NCBI GenBank assembly: GCA_030390025.1
Contig: CM059430.1
Span: 61,876,001 to 61,940,000 of the forward strand
Origin: Squalus acanthias
Lineage: Eukaryota
Length of the DNA: 64,000 bases
Direction: 5' to 3'
Below the pieces are notes generated by a model. It saw only the letters and a list, made by a program, of their open reading frames with translations. It did not search any database and had not been told where the DNA came from. A program made the translations under genes and the position numbers. This document shows positions 1 to 64,000 of this stretch, piece after piece. How positions within the stretch are numbered: the stretch's first letter is position 1; the number at the start of each line of letters is the position of its first letter.

Positions 1-159
1 ATTCACGACATTCTTTATCGATGACATATTCGTTTTTGAAGGGATTTGAGGAGATAAAAAATCTTTGCTTCGTCGACCAGAGGCTGAGAGAAGCTATTGA
101 CTGAAGAACAGGAAATACAGCCAGGCTTCCGATACACTGATCTCTCAGTCCTAGAGAAC

Positions 160-600
160 ACAGTGTCAGCCGTGGCTCAGTGGTAGCACTTTTGCCTCCT
201 AGTAAGAACTTCCTGAGTTCTAAGCTCTACTCCAGAGATTTCAGGGCATAATCAAGGCTGACCCTTCAGTGCATTGCGGAGGAAGTTGCGCACTGTCGAA
301 GGGATGTTTGGATAAGATATTAAACCTCGGCCCCTCTGCCCTCTCAGGCGAACATAAAATATCCCACGGCACTATTCGAAGAAGTGCATTGAAATTGTCC
401 CGGTGTCCTAGCCAATATTTATCCCTCAAGCACCATCATTAATGATCTAGTCAATATCCCATTGTCGGACATTGCTGTGTGCACATTGGCTGCCACGTTT
501 CCCTACATTAAAACAGTGACTACATTTCAAAAGCATTCCAACTACATTGTAAAACGCTTTGGGACACCAAATGCGCTACATAAGTACAAGTTATTTCTTA
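160..600 (+). mobile_element. tRNA-derived Deu-domain SINE (SacSINE1-like)
   Basis: A-box-like gtggctcagtggtagc, Deu-like core atcccacggcactattcgaagaag...gtcctagccaatatttatccctcaa, L2-like tail gtaaaacgctttgggac. Confidence 0.7.
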
Positions 601-1102
601 TTTATCGCAGCAAGAGCGGGGACACAACATTTAAAAATAATCACGTGGATTAACTTCTGTGTGCATGTTATAATTGAAATTAGACTTTATACTCGATAAC
701 AACACGCTTAGTGTGATAGTTTAGATGGTCATCTAACTGCAGTTTTAAACTGTTCAGGATATATTCAAATAAGGCTAATCAAAATGATATTTATACTGAA
801 AACCTTTCAAGTTATCACAATTTGTATTCGCACCTGTATGGCATGACAACGCTTCATGCGCAAGCTTAGAAGCATGAAATGGCATAACTAATTATTAATA
901 AAACGATCAAGATGGTTTAAAAAACCAGCACACAGATCTACAGGTGTTGTATTTTATAACTTGAATCTCTGTAATTGAAGCATTTGATTTCTAATGTAAT
1001 TTTTAAAGCAACACGAGAGAGAATGGGGAATGCCATACTTGATTATTTATTTTGAATAACTGTGAGACTATACCGCCGATAAGCTCTTTACAATGTTCTT
1101 AC

Positions 1103-2319
1103 CACTGACGACAAGGTTAGTTCCGCTTCCATTTGCTTTCCTGTTTCCCCGATGTGTCACTCCACAGTGATAAACTCCAGTGTCCTGGAAACTGATATTC
1201 CGAAGCTGGAAGGAGGCTCTTGCTTTCTCAGTAAGAAATCGTTTCCTGGTGTCTGAGCCTGGTTTTATCAATTCATTCTCGCCAAGTTTCCACCAATAAA
1301 TATTCACAACTGAATCGTCTTGCAAAATAGGAAATGTGCAATAGAAGACATCGGGCCAAAAATTGATGCCGCTACGCGAGAGTACGCACTGCGTACTCTC
1401 GCGTATTCTCTCTCCAATTGCCGGTTTTCTGCATGCACTGCGCATGCGCTGAAAACCGGCACTTGGTCTTTGGAAAAGGGGGCGGTTCCTCGGTGCACCG
1501 CGTGCGCGCTACAGGCTGCGCGCACGCTGTGCACTTAGTGCGTTGGACGCGCAGGTAAGGACAGAAGATTTTAGAAATGAAAAAAGGAGGAGTAAGACCC
1601 ACTTTTAACAAGGTAAGTAGTGAATTAAGTATTATTTTGAATTTTTTTTAACAGGTATATCTTTTTTAGAGACTTTAAAGACAGGTAAGTTTATTTTTAT
1701 AACTTTTTAAAAGATTTAAAATTTTTTCAAAAATTTAATTTTTTATTTAAAATGGTTAATTTATTTAACTATACTTATTTTATTAATGTGATGGTTTTTT
1801 TTTAAATTTAATTGAGGTTTAGCTGTTATTTTGGGGGGGTGTAAGATTCATAGCTTTCACAGCACGTATGTGAAACTTATGAATGGAAGATGGTGTGCTG
1901 CCATTGGCTCTAACTGAGTCACGTGATCCCACAGCTCGCACGAATTCACTACGCCGGTGGGATACGCAAGCACTGCCCAGCTGATGTCTGGAACATCAAG
2001 TTCGTGCGAGCTGGATCTGAAAAAGCCAACGCGGAGTGAGAGATCGCGCCTGCTCCTTACCCCCGCGGGAACAGAGCGAGATCAATTTCTGGGCCAATGT
2101 TTGTACCAGCCATCGAATTGGTATTTTCAGGGGCTTGGGTTACTTCAGAGTATCGGCAGCAACTATTAAGAAAATTAACATTTATTACAGTTGTAAAAAA
2201 CACGGAGAGAGATTCAGAGAGAGACAGAGAAACATAAAGCCCAAGCGCGAACGAAAGAAAATACCTATGAAAATAATCCCCATGAACTGTATGCTCCGAA
2301 GTACAGCTCTCATGTACAT
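1103..2319 (-). pseudogene. Receptor copy A: leader and V exon, disrupted; downstream exons not seen in the window
   Basis: Leader 2265-2319 (MYMRAVLRSIQFMGIIFI, donor G|GTATTT); V exon 1103-2162 with a 1-nt frameshift near its start and a MITE at 1353-2095; 3' part DVFYCTFPILQDDSVVNIYWWKLGENEL...QDTGVYHCGVTHRGNRKANGSGTNLVVS, donor G|GTAAG. Confidence 0.85.
1353..2095. mobile_element. MITE (probably PIF/Harbinger-derived) inserted in the copy A V exon
   Basis: Imperfect TIRs gggccaaaaattgat ... atcaatttctgggcc; GC-rich ends and AT-rich centre; V coding sequence resumes on both sides with 3 extra nt. Confidence 0.8.
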
Positions 2320-2418
2320 TTCAGTGATTGATGCTGGCCGTTCGAAGACAACAAACATGAAGCTCTAATCGTTTGGGGAAATAACGTTGTGCATAACCTG
2401 ATGTGAATTGTGAGACAG

Positions 2419-2424
2419 TGACGT
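2419..2424 (-). promoter_or_regulatory. Candidate CRE/ATF promoter element of copy A
   Basis: TGACGT 100 bp upstream of ATG 2319. Confidence 0.45.
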
Positions 2425-3689
2425 GTGAGACTACACGCCTGTGACTGTGGTGCCAACGGCCGAGTTTAGCAGTGAAATGAAGATGTGTGCTTCATGTAGA
2501 TTAGAGCCTCATCACACCACCCAATGTTATTTCAAGGCAACCTTAGACCTGTGTATCTGTTGAAAAATATATTTCAGTTTTATAATAAGTTTTACTTGAG
2601 AACATAATTGATCAGAGCAATTGAGCTGGTCAATGAAATTTGATGTGTTTTGTGAGCGTCTGCAATGGTGATAGAAAGGGCTGTAATGTTCCAAACACAA
2701 TGCCACATACATCCAGCATTTCAGCTGCTTTTAAATTTAGAAACCAAGTTGTACGGACATGGTCACCTTTGAGGTTGAGAAGTGTAAGATGGAAAACAAG
2801 TTAAATCAGGAGGCAGTGATTAATAATGGCAAGCAGCGCGTTTGAAATCCTGACGATAATCGAAGGAAGCAAAGACTGAGGGAGGTTTGGAGGTCTTCAG
2901 AAGGAAAAATTATTGAATTCAATTGTTTGAGATAGCAGAAATGAGGAAGGGTCTGCTGGAAGACATGTTTGCAGTTTCGGAGGAAAATAGGGAAACATTT
3001 GGAACAGCGCTGACAGTAACATGATAGCAATAGTGGGAGGGACTGAGAGGCTGGAGATGAGAATGAGCAGAATTGTTAAATGAGAAGCCTTTTCTGTTGT
3101 TCTGTCCACGAGTGTCAGAGATATCAGAATCTCTCTCGATATGGGGGCATGTTCAATTCTTGACGACATTGACTTTGCAGACAGTCCGGAGCTGTCGAGG
3201 AGAAAATAACTGCTTGGCACGAACGTGAGCTGTTCATTATAGTGACCTTTATCACCCACGAAAAACCTTGCCACCAACGTCCTTTCCTGAAATCATTCTA
3301 TAAAAAACTATTGTCATAATGTGTACAAGGAATAATCAGCTGTTGGTTAACAACATTCATGTCTGTACAACTCTAGGAAGCCCCAGTCTTGAATTGTGTC
3401 TTGAGATAGCGATATCACATCCCCGTTGCAAGACGCGTCCTGCTGTAGACTTCATCACGTTATGCATTTATTAAAAAAATTGTACCCATGCAGGACTCAT
3501 ATATCTTACAGTTCTCAGCTCCAGAAGTTTATTTCAAATAAACGAAAATATAGTGGTAAGTGAAATTTCAGCCGGACTGTCTAAAAGTCACGCTGTTGAC
3601 GGTCGTGTTCCAAACGCTTTGTAAACTGAATCTATTATCCGACTACCGGGATGCAAGCCAATTAAGGACTGATATAAGGAAGTTCTTAT

Positions 3690-3970
3690 TGGGCAACACA
3701 TCCCAGCTCTTTGACCTCTACCAACGAGCAGGATGACAGCAGCAACATCATGGGAACATAACCATCTCCAAGTTCTTCTCCAAGTCACACACCATCCGGA
3801 CTTGGATATACGTCGCCGTTCCTTCATCACCTTTGGGTCAATATCCTAGAAGACTCTACCAAACCATGTGTAAAGACTGCAGCAGTTCAAGAAAATGCCC
3901 ACCACCACTTTGTATAGGGCAACTAGGAATGGGTAATAAATGAAGCCTTGCAGATGTCACCCCCATTCCT
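3690..3970 (+). mobile_element. LINE 3' fragment (same family as 6896-7420)
   Basis: Shared ccaagtcacacaccatcc...gttccttcatc...gggtcaaaatcct tail. Confidence 0.7.
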
Positions 3971-4804
3971 AGAACAGAAATGGAAAAGCTTTTCTTCACA
4001 CAGAGACTGATCGATAATGGAAGTGGACTTGGGGTACTCATGTGAGGGCAACCATCTGATATCATTTAAGAGACAATTAAATGCTGTTAATGGGGAAATG
4101 TAGGTTTCTAGATGGCTGAGCTACGATGGACCAAGTGATCTTTCAGATGAAGCTAAATGTTCAAAAGGTTTAGTTTTATCTGCACCCTAACTTCACCCTT
4201 GCTGCACAACTGAAGACATAAATAAGAATGAAGATAATATATATTTTATTTAATTGAACTGTTTGTTAGCGTGCATTTACAATGCAGCAACCGACCTTAG
4301 AGTAATAGCACTACTTCTGGTCTGCCAGGCAGACCGAAGTTGATATTGCTTAGCCCTCGACTGGTAACAGTAATGTCCAGGAGAGAGCTGGGTGCGGCGG
4401 GGATACTGTGTTGGGCACAGCGCACTTGCAACTATTAAAACTTTCGAGCGTTCAAGAAGCTTGACAAGGAGCAGCTCTTCCCCTTTAAACATGCACATTT
4501 CGTACACCAGGATTGATACTGCCCTGAATTTGCATCCAACTATGCGTCAAATCCAAGAAATGTGAGGGTGCATTCAGACCCCATCGTTACTATCACAGAT
4601 AAGCACTTTTTAAAAAAATTACTAGAAACCTAAAAATGGCTCACAAACAATAGCGATGTCAGAGTGAATCCATCTGTAGATCGAAAAATAGAAGCTCAGC
4701 ATGGTTGGATACCCAACTGCACTTCACAGACTGCAGCTACAGAGTGTGTGTGTGAGAGAGAGAAAGAGAGATTAAAAAGAGTAAAATACCCCATAAGCAC
4801 ACAA

Positions 4805-5410
4805 GATATAAGAACTTAAGAATTAGGAGCAGGGGTAGGGCATTCAACCCCACGAGCCCGCTCCACCATTCAATAAGATCACGGCTGATCTTCGACCCCA
4901 ACTAGACTTTCCCGCCCGATCTCCACATCCCTTTATTCCCCAGAGTCCAAAAATCTATCTATCTCAGCCTTGAATATACTCAACGATTCAGAATCCACAG
5001 CCAAATGGAGTTAGAGAATTCCACAGATTTAGAACCCTCTGAGAGAAGAAATTACGCCTCATCTCAGTCTTAAATGGCCAATCCCTTATCCTGCGATTAT
5101 GCTCCCTAGTTCTAGACTCTCCAGACAGGGGAAACAACCTCTCAGTATCTACCCTGACAATCTCCCTCAGAATCGTATAATTTTCAATGAGATAACCTCT
5201 CATTCTTCTAACTCCAGAGAGTAGAGGCCCAATCTACTCAATCTCTCCTTACAGGACAACACTCTCATCCCAGGAATCAATCTAGTGTACCTTTGTTGCA
5301 CTGCCTCTAAGGCATGTATATCCTTCCTCCGATGAGGAGACCAAAATTGTGGGCAGTACTCCTGGTGTGGTTTCACCAAAGCCCTGTACAATTGTAGCAA
5401 AACTTGCTTT
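4805..5410 (-). mobile_element. CR1 LINE 3' fragment
   Basis: ORFs with LYRALVKPHQEYCPQFWSPH and RNFFSQRVLNLWNSL; 3' tail. Confidence 0.9.
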
Positions 5411-6625
5411 GAGGATGCAACGAGCAGGGTGGATCAAGGGGAACCAGTATATGTAGTGTATTTGGATTTCCAGAAGGCATTCGATAAGGTACCACATAAA
5501 AGGTTATTGCACAAGATAAGAGAACACGGGGTTGGGGGCAATATATTCGCATGGATAGAGGATTGGCTAACTAACAGAAAACAGAGAGTCGGGATAAATG
5601 GGTATTTTTTCGGTTGGCAAACTGTAACTTGTTGGGTGCCACAGTGATCAGTGCTGGGGCCTCATCTGTTTACAATCTATATTAATGACTCGGATGTACT
5701 GTAGCCAAATTTGCTGATGATACAAAGATAGGTGGGAAAGCAAGTTGTGAGGAACACGCAAATAATCTGCAAAGAGATATAGATAGGTTAAGTGAGTGGG
5801 CAAAAATTTGGCAGATGGAGTATAATTTGGGAAACTGTGAGGTTATGCACTTTGGTAGGAAGAATAAAAAAACAAATTATTATTTAAATGGAGCGAGACT
5901 ACAAAATGCTGCAGTACATTGGGATCCAGGAGTCCTCGTACATGAAACACAAGAAGTTAGCATGCAGGTACAGCAATAATTAGGAAGGCAAATGGAATGT
6001 TGGCCATTATTGCAAGGAGAATGGTGTATCAAAATAGGGATGTCTTGCTACAACTGTGCAGAGCGCTAGTGAGACCAAATTTGGAGTACTGTGTGCAGTT
6101 TTGGTCTCCTTATTTAAGGAGGGTTATACTTACATTGGAGGCAGTTCAGAGAAAGTTCACTAGTTTGATTCCTGAGATGAAGCGGTTGTCTTATGAAAAA
6201 ATGTTGAGCATGTTGGGCCTATACTCATAAGAGTTTAGAAGAAAAAGACGTGATCTTATTGAAACATATAATATTGTGAGGGGGGATGTGTCTCCTCGTG
6301 GGGTGGATCTACAACTAGGGGGCATAGTTTCAGAATAAGGGTTCGCCCATTTAAAGCGGAGTTGAGGAGGAATTTCTTCTCTCAGAGGGGCGTAAATCTT
6401 TGGAATTCACTACCCCAGAGTGCCTAGGAGGCGGAGTCATTGAATATATTCAAGGTGGAGATAGACATATATTTGAGCTACAGGGGAGGCAAGGGTTATG
6501 GGGAGCTGGCGGGAAAGTGGAGTTGAGGCCAAGATCAGATCAGCCATGATCTTATGGAATGGCGGAGCAGGCCCGAGGGGCCGAATGGCCTATTCCTGCT
6601 CCTAAAATTATTTTCTTATGTTCTT
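5411..6625 (+). mobile_element. CR1 LINE, RT region to 3' end, degenerate
   Basis: VYLDFQKAFDKVPH, KFADDTK, LVRPNLEYCVQFWSP, ttcttatg tail. Confidence 0.92.
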
Positions 6626-7990
6626 ATTTTTCTTACTCTTATACTCCAGCCTCCTTGCCATAAAGGCGAACCTGTCATTTGCCTTCCTAATTGCTTGCTG
6701 TATCTGCATGCTAACTTGCTGTGTTTCCTGTACGAGGACACCTAAATCTCTCTGAACAGCAACATGTAATAGTTTCTCACCATTTAAAAAATACTCTGTT
6801 TTTGTATTCTTCCTACCAATGTTAATAACCTCACATTTCCCCACATTATACTCCATCTGCCGCCTTATTGACCACTCACTTAACCTGTCTATATCCACCA
6901 ACTGCAAGGCACAAGTCAGGAGTGTGATGGAATTCTCTCCACTTGGCTAGATGAGTGCAGCTCCAACAACACTCAAGAAGCTCGACAGCATCCAGGACAA
7001 AGCAGCCTGCTTGATTGGCACCCCTTCTACCAACTTGAACATTCACACCCTCCACCACCAGCGCAGCGTGGCTGCAGAGTTTATCATCGACAAGATGCAC
7101 TGCAGCAACTTATCAAGGCTTTTTCGGCGGCAACTCCCAAACTCACGACCTCTACTACCTAGAAGGACAAGGGAACACCATCACCTGCAAGTTCCCCTCC
7201 AAGTTACACACCATCCTGACTTAGAAGTATATCACCGTTCCTTCATCGTCGCTGGGTCAAAATCCTGGAACTCCCAGCCTAACAGCACTGTTGGAGTACC
7301 TTCACCACACCTTGCAGCAGTTCATGAAGGTGGCTCACCACCACCTTCTCAAGGGCAATAAGGATGGGCAAGAAATACTGGCTTTACCAGCGATGCCCAC
7401 TTACCATGTACGAATTTAAAAAAATCCCTTTACAGGCTGTTTGTGTCCTCCTCACAGCTTAATTTTTCATTTATCTTTGTATCGTCAGCAAACTTGGTTA
7501 CATTACACTCGGTCCCTTCATCTAAGTCGTTAATATAAATGATAAATAGCTGAGGCCCAAGCACTGATCCTTGCGGCACCTCACTAGTTGCAGCCTGCCA
7601 ATCTGAAAATGAGCCATTTATCCTGACCCTTTGTTTTCTGTCCTTTAACCAATCCTCTAGCCATGCTAATATATTACCCGCAACCCCATTAGCCCTTATC
7701 TTGCGTAACAAACTTGTATGTGGCACATTATTGACTGCCTTTTGGAAATCCAAATATACTACATCCACTGGTTCACTTTTTTCTACTCTGCTAGTTACAT
7801 TCTCAAAAAACTCTAACAAGTTTGTTAAACACGATTTCACTTTCACAACACCATGTTCATTCTGCCTAATCGTATTATGATTTTCCAAATGTCATGTTAC
7901 CACTTCCTTATGGATTCCAGCATTTTCCCGACAACTGATGTCAGTCTAACGGGCCTGTAGTTCCCTGTTTTCACTTATCCTCCTTTCTGG
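6626..7990 (-). mobile_element. CR1 RT fragment interrupted by a nested LINE fragment
   Basis: ORFs 7430..7888 and 6608..6907 are collinear RT pieces. Confidence 0.9.
6896..7420 (+). mobile_element. Nested 5'-truncated LINE (second family)
   Basis: ORF 6951..7361 AAPTTLKKLDSIQDKAACLIG, RT C-terminal region; A-rich end. Confidence 0.8.
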
Positions 7991-8697
7991 AATCGCTTTG
8001 TATCAATACCATTGATTTCAGTGTAGACAGATGAACTCCCCCGTGATTTATTTAATCTTAGGGATAACACTAACGGACATTAAAGGCAGGTGTTTTAGCT
8101 GCACAGATTACATTTTCTCTCTCCAGTCCATTAGTAGATAATCAGATTGTAGGAACTATCACATCCCCATCTGATCTTCTCTATGCACGAACTTGAAGCA
8201 GAGATCGGCTGCAAAACCCCACTACCTAAACTCTATTTCAACAGACAACAGGGCTTTTAAAAAAGTGACCTTCCTGCATGACTCAATACTGCACCTCAGG
8301 GATCATTTGCCCACTGAGCACCAGCGAGTTGCAAATGTTGTTTGAAAGACCTGTGCTTCTCTGAAGCTAAAAAAAACCCGAATCTGATGCAGCTGGTCAC
8401 AGTATCAACAGGTACAGGTCTTCATACTTGGCGGTAAAACTTCAAAGGTAAAATAGTATAAAGGTCATAAAGACAGAGCTTCCTCAGATTATTGTAAGGG
8501 TGTATTTTTACCCAAAGTGCGTGTTCCTAGATATTTGTGGAAGAATGTTTCATTTGATTTCTCTTTGCAAAATTTGTAGCCGCTGCAGGTTTGCTTGACT
8601 GTAGATGTTTGAACATATAAATCTGCACGTGTCTAACTGTCTGTGGTTGCAAGCTAAATATACATGCAGCTTCACTCTGCTGCATTAGTTGACAGGC

Positions 8698-9160
8698 GGG
8701 CAGAATTTCCTGCTGCGATAAGCATCTCTGTATTGCCTTGTCCAATAGGGAGACGGATTGATTAACAAGCCTTTGACTTTTATTTAACCAGATAGTGCAA
8801 GAAGCGTCCAGTTGTTTGAATTCAGGAAGTTTTGACCTTATGAAGCATATTATTTCTTATTAACCTCAACTAGAAGGAGCAGTGCGGCCCGAATTACTTA
8901 TTACTATACTAGGCCATAGACAGTGTCACCCACAAGACCATTGTATAACAAAGGGGATGCATTCCTACCAAAAACACTTTATTAATGAAAAAAAATCCTA
9001 ACAGCCCCTCCCCCAAAAAAGAGCTATTCTTCCGTCTTATAGTGGAATTCCTTATTAATATATTGGCAATTTTTATAAGGTAGAGATCAGCGGCAATCAC
9101 TGAATCTTGGAAAAGACGGATTAGTTTCTACTGGCATTTCCAAACTGGAATTTCGGCTCT
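8698..9160. mobile_element. Old MITE-like element
   Basis: Degenerate TIRs gggcagaatttcc ... ggaatttcggctc. Confidence 0.4.
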
Positions 9161-9859
9161 AGCATGATTTATAAGTTGTGGCTGTAAACCATTGTTACTA
9201 ACTTTAGCATCCCCGTCAAACCGTTTACCATCGGCAACAAGGCTAACGTTGCAGCTTGAATCCAAGTTATTGCCCGACCTGAAGGAATTAGTCTCACAGG
9301 GCTTGTGTTCGACACCGCACTGAGTGTGACTAAACTGTGAGGTGAAAGTACGTTAAAAATTAATTTCCCAAGGGATCCTTCGTGGTGCTCGTGATTTCTA
9401 TAGTTTGTACTGGTTCAATTTGTGTATCAGTACTTCTGTTTCTCATTGAAAGCAAAAGGATTTCGGCTGCATGTGCAATCTTCATACGGCTGGGCAGGCT
9501 GCAGTCTCAGTACCACCGTGCGCCCATTGTTTTAAAAGTGCATAGTGTGAAAATGACGTGTTATCTATATACAGTAGAACATCCAATGCAGTCGCTACAA
9601 TTTAGTTCACGTCGATCAGTTCGGGTAACGCTATCAGAGGGATAGCAGGTAGTTTGTGTGGAACCAGAGTCCTGATTCTCAGGTCTAGAAATCATGTACT
9701 GGATACAACTGAAAGCCCAACTTGTTCTCAATCAGACTTGTAATGACGGTGTAAAATGCACCAAGCGCCATGACTACAGATTTGTGAAATAAGTACATTA
9801 CTGTTTGGGATTACAACGAGTTGGTGGTGGGTTCAGATACGATTAATAATACGATTGGG

Positions 9860-11150
9860 CAGAGGTAACAAGGATTTATGAAAGGGAAATTGTGTTTGAC
9901 AAAGCTACTCGTGTTTTTTGAGGTTGTAACTAGCAGATAGATAAGGGGAAACCAGTGGATGTGGTGTATTTAGATTTTCAGAAGGCATTCGATAAGGTGC
10001 CAAACTAGAGGCATCTGAACAAAATTAGGGCTCATGGGATTGGGGGTAATATACTAGCATGGATTGAGGATTGGTTAACGGACAGAAAACAGAGAGTAGG
10101 AACAAACGGGATTTTTTCGGGTTGGCAGGCTGTAACTAGTGCGGTACCGCATGGATCAGTGCTTGGGCCTCTGCTATTCACAATCTTCATCAATTATTTA
10201 GATGAGGGGACCAAATGTAATGTGACCAAGTTTGCTGATGATACAAAGCTGGGTGGGAATGTAAGTTGTGAGGAGGTTGCTAGGAGGCTTCAAGGGGATA
10301 TGGTTAGGCAAAGTGAGTGGGCAAGGACATGGCAAATGAAATATAATGTGGAGAAATGTGAAGTTATCCACTTTGGTAGGAAAAATAGGAAAGTAGTGTA
10401 TTTTTTAAATGGTGAGAGATTCGTAAATGTTGATGTTCAGAGGGAGCTGGATGCCCTTGTACAGCAATCACTAAAAGTTAACATGCAGATACAGCAAGTA
10501 ATTAGGAAAGCAATTGGTATGTTGGCCTTTATTACAAGAGGATTTGATTATAAGAGTTAAGACGTCTTACTGCAATTATATAGGGCCCTGGTGAGACCAC
10601 ACCTGGAGTATTGTGTACAGTTTTTTTCTCCTTAACTAAGGAAGGATATACTTGCCATAGAGGGAGTGCAACGAAGGTTCAACAGTCTGGTTCCTGTGAT
10701 GGGGGGATTGTCCTATGAAGAGAGATGGAGTAGACTAGGCCTATATTCTCTCGAGTTTAGAAGAATGAGAGATGATCTAATTGAAACACGCAAAATTCTT
10801 ACTGGGCTTGACAGGGTAGATGCAGGGAGGATGTTTCCCCTGGCTGGGGAGTCTAGAATCAGGGGGTCCAGTCTCAGAATAAGGGGTCGGCCATTTAGGA
10901 CTGAGATTAGGAGAAATGTCTTCACTCAGAAGGTGGTGTATCTTTGGAATTCACTACCCCAGAGACCTGTGGAGGCTCAGTGGTTGATTATATTCAAGAC
11001 AGAGATCGATAGATTTTTGAATATTAATGGAATCAAGGGATATGGGATAGTGCAGGAAAGTGGAGATGTGGTAGAAGATCAGCCTTGATATTATTGAATG
11101 GCGGAGCAGGCTCGAATGGCCAAATGGCCTACTCCTGCTCCTATTTTTAA
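9860..11150 (+). mobile_element. CR1 LINE, RT region to 3' end
   Basis: ORFs 10159..10560 and 10666..11088. Confidence 0.92.
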
Positions 11151-12404
11151 TATTCATATTTAAGAAAGAGACAGCGAAAAAAAAGAATTTTACCGCTATT
11201 GAGTCTGTCAAGGCGATTGCCTTTCTCATTGATATATTCACTTTCATTTTTATTAGATACCAATGTTAATAATTTGGGCTGGATCCTTTTTCATTGGGTA
11301 TGCACAGAGACTATAATTTAGTGTGCGTGTGCGCGTGTCGGCACTTACGTACGCACGCGTGCGTGTTGGTCTGTTTACTTGTTTCTATTTGTTTTCATAA
11401 ACATTTCAATCGTCTTGAATATAATCAAAGGCAGCGTGTTCTTAAAGGGAAAGTGTATTCTTCTAACCTATGCATTATGCCTTCAGTGTTATAAAGGGAT
11501 TACCGATACACTGACTGCTGTCTTCAGACAATGTATACAATAAACTGTTGCTTGAATTTTACATGAAAGTTCTCCTACTGTGACATCATAATTACCCACT
11601 ACTCTGTGTCCTGCGCATGGTGCGGATGGTGTTGAGCGGCAAGATATCCCACAAGAAATTATTTACGAAATACAGTCCATGGGCGCGTACAACCTGCAGT
11701 CCTAAGGTGTATTGCACCCTGACAAGGTACAATTTTACTTAGCAGCACTCCTCTTAAAAATATGCATCACTTTAACCAAATACTTTTGACATTTTAGACA
11801 GTTGTCCACAACTTACATATTGGAAGCCCATTTGATCAATATTATAGTATTGCAGTACATTAAATTAAGTTAAATGTCAGGGGTATAGACAATATTACTG
11901 TACTGAAAGTTGTGTGCAGATGAATAAAGGAAACGCTCGAAAATCTATTGAGGAATACAAGTCTAAAGTTAGCATAATAAAGGAATATGAGGAGAAAAGA
12001 AACGATTCAGCCGCCTGAAGCTGACGCGATTTCGAATTACAGTTGATAGTGGGGTTAAGAAAGGTTAAAAGGGAAAATATCAAATAGAATCTCCGTTTAA
12101 TGTGAGCGTTGTCTGCTCCTGCAATTACACCGAACTACGAGTCGTAATAACTGCTGCTGTGCAACACTCGGTACGTTTTCAGAGTGTGGCTTATTAACAG
12201 CTAAATTTAGAACTTGATCTGCTGCAGCGGAGTTGAGCTAATGACCCATGTTCTTTACTTAGCTTTAGAAACGCATGCGACATTGTCATTATTTAGAAAA
12301 ACTTGTTAGTATAGCAAACATCCTTGGGTTTTAAAAGAGGTGGCTACAGAGATAGTGGATGCATTGGTTTTGATCTTCCAGAACTCCATAGATTCAAAAT
12401 AGTT

Positions 12405-13545
12405 TTCGAGATCAGGAGTAGGCCATTCGGCCATTCTAGCCTGTTCCGTCATTCAATAAGATCATGTCTGCTCTTCTACCTGAATTCCACTTTCCCGCAC
12501 TATTACCCTTAGTATCCAAATATATATCGCTCTCTGCCTTGAATGTACTCAACGACTGAGCCTCCACACCTCTATGAGGTAGAGAATTCCAAAGATTTAC
12601 AACTCTTTGATTGAAGAAATGTTTCCTTCTCTCAGTCCTAAATGGCCGAAACCTTAGTCTGAGACTGTGACCCCTAGTTATAGACTCCCCAACCAGGGGA
12701 AACATCTTCTGAGCATCTACCCTGTCAAGCCCTTTAATAATTGTGTATGTTTCAATGAGGTCACATCTGATTCTTCTAAACTCTCGGGAATATAGGCCTC
12801 GTCTACTTAATCTGTCATTATAGGGAAGTCCCCTCATCCCAGGAATCAATCCAGTGAACCTTCGTTGCACTCTTTCTAAGGTAAGTACATTCTACCTTAG
12901 GCACGGAGACCACAACTGTACACAATGGTGTGCTCTCACCAAGGCCCTATATAATTGTAGTAAGACTTATTTGCTCTTATACTCCAATCACTTTGTAATA
13001 AAGGCCAGCATACCATTTGCCACCCTAATTGCACGTTGTACCTGCATGTTAACTTTCTGTGATTCGTGTTCACTAATACCCAGGTCTCTCTGAATACCAA
13101 CATTTCCTAGCCTCTCACCATTTAAAAAATATTCTGCTTTTCGATTTTTTCTTCCAAAATGGATAACTTTACACGTCTCCACAATATAGTCCATCGGCCA
13201 TGTTATTGCCCACCCAATTAACCTTTCTATATCCCTTTGCAGTCTCTTTGCATCCTCCTCACAGAATACTTTCCCACCTAGGTTTGCAACGTCAGTAAAC
13301 TTGGATGCATTACACACGGTCCCTTCATCTATGTCGTTGATATAGGTTGTAAGTAGTTGAGGCCCAAGCTTCAAGATACCCCACTAGTTACACCCTGCCA
13401 ACCCGAAAATGACACTTTTATTCCCACACTCTGTTTTCTGTCCGTTAACCAATCCTTAATCCATGTTAACATATTACCCCCAATCCCATGAGCCCTAATT
13501 TTGTGTAACAACCTCTTGTGTGGCACCTTATCGAATGCTTTTTCA
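12405..13545 (-). mobile_element. CR1 LINE fragment
   Basis: ORFs 12436..12870 and 12988..13374. Confidence 0.9.
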
Positions 13546-13549
13546 CAGG

Positions 13550-14500
13550 TGTCTGAATTTGGTGCTGTTTTTATTTACTATACACATAAATTATCTGTCC
13601 GTGGGAATTGAGGGATTCATTTCCAAAGTTGAAGATGACACCTAATGGGAAAAGCAGTTTGGAGAATTAGGATCGAGTTTGTGAATTCCTGCAGGGGAAC
13701 ACTGATAGTCATCGCTGGATGGGCAATTAATCAACAGATGTAGAAGGCAGAGAAAGTTATAGTAATACATTTTGGAGAAAAAAGCGGAGAAAGAAAACAC
13801 TCCTTGAATAGTTGGATTTGAAATGGTGCAGAGGAGCAGTAAACTTGGCGTGTAGATACACAAGTCATTAATGGTGATGCAATAAATGGCCGAACAGAGT
13901 CCTTTGAGTTTCTGTCTAGGGGCATAAAATATAAAAACATAGAGGTAATGTTGAACTTGACTTTAGTTAGACTGTAATTGATGTGTTTTGGTATGATCAT
14001 CCCATTACAAGAAGGATAGAAAAAGCATGGAAGGCGTGCAGCATAGATTAACTACTATGTTACCAGGAATGTGGGGTTAAAGTTATGGAGAGACTTGAGA
14101 AGCTAGGGCTTTCATCAACGCAACTGAGAAGATTAAGGGGTGCGCATGTAGTGGTTTTCAAGTTTGTGAAGGATTGTTGAATTATTACTACTGGCCGGTG
14201 GACGGCAACAAGTGGGCACCAAGTTCACATAATCGCAAAATGGAGATGCAAAATACTCTTCACATAGACCATAATAGAGTGTACGGATTTGGAGTTCTCT
14301 GCCGCATCCCGTTGTTGAAGCAGATCATCTTTTTCATTGGGAAGGAGTTGCATGAAAAAGTGTAAAATTTAAGATTGTGAAGAACGAAGAGGAGTATAGA
14401 ATTAACTATATGGTTCAAGTGGAGAAAAACAATGTTGCAGACTCTATTAGCCGAATAACCGGTTTCTATTCTCTAACATTCTCGGATTCTAAAACAATTG
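13550..14500 (+). mobile_element. Ancient CR1 fragment, shared with the paralogous duplicon (about 35050-35440 plus 38150-38590)
   Basis: Highly degenerate RT-like sequence at the homologous position in both duplicons. Confidence 0.6.
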
Positions 14501-15609
14501 GCACTGTGTCTATGCTCCTGCTTGATTATGCACACAGTCAACCAACCATGATATTTGCACGAAGCAAGAGGCAACTAATTCACTTCTTCTTGCATGGTCT
14601 TTAGATTCGGAGTCAAACACTTAGTCACTGGAACTGCTGGGCTACCGTTCTTCTAGTATCAGTTGAAAAATGTTCTAATCCTGTAATTTAGTTTATCTAC
14701 TTCCTAAATAGATCTCAATTTAACATTTTAAACCACGGGTTGTCCTTTCGTGATGCGGGAACCACTCTAAAAGGAGTGAGTGTTTGTAGTTCAATTCCCT
14801 TCTTCATTTAGGCTTGTTAAAGTCGAACCTCTATTGCATGTTAATGGTCCAAATCAAACAGCCTGCTTATATCTCCCTTGACGAGGCCTCGCAACATTTT
14901 AAATACCTAGATCATGGTTCATTCAATCTTTTCTACAACGAAAGAAATTGGTAGCCATCACATCGTTTAGGCAAGTGTGTCTCTTGTACCGTCAATCGTA
15001 AGTTGAGTTCAGAGAGTTTATGGATGAGGCCATGGATTGAAACTTCCTGTCCTCCACTCCAAGCGCATCGCCTGGAATAGAAGCTGAATACAGTGACACA
15101 ACCCCTGAAGTCAGCAGCCATTTTTTGCCCTTTTGTTCCCAGAAATAATTATCATGTGTTATCGTTGAATTTTAACCGGGAGATGTAAGACATCCATTTG
15201 TATACATGTTGTTAAATGGTTTCAGAATGTCAGTTAGCCTATCATTCTAATTGAAATAGCATAGGATCGTCATATATTAAATAATACAGATTTAACTTGA
15301 AAATTATTTTTATTACAAGCATCTATATTTCTGACTAATAATCTCCAAATAATGAAATAATTAACATAGCTGTATTATATACCATGATACTAGAATGTAT
15401 GACATCTTGGGGATTGGAGAACACGGATATACCTGCAAATGGAGATAATTAACACTTTCACTGCTTGGGCGGTAAAGTACACCATCGGCCCTTCGGCCCT
15501 TTATAGAAACCGCCAGATTTTATTTTCAATTGAAATCAGTGAGTTGATATGGCTGCAGGATGAATCAATATACAACAATAAACTGATTAATGTGTCCAAG
15601 ATTGTATTT

Positions 15610-16092
15610 CTATTTCGTTCTTGCATCTGTGTAGACAGCCTCTGTTACGCCTCTTGGGGTTTTCGTCTGTATCTCGTCATATTCTGCGCTTACTTTATTA
15701 TTTTTAGATTTTCCCGCTTTCTCGGGGCCAGACAATTCTAGAGTCGCGTACGTGACCTTGTACCGGGCTGTCCCTTGTTTTATCTGAAAAGCCAATGTTT
15801 GGAAATATTGTTGATTGGTCCTGTTACCAGTTTGTGGTTTGCTGTTCAAGGCAGCCGGCAGAATAACACACAAAAAGCTTTACATACAACACACGGTCAA
15901 AGTCAGAACAACCCGAAATACTCGACTATTACAATAATTTTGGTGCTCCACGGGTGATCTATGTTTCTCTTATCTGCTTCTCAGCCCCACCTGAGCATAC
16001 GCTGAGCTCTGCTCTTCACGTTTACATCTTGGAGTTTTCCTGGCTTTGCTCAAGTCTACTGCAGCATAAGCCACGATCTCGTCATTGGCTCC
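15610..16092 (-). pseudogene. Copy B cytoplasmic ITIM exons (15991-16092 and 15610-15783)
   Basis: Phase-0 exons GANDEIVAYAAVDLSKARKTPRCKREEQSSAYAQ | IKQGTARYKVTYATLELSGPEKAGKSKNNKVSAEYDEIQTKTPRGVTEAVYTDARTK*. Confidence 0.8.
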
Positions 16093-16759
16093 CTGCATGG
16101 GCCCGAAAGAAAATGTTTTGTTATGTGGCTAGTTCAATGCCCTCACAAATTTAGAGACTGCTGACCAAACAATAAACAGAATGACCTGGGCTACAAATAA
16201 AATGCAGAAACCACATCTAATATATTTAAAGATGTGCGAATATTTATGCCGGTAAATAGTGTGCCCATTGTAACTTACATTTCAACCTGTCGATTTTCAC
16301 TACAATACAGGGTTACAGATATGTTTAAACAAGTGGTAGTTTCGGCATCATATCAGATTCCAAAAGCAACGGTGAGATGGATGTACACATAATCAATACC
16401 TAGTTATATGTTGAATGAAGCTACGGATTCCATTTTTCTCCTTCTTTAATCACTTACACCTGCATCGCAACAAGTGTGAAAACACGATTTGAATGATTGA
16501 TCAAAGAGGGACAAATACTTTTGCGAAATAGGTTTTGATAAAATATCCCCATCATAAGAATATTTATTTACACTGGAACCCTATTCCTGGATAAATGATA
16601 TGAACCAACCAGTTCTTCATGAGGGTCTAGTATTGTTGTACTTTCCTGCTTACCGGGAAATGAATGGAATTTAATTACATTCAATGATTAGAATGTTTAT
16701 TCAGTTTCCATGTTTGCACTTTCAAAAGTATTTTACAGTCAATGTAAAGCTCAACATGA

Positions 16760-17920
16760 CTTTAGATATATAGGTTGACAGAGCAATGGCAGACGAAATT
16801 CAACGCAGAGAAGAGTAGAGCGCTACAGCTCGGAAGAAAAAATAAGCTACACATGTACTTCATGGATTGTATTAAAATAACTAAAGATGGAACTGAAAGA
16901 GACCTAGGGGTTTAGTAGACTGAACGCTAAACATGTCCACCCAATGCATAGCAGCAATGGACAAAGCCAATAGGCTGATGAACAACATAGGCAAAACAAT
17001 AGAATGAAAGTCAGAGGAGGGAACGATCAAACTGTATAGTGCTCTTGTCACACGGACCATTGAATAATGTGACCAATTTTGGTCACTAATGGCCAAGCGC
17101 TAGTGCCAGTGCAGAGAAGAGCCACCAGGCTGGTTTCCCAGGGTCAGGGGACTGAGCTGTGAGGAAACTCTGAAAAAACGTGATCTTTTAGACTGGAAAG
17201 GAGGCGTCTCAGCTATCATCTTATTGAAAAATATAAGATAGCTAAGCGTATTGAAAATGTGAATCAAGAGTTTTTTTTCATTGATTCTCAGGACTTGGGT
17301 GTCGCTGACAAGGGCAGCATTTATTGCCCTTCTTTAGTTGCCCTTAATTACAGACAACCTAACGGTTTACTAGATCACTTCAGAGGGCAGTTAAGTGTTA
17401 ACCATATTGGTGTGGAACTGATGTGACCTGTAGGCCAGACCGGGTAAACACGGCAAGTTTCCGTTTCTAAAGGACATTAATGAATTACTTAGCATTTTAT
17501 GACAACCCGATAGCCTCATGGTCACTTGACTTTTACTGATACCAGGTTTTTTATTTCCAAATTTTTAAAACTGAATCCAAATTCTCAATATGCCTCGGAT
17601 CGGTTTACCCACCTTCTCGGGATTACAAATCCAGACTTTTGACTACCAGTTCAGTAACATAAGCACTACACTACCGTACCCGTTTAGTATCAGATATTTA
17701 ACTCGGGGACACTGATAAAAAACTAGCAAATGAGAATTTTAGGCATGATATCAGAAATTCTTCTTTACAGAGAGATCAACATGAGGAACAAGTTCCACAT
17801 ACAGAAAATGAGGCAAACGACCTGAGACCCCTTAACAAACAGCTGGATTCTACACTGGGGAAACAGTCCATCTGTCGGGATGGACCAAATAACCTTCCTC
17901 ATCAGCAGTTATTTTGTGAT
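16760..17920 (+). mobile_element. Old CR1 fragment with nested SINE-like element (about 17275-17685) in a copy B intron
   Basis: Degenerate caatggcagacgaaattcaacgcagagaag...; nested piece carries the reverse complement of the 6896-7420 tail. Confidence 0.65.
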
Positions 17921-18329
17921 ATTACATTTTCCGGGCTGTTTTGAAAATCCGAATCAATGTAGCCATCTACAGTCGTGTACACCGACTCGCAACTGGACAC
18001 TGACCCCACTTTACCCAAACTAGTCACAGGCCCCCAAAGTTATGAAACATCGATCAAATTGCACTTATCATCTGCCACAAAGTGGAAATTTCCGTTGTTA
18101 ATAGCCAGATGATCAGATCATTTATAGTCTCATCCTGTGGTAATTCTTTCGTTATAAGATGCTTAATTCAGTGCAATTTGCAATAAGCAATTTCTGTTCC
18201 TGTGGCATCAGATATCATAACCTGAACCTTTAAGTAATAATCGCGCTGTTCTCCTACTGTGCCGCCCATGACGCTCTCTCTATCGCTCAAAAGATTTGTA
18301 TTAAATCAAACGATTAACGCAATACCTAC

Positions 18330-18440
18330 CTTTATTCTTCAAACTGCATCTCGTCCCAATGATGATCATGAGCACCAGAAACGCCAATCGACCCAGCGCA
18401 CATCCAAGACCCCAGATGTAACGATATTTACCATCAGATT
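18330..18440 (-). pseudogene. Copy B TM exon (ESDGKYRYIWGLGCALGRLAFLVLMIIIGTRCSLKNK)
   Basis: Acceptor taatcttgcag, donor G|GTAGG, hydrophobic run, homology to 41225-41338. Confidence 0.8.
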
Positions 18441-19603
18441 CTGCAAGATTAAAAGGATACATACTGATTTCTAATTTGTGGCTGCCGTTACCTGAAAAGA
18501 GACATCGGGATAATTTGTTGGCTAAACTGCTGTTCATACTTACAGTAACTACGCAGTATAGCAGGCGAATATGTTCATTTTGAAAATAACCTTACTTTAG
18601 CTTTTTAGATTTGATATCAAAAGAAACTTCTCACAAAAGGGTGATACACGGCCGGAATAATCCGCGAGGCAGGGTATTCGTTTTGGGTGCTCTGAGTGCT
18701 AGAGTTTGGGAGAGTTAGAATTCCAGATGAATAATTTTCGATGGACAGAAAAGCTTGTTCTTGTACTTGACTTTTATTTTGCCCTCAAACGATTGTTTGA
18801 TGAAATCGCGGCAATTCAGTGACACGTGACTCGCTATTGCCGAAGGAAAAGGCGGATTGTATCAATTGGGTTTAAATGCAAATTCAATTCTCTGCAGTGT
18901 ATTTACTGAAGTAAAACTGTCACTGAATAAGAAAGGGAACCCGCACACGGTTATTTGTTAATTACAGAAAAATAGGTGCTAATAAACCGACGTCTTGCAA
19001 CCAATTGCAGTGCAAACAGGTCTGGGTCACAGTCTGAATGAAATGTATGAAACGGGTTCCCGCTCCAAACCTCTGTATCACGGAGCGGTTGCGTTACGGC
19101 CAGTCCACAAGGCTAATTTCTGACCAATTCAGAGTCAATCGCCCAACAGCGGGAGGGATCATGAGCCGCACTGGGAGACACGCCAGGCCAGAAAAAAGAA
19201 CTGCCGCTTCTAGTCCTGCAACTTATGTAAGGAAACCAGGTAATGCGAAAGAAGAAAATCAATTTAACAAGAGCACAAATTTGAATGTTTAATAATAAGC
19301 AAGAGATGTAAAATAATTCGCTGGAAGAGCTACACCACCTGCTCATTTTTTATGCAATTTGGAAACTGCCGAGTTTTAACACGGAGTTTCTGGGTGGAGG
19401 GCGATAATATTACTTCCGGTTTTACAATAGGTTCCAGGTCAATAATTTTTTACATTGAAACATTGATTTTCACTTTGCTTTGATATTTCCCGGGAGCTTT
19501 TTTCTAACTATCTTTATGGTTATCAATATGAACAAACTCTACGAAATAGCCTTTCAGAATATAACAGTAGCTGACCTCACTTCTTGGCCTGTTGGCCTCG
19601 TAC

Positions 19604-19915
19604 CTGGGTCGGAATTAGCAACTGTGTGGATGGCAATGGCGGGAGTCACGAGGGAGGCATGAGATACCAAATAGATGTAAACAGCCTCGTTCAGCACAGG
19701 CTGCGTCTCTTCCAAAGAGCTGGAAACTTCATACAGTCCCTCAGTGTTCTGCCGTTTAATGAGATTTATCCCAGTTGCAGTTTCGACGCCATTTTTATAC
19801 CAAAAGAGGGTTAAATCGCCCGGGTAAAACTCAGCCGTTTCACACACAAGAATCAGAGACGCAGCTGCACTGCTCTCGGGTGTCCTGGAGACAATCTTCA
19901 CTGGAGTTGGGGCAG
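19604..19915 (-). pseudogene. Copy B C1 exon (open but lacks F-strand Cys)
   Basis: Within ORF 19554..19931: LILVCETAEFYPGDLTLFWYKNG...YIYLVSHASL versus YTCLVSHISL in copy C. Confidence 0.88.
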
Positions 19916-20549
19916 CTGCGGAACAGAGCATGGGGAAAATCAGGTTACTGGGGGGATAATGAAAATAAGATATGGGAGAAGAATGTTATCCTCAGTCGTT
20001 CCCTGTTTGTTAGGAACTCTAGGTCTGTCTGTCTGTCTCCCCAGGAGAGAAATGAATAATCTGTCCATCACCGATAATAAAGCAAGGCAGAAATGGATAT
20101 CGGACAGCTCACACAGCCGGAGCATGAGAACGGCTGAGCGAAATTACTTTCCCTTCAACGTCAAAAGGCTGCAACAACACAGCCTCTGGGGAATGTTTTA
20201 TTTATTGGATCGAATGAGGCACAAAATTACGGTTTGTGGACCAGTTTGTTGAGTGAATCCAATGATTAACAGTTAATTTAATCTGATCTGAAGTCCGTCA
20301 GCCGAATCAGTCTGTCAGTATGTGAGCATTAATTTCATAAGAAGGAGTGTTAAACCTCACTTACAGCGACAGGGACAAACGGCATATCTAAAATGGAGCA
20401 AGAATCGTGTATATGACGGGAGCGGGGCATTAACAGAAAAGATTTTAGGTCAATTATCAATATAGTTGGAATTTGTGCCGCAACTTCCATCATCAGAAGT
20501 CCGATGTAAAAAGATATTTTGAGATGAATCGAGTAACATGTTACTTGCG

Positions 20550-20665
20550 GGAGGTCGTCGACCTGAAACGTTGACTCTGCTCCTTTCTCCACAGCTGCTG
20601 CCTGAACTGCTGAGTATTTCCAACGTTTTTGTTTATATTTCAGATTTCCAACATCCGCAGTATAT
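20550..20665 (+). repeat. Short interspersed palindromic repeat, half copy (Penelope-associated type)
   Basis: gacctgaaacgttgactctg...gctgagtatttccaac...cagatttccaacatccgcagta; homologous to 32985-33190. Confidence 0.6.
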
Positions 20666-20897
20666 TGACTCAGTAGCATGTTAATTACTCTGGTTAATAT
20701 TGATAGCATTTTAAACAACTCAGCAAATGGAACGTCATATTGTGCCGTATAATTAGCAGTTGTGTGCAGAGTTTCAGTGTAAATGTCTTAATATAATTGT
20801 TATATAATATCAAAGACGGTGCACGTAAACAATGACAAAACATCATCCTTGCTACATTTGATATATTTGGACGTTCCCGCTCACTCCGGTCACTTAC

Positions 20898-21209
20898 CGC
20901 ACACAGTTAGATGTGATCCTGTTCCATTTTCATTAATACTTCCATGACGGATCACTGCGCAGTGATCGATTCCAGAGTCCTGGAAAGTCACGTTCAGTAA
21001 CTCAAAGAAACCGCCTCATTTTTTTTTGAGAACAAATCGTTTTCTGTTATCGTCTCCTGTTTGCAAATAACCATTCTCACCCTGTTTCCACCAGCGCACT
21101 TCTACCCCTGAATTGTTATGAGAAAGGGGGATTACGCAGTGGAAGGCGATGTCTGTCCCCCTTAATGTATTTACTTTTTTGGGAGTTTGAGACACGCTGA
21201 TCGCAGCAG
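20898..21209 (-). pseudogene. Copy B V exon with in-frame stop
   Basis: AAAISVSQTPKKVNTLRGTDIAFHCVIPLSHNNSGVEVRWWKQGENGYLQTGDDNRKRFVLKKK*GGFFELLNVTFQDSGIDHCAVIRHGSINENGTGSHLTVC; canonical AG/GT. Confidence 0.88.
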
Positions 21210-21560
21210 CTATTAGAAAATATATTCAAAGTTTGGTTAATTGTATTCTATGCGGAACTAGGCTCTTTAGAACACATTACTACATGGAAAAGAAAAAGGG
21301 AAAGCAGAATACAGACGAACGAACTATATTTCATTGATTTTGTGTGGTATCTACTTCAGATTCTTTTATTGCGACGGTTGGGCTAGAGAATAATCAGGTA
21401 CCTGTGTAAATGAAACACCGCGAGAGACAGGAACAGGAAAGGAAACATCACACTCGACAACATGCCAAGCAAAATAATCAACTGATCACTGACTGCACAG
21501 ACCGTGTGGTTACCAACGAAAGTAGGGCTTGCTGATTGTTTAATGTGAAATGCGCCACAG

Positions 21561-21574
21561 TGACGTTTGACATC
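21561..21574 (-). promoter_or_regulatory. Candidate CRE/ATF promoter element of copy B
   Basis: tgacgtttgacatc, positionally conserved across paralogues. Confidence 0.5.
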
Positions 21575-22615
21575 CTGTGACTGTTGGTTCACAAAATAGC
21601 TTTCGTTTGTGAAGTGAAATTTCATGACGATTCTGCTCTTCGGCAGCCATCACGGTCAACAAAGAATTAGAATAAAATATTGTCCGCATTTCAAATGGAG
21701 AATTTACCATCAATCGCTGAGCCAGTGTTGGTTTCTCTTAGATTAAGATGTGGAATGTGCACATTCCTTGTAGTGAACCTCCTGAGGCAAATATTCTTAC
21801 ACTTCCCTTCGGTTGTACGCTACTGTTACCGTCACACAATATACCAGACATGTAAAATCTGAACAAACTGGGAACATTTATCGATTGTTTATAATTAGTT
21901 CTTAAATAACAGTAGCAATATTTTATGAGAAAGGCTAAAGGTAAGAAAATAGCTGATTAAGCCAGCAGTTGTCTGTGTGGAGAATGTTCTACTATAATTT
22001 CACACATCGCTGCACATTCCACGGGATACTGGGGAGATCGTATTCATTGTGACGTGTTATATCTCGGGAGACCTGATATTATTCCGAACACAGTGACCTG
22101 AATCTGATCAGTCAGTCATAACGTTGGGGTTTATTTTTACATTATAATAACCATGTTGAACATTTAGGAAATAGGGATTTGATGATGCCATCAGAGAGGT
22201 GTCGATATATGCTTCGGGCCAGGGTATCTTTAAATACAATTTCCTGCTTTCAGCCGGTCCTTACTAAAATAATTGGGGGGAGAAATTCGTTATTGCCCCT
22301 TTTTGGACGCTGATTTTTGAAATCGTGAAAAATTAGCGCCAGGCGCTAATGATTTTGAGATTCCCCTAAAATGGCTTTTAGCGCTCCAGGATAGAAGTGG
22401 AGCACTAAATCAAGCGCCAATGACCTCAATAGGGCGCTACAGGGGGCCTTTCTGCAGATCTGTAATTAATTTCAGGTGCAATGCAATCGGGAATTATAGT
22501 TCACAGTGGCGCCTGCCAGCTCTGAAAGGGGTGGTTGCATCAATGTGCAGATCCTCATTATCAGCAGTGCTGGCTGCGAGGGCGACCTTCAATCAAATCA
22601 ATCCCCTGATCCTGA

Positions 22616-24480
22616 TGGCTGATCCCACTCCCAGGGAGAGAGCTCATCGCCTCTTCGATAAGGCATTGGAAGCATTGGCAGTGGGAGTGGAGCAAAGGAG
22701 GGCATTGTTTTTTCCCGAACACTGGAAGGAAGCCATTGGCCCAGGTATTCGGGGCAATGTGGAGGGAAGTGGCCCAGGAGGTCGTGGCCAGTAGTGTGGA
22801 GATCCCCAGCCTGACACAGTGCCAGATGAAATTCAACGACCTAACTCGGGTGTTCAAGCTGAGTAGATGCTTCAAAATGTCTTCCATGCCAGCATCGCAA
22901 CCTCAGTCTGTACACACTGTACAAACCACCACACCCTGACCACTCACTCAGCAAGCAACTGCACCTACATAAACTCACATCCACATCTCATGCCTTGCCT
23001 ACAATCACAGCTATTCAGCTACGACAGTCAAATCTACCAAACACGCAGCTGGACTCTGACTCACACACATTCGTTTCTCTTGCAGGTCAGAAAGGTCCAC
23101 AAAAGGAGAGAGCACCAGAGGACAGGCAGCGGCGATATGCAACTGCAGCAGCTTTCAGACCTGGAGGAGCGAGTGCTGCTACTCAATGGGTAGCAGTTGG
23201 TTGGCTCCATGGCCCTCAGCAACATCAAACCCCTTGTGGGCAACAACCATATGTTCAACCCCTCTCCTTGTCTCGTCCCACTTCTCCTTACAACACAAGC
23301 CTTTCCCACTTTCCAGCTCCTGATCCTGTCTGCATTCGTTGTTCCCTTCCTGCCCCCCTGCCCTCACCTTAAAGCGAGTCTTGTGCCTTTATGCTTTCAG
23401 AGAATCAGCAACAAGATGATCAACCTGTCCTGAGCCTCCCACTGAGAGTGAGGAAGGAGAAGAGGAGGAGGAGTAAAGCAGTGCATCAGTGAATCTCTCA
23501 GCTGCAGGCACCAACTCAGATACTGGCACTACGCGATCTTTAGAGGCAAGTTTAGTAGAGGGGTCTGGACTGGGTGATGCACCGGGGACGAGCGGGCTGC
23601 AGCAAGGCCTGGGGAAAAGGGAAAGCTTGGGAGGCATCTCCCCGGAGGGCGAGTTCCCGCATGAGTTCTTCTGTGTAGGACTCAGATGAGGACATCGATG
23701 GGGAAGCGTTCACAAGAAGTGTGATGGGCAGGCATACCGAGATGATAGGTGCAATGGCATGGGCTGACGAGAGCCTGTCGGCAATGGTAAGGAGCATGGA
23801 GAAGTCCAACTCGAACATTGCACAGAGCTCTGTGTACACCATTGAGCCCATTCTTGGTAGTCTGCAAAGGGTGGTGGACTGCCTGAGAGACCATGAGGAC
23901 CCAGACCTCATGCCGCGTGTGATGTGCGATGTGGCAGCATCCATTGCAGCACAGGCAGAAGCCATGCAAAGTCTTATTGCTGTCATGCAGTCAATGGTTG
24001 ATGGCATCGATTCTCAGACTGCTCTCATGCACTCTGACTGCTGTTATCATTGCTGGGTCCACCTCAGTCCACCGGGGATCTCATTGTGTTGCAGCTGCTC
24101 AGCAATCGGTGTTGCAGCAGATTGGTAGGGATGCTGAGGTCCTGCCCTGCGGGAGTGGCAGTGTGTCAGTCGAGCAGGAACCTGCTGCCCTCTTTCAGGA
24201 TGGCAGCATTACTGCTCCCATCATTGCCATTCCACCATTGTCCTTGCTGCTGCCTGTTATCCAGCCAGGCCAGACTGACGCCACCTATCCTGAGGTGGAA
24301 CAGTGTACAGCTGGGCTTTCCAGGCCCAGAGCTGATCGAGGGCGTCCTGCAAGTCCATCTGTAGTCTCTGGCACCAACACTCAGCAGCCTTCCACCAGCC
24401 CTGCTGCAGCTGCTGGGGAGACACTATGTCGGAGCAGCTGATTAGGGAAAGGCACTGTAAAGAGGGCAAGTAAGAGTTTG
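22616..24480 (+). pseudogene. Harbinger Myb/SANT-like DNA-binding protein, spliced and frameshifted
   Basis: RLFDKALEAL...WREVAQEV...QCQMKFNDL; RREHQRTGSG; acidic and low-complexity C-terminal region. Confidence 0.8.
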
Positions 24481-24767
24481 CACTAGGGTCTTTAGTTAAT
24501 ATTGTTGTTGTATATATGTGGTTATTGATTTTGGATAAATGTATTCTTGAAATTTCGCAGAGATGGTGCTGTGTCTCATTTCAGCTTTGGGATGTGGTAT
24601 GGCATGAGAAATTGATGGAATGATAGGGATTGGATGAGCAACTGGGAAGTGGCCTCGAATTCATTGGAACCGAAGTCATAGATCGCCCTTCCACAAGACT
24701 GATGGATTGGCTGGCTCCTCTGTCGCTGCTGTTCATGCTCCTGTTCCTCTCGTCCTTGTCCTCCTCC

Positions 24768-25860
24768 TCATTCCCCTCCTCCTCGTCTCCCTCTCCCTCC
24801 TCCTGAGGTCGTGCAGGCTATGCCTGGTGGTAATGGCTGCGACCTCATGATGGCCAGGTTGTGCAGCATGCAGCAGATGATGACGAAAAGGGACACCCGT
24901 TCAACCGAGTATTGGAGGGCTCCTCCCAAGCGGGCAAGGCAGCAGAACCATTGCTTGAGCACTCCGATGGTCTACTCACTTATGTTCCTGTTGGCAGCAT
25001 GACCATCATTGTATGAGTATTCAGGCATGAGTGTTGGGGTTGCGGTGGTGTGTAATGAGCCAGGTGGAGAGCGGATAGCTCTTGTCTCCCAGCAGCCAGC
25101 CGCGAGTTGATGTGGTGGCTGGAGCAGAGCAGGCACACCAGTCTGGCACAGGATGAAGGCATAGTGGCTGCTGCAACGATAGTGGGCATTGATGGTGAGT
25201 ATGCACTGTGTGTTGTCACACACCAACTGCACATTAAGTGAGTGGTAGCCTTTACGGTTATGGAATAGCTCAGGATTGTTATGAGGTGCCCGGCAAAGCG
25301 ATGTGTGTGCAGTTAATGGCGCCCTACACCATGGCGAAACCCGCTATCCTGGCAAAGCCACATGCATGTTCGTGCTGCTTCTCTCTGGTCATGGGGAAGG
25401 ACATGCAATCCCTTCTCCTTCTGTAGAGAACGTCTGTGACCTTGCAAATGCAGCAATGGACTGCGAACTGCGCTATGTTCGATATGTCTCCTGTTGCACA
25501 CTGGAATGATCCACTGGTGTAGAAATTGAGGGCGACGGTCACCATGACTGCTACTAAGAGAGCCATGGTGGTCCTGATGTGAGGCTCGAGGTCTGGCTGC
25601 AGGAGGTGACAGAGATCCGTGATCAGGTCCTTCGTGAAGCGGAACCTTCTAAGACATTGTTCCTCAGTGAGATTGATGTAGGAGAATTGTTGCCGGCATA
25701 CCCTGGGATGGTAAGTCCTCCTGTTTAGAGCCCTGTTAGCCCTCCTCCCTCTGCCCACATTTTGCAATCTTTCTCTCTGCCTCTGCTGCCTCCTAAATTG
25801 ACACTGGAGGTCGAGGTCCGGTGCCAGATCAGCCTCTATTAAATTATGGAAATGTTGCAC
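24768..25860 (-). pseudogene. Harbinger transposase (HARBI1-like), frameshifted
   Basis: CLRRFRFTKD...ALNFYTSGSFQ; QLVCD; [11 protein letters not shown]; CCMLHNLA spread over several frames. Confidence 0.88.
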
Positions 25861-26314
25861 TTTTAAATCTCACCGAAATGGAAGTGATAAAGTTTTCTGA
25901 AGCAGAAGATTCCTTCGAGTGGAAAACTTAGAAATCGCTGAAAACGCCTGTTAGCCTATGTCAAACTGACAAGGCAGCATTCTTTGCCGACTAAAACAAA
26001 CGGATGTTGACGCCTTTATGTAGGCCCCTTCAACACACATCGGACTGCAAGCCGCCTCCTCTACCTGTCCTTGCTAATGGCAGGCGCTCAGGCATGGGGC
26101 TAGAGTGAATTTAAGAGCTGGAGCACTACCGGGGCGCTGCGCACCCGGATGACATCACGATCTCTGAGTGCAGGAGTTCGTGGCGCTATTGGCTACTGCT
26201 GCCGCAAACCTCCACCTCAATTTTGCGGGCGTCGGTACTATCGCCGCGCCCGGTCACGCCCCGTTAGCAGCCCCGGAGGTGCTAACACGTGTCACTAAAG
26301 CACCGAATTTCTTG

Positions 26315-27942
26315 TTCATGAGACCCAAGTCTGCACCCTCGACCCAATTCCCACAAAACTGTTGACCACCCAACTTCCTTTTCTGGCTCCCATGTTAGCT
26401 GCCATTGTTAACGGTCTCGCTATTCAGGTACTGCCCTGCTGCCCCTCAAATCACCCCTCTCCTCGAAAAACCATCCCTTGATCACTGCATCCTTGCAAAG
26501 TACTGCCTCACCTCCAACCTCCCTTTCCTCTCCAAAGCCCTTGAACGTGTTGTCACCTCCCAAATCCGTGCTCATCTTTCCCACAACTCCATATTTGAAT
26601 CCCTCCAATCAGGTTTCCACTCCTGCCACAGTACCGAAACAACTTTCATCAAAGACACAAATTACATCCTTTGTGACTGTGACTGTGACAAAGGTAGACT
26701 ATCCCTCCTCGTCCTTCTTGACTTGTCTGCAGCCTTTGACACGGTTGACAATTCTCTCCTTCTCCAACGCCTCTCCACCATCGTCCAGCTGGGTGGGACT
26801 GCACTCGCCTGGTACCTTTCTTATCTATTTATTCATATCCAGAGTATCACCTGCAATGGCTTCTCTTCCCGCACACGCATCATTACCCCTGGTGGCCCCC
26901 AAGAATCTATCCTTAGTCCCCATCGATTTTTCATCTAAATACTGCCCCTTGGCGACATCATCGGAAAACACAGCATCAGTTTCCACATTACGCTGATGCC
27001 ACCCAGCTCTAACAGTTCTCTCGGCACCTCCACGTTCTCTAGATTGTTAGATTGCTTGTCCTGACATCCATTTCTGGATGAGCAGAAATTTTCTCATGTT
27101 AAATATTGGGAAGACTGAAGCCATTGTTTTCGGTCCCCGCCACAAACTCCGTTCCTTAGCCACTGACCCCATCCCTCTCCCTAACATCGGTCTGAGGCTG
27201 AACCACACGGTTCGCATCCTTGGTGTCATATTTGACCATTAAATGACCTTCTGAACACATATCATGGCATAACTAAGACGGCCTGTTTCCACCTCCGTAA
27301 CATCGCCGTCTCCATCCTTGCCTCAGCTCATCTGCTGCTGAAAACCTCATCCATGCCTTTGTTACCTCTGGACTTCACTATTCCAACGCTGTCCTGGCTG
27401 GCCTCCCATGTTCTACCCTACGTAAACTTGAGGTTATCGAAAACTCGGCTGCCTTGTCCTAACTCACACCAAGTCCCGATCACCCATCACCCCTGTGCTC
27501 GTTGACCTCATTGGTTCTGGTTAAGCAACGCCTCGATTTCAAAATTCTCATTCTTGTTTTCAAATCCCTCCATGGCCTTGCCCCTCCATATCTCTGTTAT
27601 CTTCTCTAGCCCCACAACTCCCCGAGATATCTGCGCTCCTCTAATTTTGCCCTCTTGAGCATCCCTGATTATAATCGCTCGACCATTGGTGGCCGTGCCT
27701 TCTGCTTCCTCGGCCCTATGCTCTGGAATTCCCTGCCTAAACCTCTCTGCCCCTCTAGCTCTCTTTCCTCCTTTAAGTCGCTCCTTAAAACCAATCTCTT
27801 TGACCAAGCTTTTGGTCACCTGCCCTAATTTCTCCTTATGTGGCTCGGTGTCAAACTGTTTGTCTTATAATAATCCTGTGAAGCGCCTTGAGACATTTTA
27901 CTACGTTAAAGTCGCTATATAAGTACACATTGTTGTTGTTGT
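26315..27942 (+). mobile_element. L2-clade LINE, RT region to 3' end
   Basis: QSGFHSCHSTET...LLDLSAAFDTVD; (ttg)n tail. Confidence 0.85.
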
Positions 27943-30900
27943 AGCGCATCGTATCATAAGTCACTGACTCTGCTTATATTATGTACGTCTGCATCAACCA
28001 TTTTTTAAAAGTTAAGGTAAATGATATAAAATATAGTCAATCCCCCATAGTGCTGCAGAAGGCGAGTCAAACAGAAGTGTAGTCATCAGGTGCAGCAGGG
28101 TTAAAGGCTGGGTGATATTTGGACTAGTCCATCCATTCCTATCTCGATACCCATTTAAAGCCATATAGATTCTGTCCTGTGAATTTATTTTATAATGAAC
28201 ATTTCCCGTCTTAAACCCGCTAGGCTGCAATTACGCCTTCCTGCCAGTGACGGCGCTGCAATGTGCCGAATGCGGGGAGGGCGTAATTACAGCATGACAA
28301 ACTTACAGAAGGAATTGCCATTTTAAATGCGGGTAAAATAATTGATAATTGTAAAGTTGACAGGTAGTATGCACTGATATAATATATCGTAGTGGGGGAA
28401 TTTTGCACTGTTTTAAGTGCTGTCTTTAAGATTAACTATGGACCCATCTGCCTGTTTAGGTAGAAATAAAATATCCAATGGCATTTTTGAAGAAAAACGA
28501 ACAGTTCTCCCAGTTTCCTCGTTAGCAAACCTTCCAAAATTAGCAGGTTTGTGAACTTATTTGGTGTTTGGGTGCCGTTAATTCAGTGTTATTGAACATA
28601 TGACGCCACAGTTAATATCTGCACACCGCTAAATTATATCAGCAGTTGTTTCTGTGTCTACTTATACTCAACACATGAAGTGACAACCGAAATATAACCT
28701 GATTTTGAATATTTCTGATTTTAGTATAACTTAACTTCAAACTACAATTCCTCCTTTTAAAAATCGGTTGCGTGAATTTTGCATTAATCGCGGTGAATGG
28801 TGTGAGGGCTGAGGAGTGGGACGATTTCCTGCTTTACTTATGTAGTTGTCTGCTGTGTGCTATGTATAACAAAATTCCGAATCCGTTCATAACGAAAAGT
28901 TTGCAATTTTGTTACATTAATAGAGAGGCAATTTCATCATGTCAGCACGACCCTGAAGCAAGGCAGGCATGAGTTCACCACATGGCTCAACACCAACCTG
29001 AGTAGAAATCTGGCATGTAGAACAGTAGATGTTTTGCACTCCCATACTAATTATCCAGTGGTTTCTCTCAGTGAGAGTGACAATAAGTTCCAAACTGGGC
29101 GATTTTGTTCTGTTACCCACGCCCAGCAGGAACAGGCCAACCCTTTTTCGGACGTTTACTCTCAGGAGAAAGTAACCTCTACCATTAAATTTCAATGCCA
29201 CAGAAGTGCACGTTGCCACTGAACGGAATTGCAAGAAATGTCGCGAGAGCTTTTGAAGCAACTGTTTTAATTGGTTTCTGAACATCACCAACTGAGGGGG
29301 ATATAAATAAATCACATTGTTTCAATCACATAGCACAGTAACATAAATCATTAAATAAGTGTATGAAATATCTGCAGTTACATAAATCACTAGCCGGTTC
29401 AAAATTGTTCCTTAAGGACGTGTTCAAAACTTCATTCTTTACATTGCTTTAATGTTCCATGCAAAAGAAAATGCAGCCATAGTTAACGTATTCAATGAGG
29501 CAAATAAAGGCTTATTTAACTTTGCGTTGTCATGATTGCTCAGCAATGTCTCTTTCTTCGTTGTACAGAGTGGGTGGCGGGGGTGGGGGTGGGGGTAGGG
29601 AGGATTTTTTTTTTTTTACAAAACACCAGATCTGGCGTCTTCTGAAAAAGCTTGTGTTCACTGAACTCAGAAACGAGCAGCAGTAAGTGCATGCTCGCTA
29701 TTCTCTACACAGACTATTACCGGCAGCGACAGTGCTGCATGTTTGGAGCTGTCGGCTCCTGCCTTGTTGGGCTTGTTTTCCGTTGACAGAGTGATACCGC
29801 TGGAAAGACCTTACACTGCAAGCTCGGGCTTCTTAGAGAGGTGCAAACTTCCGTCGTAAAATGTTCTCAGAATCTGATGAAAACACAGAAAATTCTATTG
29901 TATCAATTGGGTTAAATATTTTCTTGTAAATTTTGGAATTCGGATGTTACAAGCCTTGTTTCCAGCTGTAAACCTCATCTTAATGGTGAAACGAAAACAA
30001 ACGATTTTCAAATAATCCAGTAACATGATTGTTCCTCTTTATTTAATTTGTACTATTTGTTGCTTTTTAGAAATGAAAACCTAATTTATACACGTCAGAT
30101 GTAAGTATTATACAGCGATGCAATCTCGAGATAGCTTGTGATGGCATTGTCCTGCCAGAATGGCGAGGTTTTAAATTTCCAAAGTCATTAAAACCGACAG
30201 TTTGAGAATTCGTTAAATTCTGGAATTGACCAACTCTCTCGTGTTTCTGTCTGTTCTGAGTGCATTGTCGTCCAGGTATTGAGTACGTGGGTGAACCGTT
30301 GTGGTCACGTATGAGAAACTAAGATCCAAGGGCCATGGTGTAACTCACCATCAAGTTTGAATAGAATTATGGAACAGACGAGGTAAAATAGAAATCAGGT
30401 TACGAAAGTGTATTTGTAACATTAATAGGTAACTGTCTACATTCTGCTATGCTGGTTCTGGATACAGAGACTAAATTACAATGAATATAGGCTGTTACTA
30501 TAACTCACGTCTTAATGTCCTCTTAACGTCTTGAGTATTCACAATGATACTAGATACACCGATTATAGGATGATTTTATAATTCATATAGTACTTTCCAG
30601 CTGTGACCGTGTGATGAAACTGGATTTAAATGGGAAATAATTAATATTGGTACAACATAGTCATTGTCAATCATTTATTTTGATAACCCCTCACTGACAC
30701 TTACTTTTTGAAATTGCTCATTACTATGTTAGACCGAGTATCAACTCCACTGATTCTGTTTCTTCTAACTCAGATATTGACGACATTGTCCCAAACTTGC
30801 TCTTGATTGGTTGTCAATGGGTTAGTCATCACGCCCTGGTGGAAATCCATTAACTTCGTATCTCCGAATCCAGATTAATTGCCCTGTAATTCCACGGAGC

Positions 30901-31049
30901 TCCCACCAGTCGCTGGCGAGAGAACGATGGCAGCCCCAGGGAATCTATTCTCTGGGGATTCAAGCGTCTCCTACCAGTGTGACGTGCGGCACTGGTGCTA
31001 GTGCCGTGGAATATCGGGAAATGCTTTGAAGAATTTCTGCGGGGGTTCT

Positions 31050-31395
31050 CCAAATCTCCATACCTAACTTCGGCAGAATCTCACAATCTCTGTCACCTCT
31101 TCCAGCCCTACAACCCTCCGAGAACTCAGCGTTCCTCCAATTCCGTCCCCTTGTGCACCCGTAGATTAAGCTGCCTATGCCCTAAACTCTGGAATTCAAT
31201 CCCTAAACCTCTCTGCCTCTCTACCCCTCTCTCTCCTTTAAGTTATAGAACGTATCATTTTGACCAAGCTTTCGGCCATCTGTATTAATATCTCCTTATA
31301 TGGTTGTGTGACAAGTTTTGTTTGATAGCTCTCCTGCGAAGCCACTTGGGGCGTCTTACTATATAAAAGGTTTTGCATAAATGCACGTTGTTGTT
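31050..31395 (+). mobile_element. L2 3' fragment
   Basis: Homologous to 27580-27940. Confidence 0.75.
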
Positions 31396-32607
31396 AAGGT
31401 GGCAGAATTCATTGAGCAATGATGCGAACGCCTTAAAACGCATAAATTTGGAACATAACTGGAATTAATGGATAAATACTGGGGTGCAGACATTGATTGT
31501 GGTTCAAATTGGAACTTTAATTAAATCCTTATGTTTATTCCTGCTGATGTGTTTTTGATTCATCAAGATGTTGGCCCCGAAGTTATGCGAGGGAGTTATC
31601 CGGTTGCCCGCCTTCACTTACAGATCGACAGAAACATCAGGAAAATGGCATTGGTAGGTAATGTGGAGAGGGTAACAGTACATAATAGGGGACATGAACT
31701 GCTCGGAGGTAGCCAGGGAGAAAATAATCGATTCCGTTCAAAATAGGTAGAATTTCTTAGAATCCACCCTATACTGTTTCCTTTGCGAGTCCAAAACGGA
31801 AGGATGTAGTGTTGGTTTCGGTTACGGGCAGTAAAGCAGGATAAGTTACTGAGCTGAAGCCACAACCTTACCCGCTCGGTGCAACAATTCGGAATTTGGG
31901 ACGGGATGCTAACAATTACTGTCCAAATCATGTTAATGGATAAAAAGCATGGACTGCATATGTTGAAGTCTCTGATATGCCCAGTCTTTCGTTAAAGCTC
32001 TAAAATTGGAAGCATGAACTCTGAAAATTAGATCCTTCTGTATCAAAGGGAATGGATAGAGAGATGGATTGGTCATAGAAAGTAAAGAATAGGGGTTTCT
32101 TGGAATCTTGTCTAGGTATCTTTAGTTTTACATTTGTATAAATAAATTGAGCACTTACATGCCTACAGCTATTGCAACTATGCCCCTATTGTTTTAAAAC
32201 TGAGCGGTGTTTAAATAGTGTGTTATGAATATAGAATGGTACATCCTACAGAGCTCGCTATAAACTCGGTGTTCCCGTCGATTGGTTACTGCGGCGAAAT
32301 CCACTACAACAAGGAAGCCAATTGCTTGTGTGGGATCCGAGGTCCTGATTGTAAACTGTGGAAACTATTTGCTGGATTTAATGAAAGCTCAATTTTTCCC
32401 GACTCAGAATTATAACGATAATCTGCAACAAGCGAATAATACTTAATTGGCGAATTAAATACCTTTCTGAGTGGGGTGCGGGGTGGTGGTGGTGAGAAAA
32501 TAAAACGTGTTGGCACAGAGTTACTATAGAGACCATGCAAATAAATTCAATCTGTTTGAGTCCGTTAAGTGGATTATCCATTCATTTACACGCATTATTG
32601 CATTGAA

Positions 32608-32725
32608 ATACACAGAATTTACAGCACAGAAACAGTCCATTCGACCCAACTGCGCTATGCCGGCGTTTATGCTCCGCACGAACCTCCTCCCACCCTACTT
32701 CATTTAACCCTATCAACATATCACC
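32608..32725 (-). mobile_element. Very short CR1 3'-tail insertion
   Basis: Reverse-complement similarity to 46390-46500. Confidence 0.65.
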
Positions 32726-32984
32726 AGACTTCGTCCTTATTCTTTTTATGTGTTCATTGTAATATAAAGCGAAACTGTTTAATTGCAGCAATGATTATTG
32801 AGCATGGCGCCAGCAGCAAAAAATAATCATCTGCAAATTTACCAGGACGGAGAAAGCCAAGCGGTCCTCCAACAGCTACTATACATTTGGGTTGTGCATG
32901 TTAACAGTTTAACCCTCTTGTATATAATCGCAGACAGTGTTTTCAGTAAGAAGAAGTGCAATCTTCTGACCTGTCCTGCATTCA

Positions 32985-33190
32985 TTCAACAAAAGCAAAA
33001 CACTGCGCACGCTGGAAATCTGAAATAAAAACAGAAAATGCTGTAAAACCCTCAGCAGGGCAGGCAGAATCTGTAGAGAGAGAAAGAGAACTGATGAATG
33101 GTCATCGACCTGAAACATTACTCTGGGCTTCTCTCCATAGATGCTGCCTGGCCTGCTGAGTGTTTTCCAGCACTTACCGTATCTTTATTC
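32985..33190 (+). repeat. Palindromic interspersed repeat with a hammerhead-like core
   Basis: gctggaaatctgaaataaaaacagaaaatgctg ... ctgatgaatggtcatcgacctgaaac ... gctgagtgttttccagca. Confidence 0.6.
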
Positions 33191-33488
33191 CTTCATTGTT
33201 ACAACGGGGAATACCTGTGCACTTACTACCGTCTGCCAGTCACTCTTGTTATGATGCTGAAATGCTGGTTACAGGCAGTCTGGGAGCAGGATTTCCGTCT
33301 GTAGTGCCCCTCCTGTGAAATCCCGAATGATGGTGTCTTACCTCTGCCCACTGTCCTGATGTGGTTGAAGCCGGTCGGTTTGATGCCGCATTAGAAACGC
33401 TTTGTAAAATCTGCTCCTTCATCGCCTCCAAGTTTTAGTTCTGAGATGTAAAACACTTTGACAGGAACATCTTGAATTAGTAATATTC

Positions 33489-33640
33489 CTCACAAAATTG
33501 TAGGTTCTGGACAAATGTCTAAAGTCAAACAGAGTTCGGGCAGTAAAGCACAAATGGTTACAATTATGGAGAAATTCCTGCTTCACTGGTGCAAGTCTGT
33601 TGGATTTTAGACATTTGTCCAGAACCTACAGTTTTCTGAG
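33489..33640. repeat. Inverted repeat, 62-bp arms, 28-nt spacer
   Basis: 33489-33550 versus reverse complement of 33579-33640: 52/62 identical by hand count, 25-bp perfect core. Confidence 0.85.
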
Positions 33641-35444
33641 CCGATGTAATCAATGTTGCAGTATTGTAGTACATGAAGAAATTACATCGAGTGTCAGGGA
33701 TTTAGCCAGTGTTACCGTATTGAAACTGTATGTTGATGAATAAATAAAACGTGCAGCATGTATCTCAGTCATAACCTGACCTGGAGCAGTTAGGCTCACA
33801 GATGTCGCATTAGAAATTATTTGCAAGTAACATTCCTCTAAAAATGGTTACAATTATGGAGCGATTAAATAAGATGCGCATCATTTTATATTTCTCTATT
33901 TATATTTTGGACAATATACGCAGCTGCAATTTGGGAGCCAATGTGATCAATATTATACTATTGCAATGCATAAAGAAATTGCATCGAATGGCAGCGATTT
34001 AACCAATTTGAGTGACCAGAACTTCTGTGTGGACGAATAAATAAAACGCCAGAAAATGCATTCAAGAATAATTTCTGCGGCTTGCCTTGCACTTAATATA
34101 TTATATGAAAACGGAAACAATGGAACACGTATAGACGCCTTAAAGCGGATCGAATAAATATTGCAGACTGTTTCATTGATGAGGTTGAGATGTTACAAAG
34201 GCAAATATGAAAATGAATCGCTGTTAGATCTGAATATCATATATTTTTGCAATTACATTAATAACCGCCATTATTCGACACTCAATGCGATTTCATGATG
34301 TTGCAATTAACAGAGCTAAATTTAAACTTTGAACAGTTGGTGCTTCGAGCTGAGCTACTGAGCCATGTTGTTTACTTAGCTCCAGAAAGCGATACGCTCG
34401 TCTCAATATTTAGCAAAGCATCTCGTGCAGCTAAAAAAAACTTTGGTCAATGCTTCCGTTGATACGTTACATTCTATCAGATTCCAGGACTGATAGGATG
34501 CCCATATATTCATGTTTTTACTGCTGTACGTGAATGTGTTACTTTCGTTTACGTAATTATCAACATAATCTACTCCACGTTTATTTAATCTCCATCTCGG
34601 AGCTAACGAATTGGTATTAGATCAGAAAATATCATGTGACATAGATTACAACATAATGCTAGGTAAACAGTTGCACATTTACTTGTCATCTCGCAGGCCC
34701 TTTGTCATAAAACTGCTATTCTCTTGCAGAATGCTGAACTAATCAAGCTCAGTCAGCACGAATTTCTAAAAGGCAGCTCGTGCTTCAATTACAGAATTCA
34801 ATAAAGAAAGAACAGAGGGAATAAGTAAATGAAATGCAGCAGATGAAAGTCATGTGGATTTTCAAAACGCATTTGCTACGGTATCACCTACGATAAAATC
34901 ACACGGAAGCAAGTGCTCCGTGGCCAGATGGATAGGGAGATGGTTGGAAGAGATAAAACAAAAACGTTTAAGGATAAAAGTACGTTTCTAGTAGTGGCAA
35001 GATTTGCCGAGTGGTGTCCCACGGACACTATGTTAGGCTGCTTTTACAGACTTTAAACATCAATGATCCTGTTTGGAAATTGAGGGAGCAACATTAAAAT
35101 TTGCAGATGATAATTAAAGGGGAGTCGGGAAGGCAATTATGATGCAGATACTGAATTGGTGCAGACGACATCGATAATTAGCTCGAAGGGCAGGTGGATG
35201 GTTGATGTAGATTGCAGAGAAATGAGAACCAGTACATTTTGGAGGTAAAAGCTGGAACAGGAAATGCATCATGAATGGTAGGATTTTTAATCATGCAGAG
35301 GAGCAGAGAGATCTCAATGAATGATTGCAACATAAGTTTATTATGCAATAAAAGTGTAAAGGGAATGTCTTGGTTTAGTGTTTGGTGATATAGCATAAAG
35401 CAGGAAGAGGTAATGCCCAACTGATGTAAGAGCCTGTGTAGAAC

Positions 35445-38095
35445 TCATAGAGTCATAGCGACATAGAGTCATAACGGCTCAGAAGGAGGCCATTCGGCCC
35501 ATCCAGTCCGTCCCGGCTCTCTGTTGAGCAATCCAGTCAGTCCCATTTCCCCGCTTTAGCCCCGTTGCCCTGCAAGCTTATTCCCCCAAGTGCCTATCCA
35601 GTCTCCCCTTGAAAACGTTGAGCGTCTCCGCTTCCAGCACTTCCGTCGGCAGCGCGTTCCAGGTCCTCAACACTCGCTGCGTAAAAAAGTTTTTCCTCAC
35701 ATCCGCCCTGTGTCTCCTAGTCCTTGTACCATCAACTAGTGGGAACAGTTTTTCCCCGTCTAGCCTACCAAACCCGTCATAATCTTGTACACCTATATAA
35801 AATCACGCATCAACCTCCTTTGCTCTAATGAAAACAAATCCAGCTTCTCCAACCAGTCCTTGTAGAAAAGATCCCCCATCTCCTGAACCATTCTGGTAAA
35901 TCTCCTCTGCACCCTCTCAAAGGCCTTCACATCCTTCCTAAAGTTTGGTGACCAGAACTGGACGCAATAATCCAGTTGTGGCCTAACCAGCGCTTTATAA
36001 AGGTCCAGCATAACTTTTCTACTTTTGGACTCAATACATCTATTTATGAAGCACAAGATCCCATGTGCTTTGGTAACCACTCTCTCAATATGTCCCGCCA
36101 CCTTCAGGGACCTGTGCAGATTAACTCCCAGGTCCCACTGTTCCTGCACACTCTTTAAAACTATGACATTTTGTGTATATTGCCTCTACCTGTTCCTGCT
36201 GCCAAAATGCATCACAGCACACTTCTCTGTATTAAATTCCATCTGCCACTTGTCTGCCCATTCTGCTAGCCTTTCTATGTACTGTTGTAGTCGATTGGTA
36301 TCATCTTCACTGTTTGCCACACCCCCAAGTTTGGGTGTCATCGGCTAATTTAGAAATTCAACTTTGTATTCCAATATCCAGGAACACCACTGTCTACCAT
36401 CCTCCAGTCTGAAAAAGAGCAATTTACCACAACTCACTGCTTTCTGTACTTAAGCCAATTCCTTATCCAAGCTGCCACTGACCCACCTATTCCATGAGCC
36501 TCAATTATGTAAACCAGACTTCTAAGTCTTACTTTGTCAAAGGCCTTCCTAAAATCCATGTAGACAACATCCACTGTATTCCCTTCAACAATCCTCCCTG
36601 TTACTTCATCAAAAAAATCAATTAGCTAAGTCAAACATGAACCGCCTTTTACAAATCCATGTTGGCTCTCCTTAATTAGCTTAAACCTCTACAAGTGCCC
36701 GTAAAAAAAATTCTTGATTATTGTTTCTAAAACTTTACCCACCACTGATGTTAAACTGACTGGCCTGTAGTTACTAAGATTGTCCGTGCACCCTTTCTTG
36801 AACAACGGTGTCACATTTGCCACTTTCCAATCCTCAGGCACCTCCCCCGCATCTAGGGAGAATTGGAAAATTATGGCAAGCCCTTCTGCTATCTCCTCCC
36901 TCAGTTTCCTTAGCAACCTGGGATGCAAGCCATCTGGACCAGGCGACTTTTCCACTCAAAGCATACCCAGTCTTTCTAGTATATCCTGTCTTTCAATTTT
37001 CACCCCTTCCATTGCTTCTACCTCTTCCACTTCTACCAATATCTCTTTCCTAGCTCCCTATGGTCTGCCTGCAGGACCTCATCCATCTCTCTGCCTATGT
37101 CGTTGGTACCAATATGGACAACGACCTCTGGCTGTTCACCCTCCCCTCTCAGAGTGTCCTGCAGCCACTCAGTGACATCCTTGACCCTGGCACCAGGGAG
37201 ATGACATTGCATTCTGGAATCACGTCTACATCCACAGAAACGCCTATCTGTTCCCCTAACCAATGAATCCCCTATCACTATTGCTCATCCACTCTTCTTC
37301 CCCCCCCCCCCCCCACAACCCTATGCAGCTGAGCCTCCCATCGTGCCTATGGCATTGGCTCTGGCTGTTCTCCCCAGAGGAGCCATCACCCCCACCAGTT
37401 TCCAGAACTGTGAACCAGTTAGCAAGCGAGATGTACTCTGGGGATTCCTGCCCTACCTGCCTGGACCTCCTTCTCTGTCTGCTGGTCACCCATTCCCTCT
37501 CTGCGTGCACCCTCTGAGGCTGCGGGGTGACCACTTCTAGAAACATGCTTTCAAATATCTCTCAGCCTCGCGGGTGCACTGTAGTGACTCGAGCTGCCAC
37601 TCCAGCTCCAAAACCCGGAGCTCGAGTTGCTGCAGTTGGCGACACTTCCTGCACACCTGGTCCTCCAGGCCGCAACAAGCGTCCAGGATATCCCACATGG
37701 CACATGATGTGCAAATCACGGACTGAGCTGCCCTGCCATGCCTCTATTTACCAGACTATGGACGTAATTTAGCAGAAATAAACTTAACAAGAAACACTTA
37801 ACAGCTACCCACCAATCAGCACCTCCCTCTAATAGATATTCTATGAACGACTTAGCAGAGTTATACTGAAAACAGAACAACAACAAAACTTACCACAAGT
37901 ACTCACCCTATACTCACCTCAGCTCCCTTGTGCCAGCGACAGCCTTTGAATTCTGATATCACTCCTTCGTTGTGTCGCTTGCCGGCTGTCTCACTCGCAG
38001 GAAGTCCGCTCGCTCACACTCCAGGTCTCTGCTCCTCGCTGCCTTTATCCCCGGTCTCCGACTCCATTCCTCCCGCAGGTCCGCTCGCTCAGACT
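35445..38095 (-). mobile_element. CR1 LINE with 5'UTR, ORF1 and RT, internally deleted
   Basis: ORF1 Cys motif (CTSCAMW...CRKC) and SGNH esterase-like IGDSLVRG...VVVHIGTND, then an abrupt jump to KSPGPDGLHPR at about 37030. Confidence 0.9.
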
Positions 38096-39559
38096 CGAAA
38101 CTATGAAAGAATACAAAAGCAAATTACAAGGGGCCGTCCTAAATGACCAAGAATGGAGTGTTATTATTAGAGAAGCACGAACGTTTTTCACTGGAGCTGA
38201 AGAGACTGAGGAGTGACCTGGTAGAGGTTTTCAAGACTATGAGACGTTATGATAAGCAAATAGTGATAGAATATTTCCAATGACCAGTAGACGGTGACGC
38301 GTGCGCATAACTTTAACATAATCGCAAAAAATGAAGAGGTGAAATACTCTTTGCACAGAGGTTGGTTAGAATATGAGCTGTGGACGTTATCTGTCACAAA
38401 AAGTTCTTGAATCACTGCCCAGGAATTATTTTAGAAGTGAATTAGATGCTTGAAAAAGAGGTATATTAAAGATATTAGAAATCTAAAAGTAAAACGGAAC
38501 TAACTAAGTATTTCATATGGGGAGAAAAAAAGTACACATTTTTAGAGCCGCGTGATCTAAATCTGTGCTGTTACATTCTAGGATTCTAAAATGCTTGTTA
38601 ATGCACACAGACATCAAACCAGAACAGTTAGGCCGAGCAAGAGGCAACGGATTCACTTCGTTTTGTAAATTTGGAGCTAAAGGCTTAGTCACTGGAACTG
38701 TTGGACTGCCTTTCTTCCAGTAACTAGCCGTAAATGTTCTATCCCTATAATTCAAGTGATCTACTTCCTCAATACTCACAGTTTCATCGTGGAAACGGCT
38801 AGTTAATCTTCAGCTGACGAGGCCAGCCACGCTACAATAGATAAATGGCTGTAGTTCTGTGCTCTTTCTTGCGGCTTAATTCTGAACCTCTAGTTGCGTG
38901 TCAAACCTTATAATCTGCTAATATCGACATTATCCACCTCTGAAATTTTTAAATCCTGCATCACCGTTAATTCGGAACTTTCCCCAATAAAAATGCATTC
39001 AGCTCTGTAGGGATTTTCTTACAACTTCAGTACGATATCCCGGATTCATAATTGTTGCTCGTCTGAGAACTCTCTAGAAACACTATCCTTTTGAAGACAA
39101 AATCTAATGAGAATAATCGAGGTTATTCCTTTGGTAGCAACTTGGAATTGTCTGGGCGCATCGTTTCAAATAGGAATGGATAGTAATACAGAATTTAAAG
39201 AAAGGCATCTCATGCTCCATCAACTGCACTCTGTGTTCAGAGGGTTTATGGATGGGTGCAAATCGGGAGAATCGCCTGCACTTGAAGTCAGGACGCAGTA
39301 ACGCAACACATAAATCAAAACTCACAAAGGTTTACTCGCAAAGAAAATCACGAACGGTTGATTAAAAGAGAGATCTAATAATCTTTATTTTTATTGAATT
39401 GATGTATGAGGATAATTCGATACAGCAAAACAATTAGCGTATCACTGCAGATATTTGTCATCTATTAAGTACTACAGACTGATCAAAAATGTACAAGCAA
39501 GGTTCATTTAATTACAAGTACTTAAATGAAAATTCCTCAAATATTTAAGCAATAACAAA

Positions 39560-39952
39560 CAATTACACCTACATTGTATGATATAATACTGGAATACTTT
39601 ACTCTGTTTTCATTTGTTATTTTTGGATTTCCTCGTTTTTTGGAGCCTGACCACTCTAGAGTCGCGTAAGTCCCTTGTTTGTTCGGTAAATCCGTGTTTG
39701 GAAAGATTGTTTATGGGTCGGTTTGCAGTTTCTTGGCTGCTGCTCAAAGTAGTCATCAGAATAACACACAAACAACCTGAGCTACAATACACGACTAGAG
39801 TCAGCCAACCTTTTATTCTCCATTATCGCATGCATGTTGATGCTACTGTGGTGATCTGTGTCTGTCTCATCCGCTTCTCAGCCCCGCCTGAGGGTACGCG
39901 GCCCTCTCCTGTTCAAGTTTAATTCTTGGAGTTTACAAAGTGCTGCTCAAAT
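39560..39952 (-). pseudogene. Decayed remnants of the ITIM-coding exons of copy C (probably now 3' UTR/flank)
   Basis: Old frame reads YAAIDLSSTL*TPRIKLEQERAAYPQ; donor GT>GC at 39886-39887; last acceptor AG>CG at 39684-39685; remnant TYATLE with an upstream deletion. Confidence 0.75.
39812..39817 (-). terminator. Candidate poly(A) signal AATAAA for copy C
   Basis: About 135 nt after the premature TAG, followed by GT-rich sequence; absent at the homologous site of copy B. Confidence 0.4.
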
Positions 39953-39988
39953 CTATTGCAGCATATTAGCGATTTGAGCATTTGCTTC
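39953..39988 (-). CDS. Receptor copy C exon 6: truncated terminal coding exon (EANAQIANMLQ*)
   Basis: Acceptor ggcccatgtag; homologue of copy B ITIM exon 15991-16092, but a 1-nt deletion before TAT-GCT-GCA gives TAG at 39953-39955. Confidence 0.7.
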   Translation of the reverse strand, partial: EANAQIANMLQ

Positions 39989-40359
39989 CTACATGGGCCG
40001 AAACAAAATATGTTGTTATGTGTATGTGTCATTGCTTTCACCAGTTCACGTACTGCTGGTGAAACATTGAACAGAATGACCTGGGCTAGAGAAATAGCAC
40101 AAAAACCATAATGAATATCTTTAAATAGTACGAATATAAAGGCCGATAATTACTGCAATCACTGTAACTAATATTTAAACATGTCGATGTTCTCTCTACA
40201 ACACTGTGACAGACATCTTTAAATGTGCAGCAGATCTAGAACAGGAATTCATTAAGCTTTTCCCCCCAAAAAAAACAATTATTACCTAGGTACAGTTTCA
40301 ACGAAACTGACAGTTTTCTTTTGTACTCTTTAACCATTTATAACAGCACACATCGGGAG

Positions 40360-40450
40360 CGGGGGAGAAATTGGTCTTCGGCGGTAGCGCGAAACGGGCG
40401 ATAGCGAATCCGCAAACCGTTTCACACCGCGCCCGATTTTGTTTTCGGAA
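40360..40450 (+). mobile_element. Harbinger/MITE terminal fragment in a copy C intron
   Basis: gggggagaaattgg start similar to the TIR at 22275. Confidence 0.5.
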
Positions 40451-40638
40451 GGCAAATTTCTTCCCTGAGCTCCCGGTGTTAAATATTTTTCTAAACACGA
40501 TTTGAATGACTCATTACGCGGGACAAATACTTTTAGAAAATAGACAAACTGTTCTGACATGATTATGATAAAATCTCTCCATTACAGCAATCATTCTTCA
40601 TATTTCAACCCGTTGCGGAGATGCATGAATGACCCTAC

Positions 40639-40679
40639 CGGCTCTTCACTGCGTAGCAGTCCCTTTACACCTTTTTTAC
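40639..40679 (-). CDS. Receptor copy C exon 5: short cytoplasmic exon (GKKGVKGLLRSEEP)
   Basis: Acceptor attcacag, donor CCG|GTAGGG; 41 nt converts phase 1 to phase 0 as required; homologous to 16610-16653. Confidence 0.7.
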
Positions 40680-41224
40680 CTGTGAATTAATTACGTTTAA
40701 TCATAATGAATGATTGAAGTATTTACTCAGCTTCAATATCAGCGTTTTCAAAGACATTTCTGGAGAAGGTGCAAAGCCGAACATGATTCTCAATTTCAGA
40801 TTTTGCCGACAGTGTTTGAAATCCCAGTCCCTGTAGCGAGCAAAAATGGTTTACAGCCATTTCGGGCCGGTGCCTCACACCGCTTCACTCTAACTAATGG
40901 CGGACTCCCAACGGACTGGTTTGGAAAGTGATTGTGTGTCAGAGCAAATTTCATTTACCACTTGCTTCAAACTGGAAATTTCTGTTGCATATATACAAAT
41001 AATCAGATCCATTTTTAATTTGATTGTCGGAATATTTCTGCGTTTTGAGGTGTATGTATTACTGTCTGGGACAATCAGTGGACGCTGAAAACAGAAAACA
41101 CTGACTTCAAGTTTATGTCCTAATAGAATTTTCCTTACTGTGTTACTCGCAGACTCTCAGTCCCCCTCTCCCGTCCGCTCTCTGAAGTGTTGAACTAAAA
41201 TCAAAGGCTTACAGCAGATCTTAC

Positions 41225-41338
41225 CTTTATTTATCTGAAATTGGCAGTGCGTCCCAATGAAGTTCAGGAGAACTAGACACGCCAATCCACCCACCGCATA
41301 TCTAAAATACGAGTAGTACGGGGACATACCGACATCAT
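41225..41338 (-). CDS. Receptor copy C exon 4: stalk and transmembrane
   Basis: Acceptor taatcttgcag, donor G|GTAAG, 114 nt phase 1-1: DDVGMSPYYSYFRYAVGGLACLVLLNFIGTHCQFQINK; homologous to 18330-18440. Confidence 0.8.
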
Positions 41339-42404
41339 CTGCAAGATTAATAGGAGCATATATAGTAAGTTGTATATTATGGTGGGTTTTTTGTAAACAG
41401 AGGCCAAAGCAGAGTTTATTGGTTAATCTAATGGTGTTTTCAGTAACTCCGCAGTATAGAATGGAAAATGAAATGTATGTTAATTATTTTTTACATAAAA
41501 TATTACAGCGAACTCCATCATCGAATGGGTGAGACGCTTCTGGAATAATCTGCGAAGGGGGTCCCGAATTTAAGGCCTTCGAACACAGGCGCAGCGGAGG
41601 TGGAATACGAGAGGGACAAGTTTTCCTGAACCGAATGGTTTGTAATTTTACTTGATTTTATTATGTTCTTTACTTAATTGTTTGACGGTGACAATTGTTT
41701 TCGCCGTTGCCAGCATAAATGCCGAATTGCAGAAATCGGTTAAACCCCTAAATCACACTGCATGTATTGAAGTAAGAATGTCACTAAATAGTAAAGGAGA
41801 TCAAAGCGCGCTGGTTTATTAATTATTGTCTGAGAGGCAAACAGTTGTTATTAAAACCATGTAAGCGGCTGTAATGCAGGCAGGCCTGTTTGCACAGTTT
41901 AAATGAAATGTATGAAACAGGTCCAACCCGCAATGCCATGGAGGGGTAAGGGGTACGTGTTGGCCAGTGGGTTAATTTCAGAACTCTTTACGAGTGTTCG
42001 CCGAAAGGGAGATCATGATCGGGAACTGCATTGGGAGAAGCCCGAGCGCAGGCAGCTTCAATGCAGCTCCTGATAACAGACTTGATGCAGGAAAACTAGA
42101 TAATTTTAACATGGAAGGAAACAAAGAATGATTACTAACGGGAAGAATGTGAAATATAATGGAACAACAAAGATAAACATCTTGGTGGTATTTAGCTGAA
42201 GTATCCGAAAGTGGGGTCAGGATCGGGAACTGTATTGGGAGAAATCTCAGAGCAAACAGAATGACTTTAGCTCTTGCTTACAGTCTTGCAAGGATAACAG
42301 ACAATGGTAAAGAATAAAACAATATTAACATGGAAACAGAAGAAACTGGAAATTATTATTAATAATAACAGGTGAGGAAATTTAATCGGATAAAATATAC
42401 ATTG

Positions 42405-43050
42405 TTGCTTATGTTTCCAACGGGTTGGAGTATAAGAGTAAGAAAGTCTTGCTGCAGTTATATTGAGATTTGGTGAGACAGCGCCTGGGGTACTGTTTAA
42501 CGATTTGGCCTCCTTACCTAAGGAAGTATATACTTGCCTTAGAGGGAGTGCAACGACAGTTCATTAGTTTGATTCCTGGAATGAGAGGGCTGTCCTATGA
42601 GGAGCGATTGAACAGAATGGGCCTATATTCTCTGGAGTGTTTAAAAATGAAAGGTGATATAATTGAAATGTATACAATACTTAGAGGGCTTGATACGGTA
42701 GATGCTGAGAGGATGTTTCCCTCGGTTCGGGAATCTAGAACTAGTCGTCATAATCTCAGGATAAGGTGTCGGCCATATAGAACTGAAATGAGGAGAAATG
42801 TCTTCATTCAGATTGTTGTGAATCTTCGGACTTCTCTACCCCAGTGGGCTGTGGATGCTCAGTCGATGAAAATATTCAAGACAAAGATCGATAGACTTTT
42901 GGGCACTAAGGGAATCAAGATTTATGGGGATAGGATGGAAAAGTGGAGTTGAGGTAGAAGGTCACCTATGATCTTATTGAATGGTGGAGCAGGTTCGATG
43001 GGCCGTATGGACTACTGCTGCTCCTATTCTAATGTTGATATGTTCTTATA
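42405..43050 (+). mobile_element. CR1 3' fragment in the copy C C1-TM intron
   Basis: ORF 42470..42952; tail. Confidence 0.88.
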
Positions 43051-43145
43051 TTTATCATACATCAAATAGATGAATTTGAAAGCTAATAAAGTTTGACTGA
43101 GAAAATATGTTTGGCGGGCGATCTAACCCATTTTACAACACATCA

Positions 43146-46100
43146 GTTTGTTGTGGTCCACGTGGAACAAACGACATAGGTAGGAACAGGGAGGAGGTCC
43201 TGCTGAAGTCAGGAGCTAAATTGAAAAGCAGGACCTCGAGGGTAACAATCGTTGGATTATTACCTGAGCCACGTGCAAATTGGCATAGACGCAGTCAGGT
43301 CAGAGGAATGAACACGTCGCTAAAGGGGTGGTGTGGGAAAGAGGGTTCCTTTTCATGGGACACTGGCACCAGTACTGGGACAGGAAGGAGCTGTACCAAT
43401 GGGACGGGCGCCACCTGAACCGGGATGGGACCCGTGTTCTAGCAGAAAGGGTAAATAGGGAGATGGCAAAGGCTTTAAATTAGTAAGATGAGGGGAGGGA
43501 TCCACAAGAAATGAAACCAGCCTAAATATAAACAAAACAGGAAATGAGAGCATAGGACAGAGTAAAGTAAGGGAGGACATTGATGGCCAGGGTATAAATA
43601 GAGTTATAGAACAGGAGTGTAAAATGATGGTTAAAAATAAAGTGAAAGGAAATGCTATTAAAAATGTCTGTACAGCACACAGTGTCCGTAATAAAACAGG
43701 GGAGCTGGAGGCAATCATGCATTGTGAGGAGCCAGACATAGTAGAGATTACTGAGACGTGGCTACAGAAAAATCAGGGCTGGGAATTAATCATTGCAGCA
43801 TATAACCTATTTAGAAAAGATAGAGAGGGAAAAAGGGGAGATGGAGTATCTGTAGTTATTAGGGATAACATAATGTCAGTAGAAAAAATTGACAGCAGCT
43901 ATCAGCATGACAGAACTAGAATGCATGTGGATAGAGATAAAAGATAATAAAGGGTCAATCACACTAATCTGGGTCGTCAACAGGCCACCTAATAGTGGAA
44001 GGGATGTGGAGGATGAAATATGCAAACAAATTAGGAAAATGAGTAAAACACATAGAATAATAATCATGGGGGATTTCAACGACCCAGATATTAATTGGAC
44101 AGAAGAGGTAGGTAAAGCGGATAAGGAAATTGAGTTCCTACAATGTGTACAGGACTCCTTTCTAACCCAATATTTAAAAAGCCCAAGAGGGAGGATTTGT
44201 TATTGGATCTGGTAATGGGGAATGAACCAGAGCAGATAAGATAAGTAAAATTAGGGGAACGTCTAGGCAATAGTGACCATGGTATAATACTCTTTAAAAT
44301 AATAATTGGGAAGGACATAAGGATAACAAAGACCATGATAATAGGGTAGAGAAAAGTTGATGTTGAGGGACTGAGAATAGAAATTGGGAAAATAAAATGG
44401 GCAACGATATTGGCAAACAATGACATAAAACAGCAATGGGAATTATTTAAAACTGTGTTCAACAGAGTCCAGGAAAAATATATTCTGCTAAAAAACAAGA
44501 AGAAGCTAAACACTGATGAAACACCATGGATGAATAAAGATATAATGGAAAATTGAGCGTAAGGAAAGAGGCATACATTAAGTACATAGGCAGCAGGGAG
44601 AGCATGATAAGGGAAAGTACGAAGAGGTTAGCTGAGAAGTCAAAAAAGGAAGGCAAAGGGGAACTATGAAATTAAATTTTCAAGGATCATAAAACAAAAT
44701 AATAAAATATTTTACAGGCACATCAATAAAAAGGAATGTCGGGATTGGAATAGGGCCACTAAGGAATGGAAAAGGATAATACCACAGGCAGTGATAGAGA
44801 GATGGCAGAAATATTGAATAATTACTTTGCCTCTGTATGTACCAGGGAGATAGAACAGGTGGACATGGCATTGGATCATGAGATTAATAATTAAATAGTT
44901 GCATTTAAAATAACGAGGAGATATATTAAATAAACTGATCAAACTGAAAGAGGAATACACCCTGGTACGGATGGATTACATCCGTGCATTTTAACAGAAT
45001 CTAGGGAAGAGATAGCAGAGGCATTACTACACATATTTAATAATCCATTCGAAAAAGGTGTAGTGCCAGAGGACTATATTTATGAAGGGAGATAGAACAT
45101 GTCCAGGGAACTATGGATCAGTCAGCTTAACATCGGTGGTAGGAAAAATAATGGAATCGCTACTAAAGGAGAAAATAGAAGAACATCTCGAAGCCAAAAA
45201 TATAACAATGAATAGTCAGCATGGATTTCAAAAGGGAGAGACTTTTTTGAACAACCTCATTGAATTTTTTGAAGAGTTAACAGGGAGAATAGACAAGGGT
45301 AATGCAATAGAATTAATTTATCCAGATTTTCAAATGGCCTCGATAGGGTACCACATATTAGACTAATGAATAAGGTCAGAGAATGCGGAGTCAGGGGCAA
45401 GTAGCAGAATGGACAGTGAGCTGGCTTCAAGGCAGAAAGCAGAGATGGGGTAAAAGGTAGCTATTCACAGTGGCAGAAGGTGGGTAGTGGTGTTCCACAA
45501 GGTTCAGTATTGGGACCACTGTTGTTCACAAATTATATTAACGATTTAGACTTTGGAATCAAAAACACAAGTTCTAAATTTGCGGATGTCACCAAATTTT
45601 GTTGATAGTTCATACTTAGGAGGAATGCAACAAATTACAGGAAAACTTTAATAATCTTGCAGAATGGACATATAATTGGCAAATGAAATTCAGCACAGAG
45701 AAATGTGAGGTATTACATTTTCGTAGGAAGAATAGAGAGTTCACTTATTACTTGGAGAGTGCGAGTCTGAGTGGGGTAGAGGTGCAAAGGGATCTCGGAG
45801 TACAAGTACACAAATCACTTAAAGTAGCGACACAGGTTAACAAGGCCATAACAAATAAAGCAGGCACTAAGGTTTATTTCTAGACGTATAGAATTGAAAA
45901 GTAGGGAAGTTATGCTGAACCAGCATCGAACCTTGGTTAGACCACACTTGGAGTACTGCGTACAATTCTGGTCACCATATTATAAAAAGGATATGGAGAC
46001 ACTGGAGAGGGAGCAGAGAAGATTTGCAAGGATGATACCAGAAATGCGAGGGTATACCTATCAGGAAAGGATGAACCGGCTGGGTCACTTTTCACTTGAA

Positions 46101-46505
46101 AAAAGAAGGCTGAGGGGTGACCTAATTGAGGTCTTTAAAATTATGAAAGATTTTGATAGAGTAAATACAGAGAGAATGTTTCCTTGTGGAAAACAGCATA
46201 ACTAGAGGCTAGCAATATAAGATACTCACCAAGAAATCAAATAGGGAATTCAGCAGAAACGTCTTTACCCAGAGAGTGGTGAGAATGTGGAACTCGCTAC
46301 CACAGGGAGTAGTTAAGGAAAATAGTATAGATGCATTTAAGTGGAGGCTAGATAAACATATGAGGGAATAGGGACAAGAGGGTTATGCTGACAGAGTGAG
46401 TTGAGGAAAGAGGGGAGGAGGCTCGAGTGGAGCATAAACGCCGGCATGGACTGTTTGGGCCGAATGGCCTGTTTCTGTGCCGTATGTCCTGTATAATCCT
46501 ATGTA
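43146..46505 (+). mobile_element. CR1 LINE (end of ORF1, endonuclease, RT), degenerate
   Basis: GTNDIG; EITETWL; IIMGDFN; RT fragments; host intron homology resumes after it. Confidence 0.92.
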
Positions 46506-46662
46506 AGGATATTATACATTCAAACATGAATGTAATGCTTTCATTGATATCTCCCATGGGATTTCTCTGGATTAACTTCATGATTGTTAGCATGTACAAA
46601 CACTACAATATATCTCTTTACGAATTGAACAGAAGCTGGTTTTCGGACTGTTGGCCTCGTAC

Positions 46663-46725
46663 CTTGGTTAGATTTGGAAACAACATAGGTGACAGCAGCT
46701 GGAGTCTCGAGAGAGACATGAGAAA
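46663..46725 (-). pseudogene. Orphan 3' fragment of an extra C1 exon (ISHVSLETPAAVTYVVSKSNQ) with its donor
   Basis: ORF 46541..46741 aligns to the end of 47407-47470; intron flank also duplicated. Confidence 0.8.
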
Positions 46726-47406
46726 TGAGAAATGGATACAATCGCTTGCTTGGGCGCTTTTCTTACGGGGCAAAGAGTTTTCACAATAAGACGCATCGAA
46801 GCGGCTCTACTGTTGCCAGGTTGAGGGCACAGTTTTAGAGGTTTATGAGGCAGATCCAATTAAACCCGCTCTCATATGGACAGCAGTGCGGCAAAAGTTG
46901 GTCAGGGGGTCAATTTAAGACCACTGCGCTAGAAGTAGCCGAAATGGGGGTCAGGATAGGGAACTGCATTGGGAGCCGCCCGATTACAAACAACATGACT
47001 GCAGCTCTGGTAACAGTCTTGGTGCAAGAAGAGCGGGCAATGATAAAGAATAAAACAATCTTAAAATCGAAACAAAAGAAACTGAAATATTTTTCATTAT
47101 AAGCAGGAAATATAATCGGATGGAAAAGGGAAACTTCTGATATAGTTGTACATATCAAATAAAGGAATTTGAAAGCAAATAAGGTTTGTCTGAGAATATG
47201 TGTGTGGCGGGCGAGAGAAACTGGTTTTACAACACATCGGATTCAATTCTATTGTACATTACAACATGAATTTAATGCTTTCGTTGATATTTCCCATGAG
47301 ATTTCTGTGGACATTCTTCATGATTATTAATATGTATAAACTGTCCGATATATCTGTTTAAAAATTAATGTAGCTATCTCTCCTTTTTCGACTCTTAGCA
47401 TCGTAC

Positions 47407-47712
47407 CTTGGTTGTATTTAGAAACAACATGGCTGACAACAGCTGGAGTCTGGAGGGAGATATGAGATACCAAACAGGTATAATTGGCATCGCTCGGGAC
47501 AGGCTTTGTCTCAACCAAAGAGCTGGAAACTTCATACAGTCCCTCCGTGTTCTGCTTTTTCCTGGTATGGATTGCTAATGCAGTTTCGACGCCATTTTTA
47601 TACCAAGTGAGGGTGAAATTCTCAGGAAAAAACGCAGCGGTTTTACACAGAAGAGTCAGAGAAGCAGATGAATTCCCTTCAGTGGAGACAATCTTCAGTG
47701 GGGTTGGGGCCG
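47407..47712 (-). CDS. Receptor copy C exon 3: Ig C1-set domain, open
   Basis: Acceptor ctctgttccacag, donor G|GTACGA, 306 nt: ...LTLLCKTAAFFPENFTLTWYKNG...GLYEVSSSL...YTCLVSHISL...; C1 hallmarks (C-x4-FxP, WxxNG, YxCxVxH). Confidence 0.92.
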
Positions 47713-48752
47713 CTGTGGAACAGAGAATGAAAAAGTCGCTTCACTGGGCATCATTGGGAGATTAAATATGATTCTGATTTACCGTTCCGTTCATTTTAAT
47801 ATAATAGCACCATTAGAAAGAGCGGCCTCCAGTCCTTTTAATGTTACGCACATCATCTGCAAACACCTGATCCATATATCTCATAGACACCCGCATCTGT
47901 TCAATTTTACCCGCGCTATCAAGTCCAAGACTTAGAGTTACTCAGCAGACAAGTCGCAACGATTTGCGAATCAATGTTTGCTTTTCGTAGTCCAAAAAAT
48001 TAAGTAAATAAACCTCGGGGGAAGTTGGCACGCTGAGTCCCTCCGTGTTAGGAACAGATAGACAGTGACGAGTAATATGCACATTGTTGATGATTGAACG
48101 GGTGCTAAGTCAGTATCGCACAAATTTCACAGCCGAAGCATAACAATTGGTGACAGAAAGTATGTTGGTTGAACCTCAGGAGGTTTTAGTAACACAGTTC
48201 CTCGGTATTGTTTTATTTATTGGAGGTTAGTCAGGTGGCAACGTTGTGTGTTCAAAGTACCAGTTTGTTGAGCGAAGCCGTTGAGCAACAGTTAGTTTCA
48301 CCCTGGCTTTCGAATCCCTGACGCTAACATGATATGAGAATTAATTTCAGGAATTTTAAACCGCAAAGACAGCGATGGGGGAAGACAGAGCATCAGTAAT
48401 GGGCTAAGAGCCGTGTATATGTTGGGAGAGACGCATGAATATAAAATATTTTCAGTCAGTTATATGCACGGAATTTGTTCCGAAATTCCGCTATCAGACA
48501 GCAGGAGTGTAAATTGTGGAGTTATAGTCCAATTGGTTAATATTGATACATTTTGCTATACTCTGTGAAATTGAATATCTAATTAGCAGTTCTATACAGA
48601 GCACCCGTACATACAACTTAACTTAGTGCGAGATTTATTAATAGACATGTTTATAATGCTCAAAACGGTGCAATAAAACAATCACAAAACATCCCCGTTT
48701 TATATGCTCGATAGATTTTCGACTGTCCCGCTCTCCTGTGTTTCACACTTAC

Positions 48753-49070
48753 CATGCACAATTAGATGTGATCCGCTTCCATTTCCTCGAATTATTCCTT
48801 GACGGAGCACGGCACACTGATAGACTCCAGAGTCTTCGAAAGTCGCGCTCAGCAACTGAAAGAATCCGCTCGCTTTTGTCAGGCCAAACCGTTTTCTGTT
48901 GTCGGCGCTTGTGCGCAGGTATTCATTCTCACCCTGTTTCCACCAATACACTCTTACCCAGGAATGGTCCTGCGAGATGGGGAATATGCAGTAGAAGGTG
49001 ATGTTCCCTCCTCTGGATACAATCGCTTGTTTGGGCGCTTGAGTTACACTGAACGAAATCTGGTCCGCTG
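48753..49070 (-). CDS. Receptor copy C exon 2: VJ-type Ig V domain, open
   Basis: Acceptor ttttctgacag, donor G|GTAAGT, phase 1-1, 318 nt: AADQISFSVTQAPKQAIVSRGGNITFYCIFPISQDHSWVRVYWWKQGENEYLRTSADNRKRFGLTKASGFFQLLSATFEDSGVYQCAVLRQGIIRGNGSGSHLIVH; B-strand Cys, C-strand Trp, DSGVYxC and GxG G-strand in one exon. Confidence 0.92.
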
Positions 49071-49239
49071 CTGTCAGAAAATATAGTCAAGTACAGGTTA
49101 ATTTTATTAGACACGGCATGGAGTTGGAAGAGAGAAAAATAATCTCGATAGAGGAATTACAGTTCACAAAATTAGTGTGGAAACTACCTCGGAAGCATTT
49201 TATAAATTAAAGTAGCTGCGACAATGAATAAAGAGGTAC

Positions 49240-49294
49240 CTGTGTAAATAATCCCCCGAAGAGACAGGCACAGGAAAAGCATACTCGCCGACAT
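49240..49294 (-). CDS. Receptor copy C exon 1: leader (MSASMLFLCLSLRGIIYT)
   Basis: ATG at 49294, 55-nt exon ending phase 1 at donor G|GTACC; same length and 3' end (GGG ATT ATT ...) as the copy A leader. Confidence 0.8.
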
Positions 49295-49392
49295 TCTGAG
49301 CAATGAATTCAACTGATGACTCTCTGCAGCAACTGCGAGTTTGCAACTGTTAAGAATGGTTTGCGGTTACTTTTCTATGAGTTACGTTGCAA

Positions 49393-49408
49393 TGACGTCT
49401 GACATCAT
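49393..49408 (-). promoter_or_regulatory. Candidate CRE/ATF promoter element of copy C (TGACGT followed by TGACATCA, + strand)
   Basis: TGACGT 99 bp upstream of the ATG; same motif 98 bp (copy B) and 100 bp (copy A) upstream. Confidence 0.55.
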
Positions 49409-51099
49409 GTAATTGCGGGTTCAGAAATTCGGCTTCGTTTGTGAAGTAGGATTTTTTAACTTCTGCACTTAAATCGACTGCTGGAATCATATGTGGGACA
49501 GACAGCAAAGAGTAAAGCAATATATTTGAATTTCAAGTGCATAATTTACTAACACTTGTGGAGTGTTTCCTGACAAGTGACGGCAGTCTAAGCAGTTTGG
49601 GTACAGAGGAAAAGCGTTGAAGAATGGTGCTTTGGTTGACCATGTCAAAAGAGAGTTCAAACGAGCGAAAGATGAGATTACACACCATGTCACACTCACA
49701 CTTACTTTAATTAATGGCCGTTTTGGTGTTCTGTGAAAGCTAGAAACTGAGTGGAGATTTTGAAACAGGAACTGCTGGGGACCTAGGCACGCATCTGGGA
49801 GGTGGCAACAGGTTCACTGTTTTAATGAAAGTTGGAGATTTGGTGGCAGTTTGCAAGGAGAGAGCTGGCGAGTGTGAGTTTATTGAGAATAGGTGACCAC
49901 AGCTGTTTCCAAACGAAACGGGGACAGTCTCTACTTATAATTTATAATTTTAGCTATCATGGAGGGCAGAAAAGGAAGTTGGGTGGTCAGCGGTTAAATG
50001 CGATTGAGGTCTATGAATCAGGAGGTGTTTCATGTGGATTAGATGAGTGCATGTGGGGAAGAAGGAAGAAAAATACACGGAAACAGGGATTCAGAGGTAC
50101 GGTATGACGGGGACGAGAGATTTGGCCTGATGTGAAAGGGGAAAGGAGGAAGCTGTAGATGTAGCTGAGCGGATGGTCTCTATTTGATGACAAATAAACT
50201 CATGAGGTCTGTGAACTTAGTGGATCAAGTTTCAATATGTGGCTGGTAGAGGGGGAAAGAAACGGTGTGTTACCATTGATCTCCAGTACAATTGCAGAGC
50301 AGTGGGCAGTTGCGGCAGAGAACAGTGAGACTCTGCAAGGCTTCACATGGTCCAGCCAGATCTGACCTTGGATGGGTTGTAAGAATCCCTCGGGTCAGCG
50401 AATGTCTGCCCTAGTTTACCCTACCAATGATTTTGCTTGGAAATCTAAATTTGATATAACAAGGCTTTATTGTAACATTTAGCAGTATCAATCATACACG
50501 CAATATTAAACAGAAATTACAGATCCAATGTTGGTATTTTCCAAGCTTCTGGAAAGCAGTGCAGCATGGTAGGACTTGTTCAAAAATCTGCTGTGTTTGG
50601 TTCTGCTCGTGCTCTTGCACTTATAGCGCTTTTCTTATGCCTCTGTGGTGCATGAATATTGACAGTGATTATTTCCTCGGTGTTCTGAGTCCTTCTGCGC
50701 TTGCTTCTGCCATTTGGTACTGCGGAAGCTGCCTCGATCCGGTCGCACACGCGCACCCGATATTGCGGCGGCTGCGGCTCGCGGCCTCAACAAGCAGCTT
50801 TCCTCGGCTCTCTGTGGAGAAGTTCAAGGGACTGCATGAGGTTGGAGAGGAGAGGGGATCGAAGCGGGGTGGGTGAGATAGGAACTCGGAAGCGGGGGAG
50901 AGAGGAGCTCGGAACTCTCAGCACTCTGTGCAAACCGCACTCAGTGCAGCTCGCACAGGGAAGCCTGTTTTTATAGGCCTAGTATCTCTACTTAACTGCC
51001 TTCAGCTGCTCTGACTTATCCTCTGCCTTCTCCGGGGCTGCCGACTCCTCTCAGGTCCTCTGTCCTGGGCATCCCGCGCTCTTTATCCTCTGCCTTCTT

Positions 51100-54048
51100 C
51101 AGGGCTGCCGACAGTGCAGAAAAATATTAAACAGGCAAAGTTGAAGGCACTTTATCTAAATGCACGCAGCATTCGCAACAAGGTGGCTGAATTAATGGCA
51201 CTAATAGAGGTAAATGGGTATGATGTAATTGCCATTACAGAGACATGGCTACAGGGTAACCAAAGCTGCGAACTGAATGTTCCAGGGTACTCAACATTTA
51301 CAAAGGACAGACAAAAAGGAAAAGAAGGTGGCATAGCGCTGTTAATAAAGGATGAGATCGGTACGGTAGAGATAAAAGATCTTGCCTTGGTAGATCGTGT
51401 TGTAGAACTGGAATCAGTTTGGGTGGAGCTAAGAAACAACAAAGGGCGGAAAACATTGGTGGGAGTTGTGTATCGGCCACCGAACAGTAGTGGTAATGCA
51501 GGGCACAGTATCAATCAAGAGATTAGAAGTGCACGTAACAAGGGCAATATGGTAATCATGGGGGACTGTAATCCACATATTGACTGGGCAAATCAAATTA
51601 CCGCTAATGGTGTAGAGGACGAATTCTTGGAATGCATGAGATATGGTTTCCTGGATCAGGATGTGTAGGAACCAACCAGGGAACAGGCTATTCTGGATCT
51701 GGTACGGTGTAATGAGAAAGGGCTAATCAATAATCTTGTGGTAAAGGGGCCTTTAGGGACAAGTGACCATTATATGATTGAATTTTATATTAAGTTTGAG
51801 AGTGATGTAGTCCAATCTGAAACTAAGGTCTTCAGTCTAAACAGAGGAAACTACAAGGGTATGAGGGGCAAGTTGGTCATGGTAGATTGGGAGACTACAC
51901 TAAAAGGTATGAAGTTCGACATACAATGGCTAACATTCAAGGAAATAATGCATAATTTGCAGCAAACATATATTCCGATAGGGCATAAAAACCCAAAAGG
52001 AAAAGTGATCCAACCATGGTTAACAAAATAAATTAAAGCTAGTATTAAGTCAAAGGAGGAAGCTTATAAAGTTGCCAGAAAAAGCGGTCAGTCTGAGGAT
52101 TCGGATCTTTTTAGAATTCAGCAAAGGGGGACCAAGAAATTGAGAAAGAAAGGACAATGGAATATGAACACAAACTAGCGAAAAATATAAAAACGGATTG
52201 TAAAATCTTCTATAGCTTTGCGAAAAGGAAAAGCCTGGCGAACGTAAAAGTAGGTCCTTTACAGTCAGAGACGGGAGAATTTATAATGCGTAATGAGGAA
52301 ATGGCAGAGAAATTAAACAAATATTTGTTTCTGTCTTCACGGAGGAACACACAAAACAACTCCCAGAAATACGAGAAAAGCAATGATGTGGCGAGAATGA
52401 GGAACTTAAAGAAATTATTATTAGCAAAAAAACAGTTCTAGCAAAATTAATGGACTAAACGTCGATAAATCTCAATGACCGGATGACCTACATCCTAGGG
52501 TATTGAAAGAGGTGGCCATTGGGATAGTTGACGCATTGGTTGACATCTTCCAAAATTCTATAGGTTCTAGAAAAATTCCTGCAAATTGGAGGATAGCAAA
52601 TGTAAACTCGCTATTTATGAAAGGAGGGAGAGAGAATACGGGGAACTACAGACCTGTTAGCCTCACATCAGTATTTGGGAAAATGCTGGAATCCATTATA
52701 AAGGATGCAATAACTGGGCACTTAGAAACTAATAGTTAGATTGGGCAGAGTCAACATGGATTTATGAAAGGGAAGTCCTGTTTGACAAACCTATTGGAAT
52801 TATTTGAGGATGTAACTAGTGGTGTAGATAAAGGGGAACCGGTAGATGTGGTGTATTTAGATTTTCAGAAGGCCTTCGATAAGGACCCACACAAGAGGTT
52901 GGTGAACAAAATTAGGGCACATGGAATTGGGGGTAATATACTAGCATGGATTGAGAATTGGTTAACAGAGAGAAAACAAAGAGTAGGGATAAAATAGTCT
53001 TTTTCAGGATGGCAGACTGTGACTAGTGGGTTACTGCAGGGATCGGTGCTTGGGCCCCAGCTATTCACAATATATATCAATGATTTGGATGAGTGGACTG
53101 AATGTAACATTTCCAAATTTGCCTGATGACACAAAGCTCGGTGGCAGTGTCAGTTGCGAAGAGGATGTGAAGAGGCTTCAAGTGGATTTCGACAGGCTCA
53201 GTGAGTGGGCGAGAACATGGCAGATGGAATATAATGTAGATAAACGTGAAGTTATCCACTTTGGTAGAAAAAACAGAAAGGCAGAGTATTTTCTAAATGT
53301 TGAAAGATTGGGGAATGCAGATGCTCAAAGAGACCTGGGTGTCCTTGTACATGAGTCACTGAAAGTGAATGTGCAGGTGCAGCAAGCCAATTAGGAAGAC
53401 AAATGGTATGCTGGCCTTCATTACAAGATGATTTGAGTACAGGAGTAAAGAAGTCTTACTCCAATTATATAGGGCCTCGGTGAGACCACACCTGGAGTAC
53501 TGTGTACAATTTTTCTCTCCTTACCTAAGGAAGGATCTACTTGCCATAGAGGGAGTGCAACGAAGGTTCACGAGATTGATTCCTGGGATGGCGGGACTGT
53601 CACATGAGAAGAGATTGAGTAAACGAGGCCTGTATTCTCTTGAATTCAGAGGAATGAGAGGGGATTTCATTGAAGCATACAATATTATTACAGGGCTTGA
53701 TAGGTTGGATGCTGGGAGAATGTTTCCCTTGGCTGGGAATTCTAGAACCAGGGGCCCCAGCCTCAGGATAAAGGGTAGGCCATTCAGGACTGAGATGAGA
53801 AGACATTTCTTTACAAAGAGGGTGGTGAATCTTTGGAATTCTCTACCCCAAAGGGCTGTGGATGCTCAGTCATTGGGTATATTCAAAACAGAAGTCGATA
53901 GATTTCTGACTAGTAAGGGCATTAGGGATATGGCGATAAGGCCGGTGAATGAATTGAATTGAGGCAGAAGATCAGCCATGATCTCATTGAATGGCGGAGC
54001 AGGCTTGAAGGGCCGAATGGCCTACTACTCCTATTTCTTATGTTGTTA
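51100..54048 (+). mobile_element. CR1 LINE, nearly complete ORF2, degenerate
   Basis: YLNARSIRNK, IAITETWL, VYRPP, SDH, RT motifs, tail. Confidence 0.93.
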
Positions 54049-54850
54049 TGAGAGGAGGGAGAGAGGCGAAGGAGGAGAGGGGAGATGGGAGAGAGAAGCT
54101 GGGAGATGTGAAGGAGGAGCACAGAGAGGGTAGAGAGGAGCTCGGAGGCCGGGGAGCGATGAGCTCGGATTGGGAGAAGGGAGAGTGGAGCTTGGAGAGG
54201 GAAAGAGGAGCTCGAAGAGGGGAGAGTGCAGAGAGTAGCTCGGAGAGGGAGGAGAGGAGCTCTAGATGGGATAGGGGAGAGAGGAGCTCGGAGCTCGCAG
54301 AGGGATGAGAGAGGAGCTCGGAGATGGGAAGGGGGGAGTGGAGCTCATGGCGGAGGAGAAGGTCAGGAACTCGGGGAGGGGAAGGGTGATGGAGAATGTT
54401 AGGAATTCGGGGGGGGGAGAATGTCAGGAATTCGGCGGGGAGAAGGTCTAGTGCTCGGGAGGAGAGAGAAGGTCAGGAACTCGGGCAGAGAAGGTCAGGA
54501 GCTTGGGGGAAGGGGAGAAGTTCAGTAACTCGGGGTGCGGCGAAGGGCAGGAGCTTGGGGGAGGGGAGAAGGTCAGGAATACGGGGAGAAGGTCGGGAGC
54601 ACGGGGAACGAGAGAAGGTCAGAATCTCTGGGGTGATGGTCTAGAGCGAGGGTGAGGTGAGAAGTCAGGAGCTGGGGGGCTGGGGAAAAGGTCAGGATCC
54701 TGGGGGGAGAAGATCAGGAGCTCGGGTGAGGGGGGGGGGCGGTTTGTGGTCTGAGGTGTGGAGCTTGGTGCGGGGTGTGGTCATGAACTCCCAGGGGGTG
54801 GCGGCGGTTGCGGCGGTGGTTAGAGCATGGGGAGAACAGTGGGGATAGGG
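54049..54850 (+). repeat. Purine-rich degenerate tandem repeat (ggagctcgg / gaaggtcagga units); similar tract at 50810-50920
   Basis: Visible repeated units; very G/A-rich strand. Confidence 0.8.
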
Positions 54851-57155
54851 AAGAATGTGATCCAGGTCTAAAGCTGGGACTTGAGAGCAAAAAGGTGATC
54901 CAGATGGGAAGATGGATCACGTTCTCCCCCTCTATTAGACGTGGATCATGTTCTTCCAAACGGTAGAATTAGTGAAACCCCTCTTAACACGGAGCATGTG
55001 AATGGCTCCTCCCCAGTGTGAACTCACTGGTGTGTCAGAAGTTTGGAATCATACGAAGATACGACCAATGACGTACAGGTAAAGACCATCTTGGCCATCG
55101 AGCCTGTCCCTCACAATTGCGATACCTTGTGTATCACAAAATATACACCCTACCCCACCTGAAACCATGTGATCCCTGGGACAGGCAAAAAAAAATCAAG
55201 AAACCCAGTACAATTTGGGAAGAGAATCTGGGAAATTCCTCTCCGACCGATCTAGGTGATCGAAACGAGTGCAGGTGATCACTCTGGCCCTGAATTCCCT
55301 GCAGTACCTTGCTTCTGTAAGAGGTGATCTCCGCCCCAAACAGACCAAATCCAGCTCTCGCTTGAAGGAATTCAGCGAGACTGCATCCGCACATGAGACG
55401 CCATGAGAACCACCTCCTGACATCTAACCTAGATCTAGCCTTATACAACTTAGTTTTGTTGACCCCATGTCATGCCTAACCTATTTAATTGAAATAAACT
55501 GTCAACTGGAACAAAATCTATTCCCTTCGTTATCTTATAAACCTCAATCAGATCCCCCCCCCGCCAAGTCTACGATTCTCAAAGGTATAGAGTCCCAACT
55601 CTTTTAGCCTATCGTGATAACTAAAATGCTTTAGACTGGGAATTAGTCTAGTGGCCCTCCTCTGCACCCTTCCATAGCCTCAATTTCACCCACCATGTGA
55701 GGAGACCAAACATGGAAAGAGTATTGCAAGTGCGGCCTGACTAAGGTCTTGTACAAGGACAAAACAGTCTGCCTCGTCTTGTACTCAATTGTCCTATGGA
55801 TGCACCCCAACAACCTATTTGCTCTAGCTATGGCTATACGGCATTGCTCCTGTACCTTTAAAGATTTATGCACTGGAATGCCCAAATCTCTTTCTATCTC
55901 CACCATCTTTAATGTCTTTCCCTGAAGGGTGTATGTATGTTGAGCATTTGTACTGCCCACATGCAGAACACTGCACTTATCTAAGTTATACATCATTTTC
56001 CAGTCTTGAGCCCAATCTCCCAACACATTAAGATCTGCCTGAAGCAGATGAGTATCATCTACAGTTCTAACACTCGCACTGATTATGGTACCATCTGAAA
56101 AATTTCAGATTGTGCCCCCAACACCTACAGTCATATCATTAATAAAATAAGTAAAGAGAACGGTCCCAATACTGATCCCTGCGGGACGCCACTGGTGACC
56201 GGCCTCCAAAAAGGTCCAAATCCCTCTATAACTACCATTTTTTCTACGTCGTGCCAGCCAGTTCTGAATCCAGCTCAATATATTACCACTAATACCAGAG
56301 GTTTTGATCTTATAGAGAAGCCTCTTATGTGGTACCTTATAAAAAAGCCTTTTGGAAATCTGAGACGACAAAGTCTACTGGAATTCCCTCATCCACCAAC
56401 TTTGTAACTTCCTCGAAAAATAGAATTAGATTTGTAAGACATGACCTCCTTTTTATGAAGCCATGTTGGTTGTCCCTAATATGTGCCTCTCTATCCAAGT
56501 ATTCGTATATTACATCCCTAATAATTTCCTCATGCATCTTACCTATTACTGACGTTAAGCTAATGAGCCTATACTTACCCGGGTCTGTCTTGTCATCTTT
56601 TTTAAAGATGGGGACTACAGCAAGCTCCTTTCAGTCTATTGGAATCATTCCAAAGTTCAGTGAGCTATTAAAAATACAGTCTAGGGGCTCGCACCTATGC
56701 CCCATCTTCCTGAGGACCCTCGGGTGGATAACATCTGGCCCGGCTGCTCTATCTATTTTCAAGTTCTTAATTATTTCTAAAACAATACGTTCATCTATGT
56801 TAGTACTCGTTTTGTTAGTAACGTTACTAAATTTCAATAGTTGAGCATCAGTTTCAAGGTTGAAGACTGGCGCAAAGTGCTCATTTATTTTTTCCGCCAT
56901 ACCCAGTGAGTCCTTTGTAACCTTTCCTTGAACACCCTTCAGTGGCCCAATACAGTCTTTCATAGTTCTCTGACTCTTCACATAACTGAAAAAGCTTTTC
57001 CCATTACTGCCACAGTTGTCTACGATCCTTTTTTCCACTAGCCTTTTTGCTGATCTAACAGTAACCTTCGTTTTCTTCAGTTGTTCCTTGTAATCAACTC
57101 TGTTTAGTTGAGTATTGAGTGTCTTTAATTTAGAGAAACATTTGTTTACATCTTA

Positions 57156-58815
57156 TTTAAGAACATAAGAAATAGGAGCAGGAGTAGGCCAATCGGCCCC
57201 TCGAGCCTGCTCCGCCATTCAATAAGATCATGGCTGATCTGATCCTAACCTCAAATCTAAAGAACAGAAGAAGTAGCAGCAGGACCCGGTCACTCAGCCC
57301 CTGGGCCCGCTCCGCCATCCACAGGGCCCTGACCGATCCGAACTCAACCTCATGTCCAATTGCCTGCCCGCTCACCGTAACCCCTAATTCCCTTAACCTC
57401 TAGGAAACTATCTATTTCTGTTTTAAATTTATTTAATGATGTAGCTTCCACAGCTTCCTGGGGCAGCAAATTCCACAGACCTACTACCCTATGAGTGAAG
57501 AAGTTTATCCTCATCTCAGTTTTGAAAGAGCAGCCACTTATTCTAAGATTATGCCCCTAGTTCTAGTTTCACCCATCCTTGGGAACATCCTTACCGCATC
57601 CACCCAATCAAGCCCCTTCACAATCTTATATGTTTCAATAAGATCGCCTCTCATTCTTCTGAACTCCAATGAGTAGAGTCCCAATCTGCTCAACCTCTCC
57701 TCATATGTCCACCCCCTCATCCCCGGGATTAACCGAGTGAACCTTCTTTGTTTTATGCCTCGAGAGCAAGTATGTCTTTTCTTAAGTATGGACACCAAAA
57801 CTGGATGCAGTATTCCAGGTGCGGTCTCACTTATACCTTAAATAACTGCAGCAATACCTCCCTGTTTTTATAATCTATCCCCCTAGCAATAAAAGCCAAC
57901 ATTCCGTTGGCCTTCTTGATCGCCTGCTGCACCTGCATACTAACTTTTTGATTTTCTTGCACTTAGGACCCCCAGATCCCTTTGTACTGCAGTACTTTCC
58001 AGTTTCTCGCCATTAAGATAATAACTTGCTCTCTGAGTTTTCCTGCCAAGTGCATAACCTCACATTTTCCAATATTGTATTGCATCTGCCAAATCTCCAC
58101 CCATTCACCCAGCCTGTCTATATCCCCCTGTAGGTTTTTTATGTCCTCCTCACTTTCTACTTTCCCTCCCATCTTTGTATCATCTGCAAACTTTGATATG
58201 TTACACTCGGTCCCCTCCTCCAAATCGTTAATATAGATTGTAAAGAGTTGGGGACCCAGCACCGACCCCTGCGGAACACCACTGGCTACTGGTTGCCAGT
58301 CCGAGAATGAACCATTTGTCCCAACTCTCTGCTTCCTTTTAGATAACCAATCCTCCACCCATGCCAGAATATTACCCCCAATCCAGTGATTTTTTATCTT
58401 GAGCAATAATCTTTTGTGTGGCACCTTGTCGAATGCCTTCTGGAAGTCTAAATACACTAGGTCCACTGGTTCCCCTTTATCCACCCTGTACGTTATGTCC
58501 TCAAATAACTCAAGCAAATTTGTCAGACATGACTTCCCCTTCATAAAGCCATGCTGACATCATCCTATTAAATTATGTTTATCTATATGTTCCGTTCCTG
58601 TCTCCTTAATAATAGACTCCAAAATTTTACCCACCACAGATGTTAGGCTAACTGATTTATAATTTCCAGCCTTCTGCCTACTACCCTTTTTAAATAAGAG
58701 TGTTACATTAGCAGTTTTACAATCTGCCGGGACCTTTGCTGAGTCCAGGGAATTTTGGAAAATTATTACCAAAGCATGCACAATCCCTACTGCCACTTCA
58801 CTCAAGACCCTAGGA
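57156..58815 (-). mobile_element. Nested younger CR1
   Basis: ORF 57963..58544 with well-preserved RT motifs; own 3' tail. Confidence 0.92.
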
Positions 58816-59429
58816 TGTCTTTGTACATAACCAATCAGCCACCTTGGTTTTTCTTACAACATTTCCTTCTTTTGATTTTGGGTATATATTTTTTTTACAA
58901 CTTTTTTATCTTGTTCTTAAAAACTTTCCATGTGTATTCTACATCGGTCTCATCACCACCCAGGAGGGCTAGCCAATTTACCTGCTCCAAATCAACTGCC
59001 ATTTTGTTGAAGTTTGCACTTCTGAAATCTGGTACGAGTTGCAGGTCCTCATTACCTTGAGATCTACTAGCCAATTGGAACCGTATACTCTTGTGGTCAC
59101 TGTTGGCCAGATGTTACCCCACATGTTGGCCCGATACGAGGTCAGGCTCACTGCTAAACACAAGTTCCAATATGTGATTATCTCGCGTTACTTCATTAAT
59201 ATGTTGAGTCAGGAAACAGTCTTGTATATTTTCCACAAATTTTTCAACTGCACTTCCCTCCACAACAGCAGGTAAAGCATCGTACCAATGATTGTCAGGA
59301 AAATTAAAATAATCCATCAGACAAAAGTGCCATTTTATATTAAAAGCATTTTCAATCAGTTTCCATAAAAACTCATTATGTTCAGGTGTCTGACCCAGGG
59401 GAATATAAAAATTACTGATAAATAGTCCC

Positions 59430-61058
59430 TGCCCGTGAGCTTGGTATGCTTGAAGCCAGAGAGCCTGAGCTGTATGGCTGTAAATCCCATGCCCGGATGC
59501 AATGTATCCAGGCTGTTAAGTGAAGCAAAAGAGGAAAGAGCAGAGGCCCGGATCATCATTTTTCAATCCTCTCTGGCTTCAGGTTTGGTGCCGGAAGACT
59601 GGAGGACTGCTAATGTGGTACCCTTGTTTAAAAAGGGAGAAATGGATAGACCGAGTAATTACAGTCCAGTCAGCCGAATCTCGGTGGTGGGAAAATTATT
59701 GGAAATAATTCTGAAGGACAGGATAAATCTTCATTTAGAAAGACACGGACTAATCAAGGAGAGTCAATCGGATTTGTTAAGGGAAGGTCATATCTGACAA
59801 ACTTGATTGAATTTTTTGAGGATGTAACAAGGAGGGTAGATAAGGGTAGTGCGTTTGACGTAGTGTATTTGGACTTTATCAAGGCTTTTGATAAGGTTCC
59901 ACATGACAGACTGGTTACGAAGTTGAAAGCCCATGGGATCCAGGGTAAAGTGTCAAGATGGATTGAAAACTGGATCGGAGACAGGAAGCAGAGGCTAATG
60001 GTTGAAGGCTGTTTTTGTGATTGGAAGGCTGTTTCCCGTGGGGTTCCGCAAGGCTCAGTACTAGGTCCATGCTTTTTGTTGTTTATATTAATGATCTAGA
60101 CTTGAATATAGGGGGTATGCTTAAGAAGTTTGCAGATGATACTAAAATCGGCTGGGTGGTTGATACTGAAGAAGGAAGCTGTAGACTGCAGGAAGATATC
60201 AATAAATTGGTCAGGTGGGCAGAACAGTGGCAAATGGAATTCAATCCGGAGAAGTGTGAGGTAATGCATTTGGGGAGGGCTAAAAAGGAAAGGGAATACA
60301 CATTAAATGCTAGGACACTGAGTAGTGTAGAGGAACAACGGGACATTGGAGTGCATGTCCACAGATCCCCGAAAGGTAGCAGGCGAGGTATATAAGATGG
60401 TTAAGAAGGCATACTGAATGCTTGCCTTTATTAGCTGTGGCATAGAATACAAGAGTAGGGGGGTTATGCTTCAACTGTATAAAACACTAGTTAGGCCACA
60501 GCTAGAGTACTGCTTGCAGTTCTGGTCACCACATTACAGGAAATATATGATTGCTCTAGAGAGAGTACAGAGGAGATTTACAAAAATGTTGCCAGGAGTG
60601 GAGAATCTTAGCTGTGAGGAAAGAATGGATAGGTTGGGTCTGTTTTCCTTGGAAGAGAGGAGGCTGAGGGGAGACCTTACTGAGGTGTATAAAATTATGA
60701 GGGGCATAGATAAAGTGGACGGAAAGCACATATTTCCCTTAGCAGAGGGGTCAAAAACCAGGGGCACAGATTTAAAGTAATTGGTGGAAGGTTTAGAGGG
60801 GATTTGAGGGGAAGTTTCTTCACCTAGAGGGTTGTTGGTGTCTGGAACTCACTGCCTGAAAAGTTGGTAGATGCAGGAACCCTAACCACATTTAAAAAAG
60901 TACTTGGACGTGTACGTGGGATGCTCTACCTGCAGGGCTACGGATCAAGAGTTGGGGAGTGGGATTACGCTGGATAGCTCTTTGTTGGCTGGCGCGGACA
61001 CGATGGGCCGAAATGGCCTCATTCTGTGCTGTAGCTTTCTGCGATTCTATGATTCTAT
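59430..61058 (+). mobile_element. Nested CR1 in the opposite orientation
   Basis: ORFs between 59435 and 60780; attctatg-repeat tail. Confidence 0.92.
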
Positions 61059-61289
61059 ACTTGATGAGGCAATATCAAGTCTTTCTTTAGCTGAGATTCT
61101 CACAGATAAAAATAGTAACACCTCCTCCCCTTTGACCTATTCCTTACTTTGGGAAACCCTTGTTGCCCTTTAGGTGAATTTCTGTCCCGTCACTTTCATC
61201 TAGCCATGTCTAAGAAATACACAATATATCTAATTTCTCCAACACAGCATAGGATTGCAGTTCCAACAATTTTTTTCTAACATTTTGAT

Positions 61290-61455
61290 GCACACACACG
61301 AACCCCACACACATGGTCCCCACACATATGGACCCCACACAAATGGAACACACACACACATGGAGCCCCACAGACCCGGACGCCGCACACATGGATCCCA
61401 CTTACATGGACCCCTCATACATGGACTCTCCTCACACGGACCCCACACACAAGGA
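61290..61455 (+). repeat. Minisatellite, about 15-nt unit (atggaccccacacac)
   Basis: About 11 degenerate copies; periodic peptides in the ORF track. Confidence 0.85.
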
Positions 61456-62374
61456 ACCGTCATTCAGAAGTAAACAACTTTTATCACTTCCAGAGGGAAA
61501 AAAAAACCCATAAAACACCAAAAAATTAACTACGCACTTATTACATTATAAAGTCTTATATTTTACCAGCCAAGGACAACTATAAGTACAATTGCTGAAT
61601 ACTATTAACAGAGGATCTTCGCAAAGCTAACTATATCTCCACGTTCTGTAGTCTGGCAAGACTGGAGCAAGTTATTCATTGCAGGGTTGTTTACAGCAGG
61701 CAGGATAAAATTACACATTTCAGTCAAACTACCATGGGGAACAATCAGAAATATGGTCTTGTCCTCCAAAGAGGAACAATCAGAAATCTGGTGTTGCAAA
61801 TAAATGCTGCCTTGATTATTATCAGCCGAAACTCATTGGCTGGACCCTGTCTAGTTTTAACCAACCATTCTCTTACACAGAGTCTATGTCGTTGTTTGCC
61901 TGTAATTAGGTGTGACTTCCCTCTAGTCACTTGTCAAAGCATGCAATTGATAAGTTGATAACAGTTGACAAACTTATATCCATCGAAGGCCATCTAAAAG
62001 TTAATGAGGTATGGTACACATCCTAATTGGCAAAACCCTGTCTAGCTTCAGCCAGCTTACAGCTAACCAGGTTACCTAACAATTCCCCACCTTGAGGTTG
62101 CAAAACATAGTTCTGATTCTGCAACGCAAGGACCAGTCATCTCCACCCTCCCGCATAAGTGCAGCTCGCTCCAGATTATTCGCGTGTAATTTCACTATTT
62201 TGATGGACTGGTTGATATTTCAGCAATGACTGAACTTTGAGTGAAAGCACTGCCCCAGTGGCATGGAGGCCGTGCAAGCATCACTGTTATCCCCGTCCGT
62301 TCAACTGTGTAAGTGGCACACCCCATTGTTGTGGGAGGCATTCCACTGGCCATTGACTCCTAACCTTAGTAAAC

Positions 62375-62692
62375 TGTTAGCATTCAACCTCCTTTCTCCT
62401 CTGGTTCACAACAATAGTTTCGACTAAGCACGAGACTTTGTAGTGGTGTATATGGAACAGACTTTATTCATACACAGTAAAAGGTGATCGGCCTTTAACT
62501 GTATATAGAGAGTGACTTTTTCCCGGTTTCTGTAGCTTTCGAGCACAATTTGAGATACTGTTGAAAACCATGATCCTTTATATACCATCTTTTGACTACA
62601 TCAAAGGAAAATGTCAAAATGATGTATCTACTTTCCAAATCATTTGAAAACAGAATATCCATGTAAACAATTTGCAAATGTTTGCTTCAACA
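62375..62692 (-). mobile_element. Putative 3' LTR (318 bp) of an LTR retroelement extending beyond the window
   Basis: TGTT...AACA termini; purine tract AAGGGGAGTGG abuts the 5' TG; internal TATATA (about 62502-62507) followed by AATAAA (62463-62468). Confidence 0.65.
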
Positions 62693-62853
62693 CCACTCCC
62701 CTTAAAGAAGACTTCCTTTACCTACTGCTATCTTTAGCAAATGGACTCGCTACCCCTGTTTTATTAGCCGAAAACTAAAGCTACATTTTATTACCTACAC
62801 TTATTTCCGGACACAAACACTTTACATATCAGAAGACAAGTCAAGCTTTCTCC

Positions 62854-63261
62854 TCACAGCACTTCAAAGTCATCCTCTTTATATATTGGAAAGCCTATGA
62901 ATACAAGATACAATGAAGATCGACTATTAACCCTAAACTCCCCAAGATGTCCAAAATACATCTCTCCAGGATGTCCAACATAAACACGTGAAATAATCTC
63001 GTTGTGTTCCCAAAACCGGGGCCAATATATTTTCTCAATGTTCTTGTTGCCAGTCCTGTTTCTCCTACGGGGAATTCGTTGTGCACCTTTCTCTCTCATT
63101 TTCCCAGGTTTCATTATATCAGGGATGTGGTTATCATTAGACCATCCCCAAAAATATATACGCGGTGCCTCCACAAGGGTAGGGACCCGACCAATACATA
63201 AACATTGAATACAAACTCCCGAACCCTTCCGAGATCTAGTAAGACGTTGGTATGGTTTCAT
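62854..63261 (-). other. Unassigned 135-aa ORF upstream of the purine tract (possible retroelement accessory gene)
   Basis: Open ATG-initiated ORF; no pol, env or gag motif recognised. Confidence 0.3.
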
Positions 63262-64000
63262 TCAGTGCACAGTTTCCAAGCTTTCTGTCCCCAATATATA
63301 GTCCTGGTCGTGGTTGGTCCACTGTGTGTTGGTTCCTCTCTGAACTAAATCTCCAACGACCATGCTTGAGTCATTGGCTGTGGAAGCACTCCTGGTCAGA
63401 TATCAGTCCGAGGTGTAGATATCGTCCAAACTCCATTTCTCGTTTTAGTTCTGTAAACCAAGCATTGCATTTGTCATTATCTCAGTCTTAATATATGGAG
63501 ATCCCCTTTCAGAGCTCCCAAACGCTTCAAACAGATTTGCAATGCTTTCTGATTCTATAACTGACGCCATTGCTGCCAGACCTTGAGTGAACCACAAAAT
63601 CCATCTAACAGTACTCACAGTATAACAGGTCTTGCACCAGTATTGCCAGAAGCTCTCTAGTGTTTTGAGAATGCTTGGGCTCTCTCTCATTGCTCTCAGA
63701 CCACGAGACCCTGAAAATACAGCTACACCCCATCAGAATCCTTTTAAACCCTTATATTCCGAATTCTCACAGATTCCAGGACTACCTCAATGCTACTTAA
63801 TCATATTCCACTCTAAAGCTGCAAAACTTCCATTAGACACCTGTTCTTCGAGAATCTCTGAATCTATGAGCAACGCCACGGAGAGACCACTTGTGTTTAA
63901 TGAAATAGACATGGTGCCTTTCTTTGAAATAAAAAACACAATGCACTAGAGATAATAATTTATTTGATTAAAAACGGAACATTTTGTGTTTTGTTTTCAT

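What the first reader, a model, noticed from the sequence alone, without database searches (positions are those of the whole stretch)
1103..49294. Tandem family of non-rearranging VJ-C1 antigen-receptor-like receptors with signalling tails
Seen: three minus-strand paralogues; B and C share the full exon series L / V / C1 / TM / cyt1 / ITIM exons with compatible phases, and A shows L and V. The V exon includes its own J-like GxG strand, and I see no heptamer-nonamer RSS. Established: C1-set domains are largely confined to Ig, TCR, MHC, beta2m, tapasin, SIRP and a few B7 members; a single V plus single C1 chain is the TCR/IgL layout, but those rearrange and carry no ITIMs; SIRPalpha is V-C1-C1, NKp30 is V only, teleost NITRs are V-I. 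Inference: a cartilaginous-fish NK/myeloid receptor family resembling the proposed pre-RAG ancestor of antigen receptors. Automated pipelines may label it SIRP-like or IgL-like; I cannot confirm it is undescribed.
Basis: partly seen in the sequence, partly recalled or inferred. Interest (0 to 1): 0.9.

Follow-up and report, generated by a model that had tools for sequence, protein, structure and literature searches.

The report
Decayed shark VJ-C1 inhibitory receptor cluster
Three neighbouring, partly broken copies of a shark, ray and chimaera gene family that builds surface receptors shaped like an antibody light chain with inhibitory tails; annotation pipelines give the family many unrelated names, and it may bear on how antibodies arose.

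Summary
The exons are real. Three minus-strand V exons carry their own J-like strand, and no RSS lies at any of them. Copies B and C also have C1-set, TM and cytoplasmic exons.

No copy in this window is an intact V-C1-TM-ITIM gene.
- Copy B keeps three ITIMs but has five defects: a +1 frameshift in the leader, a TGA in V, Tyr>Asp before the second V cysteine, loss of the second C1 cysteine, and a cyt1 acceptor that reads CG.
- Copy C has clean L, V, C1, TM and cyt1 exons with fitting phases, but both ITIM exons are wrecked. Its frame ends after 11 codons.
- Copy A shows only an open V exon and a leader-like ORF.

The family is large. Of 142 held proteins of 520 aa or less, 77 have V followed by C1. 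All 30 representatives I looked up are chondrichthyan, and with a fourth search the named members span 17 species, including a chimaera. NCBI gives them about nine unrelated automatic names. Neither domain sits close to SIRP, NKp30, UrIg2 or IgL. The fold of an intact orthologue best matches antibody light chains.

I found no description in the papers I could read, but the key shark NCR3 paper was not held. The scan has noted this family on other DNA of this genome. Transcript evidence here is weak.

The parts
49240..49294 (-). Copy C leader exon. ATG at 49294, 55 nt, phase 1, donor CAG|GTACC.
   Evidence: The peptide MSASMLFLCLSLRGIIYT is nearly identical to the leader of orthologue P0166.
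48753..49070 (-). Copy C V exon with its own J-like strand (GNGSGSHLIVH). 318 nt, AG/GT, intact.
   Evidence: (V-set 34.5 bits). Carries the family residue at 2 of 2 invariant and all 11 near-invariant columns; at one of these the reference P0166 itself departs. 79% identical to P0167.
47407..47712 (-). Copy C C1-set exon. 306 nt, AG/GT, intact.
   Evidence: (C1-set 41.8 bits). 6 of 6 invariant and 9 of 9 near-invariant columns kept.
46640..46762 (-). Extra decayed copy of the 3' half of a C1 exon. The second Cys position reads Phe (LYPFLISH).
41922..46509 (+). Retroelement-rich insert in copy C's C1-TM intron (LINE endonuclease and reverse-transcriptase ORF fragments).
   Evidence: break in B/C colinearity; RT-like ORFs; Exo_endo_phos, weak match at 43624-43944
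41225..41338 (-). Copy C stalk and TM exon. 114 nt, AG/GT, no charged residue in the TM.
40639..40679 (-). Copy C cyt1 exon. 41 nt, takes phase 1 to phase 0, AG/GT.
   Evidence: Homologous to the KQGRVMGPTRHEEL segment of P0166.
39888..39988 (-). Copy C remnant of ITIM exon 1. A 1-nt deletion makes the frame read EANAQIANMLQ then stop (TAG at 39955-39953). The old frame also carries a stop, and the donor is GC.
39585..39671 (-). Copy C remnant of ITIM exon 2. The acceptor reads CCG where B has CAG, and there is a 19-nt deletion against B.
21402..21463 (-). Copy B leader exon. 62 nt, one base too long, which frameshifts it against the V exon.
   Evidence: Compared with copy C's leader and with P0009.
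20898..21209 (-). Copy B V exon. In-frame TGA at 21018-21016 after a run of nine A. The conserved Tyr before the second Cys is Asp.
19604..19915 (-). Copy B C1-set exon. The second Cys is replaced by Tyr (YIYLVSH).
   Evidence: (35.4 bits). Contigs of two runs match it at about 91% over 19604-19914 and end at its borders.
18330..18440 (-). Copy B stalk and TM exon. It has an Arg in the TM where orthologue P0176 has Gly.
16610..16653 (-). Copy B cyt1 exon (GKQESTTILDPHEEL), preceded by CG instead of AG.
   Evidence: (73% identical to P0176)
15991..16092 (-). Copy B ITIM exon 1. Holds VAYAAV, and SAYAQ completed to S-x-Y-x-x-I by the next exon.
15610..15783 (-). Copy B ITIM exon 2. Holds VTYATL, AEYDEI and AVYTDA, then a stop.
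1103..1411 (-). Copy A V exon. Open, both Cys and the J-like GSGTNLVV strand present, a 4-residue insert before the first Cys, weak acceptor, good donor.
2202..2283 (-). Leader-like ORF upstream of copy A (...FMFLCLSL...). The assignment is tentative.

Best explanation
The window holds a head-to-tail cluster of three old paralogues of a large multigene family known from sharks, rays and chimaeras. The family's normal product is a type I membrane protein. It has a signal peptide and a germline-joined V domain with its own J strand, so no RAG joining is needed. These are followed by one C1-set domain, a short stalk, a TM helix, and a cytoplasmic tail built from a short linker exon plus repeated exons that each carry Y-x-x-L/V/I motifs, many of them canonical ITIMs.

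Inferred mechanism for intact members: the V face binds a ligand, Src-family kinases phosphorylate the ITIM tyrosines, and SH2 phosphatases (SHP-1, SHP-2 or SHIP) are recruited to damp activation of the cell. This is how SIRPalpha and other ITIM receptors work.

In this window the genes are decaying. B is a pseudogene with five independent defects. C keeps an intact ectodomain, TM and linker but has lost both ITIM exons, so if expressed it would be a tail-less, non-signalling form. A is seen only as a V exon. The exon anatomy, the defects and the family membership are shown. Signalling, ligand, cell type and expression are inferred.
For: Exons, splice sites and phases.

Domain types: Pfam V-set and C1-set scores are above the curated cutoffs.

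Family size and layout: an HMMER scan of 1.84 billion representatives with copy C's V exon gave 193 hits at E<=0.001 and 95 at E<=1e-10. Of 142 held proteins of 520 aa or less, 77 have both domains, always with V before C1 (77 of 77). 60 of the 77 have a TM after C1, and 31 have at least one canonical ITIM in the tail.

Intact orthologues: P0166 (Heptranchias perlo, 374 aa) runs L-V-C1-TM-linker-VHYAAL...LTYATL. Copy C's V is 79% identical to that group, and B's V is 73% identical to P0009.

Conserved residues: copy C keeps all invariant and near-invariant family columns, while B loses Y103 and C207.

Fold: the AF2 model of P0166 has both Ig domains mostly above pLDDT 90 and a TM helix at 233-269. 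The 50 Foldseek matches listed are all chains of antibody or Fab entries (light chains by chain label in most). They span both domains at E about 1e-15 and 18-24% identity.

No RSS at the V exons.
Against: No transcript of B or C was seen. No RNA holder of the C stretch was listed. On the B gene, three small runs only guessed to be RNA gave contigs on the C1 exon alone, at about 91% identity, so they come from a paralogue.

The family layout therefore rests on automatic gene models, whose RNA support I could not inspect. Some models are plainly imperfect: they show intron read-through tails or N-terminal extensions.

The B and C defects rest on a single assembly. The TGA follows a run of nine A, though a length error there would shift the frame rather than make a stop.

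C's short tail could be a functional variant rather than decay. The ITIM function is inferred from motifs only.
Confidence: 0.8

Rival explanations
1. The family is the shark NCR3 (NKp30) family, already described. The genes would then be known NKp30 homologues that carry an extra C1 exon, which is sometimes skipped.
For: The V is of the VJ type, as in NKp30. RefSeq-style models of single genes come in V-TM-ITIM and V-C1-TM-ITIM forms with the same TM (P0065/P0073, P0085/P0088, P0113/P0094). The elephant shark cluster holds a V-only ITIM member, P0012, among V-C1 members. Nurse shark has at least eight NCR3 genes, MT914154-61, listed in the methods passage of PMC12227049.
Against: No NKp30 chain is among the 60 PDB matches shown for the V exon or for a 12-sequence V profile. 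None of the 30 looked-up representatives, nor any named hit, is called NCR3. An unchecked first-stage note places NKp30-like single-V genes on another piece of this genome, in the MHC class III region. The 2025 UrIg2 paper uses NCR3 only as a single VJ exon and outgroup. It has no occurrence of ITIM or SIRP, and its 'VJ-C1' and 'single C' hits name no two-domain receptor.
Confidence: 0.3
2. The family is secondarily non-rearranging. On this view it descends from an Ig light-chain cluster that was joined in the germline by RAG, as happens in cartilaginous fish, and that later picked up TM and ITIM exons. It would be a derivative of antigen receptors, not a relic older than them.
For: The whole ectodomain fold best matches chains of antibody entries, mostly light chains. 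NCBI names several members 'immunoglobulin lambda-1 light chain-like'. Unchecked first-stage notes say that elsewhere in this genome these genes are interdigitated with germline-joined sigma-type light-chain clusters. That shark light-chain genes can be germline-joined is established knowledge, recalled here.
Against: Sequence identity to solved light chains is only about 20%. A C1-only search with P0006 residues 158-261 drew 28 candidates and 11 hits, all family members and no IgL. The family is present in a holocephalan as well as in sharks and rays, so any such event would be very old. No RSS footprint or light-chain cluster lies in this window.
Confidence: 0.25
3. Copy C is a working gene: an ITIM-less decoy, or a partner chain of an ITIM-bearing or adaptor-bound relative, not a decaying one.
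For: All five upstream exons are open, with canonical AG/GT sites and fitting phases. All conserved family residues are kept. Its branch in the V tree is short, 0.063. Short-tailed models exist in other species. An ATTAAA lies about 30 nt after the new stop (sequence).
Against: The TM has no charged residue for adaptor pairing. The tail loss came through several unrelated lesions typical of decay: a 1-nt deletion, a stop in the old frame, a GC donor, a lost acceptor and a 19-nt deletion. A 4.6-kb retroelement block and a stray C1 half-exon sit in the C1-TM intron. No RNA holder was listed.
Confidence: 0.3
4. The genes are chondrichthyan orthologues of SIRP (signal-regulatory proteins) that lost one C1 domain.
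For: The commonest NCBI label is SIRPalpha-like or SIRPbeta-1-like. SIRPalpha (2wng, 43.3 bits) and SIRPgamma (4i2x, 39.7 bits) match the C1 exon. Both have a VJ-type V and ITIM tails. The SIRP layout is recalled knowledge.
Against: There is one C1 domain, not two. No SIRP chain is among the 60 shown for the V exon or the V profile. For C1, Ig heavy chains, UrIg2 and TAPBPR score as well or better. The same family also gets tapasin-related, CD276, MHC class II beta, Ig lambda and NCR3LG1 labels, which shows there is no consistent nearest relative.
Confidence: 0.1

Closest known systems
SIRPalpha / SIRP family
   Same: Non-rearranging V with a J-like strand, C1-set constant domain, TM, and a tail with several ITIMs. 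The presumed mode of action is SHP recruitment. It is the commonest automatic label for the family.
   Different: SIRP has V-C1-C1 (recalled), and this family has a single C1. The V shows no special similarity to SIRP. The C1 is no closer to SIRP than to Ig CH, UrIg2 or TAPBPR.
NKp30 / NCR3, including the nurse shark NCR3 family (MT914154-61; Kinlein et al. 2021, not read)
   Same: A single-exon VJ domain. V-only splice forms with ITIM tails are predicted from some family genes.
   Different: NKp30 has no C domain and signals through a TM arginine (recalled). Human NKp30 is not among the best PDB matches. Whether shark NCR3 genes overlap this family could not be checked.
UrIg and UrIg2 (Flajnik et al. 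2023, 2025; the 2025 introduction and two Results sections were read)
   Same: A non-rearranging VJ exon with a split leader, followed by C1-type domains, and found in elasmobranchs. That paper's Fig. 2 legend postulates a two-domain VJ + C1 precursor, which is the layout seen here.
   Different: UrIg has three C1 domains and is secreted. UrIg2 has nine or more C1 domains plus a TM. The paper has no occurrence of ITIM. Per-domain scores of copy C's C1 to UrIg2 (9dmx) are only 13-22 bits. This family also occurs in a chimaera, while that paper reports UrIg genes only in elasmobranchs.
Immunoglobulin light chains (including germline-joined shark IgL clusters)
   Same: V(J) + one C1 domain. This is the best structural match to the whole ectodomain. 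Some members are auto-named Ig lambda-like. Unchecked notes report physical mixing with IgL clusters elsewhere in this genome.
   Different: TM and ITIM exons are present. Identity is about 20%. No IgL was retrieved by the C1-only search.
TCR chains
   Same: V-C1-stalk-TM layout of one chain. A TCR beta chain is among the best single-stretch matches to the V exon (27.0 bits).
   Different: No RSS and no rearrangement. A long ITIM tail takes the place of a short tail with charged TM residues.
PRARP, NITR, B7H6 (recalled, or met only in passages)
   Same: All are IgSF genes discussed as relatives of antigen-receptor V domains or as V-C1 molecules. NITRs carry ITIMs. One family member is auto-named NCR3LG1-like and one CD276 homologue.
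   Different: None could be compared by sequence here. NITRs are teleost V or V-I receptors (recalled). B7 V domains lack the full G-x-G J motif (recalled).

Membership tests
Chondrichthyan VJ-C1-TM-ITIM family (unnamed; defined here by its database members) | V exon 40-80% identical to members, with a J-like G-x-G-x-x-L-x-V strand ending the exon | tested here: met
   C is 79% identical to its best member, B 73%, A 50%.
Chondrichthyan VJ-C1-TM-ITIM family (unnamed; defined here by its database members) | A single C1-set exon directly after V, then a TM exon, a linker exon and tyrosine-motif exons | tested here: met
   The exon series is present in B and C, but with disabling lesions.
Chondrichthyan VJ-C1-TM-ITIM family (unnamed; defined here by its database members) | An intact reading frame that yields a receptor with ITIMs | tested here: not met
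   B has five defects. C has lost both ITIM exons. A is incomplete in the window.
SIRP | Three Ig domains, V-C1-C1 (recalled) | tested here: not met
   One C1 exon lies between V and TM in B and C. 77 of 77 two-domain members have the order V then C1, and 2 of 89 showed a second C1 match.
SIRP | Nearest sequence relatives are SIRPs | tested here: not met
SIRP | Synteny with the SIRP locus; CD47 binding | not testable with these tools
NKp30 / NCR3 | A single V domain, no C domain, a stalk, and a TM (recalled) | tested here: not met
   A C1 exon is present. V-only forms are predicted as isoforms in some species.
NKp30 / NCR3 | V domain groups with NKp30 of other vertebrates and with nurse shark NCR3 | tested here: inconclusive
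   Human NKp30 is absent from the best 60 PDB matches. Shark NCR3 sequences could not be obtained.
NKp30 / NCR3 | Location in the MHC class III region | not testable with these tools
   The window holds no MHC marker. Only unchecked notes exist.
UrIg / UrIg2 | VJ followed by three or more C1-type domains | tested here: not met
   A single C1 exon.
UrIg / UrIg2 | Domains closest to UrIg or UrIg2 | tested here: inconclusive
   9dmx tops the C1 list only by summing three weak stretches of 19.0, 13.1 and 21.6 bits. It is absent from the 60 shown for V.
Ig light chain | V(J)-C1 with no membrane anchor; nests within an IgL isotype | tested here: not met
   TM and cytoplasmic exons are present. No IgL is among the C1-only search hits. 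Only the fold is alike.
Rearranging antigen receptor genes (Ig/TCR) | V segment flanked by an RSS, with a separate J segment | tested here: not met
   V and J lie in one exon ended by a splice donor. No RSS lies at the V exons.

The most novel reading that the evidence does not exclude
The family is an undescribed lineage of non-rearranging antigen-receptor-like genes, found across chondrichthyans. It would keep, as a living membrane receptor, the two-domain VJ + C1 layout that Flajnik et al. (2025, Fig. 2 legend) postulate for the precursor of UrIg, Ig and TCR. It would be a sister or outgroup to light-chain and TCR-type chains rather than a derivative of them. Its ITIM tail would suggest that the ancestor of antigen receptors was an inhibitory innate receptor.
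Probability: 0.25. Interest if true: 0.85.

Novelty: new variant of a known kind. Interest (0 to 1): 0.55.

Why it matters
The search for single-exon VJ genes that resemble the target of the RAG transposon is an active question (PMC12227049, introduction read). The current candidates, UrIg and UrIg2, have many C domains, and their discoverers infer a two-domain VJ-C1 ancestor. This family has exactly that layout. It is abundant and occurs in sharks, rays and a chimaera, yet databases list it under about nine unrelated automatic names. If it is truly undescribed and branches near Ig/TCR, it gives a testable living model for the pre-RAG receptor and for its signalling mode. If it derives from germline-joined light chains, it would instead show antigen-receptor genes being recycled into innate inhibitory receptors.

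This window adds a picture of birth-and-death turnover: three old paralogues side by side at three stages of decay.

Tried and rejected
Cyt1 exon. I first took a 44-nt candidate, conserved between B and C (B 16190-16147, C 40085-40042, peptide AQVILF...), for the linker exon. I rejected it when tblastn with the orthologue P0176 located the true linker exon at 16653-16610. A conserved block at 16480-16531 / 40493-40543 gave no exon with a usable phase.

PDB sequence searches. Searches with the V exon, the C1 exon and a 12-sequence V profile did not single out any family. Multi-Ig proteins top the lists by summing stretches.

Word-based protein searches. P0012 gave 4 hits among 531 candidates. 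The C1 region of P0006 gave 11 hits among 28 candidates. Both returned only family members, so no Ig, TCR, SIRP, NCR3 or UrIg reference sequences were obtained. Only a within-family V tree was made (quick method, 120 rows, 105 different, no rows dropped by me).

RNA. The look-up of sequencing runs listed no RNA holder, only three small runs guessed to be RNA that held next to none of the sampled words. Read laying on the B gene gave repeat-derived contigs and an exon-bounded match of a paralogue on the C1 exon only.

Papers.
- Not held: Kinlein 2021, Flajnik 2012, Ohta & Flajnik 2015, the UrIg 2023 paper and Ohta 2019.
- Full-text searches for UrIg; NCR3/shark/NKp30; NKp30/cartilaginous fish/C1 domain; Kinlein/NCR3 family; PRARP; nonrearranging/VJ-C1/shark/ITIM; NKp30/B7H6/shark/Xenopus; and SIRP/shark/C1-set/ITIM/cartilaginous found no paper describing a chondrichthyan VJ-C1-TM-ITIM family. 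That holds for the held library only.
- Supplements of PMC12227049 (table S1) and PMC10751288 (files S1-S9) may list these genes or their linkage.

My guess that the ORF at 25327-25860 belongs to a Harbinger-type transposon got no Pfam support.

The fold used the natural database protein P0166 with an alignment of 40 database proteins.

Full report
WHAT IS IN THE SEQUENCE

The window has no N. tblastn of the long minus-strand ORFs against the window found three V-type exons, two C1-type exons and a stray C1 fragment, all on the minus strand. The V exons lie near 1.1-1.4 kb (A), 20.9-21.2 kb (B) and 48.75-49.07 kb (C). The C1 exons lie at 19.6-19.9 kb (B) and 47.4-47.7 kb (C), and the fragment at 46.64-46.76 kb.

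blastn shows that B (13.5-21.6 kb) and C (35.0-49.5 kb) are colinear duplicates. The colinearity is interrupted in C by about 4.6 kb between the C1 and TM exons. That block holds LINE-type ORF fragments.

Copy C's V exon scores 34.5 bits against Pfam V-set (cutoff 26). The C1 exons of C and B score 41.8 and 35.4 bits against C1-set (cutoff 21), above the C2-set and I-set models.

Each V exon runs through a G-x-G-x-x-L-x-V strand and ends at a GT donor:
- C: GNGSGSHLIVH
- B: GTGSHLTVC
- A: GSGTNLVVS

V and J are therefore one exon. A loose scan required CAC plus at least 6 of 7 heptamer bases, at least 6 of 9 nonamer bases, and spacers of 11-13 or 22-24. It found 9 sites in the window against a mean of 6.1 in 50 shuffles. 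None lies at a V exon.

COPY C

| Exon | Coordinates | Length |
|---|---|---|
| Leader | 49294-49240 | 55 nt |
| V | 49070-48753 | 318 nt |
| C1 | 47712-47407 | 306 nt |
| Stalk/TM | 41338-41225 | 114 nt |
| Linker (cyt1) | 40679-40639 | 41 nt |

All five have canonical AG and GT sites, and their lengths keep the frame: phase 1 throughout, then phase 0 after cyt1. Laid exon by exon on an alignment of 40 family proteins, copy C carries the family residue at all 8 invariant and all 20 near-invariant columns. At one of these columns the reference protein itself is the odd one.

The tail is gone.
- The homologue of ITIM exon 1 has a 1-nt deletion against B. It reads EANAQIANMLQ and then stops at 39955-39953.
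- Its old frame (YAAIDLSSTL*TPR...) also carries a stop, and its donor is GC.
- The homologue of ITIM exon 2 has CCG where B has the acceptor CAG, and a 19-nt deletion.

The TM has no charged residue.

COPY B

B keeps the tail:
- ITIM exon 1 (16092-15991) holds VAYAAV and SAYAQ. Splicing to the next exon's Ile completes the second motif to S-x-Y-x-x-I.
- ITIM exon 2 (15783-15610) holds VTYATL, AEYDEI and AVYTDA, then a stop.

The gene is nevertheless broken in five places:
1. The leader exon is 62 nt, one base longer than frame allows, compared with copy C and with orthologue P0009.
2. An in-frame TGA sits at 21018-21016, where P0009 has Gly.
3. The Tyr of the Y-x-C motif is Asp.
4. The second C1 cysteine is Tyr, where orthologues P0009, P0172, P0176 and P0038 read Y-I-C.
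5. The linker exon, found only with orthologue P0176 (GKQESTTILDPHEEL, 73% identity), is preceded by CG where copy C has AG.

The Arg in B's TM is Gly in P0176. I read it as one more change in a dead gene, not as an activating feature.

COPY A

The V exon 1411-1103 is open. It has both cysteines and the J-like strand, plus a 4-residue insert before the first Cys. Its acceptor has a poor pyrimidine tract, and its donor is good. A leader-like ORF (...FMFLCLSL...) lies at 2283-2202. No C1 match lies in the 1.1 kb left downstream, so the rest of the gene, if any, is off the window.

THE FAMILY

An HMMER scan of 1.84 billion representatives with copy C's V exon gave 193 proteins at E<=0.001, 95 at E<=1e-10 and 9 at E<=1e-30. 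The single-stretch hits of 220-400 aa are 40-69% identical.

| Feature | Count |
|---|---|
| Near-full V match | 117 of 142 |
| C1 match | 89 of 142 |
| Both domains | 77 of 142 |
| V before C1 | 77 of 77 |
| TM after C1 | 60 of 77 |
| At least one canonical ITIM in the tail | 31 of 77 |
| Two or more ITIMs | 8 of 77 |

Forty proteins have V without C1. Among them are V-TM-ITIM forms that share their TM with a V-C1 form of the same species, labelled as isoforms (P0065/P0073, P0085/P0088, P0113/P0094).

All 30 representatives looked up are chondrichthyan. With, the named members come from 17 species of sharks, rays and the chimaera Callorhinchus milii.

Their automatic names are SIRPalpha-like, SIRPbeta-1-like, tapasin-related-like, CD276 homologue, MHC class II beta-like, Ig lambda-1 light chain-like, NCR3 ligand 1-like, 'immunoglobulin superfamily member' and 'uncharacterized'. 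In one search the 22 best named hits are chondrichthyan. The only others are 10 reptile multi-Ig proteins at 22-27% identity.

In a within-family V tree, C sits with P0167, P0165 and P0166 (79% identity). B sits with P0009 in a 7-row clade with 98% SH-aLRT support. A sits nearest P0020. The three neighbours are therefore old paralogues, each with counterparts in other orders. P0166 of Heptranchias perlo is an intact counterpart of C, with a nearly identical leader and a full tail (VHYAAL, LTYATL and others).

WHAT IT RESEMBLES

By sequence, neither domain has a clear home.
- The V exon's best PDB matches are all near 27 bits: contactin-2 (27.4, summed over weak stretches), a TCR beta chain (27.0), PD-L1 (26.7) and a shark VNAR (26.7). 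No NKp30 or SIRP chain is among the 60 shown of 1,096 matched.
- A 12-sequence V profile did no better. No NKp30 or SIRP chain is among the 60 shown of 5,177 matched.
- The C1 exon's top match, UrIg2 (9dmx), is a sum of three weak stretches of 19.0, 13.1 and 21.6 bits. Ig heavy chains, SIRPalpha (43.3 bits, two stretches), SIRPgamma and TAPBPR (37.0 bits, one stretch) follow.
- A C1-only word search returned family members alone.

By fold, an AF2 model of P0166 has both Ig domains mostly above pLDDT 90, a TM helix at 233-269 and a disordered tail. All 50 Foldseek matches listed are chains of antibody or Fab entries, light chains by chain label in most. They are aligned over 213-229 columns across both domains, at E about 1e-15 and 18-24% identity. 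The low TM-scores reflect a different elbow angle. The ectodomain is thus a V + C1 unit of the light-chain/TCR-chain shape.

LITERATURE

I read the introduction and two Results sections of Flajnik et al. 2025 (PMC12227049) and passages of Verissimo et al. 2023 (PMC10751288).
- UrIg is VJ plus three C1 domains and is secreted. UrIg2 is VJ plus nine or more C1 domains with a TM.
- The Fig. 2 legend postulates a two-domain VJ + C1 precursor.
- That paper has no occurrence of ITIM or SIRP. It uses NCR3 as a single VJ exon and tree root.
- Eight full-text searches found no paper describing this family (listed under Tried and rejected).
- The papers most likely to bear on it were not held: Kinlein 2021 on shark NCR3, Flajnik 2012, Ohta 2019, the UrIg 2023 paper and Fu 2019 on PRARP. 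What I say of their content is recalled. Supplements were closed.

EXPRESSION

No RNA holder of the C stretch was listed. Three small runs of the same species label, only guessed to be RNA and kept as contigs, were laid on the whole B gene.
- No contig lay on the L, V, TM or cytoplasmic exons.
- Run X2 had one contig of 415 nt matching 19604-19914 with 29 differences.
- Run X3 had two contigs matching 19604-19851 and 19822-19910.
- Run X1 had none there.

The matches stop at the borders of B's C1 exon and run on into unlike sequence. That fits a spliced transcript of a paralogue about 91% identical. It does not prove it, because the runs may hold DNA. The other covered bins are high-copy repeats.

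VERDICT

It is wrong in treating B and C as matching working genes. The best reading is a decaying three-gene segment of a large chondrichthyan family of germline-joined VJ-C1-TM-ITIM receptors. The inhibitory mechanism is inferred from motifs.

Three questions stay open and are stated as rivals:
- whether the family equals the published shark NCR3 family;
- whether it descends from germline-joined light chains. Unchecked notes of this scan say that elsewhere in this genome such genes are interleaved with germline-joined IgL clusters;
- whether it predates rearranging receptors.

The scan has noted the same family on other DNA of this genome, including 376 kb upstream on this piece.

Noticed in passing
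window 46509-46762: A second, decayed copy of the 3' half of a C1 exon plus about 130 bp of following intron lies about 650 bp downstream of copy C's C1 exon, next to the retroelement block. It may be a local partial duplication or the stump of a lost fourth paralogue.
   Followed up: partly
window 22000-28000: A GC-rich block (0.50-0.51 GC against about 0.40 around it) with strong negative GC skew at 26-28 kb and many overlapping ORFs on both strands. The ORF at 26405-26935 matches reverse transcriptase. The ORFs at 25327-25860 and 23721-24125 match no Pfam family.
   Followed up: partly
window 1380-1420: A near-perfect palindrome (GAGAGTACGCAGTGCGTACTCTC) lies inside the 5' end of copy A's V exon frame, just downstream of its weak acceptor. 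An AT-rich low-complexity stretch follows upstream at about 1560-1830.
   Followed up: no
window 17160-17560 and 20560-20760: Very high contig depth (thousands) in all three laid runs, inside introns of copy B. These are short interspersed repeats that are abundant in those libraries. The 20553-20667 piece also matches 32996-33165 in both orientations.
   Followed up: no
window 16147-16190 and 40042-40085: A 44-nt stretch upstream of ITIM exon 1, with exon-like AG/GT borders and an open frame, is conserved between B and C. It is not the linker exon of the orthologues. It could be a conserved intronic element or an alternative exon.
   Followed up: partly
window 50000-62000: Several LINE fragments on both strands: apurinic-type endonuclease at 51114-51665, reverse transcriptase at 57966-58544, and others among the ORFs. 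No further Ig-type exon was found upstream of copy C.
   Followed up: partly
database proteins P0050, P0071, P0099, P0106, P0183-P0191 (not in the window): Turtle and lizard proteins with two to four VJ-type V domains, some with ITIM tails, are the only non-chondrichthyan proteins drawn by the family's V domain. Identity is 22-27%, and their automatic names include pIgR-like, FcRL5-like and DSCAML1-like.
   Followed up: no

Follow-up and report, generated by a model that had tools for sequence, protein, structure and literature searches.

A likely activating paired receptor in a large shark VJ-C1 family: an arginine-bearing transmembrane exon, a tyrosine-free tail and an ectodomain shared with an ITIM-bearing paralogue

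Whether a receptor gene that has lost all of its ITIMs is an activating receptor, a decoy or a gene in decay is the question raised by copy C, a minus-strand gene in the 64000-nucleotide stretch of the Squalus acanthias genome analysed here (the window). Little is known, to our knowledge, about which receptors activate and which inhibit the NK and myeloid cells of sharks. The original prediction for this gene described an intact ectodomain with all ITIMs erased and proposed a conversion from an inhibitory to an activating or decoy form; the interval that it gave covers only the transmembrane (TM) exon and the tail, and we place the ectodomain at 47407–49294.

Copy C, all of it on the minus strand, comprises a leader exon (49240–49294; 55 nt, phase 1, open, with a GT donor), an open V exon (48753–49070) in which V and a J-like GxG..LxV end are unsplit, i.e. 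non-rearranging, an open C1-set exon (47407–47712), a TM exon (41225–41338), a first cytoplasmic exon, cyt1 (40639–40679; 41 nt, open, AG/GT), and a former ITIM exon, cyt2 (39888–39988), of which 39988–39953 is coding and which is likely to be the terminal exon. The joined frame is 870 nt long, encodes 289 amino acids, ends in a single terminal TAG and has GT-AG boundaries at all five introns, confirming on the minus strand the open frame and canonical splice sites that had been predicted. The third intron is long and contains CR1/L2-like LINE fragments, which are numerous across the window.

Every lesion originally listed for the ITIM exons was present, and these lesions are clustered there. 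In cyt2, a 1-nt deletion just 5′ of the first ITIM tyrosine leaves an exon of 101 rather than 102 nt, a new TAG stop ends at 39953, the old frame contains a TAA and the donor has changed from GT to GC and is dead. The decayed last ITIM exon, cyt3 (39600–39690, minus strand), which was placed by alignment to copy B and to ITIM-type paralogues, has lost its acceptor (AG>CG) and carries an 18-nt deletion and further deletions. The tail contains no tyrosine, as had been predicted. Because the cyt2 donor is dead, the stop would sit in the last exon, and candidate polyA signals lie 3′ of it, the first AATAAA being at 39817.

The TM exon has AGA (Arg, 41303–41301) where copy B has GGA, also in agreement with the original prediction. 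This arginine precedes the inner end of the hydrophobic stretch by 18 residues, compared with 17–18 residues in most relatives with the same TM type (hereafter Arg-type). Three TM changes are private to copy C (F>C, I>N at 41264–41262 and I>F) and account for three of its differences from its sister gene g62254, which number four nonsynonymous and one synonymous. In addition, the TM of copy C is the least hydrophobic of the 27 scored, with a best 19-residue Kyte–Doolittle mean of 1.56 compared with 1.91–2.65 for the others. The TM asparagine, to which attention had been drawn, is therefore present but private to this gene, and we rejected it as a signalling residue of the lineage.

Copy B (15610–21463, minus strand), the ITIM-type gene that had served as the inhibitory reference, turned out to be a pseudogene rather than an intact gene: its 62-nt leader is frameshifted, its V exon has an in-frame TGA at 21018, its cyt1 acceptor is dead (CG) and it has a private TM arginine of its own (CGA at 18390). 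As a pseudogene, it was rejected both as the ancestor and as the intact partner of copy C. Copy A (1071–2165, minus strand), probably a pseudogene, is a V exon of another subfamily split by an insertion of approx. 0.75 kb; a third TM type, with the arginine three residues further out, is found in g62201 and L051, which are related to it. Between copies B and C, at 22300–25900, lies a GC-rich segment with open frames that we take to resemble those of a Harbinger/PIF-type transposon.

Of 115 matches to the V exon of copy C in the same genome, 111 lie on contig C6 at 57–77 Mb, and both ITIM-bearing and ITIM-less tails are found within this cluster. We modelled 32 of the 115 V-match loci, namely the nearest V matches together with the TM matches to copy C, and surveyed 20 more. 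Pseudogenes are common in the family: of the 11 Arg-type genes, five have a disrupted V, C1 or TM exon. Relatives, under mixed automatic names, were found in Heptranchias, Heterodontus, Scyliorhinus, Mustelus, Stegostoma, Chiloscyllium, rays and Callorhinchus, and all 54 of the species-naming hits at E≤1e-40 were from cartilaginous fish. These relatives have the V-C1-TM layout, and ITIM-like motifs, up to five per protein, are present in many of them. More distant matches were a coelacanth PTPNS1-like and a pig SIRPβ1-like protein (1e-17), and the best solved structures were UrIg2 (7e-18), antibody chains and SIRPα (2wng, 5e-14).

Several individual members of the cluster deserve description. 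In the ITIM-type genes g62768, g62507 and g62647 (L013–L014 and L017–L020), both ITIM exons are tandemly duplicated. The gene g67730 (L007–L008, G000:C6:67.73 Mb) is a 96–98% identical duplicate of g62254, 5.5 Mb apart from it, in which TM, cyt1 and cyt2 are deleted and V and C1 are still open; as its 54-nt leader is frameshifted, it is more likely to be a pseudogene than a secreted form. In both g62048 (L001:790–860) and g67895 (L009) the first ATG is missing, but Met5 remains in frame and the rest of the gene is intact, which hints that translation can begin at Met5.

The Arg-type TM and its tail lesion extend well beyond copy C. Its TM type is found in 11 of the 29 modelled genes that have a TM exon; cyt2 is 101 nt long in all 11 of them, compared with 102 nt in all 11 of the other genes with this exon in view, and the arginine codon is AGA in each of the ten open Arg-type TM exons. 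In the TM tree the Arg-type genes form one clade (support 100/99), and a catshark protein, P0014, in which a V domain of the type found in copy C is combined with the same Arg TM and a tail of five residues, falls inside that clade (100/99), indicating that the switch predates the split from the catshark lineage. In a sequence-word search with the catshark TM region, only the protein itself matched among three candidates. Since the deletion is common to all 11 Arg-type genes, the frameshift is not an assembly error, and on the same count we rejected it as a young lesion. A conversion within copy C itself, a recent date and an origin from a B-like gene were therefore not borne out, the Arg TM and dead tail belonging to an old clade that includes the catshark protein and copy B being a pseudogene. 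The accompanying caveat of a young pseudogene fails for the tail lesions and retains some force for copy C itself, given its three private TM substitutions.

Within the Arg-type lineage the old ITIM frame contains stops in five of ten genes, compared with none of eight ITIM-type genes. Eight of ten Arg-type genes stop inside cyt1 after approx. 11 residues, whereas copy C and g62254 read on into cyt2. Selection on these exons was assessed by pairwise dN/dS, as the original prediction had advised: the value for the V exon was 0.97 (0.67–1.41) across all Arg-type genes, but 0.50 (0.31–0.82) within copy C's subfamily. For the Arg-type TM exon it was 0.36 (bootstrap 0.19–0.67, the pairs not being independent), although the contrast is not a sharp one because ITIM-type TM exons gave 0.80 (0.40–1.73). 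Seven of the ten open Arg-type TMs (L021–L028, G000:C6:61.98–62.69 Mb) have an aspartate four residues past the arginine on the same helix face, which could pair with the arginine or alter the choice of adaptor.

The Arg TM and dead tail of copy C are old; its ectodomain is young. The nearest V and the nearest C1 exon to those of copy C are both from g62048 (G000:C6:62047994), a plus-strand gene lying 123 kb away in the opposite orientation, with an uncharged TM and a full ITIM tail. The two genes are 99.4% identical in V and 98.4% in C1, but 68.4% in TM; the two differences in V are both synonymous, and those in C1 are three synonymous and two nonsynonymous. This likeness extends over a block of approx. 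2.3 kb (46757–49100, minus strand) that contains V, the following intron, C1 and part of intron 3, has a mosaic left edge at about 49050–49440 and was likely copied from g62048. Within it, copy C is 92–100% identical with g62048, falling to 69–78% directly downstream, whereas identity with the Arg-type gene g62254 is 91–96% in the downstream flank and mostly 74–92% inside the block; g62048 itself is near 90% identical with its own relatives throughout. As the flank matches g62254, the block does not, and g62048 is uniform against its relatives, copy C is the likely recipient.

The right junction bears a scar (46663–46759, minus strand), which begins with a 27-nt piece of V exon (46759–46733) and continues as a C1 remnant made up of the last approx. 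60 nt of copy C's former C1 exon with its donor. This remnant is a near letter-for-letter match to the end of the g62254 C1 exon, and not to copy C's current C1. We infer that the V-C1 block was copied from g62048 into copy C by gene conversion or template switching. The two copies now differ at 7 of 624 exon sites compared with 62 of 1686 intron sites (Fisher p=0.0008), and five of the seven exon differences are synonymous (p=0.013); the selection behind this low exon divergence could have acted on copy C or on g62048. The suggestion of paired-receptor evolution in a shark is thus supported in part, the stronger evidence for it being the near-identical V-C1 of an ITIM-bearing paralogue that lies outside the window.

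The V, C1 and TM trees were built from 26 rows, after two degenerate genes, one distant gene and three lacking a TM exon had been set aside. In the V and C1 trees Arg-type and ITIM-type genes are intermixed, monophyly of the Arg-type genes is rejected (p-AU 8e-62 and 3e-66 respectively), and the Arg/ITIM state changes eight and seven times respectively, compared with once in the TM tree. There are three further Arg/ITIM near-twins in V, namely g62378/g62345, g62689/g62726 and g61987/copy B, although at least one partner of each pair is broken. ITIM exons were present in all six uncharged-TM genes for which we extended the search into the tail.

The combination of a TM arginine with loss of ITIMs recurs outside the clade of copy C. 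A second TM lineage, at 75–77 Mb, has arginine in the same column, and no ITIM exon was detected within 20 kb in the four genes of this lineage that were extended. Among database relatives with a TM called, two or more ITIM-like motifs were found in none of 19 Arg-type proteins (0/11 and 0/8 by set) compared with 37 of 65 others (19/28 and 18/37), counts that come from predicted gene models, exclude rows without a callable TM (15/54 and 24/69) and are not free of isoforms, of kin or of a few rows from outside the family; a single loose ITIM-like motif is present in six of the 19 Arg-type proteins. A 65-row TM alignment includes 25 rows that were scored as Arg, and in 24 of them the arginine falls in one column. 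Monophyly of the Arg-scored rows was rejected (p-AU 4e-4, nine changes), which makes a repeated origin of the Arg TM likely; a single origin for all Arg TMs was accordingly rejected, on an alignment of only 39 columns and an unrooted tree, in which gains of the arginine cannot be told from losses. One gene, L044, has both a TM arginine (4409–4523) and ITIM exons (6957–7414, both in gene-strand coordinates) and is 88–93% identical with the uncharged ITIM gene L046, making it a possible intermediate or dual-signalling form.

The cluster thus combines ITIM-bearing and ITIM-less members, a shared ectodomain, and a conserved basic TM residue with a short tail, as paired receptors do. Judged from its sequence, copy C is probably an activating paired receptor of this VJ-C1 family, with signalling predicted to run through FcRγ or CD3ζ. 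It would be a leader-VJ-C1-TM protein with a short tyrosine-free tail, the N-terminal TM arginine of which would dock on an FcRγ or CD3ζ dimer. Such a receptor would share its ligand with the inhibitory twin g62048 and give the opposite signal, and would thereby counter pathogens that exploit the inhibitory receptor. Receptors that assemble with FcRγ are described in PMC1440944 as having an arginine in the N-terminal TM segment (position 3 in the case of FcαRI) and as withstanding wide changes at other positions, whereas type I partners of DAP12 have a central TM lysine. Two ζ/γ-family TM exons with the conserved cysteine and aspartate are present in the genome (G000:C5:143156198 and G000:C1222:25571). 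One of these is presumably CD3ζ-like and the other FcRγ-like. Complex prediction with the Arg TM exon and a dimer of the FcRγ-like TM yielded no verdict, with scores of 0.05 and 0.02 against a mark of 0.34. Three presumed-RNA runs (one study, tissue unknown, contigs only) gave no cover of the exon bins, which is evidence neither for nor against expression.

Copy C may, however, be a weakened member of a real class, since it has the least hydrophobic TM, private TM changes, many broken kin, a twin without its first ATG and a V exon dN/dS of approx. 1 across the lineage. The state of g62048 also tells against the activating reading, as the inhibitory twin would need Met5 as its start; moreover, eight Arg-type genes end their frame differently from copy C and seven of these eight have the additional aspartate. 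It is conceivable, if on balance unlikely, that the Arg-type lineage is truly activating and that copy C is a decaying or ER-retained member of it, with a TM that no longer inserts or assembles. The three private substitutions including the asparagine, the lowest hydrophobicity of 27 TMs, the high pseudogene rate of the cluster and the messy scar beside C1 are what such decay would predict, but six exons and five introns are all intact, and since the copying event the exons have changed less than the introns and mostly at synonymous sites, although copy C or g62048 could equally have been the target of this selection.

An ectodomain nearly identical with that of the twin would be just as useful to a non-signalling decoy or adhesion receptor competing for the twin's ligand. 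The motif-free tail is in keeping with this, and so is the position of the arginine, which lies close to the outer edge of a hydrophobic core that is short and might just mark the membrane interface. We consider such a role improbable, because a decoy needs no arginine and yet the residue is held in one column in 24 of 25 rows from several lineages that do not form one clade (p-AU 4e-4), accompanies short tails, and occupies the N-terminal position of the arginine in FcRγ partners as given in PMC1440944. The chimaeric structure itself would be spurious if the V-C1 block of another g62048 haplotype had been joined in assembly to a g62254-like gene. Tandem immune clusters are error-prone, and for the one DNA run no piece across the junction was found among the longest pieces listed. 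This explanation is nevertheless very improbable, as the difference between copy C and g62048 amounts to 3.7% of intron sites within the block and that between copy C and g62254 to approx. 9% downstream, two false junctions 2.3 kb apart would be required, and the same pattern is seen in three further Arg/ITIM twin pairs and in the catshark protein. An activating paired receptor therefore remains our preferred reading of copy C.

Of known systems, the SIRP family, with inhibitory SIRPα and activating SIRPβ1, is similar in its ectodomain of a J-like V and C1-set domains, in its paired organization and in the multi-ITIM tails of its inhibitory members, comparable with the up to five ITIM-like motifs of the shark relatives. 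The nearest Atlas clusters to the relative P0006 are SIRPα-named (score 0.97), and RefSeq labels many relatives PTPNS1-like. However, the shark genes have one C1 domain where SIRPs have two (V-C1-C1), their family has more than 100 V exons, and antibody chains score as well as SIRPα against it. SIRPβ1 has a central TM lysine and signals through DAP12, whereas copy C has an arginine near the outer leaflet and no TM lysine. The human SIRP genes are flanked by NSFL1C, which contains a SEP domain; SEP-domain matches lie on C8 and C11, with none of four on C6, this being a single synteny marker, and a TPI match lies on an unplaced contig.

LILRA, NKp46 and NKp30 (NCR3) resemble copy C in having an arginine in the N-terminal TM segment and a short tail. 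Their ectodomains differ from that of the shark family, being C2-type in LILR, FcαRI and NKp46 and a single VJ domain without C1 in NKp30, whereas copy C has a C1 exon. FcαRI, which couples to FcRγ/CD3ζ, has the same TM and tail arrangement (PMC1440944), and NCR3 is MHC-linked according to PMC12227049. None of 50 MHC class I matches lies on C6, many being on unplaced contigs. Human CEACAM1/3 and Siglec pairs are also homogenized by gene conversion. In Xenopus CEACAM, as described in PMC5112662, ectodomain conversion occurs between oppositely oriented paired genes, and the ligand-binding exons are near-identical between inhibitory and activating members, as they are in copy C and g62048. Unlike in CEACAM, which is a different protein family, the shark block spans introns, V and C1 and leaves a C1 remnant, and activation by copy C is predicted to use an adaptor, the gene having no ITAM of its own. 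The non-rearranging shark genes UrIg and UrIg2, the latter being the best PDB match, share the unsplit VJ and C1, but UrIg genes are described in PMC12227049 as encoding several C domains and as located in the MHC or the antigen-receptor complex, whereas the shark family has one C1 followed by a TM and paired signalling tails; the word ITIM is absent from that text. The sequences suggest that the shark family resembles SIRP, LILR and CEACAM pairs in its working, without the two C1 domains and TM lysine of SIRP or the single V domain of NCR3.

In the literature that we searched, no description of a shark VJ-C1 family was found, and the available parts of PMC12227049, PMC10751288, PMC6795676 and PMC13262535 make no mention of it; papers on shark NCR3/VJ and on skate MDIR and supplementary files, which were outside this search, may mention the family. 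This shark paired-receptor family is thus apparently undescribed so far. The mechanism is of a known kind; the apparent novelty lies in the existence and size of this family and in its recurrent use of a single TM position. More broadly, and with somewhat less than even confidence, we propose that in cartilaginous fish, from chimaeras to sharks and rays, a non-rearranging VJ-C1 family of more than 100 genes, with receptors like antigen receptors in build, would be the main paired NK/myeloid receptor system, in which activating forms would have arisen several times by the same-position Gly>Arg change with loss of ITIMs, would signal through FcRγ/CD3ζ and would stay matched to their inhibitory twins because ectodomains are converted time and again; copy C would be a fresh example, in which the scar can still be seen. 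The question of activating and inhibitory receptors in sharks becomes testable at this locus because activating/inhibitory twins such as copy C and g62048, a defined target residue for mutation and the adaptor genes are all available in the same genome. Mammals and frogs, in which paired receptors are known to evolve by ectodomain conversion, would thereby be joined by cartilaginous fish, and a large non-rearranging VJ-C1 family would enter the debate on the precursors of antigen receptors.
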